Assembly (NCBI GenBank): GCA_964234715.1
Contig: OZ174287.1
From: Podarcis melisellensis
Lineage: Eukaryota
Length of the DNA: 64,000 nt
Reading direction: 5' to 3' (one strand)
This document shows positions 1-64,000 of this stretch, one piece after another. How positions within the stretch are numbered: position 1 is the first letter of the stretch; the number at the start of each line of letters is the position of its first letter. Both the position numbers and the translations under genes were made by a program. Under the pieces are notes generated by a model. The model saw only the letters and a list, made by a program, of their open reading frames with translations. It had not been told where the DNA came from and did no database searches.

Positions 1-73
1 CAGACTGTCCCACACAGTGCTGGGATAGTGTTATCAGAAGGTTCAGGGGTGGCTGCTATAGCCCCAAACACTG

Positions 74-74
<1 letters not shown>

Positions 75-122
<48 letters not shown>
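75..122. repeat. (TG)24 microsatellite
   Basis: Direct reading. Confidence 0.98.
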
Positions 123-123
<1 letters not shown>

Positions 124-2430
124 TTTCTCAACTGTTTACCCTTTCCTGCTGATGATATTCATAGGTGACACCTGACACTTGAGGGCTTGTGCTTTCCTTC
201 CCTTGGTCTTTCCATTTTTGGACTTTCTCTCTCTCCCTATTTTCTGCATACTTGCCATGCCCCTACTGTGTTCTTCCCTCTATGTAGCCCTGCGTTCACT
301 GCCATACAAGTTGGCACTTCACTGGGTAGTAGGCCTAAACCACCAACAGCCAGACACACTGACCCATTGCACCACAGGAGGGCAGGGAATAATAACTGTG
401 GATCTCAAAAGGCAGAGTCTCCTGAGCAAGGATAGACGAAAGCTTATTTGTGGGGTTTAAGGACATAAAAACCTTAGATGGTGTGTTGTTACAAGTTTTC
501 TGATTGAGCTGGGTGTTTTGAACTTCCTAGCAAATAAGGAACCAACAACTAGTTAATCAACTGTGCAGCATCACATCAGCCTCCTGCTGATAATATCCTT
601 CTTTAATGACATTTTCCTTACAGACAGAGGAAGCTTTCTGTTTATTTAAAGGTAGGGAAGGTGTCTGTCATTTTGAGCCCTAGGCATGGCAGTGGCAAGT
701 CAAAGGTGGGGGGAAACATTCTGCATGTGCCCAGACACAGTATTCCCCAGGTTCCAGGATTGAATATTTTTGAGTCATAGCTGAATTGAGACCTAAATCA
801 TACTCATTTTTCCTGTGATCCTCAGAGCTCCTTTTGTTTCGATTTTGTAGGTTTTTCAAATCCAGCCCAGTGAATACTTCTAGTTCCTCAACTTTGGTTG
901 CAGATCCGTTCCTAAATTCTGGAGGACTTGGAACCTGTTCAATGGAAAGGGGGTGAATGTGTTTGCCACCCTGAGGTAAAACAATTTTCAGATAGCCTCT
1001 TGCAGCAAAAAAATACAAATGAGTTTCCTAGTAAGTACTTTAAAGACTTGAAACATTCTGTATACTTGACATTCATGTCCATCACAATATCCCTCCTAAT
1101 GGCATTTTAAAGAGCAGATTGGGGAATCTTTGGAGATGGAAATGGAATCAATGCTGTCCAACTTGACAAGGCTGTTGTGAGAATCAGATAAGGGTTGTAG
1201 AGTGTTTTGCAAGTCAATGAAAGTGCTACAGAAACCATAGCAAGCCAGATTAGCCTAACTGATACTGGTGGTTTGCTTAAATTACCCATTCTTGTCCAAT
1301 AGAAAGGGAGAAGCTAATGATTCCCCTTTAGCAAGTCTTCCCAGCTCCCCATCTGCATTACTTTGGTTATTGAAAATTGTGTCTATGTAGGGCCAGTATT
1401 TAAGGTTGGTAATTTCAGGCATGTGCTGAGATCCATGCCTCAAAAAAGGGTCACTACCAACCCCTCTGCTATTTCGGCCTTTTCACTGAAAGCAACTGAG
1501 CTGCAAAAGGAGTAGCAGGACTAGCCTCCTCTGCTCATCTTGCCATCTCCTTCTGGGAAGCTGTATGGATTGGGTCCAGAGGGAGAGAGCTAGCAAATGG
1601 GCAGTGGTCACAGCAATGAGGAGGAAGGGGGTTTGCTAAGGGCATCTTGCCTGCCATTTCCCAAGATAGTACCTCCACAAAGTCTAATAGAGTTGGCATT
1701 TATCATGTTATCTTCCCACAAGGAAGGTGATTCCAGGTGATGAAACTGCTGTGTGAAAAACTAGCCATGGTTTTACTGGCAATGGAATGCTGAATACGGT
1801 TGTGCTTTGGAGTAGTAAAGTGTTTCCAATACTTTGATTGTTACTCTCTCAAAAACCCTATAAAATACATCACTGGGCAGAACTGAGGGCAGGGGTAACC
1901 TCCTGTATGTGCTTAATGGATTTAGGAATAAAGTACTTAAAAACAGTATTTTGACATACAATAACCTGGCTAGGGGACAACACTGAGATAGTGACTTATT
2001 TAAGGGCACCCAGTGAGTCAGTGATTCAAGTGGGACTTGATCCTCAGAATCCCAGGACAACCTTCCCATTGTGCTTGGATAATATCTGCTGGCTCTTAGT
2101 TCTCTAGCTTGTGGCAGAGGTCAGAATGTCCTTCCTCTTACTTCTGTACTTCTGCAGTATAGCAACAAGGACTGGAAGCATTGTTCTATTTTTAAAAAAA
2201 TATGAAAGGTTCAGGAAGCTGACTTCTGCACCAAATACTCCATTTCCTTCCCAGTGAGTGTTATAACAGGCTCTGATATTTGTTTAATAATTTGGTTGAT
2301 GGAGTGCAAATACTATAGCAGTCAAGGAACAACCTGGGGTGAGGTTTAAAGTGCTGACTTGCACTCAGTGTTTATTGGATATCCTTTTCTCTCCCTGCAC
2401 AGATGCGTCCCTCTGGGATGTGGATGTAGG

Positions 2431-2454
2431 ATGTTAGAACATCAAGTAGAAGAG
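2431..2454 (+). CDS. SNX11: SNX11 first coding exon (exon 2403-2454; MLEHQVEE)
   Basis: Pyrimidine tract and acceptor (ccttttctctccctgcacag, AG 2401-2402); donor GTAAGA at 2455. In-frame LGCGCRMLEHQVEE resembles the human SNX11 N-terminus MGFWCRMSENQEQE (recalled). Confidence 0.8.
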
Positions 2455-2486
2455 GTAAGACCTTGGTCATTAACACATGTGATTAC

Positions 2487-2686
2487 NNNNNNNNNNNNNN
2501 NNNNNNNNNNNNNNNNNNNNNNNNNNNNNNNNNNNNNNNNNNNNNNNNNNNNNNNNNNNNNNNNNNNNNNNNNNNNNNNNNNNNNNNNNNNNNNNNNNNN
2601 NNNNNNNNNNNNNNNNNNNNNNNNNNNNNNNNNNNNNNNNNNNNNNNNNNNNNNNNNNNNNNNNNNNNNNNNNNNNNNNNNNNNNN
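2487..2686. other. Assembly gap (200 N placeholder)
   Basis: Run of exactly 200 N, abutting a Sauria SINE on its right. Confidence 0.99.
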
Positions 2687-2857
2687 GCACGGAAACGCCA
2701 TTTACCTTCCCGCCAGAGCGGTACCTATTTATCTACTTGCACTTTGAGCAGGGACCGAGCAATGGGAGCTCACCCCATCCCGGGGATTCGAACCGCCAAC
2801 CTTCTGATCAGCAGGTACTAGGCTCTGTGGTTTAACCCACAGCGCCACCCGCATCCC
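2687..2857 (-). mobile_element. Sauria SINE, 5' half (cut by gap)
   Basis: Minus strand starts gggatgcgggtggcgctgtgggttaaacc with B-box-like ggttcgaatccc; overlaps in sequence with the copy at 39013-39118. Confidence 0.9.
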
Positions 2858-3204
2858 TATAACTGAGAGTTAACTGCCTGTATTCCAGTCCCTCTGGCAA
2901 CTGCACAGAATTTGGAAGAGAAGTTAACTTTGCATCACGGGCAGGCAGAAGGCAAGAGACAGCAGGAATTCTCCTGCTATTTGTTTCTTACCTTTTCCAA
3001 AGCTCTGCACAAGTGAGACAAGACTCCAAGAGAGCCCATTAGCAGGCACAGAGGGAAGAAAGATACAGTTTCTCTTGCTTGTGATGGAGTTTGGAGAATA
3101 AAAAAAGAGCAGGAGAAAATCTTGCTGCTTCTTCCCTTCTCCAGGCTGCAGTGCAAAGAAGTCTGAATGAGACTTCTAGGAGTCATGGGTACTCTCCATT
3201 GGCA

Positions 3205-3370
3205 CCTTATATTGGTCCACACAGCTCAGTATTGTCTCCATTGGCATGCAGCAGCAGCAGCCTTCCAAGGTTTCAGACAGGGTTCTCCCTGCCTCTGCTT
3301 GGAGATGCCGTGGATTGAACCTCAAACCTTCTATGTAGAAAGCAGATGTTCTGCCATTAAGCTACAACCC
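3205..3370 (-). mobile_element. Old tRNA-derived SINE
   Basis: Minus-strand head gtagcttaatggcagaacatctgct...ggttcaatcc; related copies near 4600, 5990, 21900, 31200 and 48350. Confidence 0.65.
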
Positions 3371-3966
3371 TAATCCAGGGATTGTGCTGGTCCTTATGCT
3401 ATAACAGAGTGACCTCTGAGAAAACAGAAGCTAGCCATCTCTGGATTAGAGGATTATGTGGAGGATGGCTGGGAGTCAAACTATCTTGGGGACCTTACCT
3501 GCTAGTTTAGAGGCTGGACCACCAGATCATGTAGATTAATAAGGGTTGGCTAGCACAATGCCCCCATCATGTTACCTTTTTCTGCAGCATCTGACTGACA
3601 ACTGCTGGGCTAGATGAATCTTTGGTCTGATTTCCCCTAAGACAATTTTTATTTGGGCTCTCATCCCACTGCCTGCCTTGGCTGATCAAGTAGTAATAAT
3701 AATAATAATAATAATAGTCACATTTCCGAGGCCTCAGTTGTAGGTACCTCTCTGAGAGGCAGAAGAAAATGTAAGACAAACAGATCTGTTGCTAATAGTT
3801 AAAGGACAGTAAACAGAAAAATGCCATTCTTTTAATAGCAAAAAAATCAAATGGCAAGCATGCTCTTTGCTGACACAGTCTCACCTGTTGGTCAATGCAA
3901 TCTTTAGTTCAGTCATCATAATGATTAAAAGTTTGCATCTCCAGTTCTCATGGCACAAAGTGTCTA

Positions 3967-4189
3967 CAGTGGTACCTCGGGTTAAGAACTTAATTCGTTC
4001 TGGAGGTCCGTTCTTAACCTGAAACTGTTCTTAACCTGAGGTACCACTTTAGCTAATGGGGCCTCCCGCTGCCACTGTGCCGCCGCCGCGTGATTTCTGT
4101 TCTCATCCTGAGGTACTACGTCCGGGTTAGCGGAGTCTGTAACCTGAAGCTTTTGTAATCTGAAGCGTTTGTAACCCGAGGTACCACTG
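3967..4189. mobile_element. Tc1/mariner-superfamily MITE
   Basis: Perfect 18-bp TIRs CAGTGGTACCTCGGGTTA; TA target duplication at 3965-66 and 4190-91. Confidence 0.93.
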
Positions 4190-4316
4190 TATAATGCTAG
4201 TGCGGCTTTAACAAAATGGCCAGCAGAGGGAGACAGCTTGAAAAAAGAGCCTGAGATAAGAAAATGAAAGGGGGGGACGGAATCTCAGAGCAACACTCTC
4301 TCTTCTCATTATGCAG

Positions 4317-4417
4317 ACCAACAGCAAAGCCTTCACAGCCAAGACATCCTGTGTACGCAGACGGTACCGTGAGTTTGTGTGGCTGAAGAAACGGCTGCAG
4401 AAAAATGCCGGCTTGGT
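4317..4417 (+). CDS. SNX11: SNX11 PX-domain exon ([34 protein letters not shown])
   Basis: CAG acceptor, GTAAGT donor, 101 nt, PX signature [17 protein letters not shown] matches SNX11 rather than SNX10 (TNSMCFTMKTS). Confidence 0.97.
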
Positions 4418-4594
4418 GTAAGTGTGAAATGGCAATCTTTTCAGAGCCTGCTGTACCCTGTCTGCTAACCCTATGAAAAACGTCACCAGGATAGGCAGGG
4501 CCTATGCCCCAATATAGCTCTGTTGAAAATAAAACTAGTTGAGGTTTCTAAATGCATTTGTTTGAATAGAAGCCTTTAAAATGTGCCTAATGAA

Positions 4595-4790
4595 GAGCAG
4601 CTCATTGGGGAGCACATGCTTTGCATGCAGAGGATCCCATGTTCATTCCCTGATGTCTAAAGTTAAAAGTGATCTGGAGTTAACAGTGCTGGGAAAAAGA
4701 TCCCCTGCCTGACACCTTTGGAGAGCTGCTGCCAGTCAGAGATGTTACTGGCAAGAAGGAGCAACAGCTACCCTCTGAATAAGGCTGCTT
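4595..4790 (+). mobile_element. Old tRNA-derived SINE
   Basis: cagctcattggggagcacatgctttgcatgcagaggatcccatgttcattccc head; same family as 5990. Confidence 0.6.
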
Positions 4791-5349
4791 TATATGTTGA
4801 TTTCTTTTGTTAGAACTTAGAAGAGGCTTGCAATTTACCTTTTGCAAAGTTCATGTTACATCTATTAACTTGCAGGTGAGCCCAGCTCTGCTACTGATCT
4901 AGCATCTGCTCTGATACTGATCTAGCATCCTGAAACCTACATAACGTTTCTGCAAATCCAGCCTGATAATTTAGTGCTGAGGACCATTCAAAGACATCAG
5001 CTTCACCTTGCAGAAATGCTGAGTTTTTCATAAGGGGACCTGTCATGTGCTAACAGCTCCTGTCAGTCCTGTGGAAGATGTGCATCTCACTAATGTGCTT
5101 TGACCAGTTTCATTGCCAAAATCAAAGGAGTCGTGTGAGAGTTTGTTGGAAGTCATTTTCATTCCTGACAAGAGCAAAATGCAGGAGGTAGCTGATAGAA
5201 CTAGTAGTTTCCAGAGGGTTCCCTTTTCAATAGTGCACAACAAGCTCTTGGAATATAGTCAGAGACTGGAAGCATCTCTTTTCCTATTAATGTGCATGCA
5301 ACTTGACTGGAGTGTCTTCATTCTTACCCCCCCCTCCCCAATCTTTCAG

Positions 5350-5448
5350 GCCTGTCCCAGAACTTCCAGGGAAGTCCACCTTCTTTGCAGGCAGCACTGA
5401 TGAATTCATTGAGAAGCGGAGGCAAGGGCTTCAGCAGTTCCTGGAGAA
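5350..5448 (+). CDS. SNX11: SNX11 PX-domain exon (PVPELPGKSTFFAGSTDEFIEKRRQGLQQFLEK)
   Basis: tttcag acceptor, GTGAGT donor, phase 2-2. PX proline loop PELPGK and RRQGL helix. Confidence 0.97.
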
Positions 5449-5987
5449 GTGAGTAGAAAGTAGGAATGAAGGTGGGGGAGGGCAGAGTTATGAGCTTGGA
5501 TGCTGTCATACATTTGGCAGAAATGTGGGTATATGTTGGGCTTCTCCATAAGAAAGAACGTTCCCATGAACTGTTACATTAATGTGTTCCATTCCCCATA
5601 ATCTGCCCCTTTCTTTTCCCCTTCTGGCCTAGGATAAGTGCGTTTAGCTTCAGTTGCACTTCTTTTTTAATTCTTACCCTGTCCTCCTGTTAAGAAGCTT
5701 TGGGTGTAAGGTGGGGTCACCCTGCTTTATCTTTGAAAGCTTTCTGCAAGGTAGCCTAGGCCAGAGAGAGACGGATGCCTTGGCCTAGGGTTACCCAGAG
5801 GACTTTATGGTGGAAGGTCTTCTCCTAGTCCTAGTCCTTTGCTATCCCGGCTCTCACTTGTGGAGACTGACTTAGAAATGTAGTTGGAGTGAGCAGCAGT
5901 TAGCCCAGAGTGAAGGCAACATCTCCCTTCCTCCACTTGGCTGATCCCCACGGCAAGGAAGGTGCTCTATTGTGCTGTCAGGGGAAG

Positions 5988-6153
5988 CGCAATAGCTCAG
6001 TGGTTGAGTACATGCTTCACATGCAGCAGGTCTTGGATTCAGATCCTGTAATTTCCAGGTCAGCCTGGGAAAGGCTCCTACCTGAATGCAGGAGAGCCAA
6101 TGTCAGTGGACAGTACTGAACCATTGGTCGGACTTGGTATAAGGCAATTTCCT
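5988..6153 (+). mobile_element. Old tRNA-derived SINE
   Basis: A-box tagctcagtgg, degenerate B-box, body ending gtataaggcaatttcct. Confidence 0.65.
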
Positions 6154-6555
6154 GTATATCTCATGGCCCTTTAAAACTTGGAGAGTTAGACATGCCAGCT
6201 CTGTGGTGCTGTCTTTCAGTATGTGGAAAATACAACATAGCGGTTATGTGTTGTGTTTCTCCTGGCCTCTACAAAGATGGTGTGCAGATGTAATCATTCA
6301 ACCTGAGTATTCTCCAGGTGTCTCAAGCAATTTGTTGGAAATAACAGTTTGAGAAACATTATATCTATTTATTTTTAAAGAATAGTTATACCTTACATTT
6401 CCACTTAAAACAAACCTGCCACAATACCCAAAGTGACTTCCAACATGTTTTAAAGTAGTAATGGGTTAGATCAGGTTGGCGAACCTATAGCCCTGCTGTG
6501 CTGTACTGTACTGTACTGTGGGATCACTTGTAGCTAAGTAAGATTGTCTTCCATG

Positions 6556-6989
6556 CAAAGGCATCGTGTGGAGAGTGCAGTGGGTGCCGTGCCCCTGGGC
6601 GCAGTTTTGAGAGGGGGCGCAAACAGGCACCCCCATAGCAGGCTCCTTCATAGGAGCCTGGTTCTGCACCAGGAGCTGCCCTCTGGCTGCGGTGCTTGTG
6701 GCTGGCACAGCTCCACCCACAAGTCAGGCCTGACCTGGGAAGGAGAGCAGGCGAGTGGGTGGCAGTGCTGTCACCCACCCTCCTCAGCTGCGGCACACCT
6801 CATGCCCAGCGGCAGCAGCTCTCCCACTGGGTCATGTCTGACCCAGGCCTGACCCGGCAGCAGAGAGCAGAAAGAGAGTGGGTAGCAGCTTCCCTGCCCC
6901 TCTCCTACATTGAACTGTGGTGCATGGGAGGGTGCCCTCCACACCCCGTGCGCCTGCCCCAGGCAGTGCGGGCACACGCTCTGCCACTG
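6556..6989. mobile_element. hAT-type MITE (GC-rich)
   Basis: 8-bp TSD CTTCCATG at 6548-6555 and 6990-6997; right TIR ...ctctgccactg, left TIR degenerate. Confidence 0.8.
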
Positions 6990-7014
6990 CTTCCATGAAT
7001 ATGGTATTAACAGT

Positions 7015-7380
7015 TTGTCTGTGGGGGCCAATTCTGGATCCGCACATCCTTCCACAGCGGGGACATAGGTTTCCAGGTGGGAGTAGATCACGGTGAGGAT
7101 TTGCCAAATGTGCCTTCCACTTAGCTCATTTCTCCCTTTCATCCTGAGTTTGTGCCTCTTCAAAGTCCATGACGCCTTTGGTAGAGGCTGTTCTTCAACT
7201 GGAGCACTCGCAGGCCAGTGTTTCCCAGTTGTCAGTGTTTATACTGCATTTTTTGAGATTTGCCTTGAGAGAGTCTTTAAACCTCTTTTGTTTAAACCTC
7301 ATCATGCTTTCCATTCTTAAGTTGGGAATAAAGTAGTTGCTTTGGAAGACAATAATCAGGCATCCGAACAACATGACCAG
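7015..7380 (-). mobile_element. RTE-clade LINE, degenerate ORF 3' end
   Basis: Minus frames give KQKRFKDSLKANLKKCSINTDNWETLA and terminal CPRCGRMCGSRIG, typical of RTE C-termini; frameshifts and stops present. Confidence 0.85.
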
Positions 7381-7670
7381 GCTGCTGGAATACAACTCCC
7401 ATGAAGTCTTAACTTGATAGCGGAACAGGACTGTCCCTACCATTAGGCTGAGAGGTTGTCACTTTGAGCAGCAGATGCTTGGAGGTAGACAGCCTTCACT
7501 GAACCCTATGATTGTTCTCTTTTGTAGCGCAGAGGTTTGTGTGCATTTGGCTTATCTCTCACTCCCTTAGCTGGCCTGCCGAAAGCTAAGACTTGGCCAT
7601 GTGGAAGAGAAGGGCAGGAAGGGCTGCTTGATCTGGGAAGAAGTCCTAGGGAAGGTTCTCTTGTACAGAA

Positions 7671-7747
7671 ATAATAATATAATAACAATTTATTATTTAT
7701 ACCCCGCCCATCTGGCTGGGCTTCCCCAGCCACTCTGGGCGGCTTCC
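7671..7747 (-). mobile_element. LINE (L2-like) 3' tail with (TTA)n-type end
   Basis: Minus strand ggaagccgcccagagtggctggggaagcccagccagatgggcggggtataaataataaa followed by a tta-rich tail. Confidence 0.65.
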
Positions 7748-7848
7748 AAAAAAATATTAAAATACTGTAATACAGAAAGCATGGTTTACCAGACACTGTT
7801 TGCTATCCCTTTGGTTTGGTACTTACTACCTTCCATTTTCTTTTCGAG

Positions 7849-8061
7849 GGTGGTACAGAATGTTGTGCTCCTTTCGGATAGCCAGCTGCACCTCTTCCTC
7901 CAAAGCCAGCTCTCTATACCAGAGATTGAAGCTTGCGTCCAGGGTCGGGGCTCTCTGAGCGTCACAGATGCCATTCTCCATTACGCCATGTCGAACTGTG
8001 GTTGGGTGCAGGAGGAGGACAGCCATACTGCTTTGCTGGCCAAAGGGGACTTCAGCAGCAG
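7849..8061 (+). CDS. SNX11: SNX11 exon, end of PX plus extended-PX helices ([32 protein letters not shown]...[11 protein letters not shown]...GDFSS)
   Basis: Lies within ORF 7601-8065; 213 nt, phase 2-2; acceptor ttttcGAG, donor GTAAT at 8062. Near-identical to recalled human SNX11. Confidence 0.97.
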
Positions 8062-8513
8062 GTAATCGGAACTGGGTGTGTTGGTGCAGTTTGTACTAGA
8101 TGCTGAAAACTCTGAAGCGAATCTAGAATCAAAACAGTTCCCATCTGGGGGGAAAGAGAGCTGGATTGGAAGAGAAAGGTCAGTATTTGAATGGGAAATC
8201 AGTTGCGTATGAGCTCTGCTCCCGTCTCTTCTCTCTCCCAGAGACAGGGCAGAAAAAGTAGAGTAGTGCCACAGTTTCCAGGAACATCATGCTTTCCACC
8301 TCCTCCTCAATCAAGTGCCATCAGCCTCTTTAATCAAGTAAGCAAGGCTTGGACATCACCAAGCAATTAACCCCCGCACTACAGGCTTTTTCAGTAGTTG
8401 GATTTCATCATTTCCCATAATCTTAAAAAAACAGTTATGGTTTTGAGCCAAAGGGGGGTGAACTAAATTCTGGTCTTGAAAGCTTTTTTCTCTTTCAGAT
8501 GTAGTTTTGTTGA

Positions 8514-8514
<1 letters not shown>

Positions 8515-8552
<38 letters not shown>
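8515..8552. repeat. (TG)19 microsatellite
   Basis: Direct reading. Confidence 0.98.
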
Positions 8553-8555
<3 letters not shown>

Positions 8556-9385
8556 AGTGAGGTTTAAGTTACTGAGTACAGTATTTTCTGCACTATTTTC
8601 CTGCTCATCTACAATTGTGTGCCGTTCTTCCATCTCCCGCTCTTCCTTAATTCAGTGGTGCTTTGATGTTAGACTGACTATGGTTCTTGACCAGTCAAAA
8701 CAGCTACACCATACTTCCCAAGAGATAAACTGCAGCATTCTTCCATATCACACAGGATTCCTGGGTGCGCCATTTGAAAGTGTGGTGCTTTGTCTCTCTA
8801 AGGCTAAGCAACTGTGTGCATGGGAGGGGGGCAATCCTAACCATATTTCTCAGAGCAGGGGTGAGCAGAGGTCATGCTTGCAGGATCTGTTTTGGTTTTT
8901 ACTAGAACCCCAAGATCTACCAATCAGAGTCAGGTACAAAAAAAACCCATTGGAATTAAATTAATCTGTCGCCAGAAATTTGTTTTCAGTAGCAGAATGG
9001 GGGGGAGGGGGTCAATTTCTTGTGCCCTCTTTCCAGCTTTCTTAATAACTGGGGTGGTGGATGGGAGTTATTTGGTTGTTGCCATTGTTAAACAATTGGA
9101 AGCCAAAAACGCTTGCTGACCTACTTCAAATCACCTAGAGCTCTCCCAGGAGATCCTGATGTGCCATCTGCCCACCTCTGTCTTAAACGATACATTGGCA
9201 GTATAGGTGTAAATGTGTTTGGTCTGATTCCAAACCAAGTAACTCTGGGATGTATAGTTCTGTGAAGGAACCAGAGATTGCCAACAAAGTATCATCTCTC
9301 TTCCCTTCCTTCCCCTTTTTCTTGAAACCCAACCCTCTTTTTCTCTTACCTCCTTGTTTTGAAACCCAACCCTCTTTTCCAAAAG

Positions 9386-9518
9386 CTCTGTGGAATCTCA
9401 CCCTCATTGGAGTGACATCAGCATGGAAGACAGCCAATTGGAGAGCCCGGATTCTGAGGAAGAGGAGCCACTGCCGGTTGACTCCGTAGCATCAGCTGAC
9501 CTTGTCAAGGAACAGTGA
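9386..9518 (+). CDS. SNX11: Probable SNX11 last coding exon (SVESHPHWSDISMEDSQLESPDSEEEEPLPVDSVASADLVKEQ*)
   Basis: Long pyrimidine tract ending ...ccaaaAG; phase-2 entry matches the upstream exon; open acidic Ser/Pro-rich tail to TGA 9516-9518. This tail is poorly conserved, so homology support is weak. Confidence 0.65.
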
Positions 9519-12154
9519 GAACAAGAAGGAAAAGGGCTCCTTCCAGGATGTGCTTGGAGCTCTGTCTCTAGCCCTTTCCTGGAAATTGCATTGCCTGTCA
9601 AAACTCCAGGGTCCAACTCCTATGCTGTAACTGGTGACCTGAGTGGGCGACCAGCCTGGACCAACGCCCGAGAGGCTGAAGCTCACGCCTAGGAATACTG
9701 CAGTAGCTGTAAATTATATGATGTAGCTCCTGTTTCTGCAGCCTGATCCTGCCTTGTAGAAAATGAGCTGGCTTCCAGCAAGGGCATGTCAGCCTATCAC
9801 TTCTTATCCCACCTTCTGTAGATTTTGGCAAACAATCCTACGCAGGAAGCTGCTCAGTTTTGTTTTGGCTGCGTTCCCTTTTTCTCCCTCCTCCTTTCCA
9901 TCGCTGATAGTGTTTCTCGCAGAGGCCCAGCTGTCTTTGGTTACCCTGTAGGGGTGTCAAAAACAGTTCGCCTGGGGTTGGACCTTCCTTTGTTACAGAG
10001 AGCCAGAGATCCCACCTGCTGGCTGTGGATGCCAAGCCCACATCTGGGTTTCCCTGGCGGAGCTGCATGCAGCTGGGATGAGTGGCTGGGCACCCTCGCC
10101 AGCTCATTAGCACCAGAGCTGATTCTTCTGGTTAGAGGGTGCGAGTGTTAAGAACATCGAGGGGGAAATGAGGAGGTTATTCTGTAATGCTCTTGTGTGT
10201 TTGATGCATGCAACCCATCATGTGCTCTAGAAATAAGATGACCCCTCCATACCCCCACCACTGTGTATCTTTGTGAGGGTATTAGATAATTTCCTTCCAA
10301 TTGTCATTGCACAGGCAGAGGACCAAAGATCTTATGGAGATCCTCTGACTTGCCCATTCTCCTTTGGGTAGAAGATAATGCAGAGCTAAAAGAAATAGGC
10401 TCAAATAGGCTGGGAGGTCTGCATGAAACATTTCTTACTTTCTCTTTTTCGCTGTTTCTTCTCCTCTGTCTCCATTGCCTCCCAAAGTTTGGCGTACTAT
10501 GAAATTAGGCTTCTGGTGATACCCATACACTTCCCCGAAAACCCTTTTAAATGAAAGTTAGGAAGTTTCTTGCCCTCCAACATCAACTCTGGTGTCTGGG
10601 TGCTTTCTGCTGTAACTTGCAGATTCAGTCTGTGGGCTTTGAGTTTTGAAATGGCAGCAAAACTCCTCAATTAAAGTGCTTTGACCTTTTTTTCAAGATC
10701 TTTTTCTCTCTCCAAATATTTCAGTAAAACAAACATGCAAGTAGAACTGCTATCACCTGAAAACTCTGGTCATACGTTGCTTTTAATCATTCACTCTCCC
10801 CCTCCTCAGTCTGCCACCCAGTTATGACATATTTTCTTTTTAGATGTGGAACTGAGGAGGGTGCAGAAAAGCAAAAGAAGCAAGTGGTCCTCTCTTTCAA
10901 GTTCTGGTGGTGTATATAGAATGGTGTGTATAGAAAGTAATAATGGAATATCCTATTACATCCATCAACAGACAGGCCAAGTTCAGATATACATCTCACC
11001 AGTTGTTGACTTTCCAGTCATTTTGACCTTAGGATGTAAGCTGCAAGGCCCTCTTCACAAGTGGTGGTGGAAGGACACTTCCTCTTGCAGGATCTTATAG
11101 CACGGAGATCATGGGAGCATCCATGTGAGGGTGGTCAGTGGCATCTGTCTGTCCCATTTTATCGGAGTCCGCCCCCTTGAGTACTGATGAAGCAGGAAGG
11201 GATTTTGTTTCATTCATGCACACTCCCTAGCAGCCACAGATTGCAGCACAGAGAAGGAGAACCCTTGCTGCAACAGGTGCACAGTGAGAACATCCTCTAA
11301 GATACTGTAGATGTGAATTTTCAGAAATGTGTATACTTGCAAAAATAAAAAAGGATAACATTTCCAGTCGATGTCCATTTACCGTGCTTTGCTTTTTACC
11401 CAACCTGAGAATGTTTGATTTAACCTTTTCTCTGAGCAAGCAGTGCTTTAATCTGAGGCAAAGGTAAAACATTGTGCAAAATGCAGTTCCCTCGTGAATA
11501 ACCTCTGCCAACCTCATCCCACACTTGTAGCACCTATCATACTATGCATGGATTGCCAGTGGATAGTTCAGGTGCTTGGCTAGGGGCATGTTATAATAGG
11601 AGGAGCTGGAGCCAATCCAGGTTAAATATTATTATTATTTAGGAGACATGGGAGACTCCAGTGTCGCTGGTAAGGTTTTGGTTAACCTTTCACTAAAGGC
11701 ATAAAAAATGGGCAGCCCTAAATAACAGGGAAGGTCTCTTATGATATTGGGGCAAACTGGAGAGTGTTTTGGTGATGGGGTGATCTGTCAGTTAGTTTTC
11801 ACTTGGCATGGATATGTTTCCTTGGCTGAAAGACTGATATGTCTGGAGGTAGGAAAAGGTTTTACTGGCAAGTGGGATAGGTCATGAATCTGGGATTTTT
11901 AAAAATCTTGTAGCAGCTTTTGGGGATCTGTGGCTGTCCAGATGTTGTTGAATTCCAATTCCCATCAGCCCCTACCAGCCATAATTTGCTTAGTAAGCTG
12001 TTTTCTGTCACGAACTTGGCCTCTGCTTGTGGCATGTGGTATTTTGGATTACGTTGGTGCTGGTGTTTGGGCTGTTGCTGGATACTAGACTTTGTTTTGT
12101 AGGGATTTACACCCTAGTCTTTACTTCTAGACTATTTCAACTTGATGATTCATG

Positions 12155-12355
12155 GCTGCACAGCAGTTAAGAGACAAAAGTCCCCCAGTTCAAATTTCAG
12201 CTTGGTCAAGAACTCACCGAGTAGATTTAAGAGATGGTATTATTCACTGGCCTTGCCTCTCTGCCTGTAACATAGGGATAATAATGCTGGCCTTCCTTAC
12301 TAGGGGTGCTAAGGATTAATGAGATTATGTACATGAAGTGCTTTGAGCATTTAGG
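12155..12355 (+). mobile_element. MIR/CORE-like ancient SINE
   Basis: CORE-like ctgtaacatagggataataatg...agggg...aaggattaatgagat...aagtgctttg; similar relic near 17720-17890. Confidence 0.6.
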
Positions 12356-15300
12356 TACAGTGCTATGTATCTATTTAAGTTCCTCTATTTTATTTCAGCT
12401 GCATAGTTGCTGCTGCAGCATGGCTCCTTTTCATGCCCTTCTGGTGCCAAAAGAACCCAAGGTCATGTGCAAGGGGGTTGCTGATGTGCTACTTCTGACA
12501 CAAGTACTTCTGACACAGTCTTGCTGTCTTCTGTTAGAGTCTTAAGTTAGTGGAGCACTGTAGGAAGTAGTCATGCGGCTGAGGCTATATCAGACTAGGC
12601 ATTCATTATTACTTTGAAAAATTGAGATGCGATACCTCTGGAGGCCCTCCACCACCGCCCCCAAATTTCACATCTCCTTTGCCTCTCCTTAGTTATGGCT
12701 TTACATTGCAGGGGGCTTTTGGGCCTTGTGCGCCGCAAAAGGGATCAAGCCAAATGCGCAGGTGGAGGGTGGGCAAAGAGGACTTTGAAACCTATAGAGG
12801 AAAATTCTCAAAATGTCAAAAGAAGTTCACTTCAAAAAACAAAAACAGAATAAACCTCTCCTCACTAGCCAGATGCTCACTAATGACAGCTACTCTCCTG
12901 ATTGGCTGGGCTGCCTCATGAATATTGATGAGAGCGCATGATCCAAATGGCGCAGCTGTGCAACCACCTGCCCTTGCCAGCTCAGCTTTCGAAGCTTCCA
13001 GACAGTCATTCGGAGCTGTTCGGAGATTTGATTTCCCACCCTCCTGAAAACTCAACACAAGTCTTCCCTCCCCTTTCTGCATGGTGCTCTCTCTCTTCTC
13101 GAGTGTATTTGGAGAGAGATGATGAGACAACCAGTAGGGAACCAGCGCAAGTTAGGCAGGGCTTCATTTTATGCTCAGGTTCAGGCCAAAGACACTTTCA
13201 GTATCTATATTGCCCTACAGATTCAGGACAAACCAAAGTTTGTGCAATCAGTAGTAGACATGTTGTAGAATGTGTTGATGGCTTTTTGGCTTCCAAGCAC
13301 ACAGCAGAATGAGGTGGCAGAGTCCAGAGATGCACTTCAGTTTATAGGTGCTGGTGATGCTCATTTCCCATTGTTCCTCCATGCAAAAACAACCAACGCA
13401 ACTCCTTGGAAGAAGAACAGGAACACTGCCAGGAGAGGCCTGCACTGTAAGTTATTGACATGCTAGCTTTCACCATGCAGGGAGTCTTATTTTCTAAGTG
13501 GGGGAGTATTTTTTCCCCAGCCCCCTCCACCTGCAGTCTGAAGTAGCACAGTCCAGAACTCTTACCACCTCATTCTGTGTAGTTGAATGGCTGAGTTGGG
13601 GCGGGTGTTACCTACTTGGTATAGGAAACAAGGTGCTCACAGCATGAAGAGGGAACCCACATGTATTCAAAATGGGAGTATACTAATTTATGTAGGACGA
13701 TCTGTGGATAGCTATGAGCTGTGATTGCTGAATGGCACATCTCATGTTCAGGGTCGGCATACCTGACTACCAGCTGCTGAGGGCAAGTGAGGAATGGTGA
13801 TCTCTTCTGCATCCTGCTTGAGAGTTTCCAAAGGCAGCTGGCTCGCCATTGTTTAGAGACAGACAGCCAGGCTATGTAGATCTTGATTTGATCTAGCAAT
13901 GTAACATTTATCTTGGCATTCTCATTCCCTGATACTTTCCCTCTACAACTGTGAGCTGGCTAGAGAGTCCTAGGTATGCAGAACACCTTTTCCTTCCCCA
14001 TGGTGAAATGGCAGCCAGTCCCTAACAAACCTTGGACAAGGTAAAAGTGAGCCCTGGTGCCTGTTGCTTCACAAACCAAGAATTTAAATGAGACCTTGAG
14101 GGGAGATTCAGCAGCGCTGAGCCTCTGGCATGTTTGCAACAGGAGGGCCAAAGCTAGGAATGTAACACTAAAACATTGAACAAGAAACCCTCTGAGCATA
14201 CTGAGTGCATTTTAAGTCTGCGTGGTAGGTGTGGGGAACCTGTGGTACTCCAACCGTTTGACTACAACTCCCATCATCCCTGATCACTGGCCATGCTGGC
14301 TGGGGCTGATGAGAGTTAGGATGAATTCCATTTAATGTGTCTAGTCTCAATACAGCCGGGATTAAAAGGCAGGGATTGTAGATCTAGGCAATAATAAGTG
14401 CAGCCGCCCTTTGCCTTTAGAAATGGTGTAGTACAAATGTGCAGGGTTGAATGTGTTAAAGGAAATGGTTCTCTGCAAGGAGTGCCACAGCAATATCTGC
14501 AGACTTTATTTTTAGGTTAAAGCTGGTTTAGCCTCCCCGCTGTGCAGAGATCCATTTAGTTCCTATAAGGGACTAACTTGGCCTGGAGGTTCCTTGCTTC
14601 TTAACGAGATCTTAGCTCAAGTGCTGGCTTTCCCTTCTCCTTCTCAAGGCTCCCTGGATAACTTCAGCACAGATTGTGTCTATCGCACTTTCAACGTGGG
14701 CTTATTCCAAGTCCAACCATGCTACTTGGCTATTTAGGGAGGCAAAAAATATATCCTGCACATACTCAAAGCTATTCTCTCTCAATTCAGTGGGGTTTGC
14801 ACTGCAGAAGTTGCTGGCCAGACTGCTCTACCTTCCACCTTTAATGGGAGCCCCAAAATTTGCCCCCAGAGGAGAGTGCCTCTCTCTGTTTTGTTGCAGG
14901 GTTGTCTCTGGCTTTCTGGCTCCTCCAAACTCTTGCTATTTCCTCTGCTGAGAGTTTGGGGAGTGGGGATTAACACCCTTGGAGCTGCAAGCTGTTAGCC
15001 AGGTCAAGGCTTGGAGTTGCAAACATCTCTCTTGGCTTGTTTCTTTTCTTTCTTTCCCTGCTGCCGGCACGATTTCTGGCGGAGCATCATTAAGGCTCCC
15101 CAAGTCTCCCTGCCTTCTGCTCCATTCCGAGTTTCTCTTGGCAGGCGCCTGCCCCCCTTTTTTTTTTTAAATGGAGAAAGTAATTTTTGCTGTGCCTGCC
15201 AGCAGCCTGGAATTTCAGGGTGGTGATTAGAGGGAAAGGAAAAAAAAGGGGGGGGAGGGAGAGGTTGAGTGCTGTGCCTACTGCAGGCTCATTAAGCTCA

Positions 15301-16516
15301 GGGTTGCGGGGCGGCAGCTGCGGATCGAGATGTGGGCAGCCATCTGAGACGCGGGAGAGATGCTTCTTTCTATCAAGGCCTGGACACGAATCCTGCACCC
15401 CTATTCTCCACGCGCCACCTCTTGCCAAAAGTAAAAACGGCAAGAAAAAACACCAGGCTCTATTTGAACTGGGCTGACTGCAGATCGTCCTTTCAGCACT
15501 GGATTTGCAGCCGCACAGGCATGTGAATTAGAATATGCAGGGGACCCCTGCTACTATTACCCCCTCCCCATCAAGTCACTGCAATTTGGGTCCAATATTC
15601 TAAAATAAAGGGGAAGTTCAAGATGACCTTGAAGCAGAGCTTTATTTGAGACAGTTTTGAATAGGAATCTTGACCCTGCAACATTTGAGTCAGGGATAGC
15701 CAACACGCAGCCCTCCAGATGTTGAACTATAACTCCCATCGTTCCTGACCATTAGCCATGCTGGCTGGGGCAGATGGAAGTTGGAGTTTAGCATCAGTTG
15801 GATAGCACTACATTTGCCATCCATGATACAAATTAATAATGAAGATGAATGCCACTCTGCATATGCTTCAAGCGCCTTTTCTTCACAACCAAGAACCTAC
15901 AATCTGCTCCTTCTAATCTTGGTATTAGAAGGGAAGGCTTCCAGGCCAATGAACATAGAAACATGGAACTGTAGAGTTGGAAGGGACCCCAAGGGCTATC
16001 TACTACAACATTAATTTGAGCCTTAGCCCACCCTTTTTAAAACAACAACAACAAAAAAGAACTGCTTGGGATACTAGCTGTAGATAGATGGGGACCTCCT
16101 TGGGCCCAGGGCTTGGTTCCTAAAAGGGAGATGAAGGATTCAGACCTTACTGGGATTTATCTCCTGGGACCTGCTTCCAGAGGCTTATCTTACAAATGTG
16201 CAGGAGGGAGCTGGCTGCCTTTACTCATTTGAGCCACAGCGCCTTGCTAATTGCTACAATGCTGTGGAAACACCAAGAGACGCCTAGTTCCAAAATGAGA
16301 AATTCACATTTATGATTTCAAAGTTAATTAACTAGCTATGGGCAACCCTCTGCATTATCGGACTAACAGCAGTGACCAATCCTACTAGGGTGTTGCAAGG
16401 ATCACGTGAGGTCCTTGAAACACTCTATAGACGTGAAGTTGTGTTACTGAGATGAGAAGAGAGCCACATTGGAGTCAGCTTGCCAGTTTGGCATAGCTAA
16501 TCATTTTATATGGTGC

Positions 16517-16711
16517 CATAGGAGCCAGCTCGGGGGCTGTAGGGGCTTCAGACCCCACAATAAAACATTTGAGGGGGCTGGGCCCCCATAAAGTTGATAG
16601 GCATTCCCACTCAATTGGTTGTGTGTGCGCGCGCATGCACTGCATCATGTAATTATGTGGGGCGGGGCTTACCTGGGCCTGCACAATATTTTATTCAAGT
16701 TGGCACTCCTG
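16517..16711. mobile_element. hAT-type MITE
   Basis: Near-identical 8-bp flanks tatggtgc/catggtgc; imperfect TIRs cataggagccagc / gttggcactcctg. Confidence 0.65.
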
Positions 16712-19001
16712 CATGGTGCCATTCCACATGCAAAGTACTTTGTAAACTATACGGTATTGCTGTTATTTTAGGATTTTTTGTGAGCAAGGTCAACATGAGT
16801 CTTATATTACAGAGCAGGGATCTGGGCTTTGCCGAAGCTCACACCATAGCTTTGGTGCAGAGGATAAAATCTATGCATGAAGAACAGCAGACCCCACATC
16901 GCAAAGGGATAAGGCATGCAGAACTCCTCGGCTCTGCTCTTTGAGATGTCCATGTAATGGGGGCTGGCAGGGAAGAAGACAAGGGTGATCAGAGGCAGGC
17001 GGAGCCAAAGCGAGTGACAAGTGTATCTATTCTGTTTGTTAGTAAGAAGGCAGGCAGGTGGGGGCTGGCTAATGATAGACTAAAGGTTAGTGGAGCAGTG
17101 CTCTCCTTGCCCTTATGGTCCAGCCTTCACTGTGCCCATATATGCCAAGCTTGTGCCCGAAGTGTGAAGTAGCCCAGGCACTAGGCACACAGCCTTCTCT
17201 AGAGTGGGGTGACTGGGTGCAGGACATGATCTGTTCCCATGAGATGATAGGAAAGTTTTAAGAAAAAATTCTTACAATTACTTTGGATGATGGGAGGCAG
17301 TACTGCTCAAGTCAGTGGATCTACAGAGCAGGGGTGGCTAATCCCCAGTTTGGGGTGTGTGGTCTGGCTTTGTAAAAAAAAAAAAATCATTTCACTCTCT
17401 AAGAACCAACCAAGTTTAGGAGCAGTGGCAAAAAGGGAAACAAAAATAAGCAGAAACAATGCTGTGCAGGGCACAGTGCCTACATAATCATATCAGCCAT
17501 TTCATGAGGGAAAGGGGGTGATTACCCTTCTCAGCTGATCTGCGCTGGCCAAGTGTAAATGTGACCCATGCCAAAAAGGTTAGTTACCCTCACTATAAAG
17601 ATTTCCTATGTAGTAGATTTTTAATTTAATTTTTATTTTTAACAAAGTGGAAAACTAACAGCTTCCGTCCAAAAAGCTCCTGGCTTATTATCTGTCCTCC
17701 CCTATTCACATTATCACTAGGAGCTACTGTAGCAAAGTGCCTTAGAGACTTGAGTTGCAAGTAGGAAGACCTTAGTTTAAATTTCACTGCAGCAATAAAC
17801 TCTGTGGAAACACACTCTCAGCTCCCCACACCTGAACTATGGGGATTAATAGTACTAACCTACCTAACAAGGCTGTGTGCATGCGAAATATTGTTGAGAG
17901 CTAGTAAGCCTTGATGGGCAGAGGGAGGAGACGGGTGCCAGTCATTTTGCCAATTCCCCGCCTTAGCCACTCCTGAGGCCGCAGACCTCAATGGGAACCA
18001 CAGAGAATAAAGGCAGCCCTGTGTTCTGAGTCTTGGTCATGCTAGAATATGAGAGCATGTTGGGAGTGTGAGATGGAATACTGGGAGCTGATTTACAAGA
18101 AGATCAGACTGGACACAATCCACACTGAAATGAAGCAGATGTGCTCCCATTTATTTCAATAGAGATTTTGTGGGAGAACTTCTCGGTGAATTGTGCCCTT
18201 TATTTTTCCTCTGCTGGGCAACACAGTTGTGGAGAAGAGCAAACAATTTGCGGTAGGCAGCGATCCCTGCCTCCTGTGAGTTGAGAGGTTCAAATATGTC
18301 TTCCCAATTAAAGCACAGCTGTTCAGAAAGAAATGGAGAGGGAGAGGGCTGCTGGTGGTGGAGCTGCTGTCTCTTTAAAGAGCCCTTCTAGTGACTGATG
18401 AGGGTTGGAGAGATAGAGCCAGGCAGGCCCTGATGAAACACTCATCGCACAGCTAGAAAATGACTGTAATTATGAACCAGTCCCTGCAGAAGGATGAACT
18501 CCAAGTTTGCTAATAACCCCGCCAGGTGCCTCTCTCATCTCTCTCCATGCCCAAGTGGTCTCTGTGGCAGCAAAGTTGGACTTACAGAAACCATAGGCAA
18601 ATATTTCCTAATGAGAGGTAAATTCCTTCCTTCCTGCAACTGGACCATTCTTGTCAGCAGGATTGTGTCTGTTTATGTCCTGCACCAAAGTAAGAACTGA
18701 ATTGTTATCTTAAAATGGCAGACCACAAGGACCATCAAGCCTAGCACCGCCTTCAAATAACAGGCAGCCAGATGCCTTAGGGAAGCCCACACACTGAGTA
18801 TGCTGAAGAAGACAGCCTGTCCCCTAACTTGCTTTTTGCCACAGGATCTGATAATTAAAAGTACAAGTGGGACTTATGCCAAAGATTCCAGCCATGCCCT
18901 TGTCAATGATACTTCATTCCATTCCTCCTCCAACAGTGGTCAGTCAACATCCTAAAGATGGTGTGTGCTTCTGCCATCCTTTGGGTTTCTCCGAGTGTGT
19001 A

Positions 19002-19160
19002 GATAAGAACATAGGAAGAGCTTGCTGGATCAGGCCAATGGCCCATCTGGTCTAGCCAACCAGATGCCTGTGGGAAATCCCACAAGCTGGATTTGAGCAC
19101 AAGAGCACTCGTCCCTCCTGTGGTTTCCTGCAACTGGGATGCCAAAGCATTGCTGCCTTC
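19002..19160 (-). mobile_element. CR1-type 3'UTR fragment
   Basis: ataagaacataggaagagcttgctggatcaggccaatggcccatct; related pieces at ~27340, ~34110 and ~46100. Confidence 0.65.
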
Positions 19161-20520
19161 AAATTCTGCTGTCCTGACTACATCAGTGTTTGCTGTCAGG
19201 TGTATGTAGAAGGGATAGGGGACCTCTCTATCTGGTTCTCAGGAACTGACCCCAAGCCATAACCCCTGTTCCCAAGCTACACCCAGCTTCAGCCCTACGT
19301 CATACCCTCCTTGAGTGTCATTGCCTGGCTGGTATGTGTTCTTGAATTTTTATAATGCCTGTCAGTTATTTCACAAAACTCCAGTTTCCAGAATATGTTG
19401 AAGCTATAACAGTTACTCAAGTTTGAAATAACTTTTTTGTAAATGTGGAGTTGTGGACACAGCTTATTACCACAGTAAAGCTAAGGATAACAGCAAATCA
19501 GAACACGTCTTGGCACAGTGCAATGTTTACTGGAGTATTAAACATAAACACTAAACATCTGCTGGGACTCTAAAAATGAATTCAGTACATAACAAAATAG
19601 ATGACATGGGAAACAAACTGACCTTTTATATTGAATCACTCATAACCCTTTATTGAAATACGGAAAAAAAGGAAATGTGTTAATGAATTTTTGTTCATTG
19701 TTACTTATTCTTTCTATCTAATTGCTATCTGAAATAGTTGCATTCACATGTAGCTAGCCTGAGCTCAGAAGATGTAATGTTCAAATAGGTTGAACATTCT
19801 TCACATTCTGGTTTCTGAATGTTCCCATTCTTAATGCCCAATCTGTATCCATGTTATGGAAACCCTCTAAAAGCTTGACTACATTTCAATTTAAATCAAT
19901 TGTTACGATTTCCCTCTCTCAAGGAACTCTGGGAAATGTAGTTCTGGGAGATCTTAAGGCTCTAAAAGAGAATTATCAGTATCTTTCCAAAGTGGTAAAT
20001 TTCCCAGGCTACGTTGGCTAAGATCTTATAAGCCATTTAGTCCCCCTGCTTGATGCAAATAATCTAAAGCATTGCCAAGAGAGTGCTTGTGTTTATGTGA
20101 AATAAATGTACATTAAATTTCATATGTTGCAGTATACATGCCACCTTTGATGTGGATGTTATTGCACATCATATGAAGAGACTTTAAAGTCTGGGTAAGA
20201 AGAGGAATCTATTTTCATGAATAGGATAGTGGGTTATTTTATGCATGTTTCAGCACCCTGGAGAGTTCCTGTTTCCTCCAGTTTCTCTACCAAACACATG
20301 TCAAGAAGACCATGCTGTAATAACAACATGTAGCCCAGCCAAGGGCCCATGTAGCCTAGCATTCTGTCTGCAAAGTGGACAAGTAGATGTCTCAGGGAAA
20401 TTAAATGGGACATGATGGCAAAATGCACCACTTGTTTGTCCAAAGCAAGTTGTAATCAATTGTATACTATCAGGAGAAAGGTGGGATATAAATGCAATAA
20501 ATAAATAAATATGTGAACAT

Positions 20521-20758
20521 ATTTTACTTTATTTTATTTACTTATTTTATTTTATTTTAATTATATCCCATCTTTCCTCCAAGGAGCTCAAGGTGGTGTA
20601 CAGCTTTCCTCCACCTCATTTTATCCTCACAACAACCCTGTGAGGTAGGCTAGGCTTGGACTGGCCCAAGGACACCCGGTGAGCTCCATGGCTGAGTGGG
20701 GATTTGAACCCAGACCTCCCAGGTCCTAGACCAACACACTAACCACTACACCACACTG
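20521..20758 (-). mobile_element. tRNA-derived SINE with (TAAAA)n tail
   Basis: Minus head cagtgtggtgtagtggttag (A box) ... gggttcaaatccc (B box); (tttta)n at 20521-20558. Confidence 0.85.
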
Positions 20759-21609
20759 ACATGAAGGTAGTCTAGTTCACATTACTCAAAGAATTGCGTT
20801 CTGCATTTTCTAAAACTGAAATTTGGTAAAATGTCAGAATTTCTGAAAACTTGCAATTTTGCTTTCAAATATGACTTAGAAGGATTATTTTAAAATCTTA
20901 AACCTCACATCCCATTGGTAGATTCTGGGAGGAATGTGAAGCTTGCCAGATTTATACCAAGGCAATCTGATGAATGGTAGCTCTGTGTGTGCATCTCATA
21001 TCCCTATCTCCCTTTCCCTTATGCTACTAGCAAGTTACCCAGGCAGAGTTGGAGGACTGAATGGGAATGTGGGAAGTGTACTCAGCACACCTATTTTGTG
21101 CCATGTCACTTCCGCACATGTTCAAATGTTCAGACAATGATACAGGTGAAAAGGCATCCAAGCTCCTTTTAGCCCTATGTGTGTTGGCCGTGATCAAATG
21201 GGACTAGATTACTCTCCTTGTTTCTTCCTCAGCCCACAAAAGCCAAGTGAAATTCAGCAACAGCGAATGTTGAAACAAAATCATGTGCAAAGTCCCACAT
21301 GCAAATTCAAGTTAGAGGCATTTGCTTAAGGCGTTCCCCAGTTAGTTTCAGTTGAGCCATTTTGAAACCAAATGTAAAGGCTGCAATTTTGCACACAGTT
21401 GACCTACTGAGAATCTTACTTATTTCAGTGGATTTTAAGTAAGCCGTGTGCAGGTCACAGCATAGGTTTTCATCTACGAAGCATGTCCATTGGATTTGTC
21501 AACACGAAACACTATCTTTTCACATGTCATCCCTGGGGAGTGTGGGAGGGGAAGAACTCCAGGTTTGCTACCACTGGGAATTTAGATGTACCAGGTGAGC
21601 AGTTAACTA

Positions 21610-21623
21610 CCGCCATCTTGTGG
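21610..21623 (-). promoter_or_regulatory. CTCF-like core motif overlapping a YY1-type motif
   Basis: Minus strand CCACAAGATGGCGG; fits CTCF core CCAC-AG-TGGC and YY1 AAGATGGCG. Confidence 0.55.
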
Positions 21624-22818
21624 CTTCAATGACCTCTACACCTGAAATATGATGAGAAACAGCTTTCCACTGGCTGGCATCACAGTGTGGCAGATGGTTT
21701 GCAGTCTCATAGCTCAGCTATGTCACACCCTGGAGGTGTAGTTTAATAAAACTCACACAACTAGATCCATTGTGTCAGAGAGTGAGGGCTCTGCCACCTT
21801 TATCCCAGAGATCCAGGTGTAGGCAGGCAACCTTCCATGCACTTGTCCTGGATGTGTTAGTTGCAACATTTATTCTGAGCCAGCAGCTCTCAAGGGTTTC
21901 AGATTGAGGTGTCTCCCAGCCCTACTGAGGGATGCCAGGAATTGACCCTGGAACCTTCAGCATGCAAAGCAGCACAAAGAATTCTTTTCCACTAAGATCT
22001 GCAAGACACTCTCCATCCATAGGCAAAGGGTTCCCATGCACATCAAGTTTGAAGTCCAACACTTATCACTCTAGAAAATAGGAATCGCCTGCAGTGGCAT
22101 TTTACATTGCATTATTAAAGCTGAAGCAGATCAATTTGGGGTTTCCATCAGATTTTGGAGCAAAAAGCTAGATCTTGAACAAGATGGGGGCTAGGAGATT
22201 GGTCTAAATACCTATCCGTGAGTTGTAAGTCAGATGGATTTTTTCCCCTTTATATAGTATTGCTATATTTATAGCTAGCCTGTCCAACTTGTGGCCTATC
22301 CAGGTAGACAGCTAGCAGCCATGTATGACAGCCAAACAGGGGCTCAATAAACCTTTTTTCTTTGCTGCCTGCCTGGGACTTGAAGAAAACAAGTCAGTCA
22401 AGCAGCTTGCTGACAAGGCTGTGAGGTGTGTTCAGCTGGAATATACAGGCCTGTTCTATAGGACTATGTGTGTGTGTCTGTGTGTGTGTCTGCATGTCTG
22501 CCAGATTTCTTATTAAAACGCATTCCCACCTCTGATGCTGCAATAAATGAATAGCAACAAAAATGAAACATTTATTTCTTTTTTACCCAGTTGTCTTTCA
22601 ATCTTTATGTTTCTCTTAATGTAAGTAGCGTATATTTATTATAAGCATACTTAATATTTTAATCATGAATAAAATCCAAATTACTCTGTTCTAAATGGAA
22701 TCTCTTCAGCCTCCCTCATAACTTTTATCTGGGATTTGGGAGTTTTATTCTAATTATACTGTATTCTGTACTGGATGTTTTGGCCTTTGGCTAAAGCAAT
22801 AAAACTAGACTAGCTGAT

Positions 22819-22820
<2 letters not shown>

Positions 22821-22892
<72 letters not shown>
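22821..22892. repeat. Compound microsatellite (AC)18(AG)18
   Basis: Direct reading. Confidence 0.97.
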
Positions 22893-22896
<4 letters not shown>

Positions 22897-22919
22897 CAGC
22901 ACAATAAACACTTTCTAAT

Positions 22920-23552
22920 CAGCAAATGACAGAAGTATTTATTCTGAAATATTGTCAACGTTGAGTGTTCTGCAAAAGCAAGTACTGCCCCCACCATCAT
23001 GTATGTGGAATGTTTGGCCACCTTCTGCAGAACAAGAGCATGTGCCAAGTGGGGGGAAAGTACTAGAGCAAAAGTCTCTAGAGTATGAAGAACTCTATCT
23101 TAGAATGGAAAAGGCTGAAGGAACCACAGGAGAGGAGACTGTGCTTCTGCAGCAGATTTAATGTGGGTTGAGGACATCTCGTGTGCACATATTTTTCTTA
23201 GGAATAGCAAAGAGGGGTTCTAGGAAGTGTTTCTGTTGCGTCAACAATGCAAGGGACGGGAAGAGATGAGACCCAGGTTATCTAGGAGGGAACATAAAAT
23301 AAATGCGAAGATGGTCATTTGGGAGGAAAAACTATGAAAATAGAATGATCAATAAGGTGGCCAACCCACAGCCCACATTCAGCCCAGGTTTTTTGTTGCT
23401 CTGCAAGACCCTCCCACTCCATTTTTTTTAATTGACAATAGTTCATCAGTCTTGATGTGGACCCCTCCGTTTGTGATGTCTGGCGACTGTTGTGCTCATT
23501 GTAAATCAATCAATCTCCACAAAAACGGTCCTGGACTTGCTGTTATGTATGT
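22920..23552 (-). other. SKAP1: Candidate SKAP1 3'UTR-only terminal exon
   Basis: The donor after the stop requires a downstream exon. Minus-strand acceptor tttgtgtttCAG (AG 23554-23553), AATAAA at 22943-22938, then U/GU-rich sequence and (TC)n(GT)n. No transcript evidence. Confidence 0.45.
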
Positions 23553-26500
23553 CTGAAACACAAACTTCAAAAATGGGTTTTCACTCTAGGTAACTAACCC
23601 ACTACATCCAGCCTTAGGGTACTGCACGCCCCTCTGCTCTTGGTTCACAAAATAAGCCCTGCTTGGAAATTTCAAGTTATATGAAGAAAGCCTCCAATTT
23701 CCTTCTGGAAATGAAAAACCTACAGTGAATACAGGCAATCACTTGCCACAAGGCACCAGCACAAGGAATGCTGAGCAGTTTGCCCAGGGCTCATAAACGT
23801 TTAAAGGGCCTATGAATCTAGTCCCAGACCTGGCATAATTTCCAACTCACCACTCTTGGCTTTTGGGAAACCAGCAGGGAGGGTAAATTAAGGAGTGTGC
23901 AAGTGACCTGAGTGGATCTGGCACAAAGCCTGCTCACCTGCTTGCTGTAATCTCAGGACTCTGGATATCAGAGGAAAGTGTTACAGGTTTGAAGGTGCTA
24001 GAGTTTAAGGCTTGCAGTATTAAAACCAGGAAACAGCCACACTCATGCACATTTAGGACAGATCCATATGTGCATTTGAACTGTGTACTAGACACTTCCA
24101 ATCCTTTAATTAGCATGTGTGAGAGACCAATTAAGTTAACTTCCTAAACTGTGTATTAGACACCTTGTGAATCGGTTGAAATTAACACGTGTTAGAAAGT
24201 AATTGAGTCAGGCAAATTTCCCTTTGAGGTGTTAGCCTAGGGTAATGAGTCATCCACACAACATGAGGATCAAAGTCAGTGGGACTTCTGCCTGTATTAA
24301 AAGAGACCAGTGTGAAGCTGGGGGGTGACTTGAGGGAGCAAGGCAAGCTGCAGGGCAAGGATGCTGATGTGCCTATGGAGGAAGCAGGACCCACGTCTAT
24401 ATATGTTGTATATAAACCATGTATCATAAACCATATACCATAAAAGCAAAACGCAGACTCAGGGTAAAGAGCACCAGGAGCTACCTGGAATCTCACACTG
24501 CTGTAGAGATTGGGGGTGTCATGTAACACTGGATCAAGGATCCAGCTTGTGACAGAGTAGTGGGCTTTTGCTTGAGCAAATCTGGTACCCAGCCTTGCAG
24601 TTAATTAAACAGTGGTGGCCAATTTATTGGACTAGGGCACCCAAGCAAAGTCCAAAGTATTTCTTAATTCCACTGCAGCATACACTGCACTCCACTCACA
24701 TGCCTTGAGGTGGCCTTGCCTCTAAGTGTGGGGAGCAGGCAGGAAATCAGACCTGACTCCATGCTACAGTCAGGCCAATGAGACTCTACTGCCTGTGCCA
24801 CTTGTGGCACCCAGGCTACAGATTGGTCACTCATTCTGTAAAATTTAAAATTGTATTTTGACATAGTTTGTTCTTCCACCTTAACTCCTACATCTTTTTA
24901 GCACCTTTGTCTAACCAGCTATTCCTCCCCTAGCCTTGCCTTGTATAAATGTGCTCCCTGCCAACACAGTATGACCTTATTGAATTCCACTTCACTCTTA
25001 ACTCAAAATTCACCTAATGAATCTTAATGCTTTCTCCTAATGTGGAGACTTCCTGGCTTGCTCCGGCAGAAAGGAGAGGCCAGAAGATGGAGCCAGAGAC
25101 AATATTCCTCCAGGTTTAATCCAGGCTTATGTAAAAAGACAATCAAGAAACATTGCGTGCAGTGCCTTTTTAACAAACTCTCTGTTAATGTTTCATATAC
25201 CCAGCCTGCTCTTGGGCTGGAGAATATCATCCACAATAATGAAAGGATATGGATCTCCCCACTCACTGTTCAATTTAAGCCACATCTCACCATAACACAG
25301 CCTCAGAATTTGTTTTTGCCAGGGTTCAGAGACCTGGAATATGTCACATATAATAGAGACAGGACTGTCTCTGAGCATGGTTGAGATTTCTTTCCTTTGC
25401 TATCTGGTATCCGGAGCTGTGCTTCCAGATCAGTGGGCAGCACTGCCAGACAGGGATAACCCTCAACAACCAACAACTGTATGATCATCCTTGTAGTCCC
25501 ATCCTAAAAACAACTGTCCCAAGACAAACCAGTGGTTCACAGAGCCACTTTCCCATTAGTCAACAGCAGATAAGACCTGAGTCATTACCAAGGTTCAACA
25601 AAGATAGAAAGCAGTTTATATATTATGACAATTATATTGGGCCAGCTTATATGGCTGTGAGAATATGCTATCTTTTGGAGTTGCTCAATAGTTTTCATCA
25701 GGCAGAACAGAAAGGTGGCTGATTCTCAGTTAATTACCCAACAGTTCATCTCTGCCTAGACAAAACAATTATTTGCAAAGGGAAGTAAAATTGCTTTCTC
25801 TCTGTAGTTGAGAATAAGCCATATAATACCTCTGCCTCTCATCAATGACTAGATCTTTAGGGATCTTCAGAACCAGATAAGTTATAGAATACAAATGAGC
25901 AATTGCTGAGCTTCCCTCCATTTTCTCTTTGCCAACTGTCCACCATTTTGGAGCATCCCTTCTTTCACCTTTCCCCCCCAGCTGGTGCATTCCCTTCAAC
26001 ACAAGTAACAGCACCACCTCCTGGTGGTTGATTAAAATCACACTATGTTTTTCATTTATCTTAAGTGCAGTTCAGTTAACTCCAAGGCACCTCTGAGGGA
26101 AGACTTATCAGCCGATGAAACAGTAATGGGTTTGGCAAGCAGCTGAGGAATGCAAAAGGAAAGTTCCTTCAAAGTTTTTGACTTGCCATGAGAAAAGGCA
26201 GCCACTTCAGGTGATGAATTTCAGGTGCCATTAAGAGCAATGGAGTGAGGGCCAAACTACATGCTAAGTGCATATTTGAATTTGTCAGTGTCTTTAAATA
26301 GCAGCTGCAGGTTTCCCTAATCTCAGTAATATGGCAGGAGTGATAGGTATTGTGTGGGGGGGGGGGCGACAGCATTTTTCTTTCCGGAACAAATAGTAGT
26401 TTGTGTGGCGGGAAGAATTTTAATTGGAACTGCACTGCAGTGGAAAGGGTTAATCCACTCCTCAGCCTGTGCTGAGGCCCTGATTCAAATTGATCGAGGA

Positions 26501-26609
26501 TGGGGGCTTAGCTGCTATTTAAAAACACATGCCACACATTTATTATAATGTGTAGCTTGGTTCTGAGAGACAGACGTATCTGAGAACAGTTCTCTGGCAA
26601 GTTCTAGTG

Positions 26610-26745
26610 CAGGCATAGGCAAACATGGCCCTCCAGGTGTTTTGGGACTACAACTCCCATGATCCCTAGCTAACAGGACCAGTGGTCAGGGATGATGGGA
26701 ACTGTAGTCCCAAAATATCTGGAGGGCTAGGTTTGGCCATGCCTG
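26610..26745. mobile_element. Palindromic hAT MITE (URR1-like)
   Basis: 8-bp TSD TTCTAGTG (26602-26609, 26746-26753); TIRs caggcataggcaaac / gtttggccatgcctg; internal arms self-complementary. Older relatives near 11930, 14240 and 15700. Confidence 0.9.
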
Positions 26746-26904
26746 TTCTAGTGCATCAGCCCCACTGAAGTGAATAGCAACTATTCAAGAGCATCGTATG
26801 GAGACTGTAAAGGAGAACTGTCCCATGGCAGGCGATTAAACCTGAAGGAGATCCGCCACAATCGTTGCCCAATGATATGAACTCAGTCTTGTCTTACCTG
26901 CCAT

Positions 26905-27003
26905 TCATCTTTCCACATCGTAGGCGGGCATAAGATATTCCTTTGGCACAATCCCCACCATGCTGTCCAGCTCTCCGACCCACCAGCCATACATGTTGTA
27001 CTC
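26905..27003 (-). CDS. SKAP1: SKAP1 last coding exon, C-terminal half of SH3 ([32 protein letters not shown])
   Basis: Minus-strand acceptor ttcCAG (27006-27004), phase 0, TGA at 26907-26905, donor GTAAGA after 26898. [14 protein letters not shown] matches SKAP1 rather than SKAP2 ([23 protein letters not shown]). Syntenic with SNX11. Confidence 0.96.
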
Positions 27004-27091
27004 CTGGAATTGAAGTAAGAACAGCATTAAGTGAAATAGCTGGATGAAGGGCCTTGATGTCATGGGCTTAGACTCCTGCCACTGTCACAGA

Positions 27092-27329
27092 AGATGAGTT
27101 TGGATTTGATATCCCGCTTTATCACTACCTTAAGGAGTCTCAAAGCGGCCAACAATCTCCTTTCCCTTCTTTCCCCACAACAAACACATTGTGAGGTGAG
27201 CGAGGCTGAGAGACTTCAGAGAAGTGTGACTGGCCCAAGGTCACCCAGCAGGTGCATGTGGAGGAGCAGAGACGCGAACCCGGTTCCCCAGATTACGAGT
27301 CCACCGCTCTTAACCACTACACCACACTG
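27092..27329 (-). mobile_element. Squamate tRNA-derived SINE (Squam3-like)
   Basis: Minus head cagtgtggtgtagtggttaagagc...ggttcgcgtc; closely similar copy at 38774-39011. Confidence 0.88.
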
Positions 27330-27573
27330 TCACAGAACTTGTAAGAACATAAGGGCCTCCTGGATCAGCCCAATGGCCCATCTAATCCAACATGGGAGCC
27401 ACACACACAAGCAGCCTGAAAGGTTACATCAAGACTGCACTGATTGTCATTGTAAAACATACACGTGCTCATCATTCTGGGTAGTGGCGGGATAAATTGC
27501 AACATACTCAGCATTAGGTGCCACTTGGTGTTGATAGAAAAGTTAAAGTGCTTAATGGATTGTGTCCAATGAG

Positions 27574-27843
27574 CATAGGATCACAGAATTGTAGAGTTGG
27601 AAGAGGGTCATCTGGTTTCCTCTTTACCAGGTTAGACGTAACCAATTCCCTCAACCCTTCCTCATAAGGCTTGGTTTCCAGACCCCTGATAATCTGGGCC
27701 GCCTTCCTCTGCACACATTGTAGCTTGTTAATATCTTTCTTAAATTGTGGTGACCACAACCGGGCGCAGTACTCCAGGTGTGGTCTGAAAAGAGCAGGAC
27801 TATTCCTTCCCATGATTGGGACACTATACTTCTGTAAATGCAT
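27574..27843 (-). mobile_element. CR1 LINE 3' fragment
   Basis: ORF 27514-27843 contains RPHLEYCARLWSPQFKKDINKLQCVQRKA..IRGLE; CR1 tail ttccaactctacaattctgtgatcctatg. Confidence 0.9.
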
Positions 27844-30800
27844 TTAAAATAGCAATATGAATTATTATTTCTCATTTATTTATTTTTTGAACTTTTAATT
27901 TGATGTATTTTTGGGTTAGCTGCCTTGGACACTGTAGAAAGACAGGATATAATCAATTGCATTAAAACAATAAAAATACAACTGTCAAGGGCCTAACATA
28001 TAAAATAAACCTTTTGGAATAAAGCAGCATTAAAACAAGAGTCCCAAATGCTTTGTATTTCTCCCTTCACAAATGCTGCACCAAATAAAACTACTTTTAA
28101 CTTAACATAACACTTAAGAATACAGTATTAATATTCATAGATAAGATTCTCTGTACATATAAAGGTTTGGACTAGGCTTCTGCCTGATGCACCAGTTTTC
28201 TAATGGGAAAGGGTTGTGTTTGTTTTTGCATATTCTTCAAACTGTATTCTTCCGCCTGCAGCTTGAAGTGGAAGAGTTCAGAAAAATATCTACCACTTAA
28301 CCCTGTTGATTGTGCAAACTTGTCCATACAGAGCCTTTTGCTGCAGCACCCAGAAGAACTGAAAGTTCTGGCAGAAGTTCTGTTTTGGCTGTGAAGAACC
28401 CAGGACTGTCAGCTCTCTGGCCAGTGAGTGGGGCCATAGAGTCTTTGCCCTTCCCTTAGCGGTGGAAAACATGATTCTAGCAGCTGTTGGCCCACCGGAC
28501 ACTGGGCGAGGCAGAATGTCCTACATTTTGCTCCTTAAATAGCTCCAGGGATATGTGAAGTAATAGTAAAGTAGAGTTCCTCTGAGCACATTCAGAGTGC
28601 TTTCTTCTCTAGAATAACCTCTCTCATGGACATGTTAGGAGCAAGACGCTGCAAGCTGAAGGGTTTCCAGACAAGTGTCGCAGCATTCAGTATAAAGGCT
28701 ATGGGTTGTTTCACACAAGTATGTTAATCACTTGTTGACTACGCAGCATCTAATGGCGACATGCATGGCGAATGAGCCATTATAGATTAATCACCACAAA
28801 CATCTTTCATATCACCTGATGTCAGTTCACGCACAATGCTTTTCAGCCCAGAGTCAGTTCACACATTCTGCTAAAATAGCCAAGTACAGAGTAATGAAGT
28901 GATGTAGATGTGTGTGTGAACAAGCCCAAGGCACCAGGAAAAAAACAGAGAAAGGGATACTGTGCCAGATGGATGTAAAAGGCGAAGACAGAGACCGGAC
29001 CCACCTTCTTCCAAGCACTGCCTTGGCCTGAGCACTGTGAGGTATTTTAAAACAATTTCGGCTTTGATGGATTGCTGGGGAGCCAGCGATTGTTCATAAT
29101 CAAAAAAGGAAGAATGGAATGCAAATGAGCACAAGCCGAGAACCATCGGCGCCGGGCGCTTTATTTCCCTGTGCTGTGCCAAAAAGAATTAAAACAACAT
29201 TAAACTCCCAGCAATAATGTTTAAGCTCTCGTTTCCGAGTGCCAAATTGCACCGCTCTGGATCATACAGATGTTCGTTAATTATGCTAATTTTTATTAAA
29301 CTATTAAAATGGAGGAAGTTGCACTGGCAGAGCCCCGGCCCGAGGTGAACCCTGCCTTGCGTCTGGAGGTGCTAATTTGCCAGCTTCCCTCCATAAGCTG
29401 CTGATGCCGGAGGTTTGGGCTTTGCTTAGCGAGGGGGAATTTTTTTGTATGGGGTGATGGAGAGGATGACTTCTTCAGCAGAAAATGTTGAAACAAATTC
29501 CAGTGAGTGCTAGATGCTAGACCCTTTGGACCTGCACACATCCATTGATCCAGAGCAGGCTTGACCATGAGGACAGAGGAGGTAGCTGTCTGTGGTGGCT
29601 CAGTTCAAGAGAGGCTCCCCATGCCACACCAGCAATCCTGAGTCCAGGCTCTTAACCCTCCTTTTGTGGTAGCTGGCTCCCCATGGAGAGTGTGCTCCAG
29701 GACCTGTGCACTGTAGCTTAGAGTTAGCAGGGGACACCCCTGACTCATGCCAACAAGGGCAGCAAGAATGCCGAGTTTGTCCTACAGCAATCCAGCATTA
29801 ACAAGGGCTTTATTATTATTATTTTGCAGGAATGTTTCAGCACTGTTGTAACATGTCTAAGCACTGTAACTTTGAGGTCAGCTTCCCAAGCAGAGTTCAG
29901 TTTCAAAAATGATAGTGGATTTTGGGGAAAATATACAGAGTTAATTCCCAGCCCCTCTCCTGGGCCCAGGGTAAAAGGCCTCAACAAAAGGATATCCTTG
30001 GCTAAAAATTTACATCCTTCAGGTGTCCTGCACCCCCTGATTCATAGGAGTACTGGTATGAAAGACAGGTACACTGAAAGACTGTCTAAAATTGGTGTGC
30101 TGATTAGTGAAATCAACTGGAGGCATGTAGTATCAAAAATTAGGAAAATCTGTAATGTTCTTGGCTTGAAGTCCGAACTGTGGCCTAGGAAATGGGATCA
30201 CAGGATTTCACCTTACCTGCGCTGACTGCATGAACTGAAAGAGGTGTGTGTGTTATCCAAGATGTGTAAAAAGATCTCAAGAACAGAACAGAAGCTTAGC
30301 GCAGGGGTGGCATCCCTGCCGATTAAAAAAGATGAAGCAAAAATATGCAAAGGAAGTAAAAATGAAATGCAAAATTTCTTTCCCCATCCCTTGGCTCCCA
30401 AATTTCTTGTCAGCAGCAAAGCTGAAACAGCTGCATGCGGATCAATCTTTCCTGGGCGTGGGGGTCCGTGGAGGGATTGCACATGCACAGACATAGAAGA
30501 ATTTATGTTGCTGATGTACACCAACTAATGGGAAAACAATATCTAAACCTATGGGAAAGGACATATAAACCAAAATAGGATGCCGACAAGCGACAAGGGG
30601 GACATTTCTTGGCTACTCTCAGCCTTCTCATGCGGCTGCTTTACTGCTTTTCGACAGCGTCACGGGTGTCCTTTGCATGCCTCCTGTCTCGATGTCTGGA
30701 CTCTCTCTACCGTGCCACAAGAAAATGCCTTAGCAAGCAGGTAGCGGCAGGGGGTAGGGGGAGGAAGACTGGGAGGAAACAGCAGGCAGCTCTCGTAAGC

Positions 30801-31692
30801 CGGAAAAGAGAATGAAGACCCCTGCTACAGAGCCGCTCGCTTTTAATTTCCATCTGCCCCCATCCCCACTGTTTCCCTATTTGTAGAGCGTTCTGCATGA
30901 CAGCTCAGCAACTACCCAAGATGACCACTGATACGTCTTTGAGGGGCAAGGCAGAAACAGCCTCAGGGCTGCAGCGCTCTTTCGCTTTCTGTATAAAATA
31001 TGTGTGCATGTATATTACTGGGGTGCAAATCTAATGGGAAGTTATCACCCACTGAGTTCTTTCTCGGTAAGTCCAGATGCAGCGGCTGGTTGCAGTTACT
31101 CAGTGGTCATAGGAATATAATGAATGTGCTTTATACTAAATCAGACCTTTGGTCTATTAAACCCAGTGCAATGTACTCTGACTGGTGACGGCTCTCTAGC
31201 AAAGGTCCTTCCCAGTCCTACTCTGTGAGGTTTTGTAACTGGAGATGCCTATGCCTTGGAACAAACTTGTTACTTTCTGCATGCACATGACATGTTCACC
31301 TGCTGAGCTAAACCAAGGTAAGACCTGCTGCTTGTTAAAAGCTAGTTTTAGATGTTATATATACCCCACATGCAGACAAGGAGAAGCCCCTTTATGTGTC
31401 GCAAATGCTTTATGCAGGAAGAGTGATGTTTAAAAGATCCTTACCAAATGCGTATCCCTAACCACAAATAGCAGGAGCATGCTTCTGATTCTGGCAGCAG
31501 CTTTCACAACTGCTACTCATGATGGGTAAAGTGCATTTAGTGAGTATTTTAAATATTACTGTTCAGGATCTCATGTGCAGTACATGTGCAGCATCTCTGT
31601 AACTAAGCATTTCCTGAGGGCTGCTTGTCAGCGAGGCAACACAGAAACAGGCTGTCATTTGCAAATAATTAAGAGCAAAAATGAATTTGACT

Positions 31693-31694
<2 letters not shown>

Positions 31695-31726
<32 letters not shown>
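31695..31726. repeat. (GT)16 microsatellite
   Basis: Direct reading. Confidence 0.97.
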
Positions 31727-31729
<3 letters not shown>

Positions 31730-33784
31730 TTCAAGCAAGTTTTCCTTGCTACAATTTATTTCCAAAAATGTGAATCTATAGTCTCCTAATTATGGTTGCA
31801 CTGGGATTTAGAGCTAAGCTAAGCTCTTGCAAAATTCATCCCACTTGCATGAGCTGCCAACAGCACTGACAGTGGAATAAGTGAGACAATTTGCAGAACT
31901 CTGAACTAAGCTGTTGACGGGAACAGCAAACTACAATATGGCCACAGATAAGATTGACAGGAGGAGGAAGGCCGGGCTGAATTCCTAGTCAATCACCAAA
32001 GAGGTTGGTTAATTTTTAGAAGCAAGAGGTGTCTGGAATAAACACTCAAAGGAATTCCTTCCTTCCGTCCCAGAGGTGTATGCATTGGATATCCTGTGGT
32101 TACTCAAAGTATACAGTAACTACATGTTATGAGAGAGGTGGGGTTGCTATCCAAAACAGCAGTCTGGTTTTGAGCTCTCCCCTTCCTCCTCCATAACATG
32201 TAGTAAAACTAACAGCATGTTCTGATACCATCATCATGTTGCATTTTTCCTTGGCACTGACAACCAGTGATTTATCTCTATTGATTTATTGCAATTATTT
32301 ATATCCTGCCTTCCAGGATGTGGCAAATCCTTCCATGATGTGAGGAATTTGATGTGAAGCAATGACGAGGAAACACGCAGCACGACATCAAGAAATTGGC
32401 TACGTTTTACTACACATTACGGAGCAGGGAGAACTCAATACAGAACTTCTGCCTTTGCTGGTAACCCCGTATTTCTCATCATGTACAGCTCCGCCCTCAC
32501 TATGAATGGAAAGAATCACTACACATGCTCAGAGGCACTCTTTTTTCATGTACTTAGTTTTCTCCAGAGCAGAGCCCCAGCACCAGCGGCGGCCCACACA
32601 TGAGGCAAGGTGAGGTGACGTCCCACTGGGGCAGCAGATCCCAATGTTGATCTCTCCCCCCCACCTTTGTTCCTGATGTAGATCTTCCCTCGTCCCTTCT
32701 TCCCTAGTGGGAAAGGGGTGCTATTTTGGGGTCTGCCTCAGGTGCCAAAATGTCACGGGCTGGCTCTGCTTGGCACGGAAAATAGATTCTGGGGCTAATA
32801 CATCCTATCTCCCAATTAAGCCTCAGGGTTTGGAGACAAACTCTTTTCTCTATAGTGAGACATTACCTGTTCTAAAACAAAAGGCTGGCTCCACACCCCA
32901 CCTTGCCAACGCTGATCTAGCAATATTTACTCCTCAACCCCAACTTAGCTCTAGTTACAGTCCAAGCGCCTCGTAAACAACCCCGATCCTACTTTGGCGA
33001 TGTAGTTAATCAGCCCCAGTCGCTCACAGAAGATCAATGGCGGGATGATGGATGCCCGAGGAGAAAAGCCAAAATCAATCACAGGCTTATCGGTATATGA
33101 TTGCTTGGCCCCATTATTAGTGCCGGAGCATCATACATTATTGTTAGTAAAATGGAGGCCTCTAATTCATAGGTGAGCTGTGTCACGCATTATTGGAGGG
33201 TCGCTTGACATGGGAGGGTTTTATATTGGGTCGCTGCAGACATCTGTTTACCTCAAAAACTGGCCCAGGGCTGAAAGCTGGCTCAGAACAAAATTTAGGG
33301 CTTAACACTGGAAAGGAGGAAACCTGAGCACAGTGGCCAGTTTTTGGGAATGAAAGAGAGGTGTTAGGGTCTGAATGTCCCCCAGGAAGCTGCAGTGACA
33401 GCTCAAGACGTTTCTCCTGTGCTCATGTGCTGCTCGCCCCCCCCCCCGTCATTTCAACAGGGCTTGCATAGTAGAGAAACTTCCCTGTAGGTAGTGCTCT
33501 ATGAATGAGACCTCTCTCTCTGTCTCTTTATTGCCCAAAACCTATTTTCTGAGATGACAGCCTACATTGCCTCATGGTCAGGCAGAAAGTCATGACGTGG
33601 CCTCTGCCATGGAAGTCTAGCCTTCTTAACCCTAGATATCGGGGTCAGGAAGGGGCCCCATCTCTTCAAACGAGCTTGTACTTTCGTTCCATTTCCTCTG
33701 GGATAGCAGGAACTCCTGCAACTAGGGAAGGGGAAGAGTGTGGAACTTCACAGTGTGGAGATGGGGTGCGGAAGGCAGAGAGAA

Positions 33785-34845
33785 GATCTGGGAAATTACA
33801 GAGTGGCCAGTCTGACTTTGATACCTTGGAACACGCTAGAACAGAGGAAAAAGGAGTCAGTTTATAATCATCTGTGTAACAATGTAGTGATAAGTGATTT
33901 TAATTGGGTTATAAGCTTAGTGGATTGTGGGAATGTAGTGGACATAATTTATCTTTATTTCAGCAGAGCATTTGATATTTGGTTAGCAAACTGGTTAAAT
34001 GCAGGATATATAATAATACCATCAGGTGGATCCAGAGCAGGCAAAATCGAGCATGTTCATCAATGGTTTCTCATCAACCTGGATCATGTTTTTGAGCATG
34101 GTGCCATAAGGATCTGAGCACAAGCACACTATTCCTTCCTGTGGTTTCCAGCAACTGATATTCAGAAGCATTGCTGCCTCTGACTGTGAAGGCAGAGCAT
34201 AGCCATTGGGGCTAGCAATCACCTTTACAGAATAACTGGGCACAGTACTGCAGATAAGGTCTGACCAGTGCAGAATAAAATGATTTTTTTAAAAGACTTG
34301 GAAACTATGGTGCTACTAATGCAGCCTAAAATTGTATTATCTTTTTTTTTGGCAGCATCACACTGCTGATCCATGTTCAGCTTGTGATTGATTATAATTC
34401 TGAGATCTAATCAAATCTTTATTATTATGGTCAATGACCAGATCCTGAGATCCTTTTTGTATGCTGCCAAGCCAGATGTCCCCCATACTCTCCTTCTGCA
34501 TTTGATTTTTAAAAAAATCGTCTATATTGAATTTCATTTTGTTAGTTTCAGCCCAGTTTTCCATTGGCACCACACTTTTTAAAAGAATGCAGACAAATTG
34601 GAACAGGTTCAGAAGAGGGCAAAAGTTGTACAATGAAAGGTTGAGGAAACCGGGTGTGATTAGCCAGGTGAAGAGAAGACTGAAGGCAGATACGAGAGTA
34701 AACTTCAAATCTCTGAAGGGTTCTCTTATAGAACAGGGTACTTATTTTCCGCTGCCCCAGTGGGCAGGACTAGTTCTAATGGGCTTACATTACAGATGGT
34801 AGATTTCAGTTAAACATTAGGAGAAACCTCTCAACAATAAGCACA
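33785..34845. mobile_element. Rearranged CR1 LINE RT remnant (+ 33785-34083, - 34228-34565, + 34566-34845)
   Basis: GNYRVASLT and VDIIYLYFSRAFD on +; ENWAETNKMKFN ... ILGCI ... YSALVRP.LQYCAQ on -; WHHTF/DKLEQVQKRA on +. Confidence 0.85.
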
Positions 34846-35529
34846 GATAAATGAAGACTGGGAATCCAAGGGACCTAATGAGACCCTCCAGACTTTTCTA
34901 TCTGTTCCTTGGGACTTTTCCTAGGTCACACCTCTTAAAGGCTCTGCTCTGCTGGAGTGTGTTTTCCCTTCAGACCAGTGTGCCTGATAGACTACAATAT
35001 GGATATGCAGCAGCTCTGAGAGCTTTAAAGGAGGTAGAGGGACATGATTGGTTTTCTGGCATTACCTGATTCCATGGACCAGGAATGTGTTATTTGCATC
35101 TTGTGTGGAATTGTCTGAAGTTCCTCCCTCTGAACAGCTGTATGGGTGATGCATTCCTGTTATAATTGGTGCTTGAACGAGTGCTTAATTTCTGACTATA
35201 TGTGATTATTTCTCACAAACACCTGTATCTCAGAGTAAACTCAATTGTTTTAACTTCTAAGTGCTGAAGACCGGTTGTGAAGTGCTGGCGGACAAAACAC
35301 GTTCTATAAACTAACACTGGACATATCTGGAGAGTGCTTAGTTCAATATGGGCACTTCACATCAGAGTTGTGATTAGACAGTTGGCAGGCACAAGTGTCA
35401 CTGATCATACCTTTTCCTATGGATACAAAAACAATTCAATGGCACATAGATTCTCCCAATGATTCATACCATTAATGTTATATCAAGTCATAACGTTAAT
35501 GTCATAACAGGAGTGTATGGAGTGTTAGG

Positions 35530-36232
35530 GGAGGGTACTGCTTCTGGTGGGGAACATGTTGTGCTCCTTCTGGGGTAATTTATCCACCTTTGGTCCCCAC
35601 CCTGCACTCAGCTCCCACCTGTGGCTCCTAGAAGCTGTCAGCATGTGACAGAGCCAGGGAATGGCTTTGACTAGCCAGCTAAACCAGGTGAGGGTAGCTG
35701 AAGGGACTCAAACCCTCGGTGGTTAGGGACTTGCATGCGAAGCCAGGCTCTGGGGAATTGAGTGGATAAGACCAATAGTGGGTCCAACAGTCAAGAAAGT
35801 GGCTTCCGCACATGCTGTAGAGGGAAGTGAGGGGCAGATGGACCTCGTCAATCTGGGAAGGTAGCCCATCTAGGAGAAGGAAAACTCTGATCCTAAAACT
35901 TTGTTGCCTTGCAGGACATCTTCGGGAGAAGAACAGGCTAAGGAGTAACCCTACACAAATCCAGAGTGGAGTCCCTAAGACAGTTGGGTGGCACTTTGTA
36001 TGACTCCTTCTGGCAACTCCTGCAGCCAACCTGGTGCCAAACATATTGCTATGCTTTCCTTTGGACCACATCAGCGAGGCTGAGAGGAGGGTCTTGTCAT
36101 CTTGGCAGCTCAGGACCACCATACACACTGCCCAGGCTTGCACCCCGGGGAGCTCACTTCAGTACTGCTAACACAGCAATTTCACCCCTGGAGGCACACT
36201 CCATTGTCTCTTGGGACTGATGGATACCAACA
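35530..36232 (+). mobile_element. Interspersed repeat resembling an RTE-type 5'UTR-derived non-autonomous element
   Basis: Contains ggtagcccatctaggagaaggaaaactctga, recalled from RTE-clade 5' regions; family not verified. Confidence 0.45.
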
Positions 36233-36489
36233 GCCAAGTCACAACCTGAATGGTAGACATACGTCACAATAATATTACTACTACTACTACAACTACTACA
36301 ATTTATATACCACCCTTTATCAAAAAATCCAAGGGCAGTGTACAACATTAAAAACACCTCGCCACTCTGGGAACCTCAGTTGCTGAAGGCATGGGATATA
36401 AATTTATTAAATAAATAAGCAACAAATCATAAGAAAGCTCAGTGATCAGCAATACAAGATGCTTTAAAGAATGGCAGAAAGCTATTACT

Positions 36490-37957
36490 AGATTTATCTG
36501 GCAGGGGAAGAAACAAGAATAAAGTATAAATTACGGACAAATGCCAAGGAAAGAGGTGGATTCTCCTTACCAGATCTGAGATTATATTTTGAGGCGTCTT
36601 ATCTTTGCTGGTTAAAGGAATGGATATCGCTGGAAAACTGTTCCATATTAGATCTTGAAAGTCATGATAACAGATATGGCTGGCATGCCTATTTGTGGCA
36701 TGACATAAAGCTTTACTGAATCACGTTATAAGGAAACCAGTGTATGAAGTATGGGACAAATATAAAAAAAACATTGGAACACAAAACACCATGGTGGCTC
36801 TCCCCACTTGAAACAATATTGGTGAAAAAAAGGATTGGGCAACATATTAAGAATTATTAATAGAAGTAGATCAAGATTTAAAATTAAAGAGGTTCAAAGA
36901 TATGAGAATTAGTAACTGACTGGTTGCAATCAGTGGTGTAGCTGGCCACTCGCGTGTCTGGTGCGGTGGTGTGTGTGTCCTGCAGCCAGGGGCAGCACGA
37001 TCTGCGCTGATGGGGGCAGTGTGACCCACACCGATGGGGGTGGGGCCAGCCTCTCTGATGCTTGGAGCCTCTCTGCCGCCTTCCCCTCAGCTGTAGGGGA
37101 GCTGAGGGAGAGGCAGTAGGCAGACGCAAGTCCCACGTTGCCATTTCAGGCAGTGCAGAACCTGCAAGCGCCTAAGCCACCACGTCACTCCTAAAAAGTT
37201 TTGTGAGCCCATTTTTTTTTAAAACCCCTCATTTTATCAACCCCCCCTCAGTGATGACACCCAGGGAGGACTGCACCCCCTTCCTCCGCCACTGGTTGCA
37301 ATATCACCAGCTTAATGAACTGTTTAAGTTGGACAAAAAGAAGGGTTTTCTAAAAATGAAAATAAAAAAATCACATGTGGTGGTCATGTAAGATGTAAAA
37401 GACTTCTGGGAAATGATATGTAATGAATTGAAAAAAAATGTTGAAAATAACTTTTCCTAAGAAACCCGAAGCTTTTCTCTTAGGTATTATAGGTCCAGAG
37501 ATTCCGAAGGACCAGATGAAACTATTCATGTACATGGCCACAGCTGCCTGGACTCTGTTAGCCCAGAAATGGAAAGATGGTACAACTCTGAGCAAGGAAG
37601 TGCCAGATAAAACTGATGAACTATGGCGAGATGGCAAAACTTACAGGAAGAATTAGAAACCAGGAAGAAGTGGACTTTAATAAAGGATGGGGAAAGTCTA
37701 TAATCTACTTGAAAAACTATTGTAAACAATTACACACTTTGGTAGGATTGACAGAAAAGTTGTGGTAAAAATTTGAACTATGGAATGATAAAGGATTTAT
37801 AAGAACGGATTTATGAAACAGATGCAGAGGGAGAAATCATAATATTAAGATTGACAATGAGGCGGAGAGGGAAGTCAAAGGGGATTTCATGTTTATGTTC
37901 TTATTTTGCTTATATATGTAAAATAGAAAATGCAAAATTAAAATAAATAAATAAATA
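36490..37957 (+). mobile_element. L1-clade LINE, 5'-truncated ORF2 3' end with A-rich tail
   Basis: FIWQGKK...KERGGFSLPDLRLYF...WLKEWI, DWLQYHQL, HMWWSC..VK.FW, FPKKPEAFLLG; ends (taaa)n. Interrupted by the hAT MITE at 36931-37294. Confidence 0.9.
36931..37294. mobile_element. hAT MITE nested in L1
   Basis: Perfect 8-bp TSD GTTGCAAT; termini CAGTGG / CCACTG. Confidence 0.92.
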
Positions 37958-38038
37958 CAAAAGCTCAGGCGAGTAGCCTTCTCTCTCTTGGTAAAGGTAG
38001 CATACTTCAACTGCCCTTCATAAATCCTCTGCCCACGC

Positions 38039-38175
38039 CAGTGGCGGGTGCAGGGGGGGCCAGCCGCACCAGGCGCAACATCTGGGGGTTAGGGTTAGGG
38101 GGCACAAATCCACGGGTTAGGGGGCGCAAATTACTTGCCTTACCCCGGGTGCTGACAACCCACGCTACGCCACTG
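38039..38175. mobile_element. Short hAT MITE carrying TTAGGG units
   Basis: Perfect TSD GCCCACGC; TIR CAGTGGCG / CGCCACTG. Confidence 0.92.
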
Positions 38176-38719
38176 GCCCACGCCTTTAAACACATTCCAG
38201 TTTGCTGCCTTTCTTTCTTTCCATGTGTTTACATTCACCACTCCGCCTCCTAGGCTGGTTCTTTACGTATTCAAACGTTTCTTCCCATAAATCACAATTA
38301 GTATGAATTATTAAATCTACACAACATGCACAACCATCCCATATTACTTCTTTGCTATTAATGTAATCAGAACGCTGCAAAACTCCCACAAGGAACTTCA
38401 TGGGATAGAGGCAAAAAAAGTGTGCAGTTAATTTCCAGGAGGCGGCAGGACAATTTGGGGATGAACACTGGAAGCAGAGATGTCTTGTAATAAGGTAAGC
38501 CTTCCTCAGATGCCTGGTTTTGGCAGCTCCCATTCATTTCAATCAGGCATGTACAGGACAGCTTCCCAACGGGTTATGCCCTTGTTTATTATGAGTGCAA
38601 GGGCATGCCAGTTAGATTTTCCACATCAGGCATCAAAAGATGGTGGACTCATTCATGAGAAGGAAGACAAAGAGTACACAATAATGTCTGACTTTGATTG
38701 TTTTCTTAAGTTATCAAAA

Positions 38720-39118
38720 GCCCCTGACTGTTAGGTCCAGTCGCGGACGACTCTGGCATTGCGACGCTCATCTTGGATTTGGATTTGATATCCTACTTTA
38801 TCACTACCCAAAGGAGTCTCAAAGCAGCTAACATTCTCCTTTCCCTTCCTTCCCCACAACAAACACTCTGTGAAGTGAGTGGGGCTGAGAGACTTCAAAG
38901 AAGTGTGACTGGCCCAAGGTCACCCAGCAGCTGCATGTGGAAGAGAGGAGATGCGAACCCGGTTCCCCAGACTATGGGTCTACTGCTCTTAACCACGACA
39001 CCACACTGGCTCCTTGCTTTACTGGCTGAGGGATCCGGGGTACAGCTTCCGGGTCATGTGGCCAGCATAACTAAGCCACTTCTGACGAACCAGAGCAGTG
39101 CACGGAAATGCCGTTTAC
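38720..39118 (-). mobile_element. Sauria SINE fragment (38720-38773 and 39013-39118) interrupted by a Squam3-like SINE (38774-39011)
   Basis: Flanks join as ...gctcatct|tgctttactggc...cagcttccgggtcatgtggccagc, a Sauria SINE body; the insert matches the 27092 element. Confidence 0.85.
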
Positions 39119-40947
39119 GCCACCCATGTCCCTAGGTACCTAAATACGGTTACCCTAATGTCTCAATATGCTCTTGATAGGGGCTTGTGGCACTTAGTTG
39201 TAAACTCAAAGGTGAGAGAGGTGAGATACACCAATGCAAGAGGAATTGTGTTTCGCAGGGAATGCATCCTAATGTTGAGGGGGAAATTTAACATAATAAA
39301 ATTTAAGACTTAAATCTTGATGAACTTTAAGGTAAAAATGTTTGGTATCAACTTGTCAAGTCTATCACTTTTTTATCAACTTGTTCGGCTTTCACAAAAT
39401 TCCTTAAAGCCAACCGGATCAACAAATAAAATAAAAATTAAAAAAATCATTTGTTTTTGTAATGATGCTTGAATTAAGAGAATTCTGCTCCCCTACCAAA
39501 GTGTAAAAGTGCTAGTATATTTGCCTTTGTTTCCTGCAGACAAGTGCATTATTTAAAAACAAGGAGGTTCCCCCACCCTTTTTCCTTTTCCTTGAACTTC
39601 TATTTGGGGAAAGAACCTTGTGCAACTGAAAAAAACTTGTATGCTGGATTGGGATCGGTGGTTTGTCCTAGCACTTTGTATTATTTTACTTACCTTGGGA
39701 ATTTTTAAAAAATAACAACGGGTGTCCAGCTTAGATGCCCCCCTGTTTTTTATTATTTTGAAGACAGTGTGCACCCCCATATGTAAGCTGGCGGGGTTGG
39801 GGCGCTCCTGATGTAAGATCTCGCCCCCGCTTTGGAAGAGTGACAGACTTGATAACCTTCTGGTCTTTCCCAGTTAAAAGAATTCCATGATTACATATTA
39901 GTTCTTCTTATGTTTGCAAAGTGCTTTACAATCCTAATACCATTTATCCTCCACCCACCCCATTAAAAAAAAAGAAAAGCATCCAAGTTCAGAGACAATA
40001 GCTTGGTTACAGCATTTCTCACCCTCTTCCTCCCCCCTCCACAATCACCCCAAGCCAATGGGATCGCAAAAATCACGTGGTGCTGCCATATTAATATTTA
40101 TTCCATAAAAGCGTGGCGGCTCCTTACCACTCCGCTGCGCCGCTCTGACCGCAGTGCCAACCCTCAGGCACCGCAACACAATTTGGAAACAATGTGACGG
40201 AAATGTTTAATCTGTGCAGCCCATCTGTGCTGCGTATTTCTCCACATCTCCCCGAGAGAGGCGCCTTTGAATCTCCACACTGCCTTTAATATTCTCCTAA
40301 ATCATTCCCCCCACTGCACTTCAAGGGCCATTGCTACAATTTCACAGGTTCATCGAAAGTGCACCAGGGAGGGAGGGGGGATGTTCCAGGGTGTGTGTGT
40401 GGAGGGGGGGGGAAGCAGGGGTAACAGGGCATTTGTTACTTGAGATTTTTTTATTTCATTTTATACTAATTTCCAGGGATTACTCTTGCTTGTGCCCTTT
40501 GCAAAGAGGCAGGGGGTGGGGGAAAACACACCCCAAATAAAGACATCAGGCAGCTGGCATGAGTAAGGTTGCTTTTAAAGAAAGCTGGTTGATACAGAGG
40601 GAAACATTATTCCCTAAGAGTCCAGCTCTAATCAGCTTTCCAATTTCAGGCCATGGGGCAACTGTCTGTCCTATGAGCTTCAGTGGGGATGCCTATGATG
40701 AACTGATTTGGCAGGTCCCATTAAGTATATGAAGAAAATCACTTTGTTTGTCATTCTGAGATTTGGAGATCCGTGGCCCCATAGCTGTCTAGGGCAGCCA
40801 CTACTGGAGCAACTTGCTCATGTAAGCCACCAGACCAATACAAGCCTCATAGGCGCCCATGTGCCAAACCAGCACAGAGGTCTGCTACACTGGGTATGCA
40901 TAGGCCGATTGTTTAGGACACAACAGCATTCGTCCAGCAGCACAGTA

Positions 40948-41199
40948 CAGTGGTACCTTGGTTTACGAACTTAATCCGTTCCAGAAGTCTGTTCTTAAGC
41001 CAAAGTGTTCTTAAACCAAGGCGTGCTTTCCCATAGCAGTGGGGGACTCAACTTACAAATGGAACACACTCAACAGGAAATGAAACATGTTCTTATTCCA
41101 AGGCAAAGTTCACAAACCAAAACACCTACTTCTGGGTTTGCAGCGTTCTTAATCCAAGTTGTTCATAAACTAAGCTGTTCTTAAACCAAGGTACCACTG
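40948..41199. mobile_element. Tc1/mariner-superfamily MITE
   Basis: Perfect 18-bp TIRs CAGTGGTACCTTGGTTTA; TA TSD. Confidence 0.92.
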
Positions 41200-44179
41200 T
41201 AATGCATGTGTGATCTCATCCATCATTTTACAGTGAGGCTCAGAGCTTGCACACTGTCTACTTTTCAACCTCAGATCCAGTAGAACATCCACAGTCACCT
41301 GCTATTCCATACTTCCATGAACTGGGTTAGTAAAGTACAAAAGCAGCTGGTTGGTGTGTCACCTTAGATCTGCTGCGCATGCCATTAGATGGTCCTGGTT
41401 GCTGCCACCTCTTTGGTTGCTCCCATGCCACATCAGGAGTATTTAGAGCTTCTCATCTGATTAGGATTTCTTTGTGTGTTTATACAACACACCAGATAGG
41501 AGTGCTCTCCAGAATAAAACACAGATCAGAATGCAGCTATCCTTCAGTTTCGGCACTTCTCCGAATTTTGTAAGGTAGTTTTTGGTTCAAAAAACCCCCT
41601 AACACAATGCATATAGAAAAATGCATGTTGCAGTTAAAAGTTTGTACAAAAACACATGTGTTAGGGTAGAATACACACAATAATATACATTATGCAGTAA
41701 AACGCATACAAAAATGTGTTTAAAATAATGCAATTTTCATGCATTTAAAAAAACCCAGCTGATTGATGCAGAATAGTTATGTATTGACATACTAAATTGA
41801 TATGGACTGGAAATATACTGAATGGCATTTCCTACAACCCAGTAACAAACTTCAGTAAAAAGATGGATTTCCTCCACCTTTCAGAGACACAAGTATGGTC
41901 ATGGAAAAAAGCAGAGAACATGTATGTACAATGTGGACACCTCCTGTGTATCTCTTTGGCATATGCAGGAAAAAATCAAGATGAATTTCAGAAATCATGC
42001 TGAAATTCACAGAATAGACAGAACAATCTTTTAGGGTGCAGGCCAGTATATTTTTAGTCCATTGCAAGAATGTGAACTCTTGAGTGGGAATTTTTAATGG
42101 ACCAATCTTGTGGAAGTTACCCAGTCTCCTAACAAGAGTGGAAAAGCAGTAAGTTTTATTTGTCTTGCTTTCAGTGCATGCATATTTATTTCTAGACCAA
42201 GGGAATGGTCAAATCCAATAAAGCCCCAACTCTCAAGCCACACGGATCTGGGCCTGGACAGTAACTAGGTGGAAGACCATGCGGGATTCCTTCCTACGCT
42301 ACTCTGAACTCCTTGGAGGAAATGTGGACCCCAAGTGATAATAAAAATAATAAATTTCTATATATAACTGCCCTCACCTAACCTTTAGAAGCAGAGAATA
42401 TTGCAACATATAAAGTGTAGACATAATAATATTATATTAAATTATAGCTTTGGAAGTAGTATTGTATAATATATCAATAAAAGCACACCTTTGGAATGTA
42501 CTGCTAAAATAAACCTTACTAATTTTTTGCCCAACTTTCATTACTGTCAGATGTTGCACAGGCTTTGGTGAATTTGGTGTAGTATTTAGCTGAAAGTTTT
42601 ACTGATGGGAATGAATGTACTGTATATATAGAGAGAGCGCTTGTCCAAATTTCAGCTTCCCAGATTATAAAATTTGGATTTGCATTTTTGCTTCTGTGGT
42701 GAGACGCTAAATAGTTTTGACATCCTGAAATCCAGATTTCATCCATGAGATGCTGTCTGCTGTCTTTATAAGTCTTGCTTGGTTGGAATCAATTTTTCTA
42801 AGCTCAAGTTCAAATTGGACAGTTTCTCATTGCTTGAAGTTGTCTGCACTTTCAGTTTCTACCAATATCTGTGTCAGAGCTGATCAAAAAGTATGTGCAC
42901 AGCAACCCAGAATTAGACAATATATGAATCTATGAGCAGCCATGCACCTCAAACCTCCTGTGGTGTCCAGGATGCCCTTGATTTGAACATAAAATTTAGC
43001 TTGTCCTTTGCAATCTTCCTATTTTTACTAGGTGCTCACTTTCAGCTGGATTTTGCCCACACCTATATCTGATGGCTGCTGAGAAACAATGTATGGACTA
43101 TTAAACACTGGAAGACATGGCTACCCTCTTCTTTTAGGGAAGTGCACATTTGTTAGGAAGTACTCATTTCCCTAGAACATTCCTGCTGTATAGAGTGACC
43201 ATCCTGAGGTTCTCAACGCCCCATAGAATAGACACTCCTACAAACTCCAAAAATTAGGACTCCCCAATCCCACACCAAGAGCCACAACGTCCCACAAAAC
43301 CATTGCTAATTTGTGTCACATTGTCTGTGCAATGCATTGTATTCCTTATTTAACTATCTGTACTTGACCTGGAGGATCAGATGCACAATTTCCTTGTTGA
43401 ATTTATGTGTTTCTCTCTCTCTCATTCATACACATACATTCATACACTTAACCATCCCTGCCTTGCCATTCATGGGGTTCAGGTGGAGAATTGTGGGGGT
43501 ACTATGAGCAGTATAGCTATTATTAATGGCAGTGCTGCTCCCGGGTTTGTGTGGGCACGAGGCTTTCCTCACCTTGTGCAAAAGCTTGCTGCACCTATCC
43601 CTCCCTCCTGCAAGCTTTAATCCAGTCCCTTCTGCCCTCCTGCACACCAGCAGGGCAGCAAGGATTCAGATTCGGAATTGTGCCCTGCCCGAGTCTCTTC
43701 TTGAAGATACGTTCAAATATCCATGAGAACCCCAGGCAGCTGCCTGATCTCGGTAGATGCAGGCTAAGACAACTAGCTTTCCTGCTTTTGGGGTGGTGGT
43801 GAGGTCCCGGGGGCGGGGGGGGGAGCATGCTGGGGTAAATGCACTTTGAGATCTTTTGATCCCTCATTTTGAAATCCAATGGGGTCAAAAAAGGTACACT
43901 GTATACCTTCAAAAGGAACGAATGAATCATGGTAAGAGCTGTGATTGTTTCAGCAAACCCTGTTCATGTCTGTCTGTGTGCGTGTGTGTGTGTTGAGGGA
44001 AGGAGGAGGGGAGCTGGACGCATTCTGGTTTGCCAAGATTTTCAGGCCGGTGCTGTTCGTTACATCATCTGTTCAACAGAGGTGTTGCTATAGCAGCTGC
44101 TTATAGCTTCATTTCCTGGATACCCCCCCAGGGGGGTGTCACAGCCGGATCCACCTGCTCTTTTACCCTACCCTCGGCG

Positions 44180-44196
44180 GGGTCATCTTAAGGTCG
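44180..44196 (+). promoter_or_regulatory. DR5 retinoic-acid response element-like site
   Basis: GGGTCA-tctta-AGGTCG: one perfect and one 5/6 RGKTCA half-site, 5-nt spacer. Confidence 0.5.
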
Positions 44197-47100
44197 CCAA
44201 AATAAATGAACGCCGTTGCTAATGATCTGTTTGCTGGCTGTTTATGCTCCGCGAGTGTCAGGGGCGCTCACATTTAGTAAACTCATTATGGGTCCAATTA
44301 GACTTCGCCATTGCTAGATATTTAACTCTTTTTTTCCTTTTAAATTAGCATTTTAATAACATTCTATCCAGCAAGGATTGGGGTGGGGGGTGGGGATGGA
44401 GAACAAAATGACCATTTTTCACGGACAAAAACTTCTTTAGCCGTAGGTGGAACTTTAATAGCAGATCTGTGAGGGCGGCAAAAGGGAGCAGGTCCACCTT
44501 CCATTCACCCCCACCCCCATGCCAGAGAGGAAACGATAGAAGGGGAAAAGAGGGGGGGAGATAAAGGAAACATTTCTATTTGCTTTATCACACACTCAAT
44601 TTCCTAAATTTGTTCAGCAGCCAATTATTTTCAGCGTTAACGTCTTGAGCCGCTCGCATCTGATGAAAATGAGCAGCCATCAGAGTTAAACTTTGGAAGT
44701 GACCTGTGAAGGGGTTTGGAATAATTACGTAAAGGAGTCAATTTATTTCAGATTCCCCTGGCTGGAAGAACAATCCAGAGGAAAGAGGAAAAGTAAGAAG
44801 GGGGGGGAGAGAGATTAAAAGAAACAAGTGCTGATTAGATGATTAGAATTATCAAAATATCTCTTGACTGGAACCCCCCTGGAGGGCCACTTCTCTTAAA
44901 AAGGTCACTCCAATTATTCTAGTGGTTTCCCCCCCATTCCCTTAGATGACTGTGCGGAGAAATTCTTCCGCCCTCCCCGCCCTCAGCAACCTGTAATGAC
45001 CAATTCTGCAATAGAAAGGGTGATGGAAAGCGGAAAACGAGTCATCGCATGCACTAGTTTTTACCAAGGAGCAGTGGATGGTTTAAAGAAATAAGAATGG
45101 CTTTACTTTGGTCCATTTGCAGCACAACCTTGCTTGTGTTCAATGGAGTTTACTCACATCCTAGGTAAGTATTCATAGCATTGCAGCCTTAGTCCAGCAC
45201 CCTCTCTAAGAGTTGCATTAGAGGCCCCTGAAAAATCCCCAAGCAGGGCACAATGGAGAGAGCCGTTCTGTTTGGCCCTGGCATCTGGTAGACAGTGATA
45301 TAGCATCTTTGAACAAGGAGGCTCTCTTTCAAGCTAGCACAGCTACTAGCCATTGTTAGATCTTCTCATAGGCATCTGGCTGGCCACTGTGGGAACAGCA
45401 AGCTGGACTTTGAGCTGATTCATCTTATCTGTTTACCAAGAATGTGTTCTGATTATTTTAAAAGGCCATTTACTTTCCATGAAATCAAGCGGTTCATGAT
45501 TTTGTGAGCTTATGTCATGCCCTCCCTCCGCTGTTCTTTGCATGCTTAAAGGCCCCAATTATTTAAGCTTTTCTTTATGAGTGGGTGGGCTGATACACCA
45601 CTCTTCATCAACACAGATTCTCTTCCACACTTGCTCATATCCATATTAAGGTCAGGCATGCATCTTAAAAATGTCATCTGCACCAGCCTTATGAATATTA
45701 ACTTTGAGACTGTGAATGAAGCCTGTTCTCAAGATCCAAATCCATCCTGGCACCTGCAGTAAATGCTGAATCCCAAGCTAGTTAGCAGTGCCGTGTGTGG
45801 AGCCTGCTTTGTGATGGCTAAGGTCACTTGCAGAGATCTGCATGCACCAGGTTTTTGCACCCTGCATCAAACAGCGGAAGAAGCATGTCAAAAAGCTGAT
45901 ATGTATAATGAAAACAAAACAGTGGATTTCTATGGGTGCTTTCCCTAACTGTTTAAAGCACATTGTGTATGGCACATGATCTCAGTCCTGGTCTACACAT
46001 GCAACAGAATGAGATGGTATATGCCATTTGCAAATGTGCTACTGCGCTCACGTCCTCCTGGTGGGCTTCTCATAGGCATCTATAGGAACAAAATGCCGGG
46101 TAAGATGGTCCTTTAGCCTGATCCAGCAGGACTCTTCATAAATTCTTATTGAATGTTTGCTCCCAAAAGAGAAAGATTCTCACCTAAGCCACCTGCTAGA
46201 CTCTTTTCCTACGTGTAGTGTGTTGTGTGTATATATATATATGTATGTGCTTGTGTATGCATGTGTTTGGAGGGGAATATTAAAAAATGTGCCCCATTTC
46301 ATTCTGATGCGATGTCTAGCAACTAGTCTCAGTTATCCTGACAACAGTCCCATCACCTAGGTCAGTATTATTTCCATATTATAGATAAGAGATTGTTGTC
46401 AATATGGTGTGAGAACTGCTAAGGAATAGCTTCCGGGTGGTCAAGCTTTATATCACATGAGAAGCCCCAAAAGTATGGATGGCCCAGATCCTGTGGTCAT
46501 GTCTCATCCCTGCACTGAACTATCCTCAGAGCCACTGACATTGGCATAGGAAGTCACCATGAGACCTGGCAGGTCCATGCAGTTGGAGTTTCTGTACATT
46601 ACTAATTTAGCATGAAATGTGACTAACCACTCAAAGCATTTTCTTTGAGATGAACATGCTGCATCAACATCTAGCTGGGTAGCTATGCTTGTAGGTTATA
46701 GCGAAAATGAATACAGTGGCACAAGCCTCTTTGGAACAGTACTAAGTTCATTCAGTAACATATAAATACATATTGAAAAAGAATGTGCTGCTAAAGACCA
46801 CTACGGCTTCCAGTTTGCAGCTCACACACTTAGCCACTACGCTTAGCAGCGCACCCGAGTTACAGACACATTGACAAGCTTCACATAATTGCTCCACCAT
46901 GTAAGCTCTGTGTTTAGAAGCTTATGCTTTCAGCAGCTAGCATGACCCAAGTCCAGCACAAGTCCTGGGATGGTGAAAAATAATGTCAGAAGCCACAATG
47001 AAATTCAAACCCAGACTTCACCCAAGTATTTTACTGCTTTCTGTAATTCTACATTGGCTGGAATCTATAATTGCATTATCTTCTACAGAAATGAAGAAAT

Positions 47101-50100
47101 GGTCTTCCTATGGGAGAAGAAGATAGATTTGTAGGGCAATGGAGTTTGGAAACATCCTCATTTTGTTCAGTACAAATATATCTCCAAGGTTGAGCTTGTG
47201 GGGCTGGGGGAGGTCTGCTTGCAGAAAAAGGCATGAATGAATGGTATAAATTGGGTAAAGCCTGCGATGTTGCCAATACATCTTTTGTGAGGAAAATAAA
47301 TATATATGTGCTTTATAAAAGTAAAGCAGTAAGCCCACCTGAAGTATGAGAGAAAGGTGAAAAACAGGCAGGTGACCCAAGGCTGTATTCAACTCAGTTT
47401 TACTCAGTGTAGAAACATTGCAATTAATGGACCCAACTTGTCCCCACTGAGTTTAGTGGGTCTGTTCTGAGTAAAATATAGTTGAATGCCACCCCTAGTG
47501 TTTTATCTTGCTGGACAGTACATTCGTCATTGAAAGCTTGGCTCACACTGCTGGTGAATATTCCACTGTGTCTTCTCTCCAAAAACTAGTTGAACTAGGG
47601 GATAGTTGAATGCTATTGAGGGCAAGTAAATAGATCTACTCCATGAGCCACAATATATAAAGGAAAGCTGTCCTGTGCTGCTCTCTCACTGTTCCCATCC
47701 ATTTTAATGAGGCTTGCGCTGGAGAACTTCCCCATGGGTTGTGCTCCATGTCAATGTGTGCTGAGTAGGGGTACCATTTGAGTTTTCCATGCAGGCATCC
47801 AACTGACTCTAGCCAGTCCTGCCTGCATCCAGTCTCATATTAATAATCATCACCTCTGACAAACGCTGCTCAAAAGGCTCAAACTCTCGAAGGTGAAAAC
47901 GTTCAGAACAAATGCAAAGAACGCTTCTCTTCTGGAACTTCATAATGTTTTGCCAGTACTCTTCCACACTTCCCTATTCCTACTGCTGTGTATATTGCAA
48001 CCTGTAACAATCTGGAAAATATCTGAGAAGAAGTTTCAGCTGTGACATGTGGGCGATGGATTCAGGCAATAGTCATCTAAAAGCTTGCTATGTGGGCCCG
48101 ACTGAATTTACTCATTTAGTTTGTAAGCCTTGAGGGAAGGGCCTTTGTCTCATCTTTTTGGTAGATGTGAGATGCTTTTGAAGAAGATCTGTTTGAAAAA
48201 TGGTATAAAAATATACCAACAAATAAAAATAAATACACATACAGAAGCCCGAGGTGGTTAAGTCCTGGAATATAAAGATGTAGGAAATAGGAAGCTGCCT
48301 TACACTGAGCCATCCTTTCCAGGGTTTTAGACAGAGGACTCTTTTAGCCCTACTCAGAGATGCTGGAGGTTGAAGCAGGGACCTTCTGAATGCAAAACAC
48401 ATGCTCTACCACTAAGTTGCAAGCCTTCTGCCTTTTTTCAAATGTTTCAGCACATTAAAAACAATGCCACAAGTAGAAAACTAGCACATCAGAGACATTG
48501 TTTGGAGGTATTTTGTAGTTTTTGTTTTACATAGGGGAGCATTCAGATTTTCCCCCATGAAGCCTGAAATGGTACAGTCCATTCTTTCAGTTCAGATCTC
48601 AACAATCTTCATTCTGCTGCATCTACAGCTCCAGCTATGGAGAAATCACCATGCACTGATATCACCATAATCCAGTCAGGGTGTGAGAATTCTGGAAAAG
48701 CGAGCTGGGATAATGCTGGGCTTTTAACAGCAAGGTTGGAGGTGACTGTCTTCCTTCTCACAATGTGGTTAAAGTCACCACGGAGTAGGATTCTAAGTTA
48801 TTTCTGTGTTTGTTCCTGAAAATCTGAATGTCAACATGAATACCTGAATATCAACATGGCAAGATGCAATCTGCATTATCAATGAATGCAGATACCATAC
48901 CGAACTCGTATGGAACTTAGTTTGTGGTAGCCACTATATAGAAAACAGTGTGAATTGATATTTACTCTGTAGTAAGTTGGCGGGGGGAACCTGGGCTCTC
49001 CCACCAAGACAAGTAGTAATAAAGGTATTAGAGCTGGTAGGGGGGATGAGAAGGAAGAGCCATGGCCTCATATCCTTCAATATTTTCTATTTTATATGCT
49101 TGTATCAGCCCGATTTTCATACCAATGGTTATTGCCCATGTTCTCCTTTTCCTGCTTCTTATTACACATTAATGCTCTTTTCTGCCATTGTTACACTGCA
49201 TTCAATTACTCTGCAATAGTCTGCTGTCCACCATTTCAAAAGCCAGCATGATGCCTGTTGTTTAGGTTAAGAAGGCCAAGAAGCAAAAAGGTGCTTCCAG
49301 ATTGGCAGCCTCTATCACTACCCAATCACTGCTTTTTCACTGTAGAATTGCAGTGGACATTCCACACTTGTGGGGTGAGAGTGTGCATCCATTACACTAT
49401 CTTCCATCCACACTAGTGGATAACAACCGGGGCAGAAAAGAAGCCATTCATCTGAGCATGTAATTTCATTAATAATTTTCCCCCTATTGTTTTTAATTTG
49501 CTCTAAAGGACTTTGAAATAAAATTTAAAAATCAATAACTTGTTTAAAATACTTGAAAGTGTTTAGGCTAAATTGTAAGAATGGGGGAACAGAGACCACA
49601 TTGGTAAAATAACAGCAACTGAAAAGACCAGGATAGATAGTGTGAGATTTTCCACAGCAAAATTTTAATTGTGCTAAACCCCCCTTTCTATTTAAGCGCT
49701 ATTGTACAAATATTTCAGCACTTGGTTATTTATTTATATGTAGGCAAAAAGGCATTTTATTGCAATTTAAGAGCTCAGTTAAAGAAACCAAACACATGCT
49801 GATAAAATGGTGCTGCCAGAAAAGATAATAGCTAAATTGTACGGAAATTGATGTGTGGCAGTAGGCTCTCCCACTCAGCATGTCACTGCACACATTAAAA
49901 CAGCACCTCTTGAAAAGATGGAAGAGTAAGAGCTAAGGCGATCTACACCTGGAGACTGCGTTACTGTTGCATTCTTTTTCTTTTCAAGTCAATTTTTCTG
50001 CAATCTGCAGAAAGAAGCAGCATGGCGAAAACAGAAGAGAACAACAACTGGACGCTGACATTATACTGACACCCCAGACAAAGTGAGTGAACGGAGCATA

Positions 50101-53100
50101 GCTATTCCATAGCAAGTAGCTAGTGTGGAAGGACCCTGAAAAAACAGAATTGCCCTACGACAGGTTATCAGTAGCTCAAACCACACGGCAGCTGCTGCGG
50201 CGAGTGTGATATAGCAAGATGTGCACTGCACCGTGGCTTCACATTCATGCAGGTGCACCAGAAGCAAAGATGTGTATGCTCCACCCCCATACCTTCAGAG
50301 ATTTAATTCCAGAGAAATGGGTGAGAAGTTGAATTGTGAAGAAGGACAACTCTACCAACTCATAATAACACAATTCAACAAAGCATCCCCCAAGAAAGAC
50401 AAAAAGAAAGACAAAAATAGTGGCAATGATGTAACAGGGGACAGGAACCACATGTGATCTTACATTTGAGATTCCCCATTATGAAAATAGTTGCTCACCA
50501 TGCCCCTGTTTTTAGCACAAGTTCTTGTACAGTAGGGGGGCATGTTTATATCTTAGTGAGCCCTTGACTTTTCCCAGGTGTTGTTGAATATCCTGCAGAA
50601 GAACACAAGAGTGGTGAGGTCCACTGCCCTGACAGTTTGCAACCCCAGCCCAGGGCAAAGCCATCTATCCCATCTCCAACACCCTAGAGAAGGCATCAAT
50701 GTCAAAATCTGAGTATCTCCCTCACTGAACCTTTCTGGTGAGCCTCATACAGATTTCTCCATATTGCTCTAGTGACTTCTACCACAAGTATTCCTCTACA
50801 GATGTTCTATTGGAAATGACCTGAACCTTGCAGGCCAAAATGTAGGTGGGGTGGGTTTGGGGTTTTTTCTGGCAACAGGAAGTTTGAGCAGAGACACCTG
50901 CACTTGGGTACAGTAAAAAACAGCTCTAAGAAGCCTGCTTTTCTCTCATTCAGCTCATAGAGCCTTAGAGAAATCCAGATGGTCCTAATTTTGGGGAGCA
51001 GGTGCATCGACTCAGTGCTTTTGATCCCTGAGGCTCAGACATGTGGGATGCTTTCACTGGTGCTTGTCCCCACCAGTCCACACGTCTGATGGGGACCACG
51101 GGGACAGTGCCATTCACATGGCTGGTTCACCATGATGAGTCCAGGGGAAGGTGCGTCTCTGGGAGGACGTTATTTGCCTTTCTCTAGGGCACCTCCTGCC
51201 TGTTCAGCTGTGAACGAGATCCTGTCATTTGGAGGTACCCTGAGATGCTATTTTCTTACGCTTAGGCGTGTGACAAAACTTTCCACAGCAAGAAGGGGTG
51301 GCATTACCCCATTTCCCAGGATTCTGTAGGTCAAATGAAGGAAAGAGGAATTCCCCACGGCTTCTCCCTTGTGAAAATCAAGATGCTTCTGCTGCACAAG
51401 GGAGAACTGAAGGAGAATTTGGGGAGTGGAGGGAGGAAACAGATCAAGGGGAAAAGAATGGCATCACCTTTTCTTTTCTTTTTGACAGCTATGGTTTAAA
51501 TGTTTACTTTCTGTATCAGCTCAGCTGCACCTTCGAAACTGCCGTTTCATAAATACAACCGGGACGGCATAAGCTATAATTTGGAGATAGCAACCGCAGG
51601 ACATATCTAGATCCGTTTGCGCTACTTTAATTAAATACTGCATTATGGCTTGTGACAACTTCATCGCTAAAGCGTAAATGAATGTGGAATTAAAGTCTTA
51701 CTTAGGCTTTCAATATCATCATCTTTTGGGGTCTTTTTTTGTTTTGTTTTGTCTGCTCACGTCTTTCTTTCTTTTTCTTTTTGCTCCTCACCCTCCATTT
51801 CTCAGTTTAACAAAGAAAAGAGCCATAAAATCAAGATGCTTGTTCATTTACAGATGGAGCAGGCGTGGAAAAAGAAAAAGAAAAAAGAAAAGGCAAAGAA
51901 AGGAAGAAAAGAAAAAGATGGGCCACGTTACACAAGTCTATAGCACTCCCTCTTCTGAGGTTTCTCTGATAGCAGAAAGAATTCCTTTGATGGGAAATGC
52001 TTGAATATTAATTGTGTGTGTGACTCTTATCTTTCAAACCCGGCTCCTTATGAATGATAGTTCTCATGGCTGTGGGATTTTGCCTCTTTTGTGTAGAATT
52101 TAATAGCCTGCTTTTAATTTAATTTAATTTTTTTATATATAAAAAAACAAAACTGTTGATTCGTTGCTACTCTGGTACATTAGAAGGCTCTGGAAGTTCA
52201 TACCATTTCATTTTTGATCTCCACAAATGAAGCAAGAGCAGTTTCCCCAGTCTCTGCTGCCCCTTCCAGCCCCCCCCCCCGACCACATCGGTAAACTTGA
52301 AAGGAGTTATGGGGCTAAAGCAAACTTATTTTATTCCCAGAAATGTAAGCCCCGATCCCATCAATCTATCTGCTTCTCCTCTAATGAAAAGCCAGACCGT
52401 ATGTGACATTTCGTGGCACCAACCACTTTAAATGTTACCAACATCAATCGGGTTTTTAAATGTTACTCACGTCTCGCACGGATTGGGAAATGGTTTTATA
52501 ATTATCTCCTGCTCTCTAAACGAACTGAGAGATTTCCACTGTTGTTCTTTCTTTATTTTTTTAAATTCTTTATCACAGCCAAATTAAATGACAATGCATA
52601 TTTATATTCCAAAGCTCCAGGAGATAAAAAATAAAAATAAAAATTTTAAAGCCTAACAAGTTTTTTGCAAATGTGTAGTTGCCTTCTCACCAAGCTCTGG
52701 CACAGTAAAGGAAGTTCTAAAGAATTTGATGGGTTCTTTTTTTCTTTTCTTTTTTACAGACAATAATTGGATTTACAAAAATTCCTTTTCTCCAAATCAT
52801 TGCGAAGTCGGAAGGAAGGAAGAAGTTGTGATGTTGTTCGAGCTAAATATTGTGCTGACAAAACCTTTTGCAGTTCCTATTTTTGAACTCTGCAACCTAA
52901 ACAGAAATGTTTGCCTCCTTTCATCTTCCTAAGAAATAACCAGCATCCTTCAATAATTAGTAATGTTAAGAGGAAAAGCTTTCCTCTGCCAATTTTAAAT
53001 AGGGTGCCACATTGAAGCATCGCCCCCTTTCTCCCCATCACCAACATGGGCAGATTAGCAAAGTGTTTAGAACTAAATCTTTGTCTAATAAAGGCAGAGT

Positions 53101-55502
53101 TGGTTTTCACCAAGAGCTGCTTGTTATAAACCTGCCTTTGGAAAATGGAAGGAACGTCTCATTTAAAGACACAAATTTCCCCGATAATATATTCGAATGG
53201 AAACGCACCGAATCCACTACGACACGGGCATAACTAATAAATTTGCAATATTTCAGCCTCAACAGCCTACAACGGTTCGTTTTAAAGATTTATGTGGTAA
53301 AAAATTACTCGGCGATGAATGGAGTTTATTCTGTGCCGGATTGGAAGGTATAAGGAATTAAACTACTGTCTTTAGCAGTGTATTTATTATTACCTCTGTC
53401 AAAGAACGAAGACTTTAACAGCATCCATGATAAATTTCAGCGCAGAATAAACGGGGTGAGGGAACGGCACACATGCAAACACAAGCACATATATATTATA
53501 TAAAAATATTACACACAACACTCCGGAAAATCCTGCACATGTCTGCCTAGTTCTTTTTGCCTACTGGATCATTCGCATTTCCAGACCAAAAGAAAAATAA
53601 AATTTGGAACTCATATAAGGGCCGTTTATTATATCATATAAGGGACTGTAATATTCTGGAATACAGGATGTCTCTTTAAATCAAATTATGCTTCTAAAAA
53701 TAACAAGCAGCTCAATGCCCAGAAAACATGCCTATGTGGAAATGTCCACGTGGAAGATAGAGAGGAATGCAAGCTAGCCTTAATGATACCTGTCAAGATA
53801 ATGGGCACAGTCTTATCCAGGTGAGATCAGCTATTGAACGACAATTCTATTTTTCTACTCTGAAGACAAGAGCAAAACTTGAACAGGTTACTTTGCTGAA
53901 TTCGAATCCTAAATTCCAGCTCAGCTTTTCCATTTAGGAAGATGAAAACAGGATTGGATCAAGATAGAAAATCCAAATGGCACTTCTTTCCCAACAATTA
54001 ACCCGGTGAATAATCCACTAGGAAGATTCCCTATGCAAGCATCGCTGAAGTGAAGGACTGTGAAGCACAGCTCCTATGCATTTTAGCGGGGCTTGCGCAG
54101 CAGAACTTCCCAGTAGGTCAGATCTGTCCATCTCCAACTCCGCCACTCTTAATGGCAACCCAAACCTGCTACCTGGCTGCCTCATGATTCGGCCATATTC
54201 CAAGATAATTGAATGCAGATTAAATTTAGCAGCATTCAAGTCACAAACAGGGTCTGGAGGGTGGATTCCCTACCCTCCAGCCATTCAATGACTGCTTATG
54301 GGTATAGTGGGGATTCCAAACTGCATTAGTTGTTGAGTTACAGAACCAAGTGGTGGTAGTTCTTCCACACTGATTAACACAGAGTATAAAAGCGGACGTG
54401 TGTGTGTGTGTGTGTAACTGAACCTCCTTTGCTCACACTATGAATGCCTGTCAGTTGTATACTCCAAAGCAGTTGAGAATGAGAGATGTTAACATTACCT
54501 ATGGATTAAAGAGCAGAAGCTCTGTGTGACTTGACACCTTTTAAACAACCTGACATATTCACAGTCAAGGGAGTAACAGTGATTTAAAAAAAGGATTTTC
54601 CACCCATCGCTTCCTTCAGTATACACTTATGGGTGACAGGGGAGATCACAGTTCACATCAAAAAGAGTGTGTGGGTATGATGTAAGCAACCGAGACTGTT
54701 TTCGCAGACAGTGGGACAGCCTGAGAATATGGAAAGGGGAAATGATGGGCAATTGCAAGTTCGGAAAGGAGTTCACGTATTTTAGAAGAGCACCCAACTC
54801 GCCATCACACAACCTGCCATAGGCAAGGTAGCATTTAGGATGGGAGGGAGAAGAGTGAAAAACACCTGGAGTTTATATGATTATAACCAGATTAATTTTA
54901 GAATGGCACAGCTATTGGGCAGCGATAGATTATTCGAGGGGTAGAATCACATGATTCCAGCTCCAGCTCCCACCCTACCCTGCCCTGTAACCTTTCTGTC
55001 TTTTTACAGAACGATGTATAGAAAATTACATGGGAGGAATAAATTGTCCTGGGGTTTGTTTCTGGATGGCTGCTTCTTGTCTGAGGGTGGAGATGGAGGG
55101 GGGTTGTGTTAGGGGAAGCTTTTCGAAGTGGGGATATGAGGTGGGGAAATAGCCTTAAGCCTGAATTTGACCGGTGCATGACCGTTGCCTTCTGGCTGAC
55201 CTCAGATTCTATTCCCAGGCCTTTTCCGATTCTATAGTCTCCTGTCCCCGTGGGGGTTATTAATGGAAGCAAAAATACCCCCCTCCCAGCCAACGACTAT
55301 GTCTTTCGTCATTGCAATGCAGCTTGTTAAGAATGGCAAGATGCTGGGGGGGGGAATGATATGTGGGTTTAAGTGCTACTTGCGAAAATGGTCTTAGTTG
55401 AAATCAAGGTTCATCACAGCGTCATCTGACTGTTCTTACGCCCCCCCCCTTCTGCCAGCTCTAACGCCATACTATTCCCCTCCCTGCACTCCCTCAGAAA
55501 GA

Positions 55503-55516
55503 CCACTAGATGTCAC
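55503..55516 (+). promoter_or_regulatory. CTCF-like core motif
   Basis: CCACTAGATGTCAC, one change from CCACTAGATGGCAC. Confidence 0.5.
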
Positions 55517-58500
55517 CAGCCTCCTCCTTTCACTCAAGGGTCTGGGGAAATAAAATGACGCTTAAAGCAACAGAGAGAATTAGAAATGCTGGAATTTATT
55601 TATTTATTTGCTTGTCATTCACAATGAAAAGGAAATCCTGGTGTATTAAAATCATCATCCAGCTATAGAATGTATATAAGAGCTGGTTGGTTGTGGGTGG
55701 GGTGGGGTGGGGTGGGGAAGAGATGCTCTATAGTGACTGAACAGTGGGTTTTTTGTAATATTATTCTAGAAACAAATAGTTAAGGAAAGAAGCAAAAGCA
55801 TAACAGTGTTCTGGCTGACTGATCTGAACCCAATGAATATTGCTGGACCTGCAGAGAATTTCGCACATATTGCTGCACTCACTGAGAATGAATGTCCAAG
55901 ATAGAATTTTTGGGATTCAGAGAAATCCTGGGGGGATTTGTAGTTCTGTGTAGCCCTGCAGTCTGTCTCCCATGAAACAACATTTGGAGAAAATATAGAT
56001 TGTGTTTGCTGAATCAGGATGCTTATGGAAGCTGCTGACTGCATTCTTAAAGTTAGGTGGGTCGAGGTAAAGATCCTAGGACTTAAAAAATGAGTGGCAT
56101 TTGGAGCCGTAGAGTCTCAATCAATGGCCATTTAGTGTGCTCTTAACTGAATCATAGGAAGTGAAGAGTGCTGAAGATCAAGGCCATCTGCTTGCCAAAA
56201 AGCAACATTTCCCATACTTTAGTCCCTATTCCTGCCACAAGTCACCCAGCAAAACCCAGGACACATTATTATTATTACCTGTAATAGTAGTAGTAGTAGC
56301 AGTAGTAGTATACAACTGTTCATCCATAGATCACAGGGTGGTTCACATCATGCCACAATTAAAGCAAATGAACAATTAGCCTGCCACACTAAAAAGCATC
56401 TGCAGATCAGAAAGCTCTGGATGACTCAAGCGAACGAGCCTAGTACACAACATAGACAGTTCAAAATACAGCCTCTAAAATCATTGGCTAATCTGAGCTG
56501 GGGATAAAAAATTCCTCCCTGATTGCTAATATGATAACCACACAATTCTGAGCATGGGCAAAACTCCTAACAGAAATCTATTCCACACATTACATGGCGC
56601 AAACCAAACTATGTGACTAAATGTACACTTGGAAGGGAACTACAGACTATTCTGGTCTCTGAAGAGCACACTTTCATCTTGTATATGTTTCCAAACATTT
56701 GTCTGCTTCACACATAACATTTTTAGTTGTATTAAAAAAAGCCAAACAGGTGTGTATACATGCTTGGAACACGTCAGCCGGTGTCCCCTTCCTTCCCCCT
56801 GCCACATCTCTGCTCTAAAGTATCCTCTGTTTAAAAATGTTGCAGTTTGACTGTACTCATTTGCATGGAATATTTAGTTAGTCTCTTATTTGTGAGGCTC
56901 CTCAGATGGCTTCAGGCAAGCCATTGTTGTCTGGCTCACAACTTTCATATGGATAATGCTGGTGATGGTTGGGTAGATGGGTTCTCCGTCTCATTCATAA
57001 TCCTTGTTATGAGGCTCTGATATTTAATCACACCAAAGCACTTTTCACACACATACACATGGTTCTATGGAAACGAACACATAAAAGTAACATATCTAGC
57101 AGTTCTTCCATAGGAGTGTAGGAGTTTTGTGGAATGCAAGCCCTCTGGGGGCAGAGACAGTGTCAAACTGGTGCTCTGTACAGCACCATTTAGCTGGTGC
57201 TAAATGTTAAGGGGAAGTTATTTTTAAAAAATTAGGGACATCTGGCAACACTAGTGCCAAGCCGGACCGCTAACACTAGTAAGGTTTGCTACAAGCCCTG
57301 AGTGTCGTTTAAAAGCACCTGAGGCTGCAAGTCGGCTAAGGTTGCTGAGCGTAACCACTGACTGCTCTGTTAATGGTGCTAGTGAGGAGCTCCAGAACAG
57401 CTTTATCAGTTGTGCCAGTGGTGCGTTTTTAGCTCAAATTCTCCAGCTTTGCTGTGTTCAAGAAGATTGCCTAGGTTTTAATGCCGGAGCCACAGCAGTA
57501 AAAAAGATGAACCACTTAAAAAGGGGGGGGGGGCTTGAAGCTTACAAAGCACATGACATCCTGTCACAGACCTCATGGCGCCAGTCAAACACCTGCAGGC
57601 TACACCTATCCTGCGGCTGGCAATGTAAGCCAGGGATCCTGGAGGCTGTGCCAGGCAGTAGTGCCAGAAATTGAAAGATCAAGGCTGGAATTTTTGAGAC
57701 ATGCTGGTTATGCACAAATGAGAAACCCACCTTTCATCTCACACAGACAAGAGGGGTGAGTTAGCAGATGTTAGAAGATTTAATAGACAATGTTTTTATC
57801 TAGTGTAGACAGGGAAAGCAAGCACAATGGTAGGCTTACCTATGTCTGGCCAGGGGTATTGTTAGGAGGTAGCCCATGTGGACCCTGCGTCTTTCATGCC
57901 AAGCCCACCGCCCCTTTTTTAAAAACCTTAGTTTTTAAAACTTTGCTTAGCTGGAGTCTTAATATGGTCAGAGCCTTTGCTTACAGGGTGGGTGGGTATG
58001 ATGCAAAATGCAGGGCAGGTGAGACCTCAGCTACATGTCTACTTTCTTAATTTGCCCAGGGGCACTCTATGCATTTATACTCTGAACGCTTTAATAACCT
58101 AGCAATGCCTGTGTGTGTGTGGCAGAATAAAACAGGTGTGAAATTTGGTTGTGGGTGCTGAATTCAGCATCCTGGAAATTCCTGTTTTCATTTATTTATT
58201 TTTAATGATTCAGGTTTCTAGCAAAGACCCACTTGAAAGTATGTAGAAATTCTGCCTTTAAATGTAAAAAAATAAAATAACAAAACAAAAAAACTTTGCT
58301 TACGGAGCAGCTTTCCCTCTGAAAGTCAGTCTATAATCTGCAACTGTAAATTAGTGCATGCAATTTTTATACAAATTTGTGCTGTGGGTCTGTACTCTAA
58401 GTCTTTTAGTGATCCACCAATGTACCAGGACAAAGGCTTTCCCCAGTCCAACAATGCCAGAAACTGAAGCTGGGCCTCTAGAGGTCAAAATGTGTGCTCC

Positions 58501-58546
58501 AATACATGTTCATGGCCATTTGTCCTTGGAGTTCCCTCCCTACAGT

Positions 58547-58728
58547 CACTGGCGGAGGAAGAGGCGTGCGGCGGGAGCGCACCGGCCCCGGCAGCACGAT
58601 CCCGGCGGGGTGCCATTGCAGCTGCCCCCCGCCTGCGCTGGGCGCCACACCTCTATGGGTGGCACACCACACCCCCGGGATATGCGCCAGCCCCGCCTGC
58701 TCTCCGCCCCCCAGATGCTCCGCCACTG
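58547..58728. mobile_element. hAT MITE (CpG-rich, probably young)
   Basis: Perfect TSD CCTACAGT; TIR cactggcggag / ctccgccactg (one mismatch). Confidence 0.92.
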
Positions 58729-58822
58729 CCTACAGTATGTAATTTTGCCTTGTTACACCTTTTTAAAGGCCAAAACCTCCTAAAATCTAACTAAAGAACT
58801 GAAATATAACAAGTATTAAAAC

Positions 58823-58966
58823 ACAGCTTAGTTGGTTAGAGCGTGGTGCTAATAACACCAAGGTTGTGGGTGTGATCCCAATACGGGACAGCTGCAGATT
58901 GCAGGGGGTTGGAATAGATGACTCTCAGGGTCCCTAGTCTCCCAATGCTACAGTTCTATGATTCTA
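58823..58966 (+). mobile_element. tRNA-headed SINE with CR1-derived tail
   Basis: agcttagttggttagagcgtggtgctaataacaccaagg head; tail gggttggaatagatgac...ttctatgattcta. Confidence 0.8.
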
Positions 58967-59194
58967 GCCTGATGGGTCTCTAACAGCCAGCCCAAATGGA
59001 AAGGTCATATATTTATCTTATACTGCTTTTGTGAATGTGCTCATTCCCTAGTGGAAGGAGTTTCAAAGTACTGTATCATGAAAAGAATGATCATTTTTAG
59101 CAGGACATTATAAGGCTCCTTGGTTGTTGCCAGACCAAAAGTGAAAGAGAAATCAAACGGGTTTCTATCCAACCTGATGTTCTGATGGTAGTTA

Positions 59195-59418
59195 GAGGCC
59201 TGTTCGCAACATGAAAAGAGCGCAACCTGCAGCGACGCGTCTGCGCACGCACAGGTTGCGATTCATCACTTCTGCACACGCGAGTGACGTCATTTTGCAC
59301 GTCTGCGTATGCGCGGGCGATGAAACCCGGAAGCAACCCTTTCCGGTACTTCTGGGTCGCAGCGGGACATAACCTCAAAGAACGTAACATGAAGCGAACG
59401 TAACCAGAGGTACCACTG
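59195..59418. mobile_element. Truncated Tc1/mariner MITE (right TIR only)
   Basis: Ends taaccagaggtaccactg|TA, same TIR family as 3967 and 40948; CpG-rich interior. Confidence 0.8.
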
Positions 59419-62400
59419 TACAATCCAACTTAACACAGCAACAGTACATAGGAGTAGAAGACAGTCTCACATCTTAAGTTTGTCAGCCCCAAACTGTTTT
59501 AAGATGCCACTCTCTACTCCAGTTCATTACAACTAACCCAGGTGAGTGGAACTACATTTACTTGCTATGATTTCCAGTGTTCTCTTTCTCTCCTCAACCC
59601 CTCATATTTATGTTTGTTGCATAGTTTAATGCAAGGACTCAGGTATGTCACATTCATGTTTTTATATGAACTCAGAAAACATCTTACATGTGCATCTAAA
59701 AATGCAAAGGATGCTTTTGCGCTGAGCAACCCCACCCAAACATCTGACTTCCATAAAGGATTAAGCCTCAGCACTTGTAATTTCACAAAACAATGGATTG
59801 TCTCAGTGTGAAGACTATTCAGCTTTCAAGTACAGGTTCTTGTATTTCACTCTGCTGAACAGTTTAATACTGCCATGCTGGTAGAAGCTCTGGGGCAGTT
59901 TGAATGCTCCCCCCCACCCCCCACTTTTCTCTTACATGACTCTGAGGGCTAGTTCACATAATTCTTTTCCCTAGGTTGAAATCAACATGAATAGATTTAC
60001 AGTTGTTGAACTAGTCTTGTGAATAGCCCAATATGGATGTCTCTGAGCCATGAATCAACACATCCTGATTCATACCACTCTCTTGAGTTATCAAGATTTA
60101 AATGCTGGAACTGCAGAAGCTCACTTTTCATTCCCACAACTTGGATTCCAACACAATATTTAGAAACTATTTCTGGCTCTAGTAAAGACAAAAAATTGAG
60201 ACTGAAAAACCACCAAAGTATAGGGCACATTTACAAGTAATGCTTAAATTCCCATATTTGTAGATCAAAGGAAAACTTCAGGGACCAGAACATACCCTGG
60301 AATTAGTAAGTATTTTGCTTTCTCACTTTCCTTAATAATATTGGCAAAATGGCACATTCCAAACAGAGATGAAACAAAATAAAATTTGACAAACTTTCAG
60401 AATTTGAATATTTGAATCAAATCAAATGTTTTCAAAAAATGACTTTGAGGATATTAAAAAAAACCCTCTAAATAATCCGCTGATTTATTATTCTGATGAT
60501 CTATTTCAAATAAAAAATGTGAGGTAACTCTTTGCTAAATTCAATTTATACCATCTTTTACACCATTTTATTCTCACAAAAATCCTTCATTTGGCATACT
60601 GATTTTAGTCCAGTTAGCAGACTTTAAATCACAATTTTATAGCCAAAATAAAAACTTGAGAATTCCCCTATAAAAAATAAAAAAAATAAAAATCAGACTT
60701 GCACTATAGACTTTTAATGCTGCTTCACACATTGTTTTTAGGTCACACCCAGAAGTGGCTTGTCATGCGGGGTAAAAACTATCTGGCAGGTGAACAGCTA
60801 TTGCTTACTGGGAGGGAGATAAGGAGGGGTGAGATAGAAGGGAGGTCAGTGTGGCGCAAACACACCAGTGAAGTAAATCTGGCGCTCCTGTCAGTGAGTC
60901 TGCACCATGCTGACCACCCCAGTACTTTACTCCTGGTAAGTAACACACCTGCACAGAAGCTAGTGTTGCAGTTCCATTCCACCCAGTTAGCTGCTTCTGG
61001 TTGCACCTAAAGTGCTTTTAAACATTTGAAAATGTAAATTTATAAATGTGATGAAGAGCAAACTACACATTACATGTAAAGTTAGGCCAGAGGCCCCTTT
61101 TCAATAGGAAAAGTCAATTGGGGTATGTTTTGGAATGGAGAAACAGAGGGCATGGAAAGGGTTTAACTCCTCCAATTGCCCACTCCCCATGTTGTGGCTT
61201 TCACGTGTTAGAAGTGGCCATTGGGCTACTAGTGTATGCTGTTGTGTATACTGTTTGGCTCCGAGACTCACTGTGACGTGTTGGCAAATCTGGATTTTTG
61301 GTTGTGTTATGTGTGATGCAGCCCACTGGGTGTCACTGGTGAAAAGAGCTCATTATGCAAACAGAATAATAATAAAAAAAATCATACAGATTCTGAGCCT
61401 TTACAGGATTTTAGGATGTTTACTGTTGTTTGCACTTGACAACACTGAATGCAGTACTGCATTTCAGTGCTACTTGAGACCTTGGTTGCATTCCTGAGTG
61501 GAACTATCTAAAATGCTGAAGAGGAAAAAAACCAGCTTCCATTAAAATTAATTTTAGAGAAAATGTATGGGGTTCATGCTGTTGGTTCCTCTTGCCCCAG
61601 TAGCAAGATCAGATAGATTTTGCCTACTTACTGTTGAATCTCAGCCAACTAACCCCCCAGTCCCAAAATCACATCTCCCCACGGCTGATGCGCAAAAATG
61701 TCAGACAGGACCTTAGCAGCAGACGGCATGCATTCCAAACAACACCAGATGGATTTTTATATTAGCTACTATTTCATGTTCAAGGCACAGCGACCGCAAT
61801 GCTTTAAAAGGGAAAAAAAAGAAAAAAGCCAGCCAGCCTCTGCACTGCTGCTACGCTTGCTTCGGCGAGATTAATTCTGCAAAATTAATTGGGACAAGAT
61901 TGAAAAGGAAATTAAAATGCAGCTGAGTGAACAGGCTTTTCAAACACCTTTCCCCCCTCTCTCACTCCCCCTTCCTTGCTCTCTAACTATCCCCACCCCC
62001 ACACCATCAAGCTTTATTAAGCCTCGGTTTCTTGGATGGCCATAGGTGAGTTCTGTTGTCATGCAAAATAATTTATGAAAGGAAGACACTCAGGACCAAT
62101 TGGTTACACGTGAAGAAGTTGTGCTGGAGCTCCAAACCGGAGCCACTGAAGGGAGTTAAAACCAGGTCATAGTCTCATGTCAAAGGGAGGGAGGGAAATA
62201 AGTCAGACACTATTGAACTGCATGCATGTTCCTTCACATATAGATGTTTGATATATCTTAATTTTTGGCGGTATTTAGGATTCGGGAATGGTATATTCTA
62301 GAAAATGTAACATTCTGGCATATATATGGTTAATAAAAAATGGATATAGAATTGCCAAGAACTGCTGTGGTGACATTACTAAATTATTTTGAAGGGGTAG

Positions 62401-64000
62401 TCCCAGGTAGACTCAAATAAATTATTACAAATATTAATTACTGCACAAATAGGGATGGGCAGATTATTCTATTTACTGTCTATGTCAATATCCCATGTGG
62501 TCATTCATAAGCTTCTGTTCAATTTTTACATTAATCTGTGAATCTTTGAAATAAAAAAACCTGTGCAGAGTTTGTATTTAAATATGTATTTTATCACAAA
62601 ATGTGTATCTAAATATGCATTTGATTTATATTTTATCCTAAATTATGTATATTGGCATGTTTGTTGAGAAGTGTATTGCAAAATTTAGTGAGAAATCCAA
62701 AGAACAACTAGGCTCCAAATCATGCCTTAGTCCAAGAGTTGTGAATTAGATTAGTCTGCTTAAAAATGTGGACCGAACAAAATTCTCCTCCACCTCTATT
62801 CAAGCTAAATACTGGCAATGGAATGAACATCTATGAACTGAATGGATGACTGAAAACTGGAAAACCGTTATATGTTCATAATGTCTAGTTGGATAGAACC
62901 AAGAGGTAGCTATAGTCTTGAAAACGAAGAAACTGAATTATCATCATTATTTGACATATAATGTTCTAAGTATGTAAATGTATCTAACATTAATGTTAGT
63001 AAAAACCCTCTTAATTAGGATGGCCATGTGTTCTACTGTACAAAGGTCAGCCATCTATTTGAAGGGCTGTCCAGTCTAAGTCTGATTCCTCATCCCTTTT
63101 CTATTTCAAACTTAACAAGTCAACTATCTTCTAGGTTGGCATGACATTAGCTGGGACATGGTATTGGTTGTGTTGGTTGGTTCTGTTCTGAAAATAATAC
63201 ATAGACCTATCATAATGTGTGTCCCCAAATACAATTTGCAACACAAATTTATTTGGTAGTGAAAATCGTTTAAAATTGCGTATGTGTATTAGGGATGGTT
63301 CATAGATATAGGGAAACTAGCAATGGGGAACCTCTGGCCTGCGGGCTTAATTACATCCCAATATAACATCAGATATGGAGCAGCTAAGACACAACTGCAA
63401 AGGAACAACTGGATGCTTAAAATGCACGTCCAATGACTTCTTGGCAAGTGGAGTTTGATGATAGTGCCAATCAGCAGACTAGCACGGACAATAAGCCCCT
63501 CCGAAGTTGTCACCTGATGACCTACCCACCCACAAAGTGGCTGGTGGAGGAGGCCAGGATATGATTCACCAGTTGGATCCAATCCCCCACCACTTATGTA
63601 AAGATTTTATTTCTCACTGCTTGATGAAAATTAATGTCTGAACTGATTTGAATGGAAAAGCCTGTGTGAGAATATTTAATAATTTTGTTTATTTATTTTT
63701 CAGACTTACATCCAACTCTTTGTCCCAAGACCTCAGGGTAGGTTATAACAAGATGCAAGGTGATGTGAATATTCTATCTGTGGTACGTTTTCTATGCTGG
63801 CCCATCAGACCCAGCATCTCCACTCAACACCCTCAGAAAACTGGGAGCTATGGAAAACAGTGATGGACTCTGGGGTATCAAATTCCAGTGGCACCCTGTG
63901 CAACACCAAAATTCAGCACCCTGCTGTCCGCTGTCCCTCACACTGCATTTCAAATCACAGTTGTGGCATCCCCAAGGCTCTGCGCCTGGTGCGACTGAAC

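Follow-up and report, generated by a model that had tools for sequence, protein, structure and literature searches.

That SKAP1 introns house elements acting on HOXB genes is already published. In zebrafish, intron 4 of skap1 carries a conserved, RAR-bound DR5 element that contacts hoxbb genes and drives RA-dependent, hoxb1b-like expression (Lopez-Perez et al. 2021, PMC8608873). In E9.5 mouse embryos, the 4C contacts of HoxB extend into a "gene desert defined by Skap1" (PMC9286507). In human, SKAP1-intron enhancers at the 17q21.32 cancer-risk locus loop to HOXB promoters (PMC8017555, PMC6826789), and deletion or activation of such an enhancer alters the expression of HOXB7 and HOXB8 (PMC8017555). 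In addition, SKAP1 and SKAP2 are among the 100 human genes not coding for transcription factors that carry the most ultraconserved elements (PMC13513235), and so the portrayal of the present locus as an under-described system in a preliminary description does not hold.

The locus compared here with these systems is an array of conserved blocks in the last intron of SKAP1 from the lizard Podarcis melisellensis, located within a window of 64,000 nucleotides (contig OZ174287.1). Like the zebrafish element, the Podarcis blocks have SKAP1 as their host, include a deeply conserved DR5-like site, and are far from HOXB in amniotes. The zebrafish element is conserved from fish to amniotes, as is the Podarcis core at positions 55162-55205. 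The published element resides in intron 4 of 12, at 12.4 kb from the skap1 start, whereas the Podarcis elements occupy the last intron. Furthermore, RAR binding and reporter activity characterize the zebrafish element (PMC8608873), whereas the Podarcis elements are putative enhancers recognized by sequence comparison. The 17q21.32 enhancers were identified in adult cancer cells from chromatin marks and risk variants (PMC8017555, PMC6826789), whereas the Podarcis blocks are defined by deep conservation.

A paralogous arrangement exists on the 3' side of HoxA. There, the gene order is HOXA1-SKAP2-SNX10-CBX3, and early and RA-responsive enhancers are located in SKAP2. The Podarcis locus resembles this landscape in its paralogous gene order and in the placement of its putative distal enhancers 3' of the cluster within a SKAP gene. 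A search for paralogous sequence in the SKAP2-like last intron of whitefish revealed only coding exons in common with SKAP1 loci.

More generally, genomic regulatory blocks are arrays of conserved non-coding elements (CNEs) that surround a developmental target gene and span bystander genes (PMC5728398, PMC5585340). The Podarcis array shares with them its collinearity, extreme non-coding conservation, a non-developmental host gene, and synteny of neighboring genes retained from teleost to amniotes. It differs from them in that the window does not include HOXB, its putative target, and in that the host gene responds to RA. RA induces skap1 12-fold in zebrafish endoderm (PMC8608873), and SKAP1 ranks first in a meta-analysis of RA responses across four species (PMC7923837). 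Therefore, SKAP1 is not the neutral bystander that the preliminary description had taken it to be.

The last coding exon of SKAP1 is located on the minus strand at approximately 26908-27003. Its product is the C-terminal half of an SH3 domain (Pfam SH3_9, E 1e-3), and the exon corresponds to the SKAP1 annotated in Podarcis raffonei and P. muralis, with one residue different in the C-terminal sequence. The exon can be aligned to snake, bird, vole, and pufferfish. Given this position, and because a search between 27004 and 64000 found no additional SKAP1 exons, bases 27004-64000 are almost the entire last intron of Podarcis SKAP1. SKAP1 spans 302 kb, and because this region is at its far 3' end, it is the part of the gene most distant from HOXB. 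Exons on the plus strand near 4.3, 5.4, 7.9 and 9.4 kb belong to SNX11 rather than SNX10 (PDB matches with E 3e-12 versus 1e-3). The order of SNX11 followed by SKAP1, as previously proposed, is thus seen in the window, and Tetraodon retains skap1-snx11-cbx1-nfe2l1.

The preliminary description had listed ten islands in this region, free of transposable elements (TEs) and retaining CpG, and had suggested multi-genome alignment as a check. We compared the orthologous SKAP1 last intron from garter snake, woodpecker (bird), vole, and pufferfish (Tetraodon), and this alignment defines CNEs shared with snake, vole, and bird. The amniote lineages compared diverged about 300 million years ago. Of the ten islands, nine have collinear counterparts in snake, eight in vole, and seven in bird. 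Although the islands occupy 16% of the region, they hold 90% of all bird-aligned bases, and 91% of island bases are aligned to snake versus 18.6% of those outside. None of 5000 random island placements equaled the observed snake or bird overlap. The conserved blocks are collinear across the amniote lineages at 70-85% identity, and lizard-vole identity reaches 85% (40074-40393) and 80.5% (29011-29378), compared with 82% for the SKAP1 exon. There are eight strong blocks, six of which are common to snake, bird, and vole; in one of the six (54.1-55.6 kb), conservation of the core extends to pufferfish. One run of 54 bp is invariant in the four amniotes (lizard, snake, bird, and vole). These alignments bear out the islands as genuine non-coding elements of deep conservation, except for that at 31.6-32.0 kb. 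The conserved blocks are not protein-coding: stop codons occur in every frame in lizard and vole alike, mismatches lack 3-base periodicity, and indel lengths are not multiples of three.

CpG retention is evident when the islands are pooled (CpG o/e 0.53 versus 0.25 outside), as had been claimed, but does not extend to those at 31.6-32.0 kb (0.17) and 61.8-62.1 kb (0.29). No random placement out of 5000 reached the CpG count of the islands, a test that is partly circular because the islands had been picked by CpG. When bases are grouped by conservation, CpG o/e is 0.64 for bird-conserved, 0.41 for snake-conserved, and 0.24 for the remaining positions.

CNE 1 (28521-29485; island 29.0-29.4 kb) has an amniote core at 29011-29378 and is 78.5% identical to snake over 992 bp, 84% to bird over 219 bp, and 80.5% to vole over 380 bp. 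Its runs that are invariant in all four species are 29118-29129, which includes ATGCAAAT, 29183-29207, 29238-29253, and the 54 bp of 29255-29308. Stop codons are present in all six frames. CNE 2 (30314-31185; island 30.5-30.9 kb) is a weaker element, with 69% identity to snake over 892 bp and 61% to vole over 251 bp (30635-30885); it was not found in bird, even with a restricted search. The island at 31600-32000, which contains a (GT)18 microsatellite at 31695-31730, forms a collinear alignment with no species and was rejected as a conserved element.

CNE 3 (32769-33415; island 33.0-33.25 kb) is 78% identical to snake over 674 bp and has a bird-level core at 33025-33182 (77% over 158 bp); direct vole-lizard alignment gave no match. 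The core includes a Pbx-Hox-like site, TGATGGAT, starting near 33045, which is retained in bird and reads TGACGGAT in snake. A weakly conserved block at 38368-38666, partly overlapping the island at 38.2-38.5 kb, aligns with snake (61% over 304 bp), and nothing was found for it in bird or vole. CNE 4 (39868-40890; island 40.05-40.35 kb) has an amniote core at 40074-40412 with invariant runs. Its identity is 74% to snake over 1026 bp, 77% to bird over 234 bp, and 85% to vole over 324 bp, the last being above that of the SKAP1 exon.

CNE 5 (43708-45087; island 44.0-45.05 kb) is 78.6% identical to snake over 1474 bp and 71% to vole over 694 bp. Its amniote cores are within 44046-44728, with bird blocks at 44166-44491 and 44524-44708 and a 24-bp run (44337-44360) that is invariant in four species. 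The CNE 6 array (50925-53953; island 51.5-53.5 kb) has amniote cores at 51498-51904, 52358-52541 and 53049-53454, with identities of 69% to snake over 3108 bp, 63-80% to bird, and 76-84% to vole. It is AT-rich and non-coding, and CpG o/e rises to about 1 in 250-bp sub-windows. CNE 7 (54100-55624; island 54.9-55.5 kb) has an amniote core at 55148-55286 and matches snake at 64% over 1623 bp, bird at 87% (55159-55205), and vole at 73% over 139 bp. CNE 8 (61524-62205; island 61.8-62.1 kb) matches snake at 72.5% over 703 bp, bird at 67-77%, and vole at 75% over 331 bp, and has two runs, 22 and 19 bp long, that are invariant in four species (61882-61923). Two further squamate-level blocks, both collinear, were absent from the original list: 42300-42567 (74% identical to snake over 277 bp and unmatched in bird and vole) and 57234-57526 (79% identical to snake over 296 bp).

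Three SINE copies are recognizable without a repeat library: a MIR/CORE-like tRNA-derived copy at 27099-27335, a second at 38778-39015 that is 89% identical to it, and a Sauria-type head at 58806-58960. All are located in non-conserved spacers. Because only these three could be recognized, the suggested placement of TEs between the islands is consistent with the data rather than established.

Two of the conserved blocks hold putative DR5-type nuclear-receptor sites. In CNE 5, the direct repeat GGGTCA-n5-AGGTCG (44180-44196, plus strand) has half-sites that do not vary among lizard, snake, bird, and vole, whose spacers are tctta, tctta, cgggc, and tggta, respectively. In CNE 7, the deep vertebrate core (55162-55205, minus strand; about 45 bp) reads GGTCA-n6-AGGCAA-CGGTCA-n5-CGGTCA, with three GGTCA half-sites, the last two in DR5 spacing. 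About 40 columns of this core show no difference among lizard, snake, bird, vole, and Tetraodon, and each of the five species has GGTCA-n6-GGTCA at the orthologous position in the last intron; the Tetraodon core is placed between the penultimate and last coding exons. Both sites depart from the RGKTCA consensus, by AGGTCG in one and by CGGTCA twice in the other.

We lean toward the explanation that the SKAP1 last-intron blocks are distal developmental enhancers of the HOXB 3' landscape that act by looping, with HOXB as the presumed target. According to this model, the blocks would form the far end of an anterior-side (3') regulatory landscape spanning the whole of SKAP1 and would loop to HOXB promoters several hundred kb distant. 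At least two blocks may respond to retinoic acid via RAR/RXR, and the remainder would be recognized by homeodomain, POU, or Cdx-type factors. SKAP1 would then be a host gene that is partly co-activated with HOXB.

Several observations weaken this model. The blocks are at least ~265 kb into the 302-kb SKAP1 gene at its HOXB-distal end, and only 10-20 kb from SNX11. Both DR5 sites deviate from the consensus, and of the five RAR ChIP peaks that were assigned to zebrafish skap1, all are within 12.4 kb of its start and none is in the last intron. In addition, the islands had been described as carrying embryonic motifs, and motif density at background level had been named as an outcome that would count against the proposed HOXB regulatory role. 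Against 300 dinucleotide-preserving shuffles, the counts are indeed at background for Pbx-Hox (5 observed, 4.2 expected), Meis (4, 2.4), RAR half-sites (9, 11.8), and Sox (7, 11.8), and searches of the islands for the ZIC motif and the full RFX X-box returned none of either. The sole motif exceeding background is the TAATKR homeodomain core (28 observed, 17.9 expected), whose density is 2.6 times that outside.

Because SKAP1 is so strongly induced by RA (12-fold in zebrafish endoderm, PMC8608873; top of the four-species meta-analysis, PMC7923837), it might be a real target of these blocks. It is possible, if unlikely, that they are enhancers of SKAP1 itself, serving its RA-induced or blood-cell expression and not acting on HOXB. 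The intragenic location of the blocks and the two conserved DR5-type sites within them fit this alternative. However, the literature on genomic regulatory blocks indicates that arrays with 54-bp amniote-invariant runs typify developmental transcription-factor loci and not lymphocyte adaptors. Moreover, activation of a SKAP1-intron enhancer in ovarian cancer cells raised HOXB7 and HOXB8 and did not raise SKAP1 (PMC8017555), and the zebrafish skap1 element yields a hoxb1b-like pattern (PMC8608873).

Slightly less probable still is that the blocks face the other side, either regulating SNX11, CBX1, NFE2L1, or farther factors, or serving as a boundary or architectural element that closes the HOXB domain. 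They are within 2-35 kb of the SKAP1 3' end and adjoin SNX11, and skap1-snx11-cbx1-nfe2l1 is syntenic from pufferfish to lizard. However, expression of SNX11, CBX1, and NFE2L1 is broad, a scan of 27-64 kb for the CTCF core consensus gave no match, and CpG-retaining spots are rare in 1-27 kb apart from the SNX11 exons.

Conservation by itself cannot separate DNA-level from RNA-level function, and the blocks could belong to a non-coding RNA missing from the annotation, as its exons or structured segments, or could be alternative exons of SKAP1. We regard this as quite improbable, given that the conserved blocks have no Rfam match, stops in every frame, and no codon periodicity. Their AT-rich composition, rich in homeodomain sites, and the fixed half-sites around a free spacer point instead to recognition of DNA by proteins. 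Finally, background counts of the named motifs and the non-conserved island at 31.6-32.0 kb are what would be expected of chance CpG clusters or leftover unique DNA without function, but this is exceedingly improbable, since collinear blocks at 70-85% identity across amniotes, with one core kept in a teleost, refute it for nine of the ten islands.

The region from 27004 to 64000 makes up nearly the whole last intron of SKAP1. The last coding exon of this gene, which encodes the C-terminal half of the SH3 domain, is located at ~26908-27003 on the minus strand. Thus, SKAP1 is transcribed from right to left and the region lies upstream of its last exon. No further SKAP1 exon was found up to 64000, and collinearity with the snake places the penultimate exon ~4 kb past the window end. 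A library-wide search with the ORF of this exon returned annotated SKAP1 proteins, and the nearest came from Podarcis raffonei and P. muralis, which differ from the window at one C-terminal residue. The PX-domain coding exons of SNX11 are found on the plus strand at 4260-4423, 5344-5454, 7832-7996 and ~9363-9515. They match solved SNX11 and Tetraodon snx11, and the match to the solved SNX11 (E of 3e-12) is much better than that to SNX10 (E of 1e-3). The exons of both genes were searched one by one.

The SKAP1 gene spans 302 kb in P. raffonei and 138 kb in king cobra. Given the span in P. raffonei, the region is the part of SKAP1 most distant from HOXB and nearest to SNX11. The elements described here accordingly sit at the SNX11 end of SKAP1, and HOXB is outside the window. 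The order skap1-snx11-cbx1-nfe2l1 is preserved in Tetraodon. SKAP1 and SNX11 are annotated in P. raffonei as tail-to-tail genes with ~5 kb of overlap at their 3' ends, and a stretch of the SKAP1 3'UTR region (25023-26139) aligns with snake over ~1.1 kb at 60%. The window as a whole is vertebrate DNA with a GC content of 43.5%, a CpG observed/expected ratio (o/e) of 0.25 and a single gap of 200 N (2487-2686) upstream of the SNX11 exons. Its MIR-like and Sauria-type SINEs point to a wall lizard.

The preliminary description had listed ten CpG-retaining islands in this intron as candidate elements, and nine of them align as real conserved elements. Comparison loci were obtained through SKAP1 proteins with gene models short enough to return DNA, and came from the woodpecker Melanerpes formicivorus (L003), the garter snake Thamnophis elegans (L004), the pufferfish Tetraodon (L005) and the reed vole Alexandromys fortis (L006). 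Two Logan contigs (L001 and L002) contain hardly any intron sequence. Human contigs were kept out of the comparison, along with a Pygathrix (primate) model and proteins resembling human ones. The resulting BLASTN blocks are strictly collinear, and their order is identical in snake, bird and vole. The snake-aligned blocks are located at 28521-29485, 30314-31185, 32769-33415, 38368-38666 (weak), 39868-40890, 42300-42567, 43708-45087, 50925-53953, 54100-55624, 57234-57526 and 61524-62205. Alignment with the bird retains 29113-29328 (84%), 33025-33182, 40188-40412, 44166-44708, 51517-51904, 52358-52541, 53178-53435 (80%), 55014-55205 and 61715-62163. The vole-aligned blocks are 29011-29378 (80.5%), 30635-30885, 40074-40393 (85%), 44046-44728, 51498-51863, 53049-53454 (80%), 55148-55286 and 61632-62160.

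The depth of this conservation is considerable. The best lizard-vole blocks have 80-85% identity over 320-410 bp, compared with 82% for the SKAP1 last exon, so several non-coding blocks equal or surpass coding sequence. Between lizard and bird, identity reaches 84% across 219 bp. Snake alignment covers 91% of island bases versus 18.6% of non-island bases, and the islands occupy 16% of the region but hold 90% of all bird-aligned bases. None of 5000 random placements gave an overlap with snake- or bird-aligned bases as high as that of the islands. Of the ten islands, the one at 31.6-32.0 kb is not conserved, and two blocks conserved at the squamate level are absent from the island list. Vole and bird share 11 blocks in the 24-kb last intron versus 3 in the preceding 33 kb, which indicates that the SKAP1 last intron is a local conservation hot spot.

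The blocks are non-coding. Stop codons interrupt all six frames in lizard and vole alike, there is no three-base periodicity in the mismatches, and the indels have lengths that are not divisible by three. A Pfam search of the overlapping ORFs gave no match, and no Rfam family was matched. Exact look-up of ten window ORFs in a protein collection found none, and a search for homologous proteins with the ORF over the 38.2-38.5 kb island returned one Logan fragment (99% identical); such ORF look-ups are uninformative on conservation because spurious ORFs are seldom catalogued. With deep conservation at or above the level of the neighboring exon, clustering, collinearity and synteny, the blocks form a cluster of conserved non-coding elements (CNEs), as expected of a genomic regulatory block. 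Runs that are invariant in the lizard, snake, bird and vole alignments occur at 29255-29308 (54 bp), 29183-29207 (25 bp), 44337-44360 (24 bp) and 61882-61903 (22 bp). These runs are AT-rich and include TAAT/ATTA cores, the octamer ATGCAAAT and TTTAT(G) motifs.

CpG retention holds for the islands when they are pooled, but the islands at 31.6-32.0 and 61.8-62.1 kb do not share it. The pooled CpG o/e is 0.53 versus 0.25 for the rest of the 27-64 kb region, and random placement never matched the observed count, a test that is not independent because the islands had been picked partly by CpG. The ratio also climbs with the depth of conservation, from 0.24 in unaligned sequence to 0.41 in snake-aligned and 0.64 in bird-aligned sequence. 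Guided only by retained CpGs and by how unique the sequence looked, a reading of the raw sequence had located real, deeply conserved DNA. The island at 31.6-32.0 kb contains a (GT)18 run.

Transposable elements had been described as falling between the islands. All three recognised SINE copies do so, but this claim has been checked only in part, as the survey consisted of self-BLAST, SINE queries and A/B-box scans without a repeat library and its map of these elements is incomplete. Repeats within the window are very few by self-BLAST. A Sauria-type SINE head at 58806-58960 is flanked by two CpG-rich segments. The first (58531-58745) has a GC content of 0.66, 18 CpG per 250 bp and the sequence CTACAGT on both sides, and the second (59196-59410) has a CpG o/e of ~1.1. 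Both segments lack conservation in snake, bird and vole and have no second copy in the window, and they are probably young insertions specific to the lineage.

The islands had also been said to carry embryonic motifs, and this argument fails as it was made. When counts in the islands were compared with 300 dinucleotide-preserving shuffles, the motifs named were at background level. The Pbx-Hox and Meis/Prep sites that make up hindbrain enhancer syntax (TGATNNAT plus Meis/Prep) gave 5 observed versus 4.2 expected and 4 versus 2.4, respectively. RAR half-sites (9 versus 11.8) and Sox sites (7 versus 11.8) likewise show no excess, and the islands contain no ZIC site and no full RFX X-box. The sole motif in excess is the TAAT homeodomain core, with 28 observed versus 17.9 expected and 2.6 times the non-island density. 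Among individual Pbx-Hox-like sites, the TGATGGAT near 33045 is retained in bird and altered in snake, and the TGATGGAT at 29085 is retained in snake only.

Two DR5-type sites are embedded in the conserved blocks. The first is located at 44180-44196 on the plus strand and reads GGGTCA-n5-AGGTCG, one mismatch from the RGKTCA consensus. Lizard, snake, bird and vole share exactly the same two half-sites, with a spacer that exists in three versions (tctta in lizard and snake, cgggc in bird and tggta in vole). Fixed half-sites with a free spacer are the pattern that would be expected for a nuclear-receptor dimer site. Just upstream are an X-box-like palindrome and a CACCTG box, which are kept in snake, altered in vole and not kept in bird.

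The second site (55162-55205) is on the minus strand, which is the SKAP1 strand. Its invariant core, GGTCA-n6-AGGCAA-CGGTCA-n5-CGGTCA, is common to lizard, snake, bird, vole and Tetraodon. The half-sites of this core are identical in the five species, the spacer differs at its first two or three bases, and each species has GGTCA-n6-GGTCA at the orthologous position of the last intron. In the CGGTCA-n5-CGGTCA portion, both half-sites carry a base other than R at position 1. At both DR5-type sites the half-sites rather than the spacer are constrained, as would be expected for the retinoic acid response element (RARE) class, and both are off the RGKTCA consensus, so membership in this class is not established. 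No exact consensus DR5 or DR2 is present in the 27-64 kb region. The sole exact consensus DR5 of the window, GGGTCA-ggcct-GGGTCA, is at 6839-6855 on the minus strand, within a GC-rich part of the SNX11 gene, and one such site per window is at chance level (at least one in 24 of 100 shuffles).

There is much greater certainty that the blocks are conserved cis-regulatory elements, whichever gene they serve, than that their target is HOXB. Of the readings considered, the full statement, in which SKAP1 is host to long-range enhancers of HOXB, is the likeliest, and one that we favor with some reserve. It is in line with publications on other introns of SKAP1, and the support for HOXB as a developmental target comes only from that literature. 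In zebrafish skap1, RAR ChIP peaks were reported by Lopez-Perez et al. (PMC8608873), one of them in an element conserved from fish to human with a DR5-like motif, and this element confers RA-dependent expression resembling that of hoxb1b and makes contact with hoxbb genes. HoxB 4C contacts extend into a 'gene desert defined by Skap1' (Lopez-Jimenez et al., PMC9286507), and that paper cites Nolte et al. 2013 for distal elements in the Skap1 desert. In ovarian cancer cells, a SKAP1-intron enhancer controls HOXB7 and HOXB8 (PMC8017555). The top 100 non-TF human genes for ultraconserved-element content include both SKAP1 and SKAP2 (PMC13513235).

The observation made from the raw sequence is largely right, and conservation firms it well beyond the evidence first offered, with the exception of the motif argument. 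Two of its other elements need revision. SKAP1 had been cast as a bystander, but it is itself strongly RA-induced and not silent. Nor is the system under-described, since it is already published that SKAP1 hosts HOXB-acting elements, contains a RARE conserved from fish to human and is rich in ultraconserved elements. What is gained here are precise reptile coordinates for a densely packed, enhancer-like cluster in the last intron of SKAP1. Its two conserved DR5-type sites are candidate elements through which retinoic acid might control HOXB at long range.

These elements are distinct from the published zebrafish element. The tables of PMC8608873 put the latter 12.4 kb from the start of the gene, in intron 4 of 12, and all zebrafish RAR peaks listed for skap1 are within the 5' quarter of the gene, whereas the elements in the window lie between the penultimate and last coding exons. 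The zebrafish primers from that study had no match in the window. A more specific proposal, which we consider rather unlikely, is that the HOXB landscape has a second ancient nuclear-receptor response element in 55162-55205. Such an element, functionally undescribed and distinct from the intron-4 RARE, would mark where the landscape ends distally, within the last intron of SKAP1 and, in amniotes, several hundred kb away from HOXB1. If true, this core and the amniote DR5 site at 44180-44196 would give the far SKAP1 end its own retinoic-acid input to HOXB. On the proposed paralogy with SKAP2 and HOXA, the last intron of a whitefish SKAP2-like gene matches exons only, a weak negative from one teleost.

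The CNE array extends upstream of the window. In an upstream SKAP1 intron, vole (L006:18991-19231) and snake (L004:6433-6673) share a 241-bp segment with 94% identity. This AT-rich segment contains TGATAAAT and TGATGGGTAAT motifs, and is found at the matching relative gene position but in opposite orientation in the two species. We rejected a horizontally transferred transposon as its source in favor of an ultraconserved element, and the segment resembles an ultraconserved enhancer that underwent a local inversion in one of the lineages. The woodpecker locus, which has a GC content of 57%, carries long purine-rich tandem arrays (GGAGGAGGAAAGAGAAGGGGAGA-type units) at L003:30450-30910 and ~33.9-34.8 kb that are expanded between the conserved cores.
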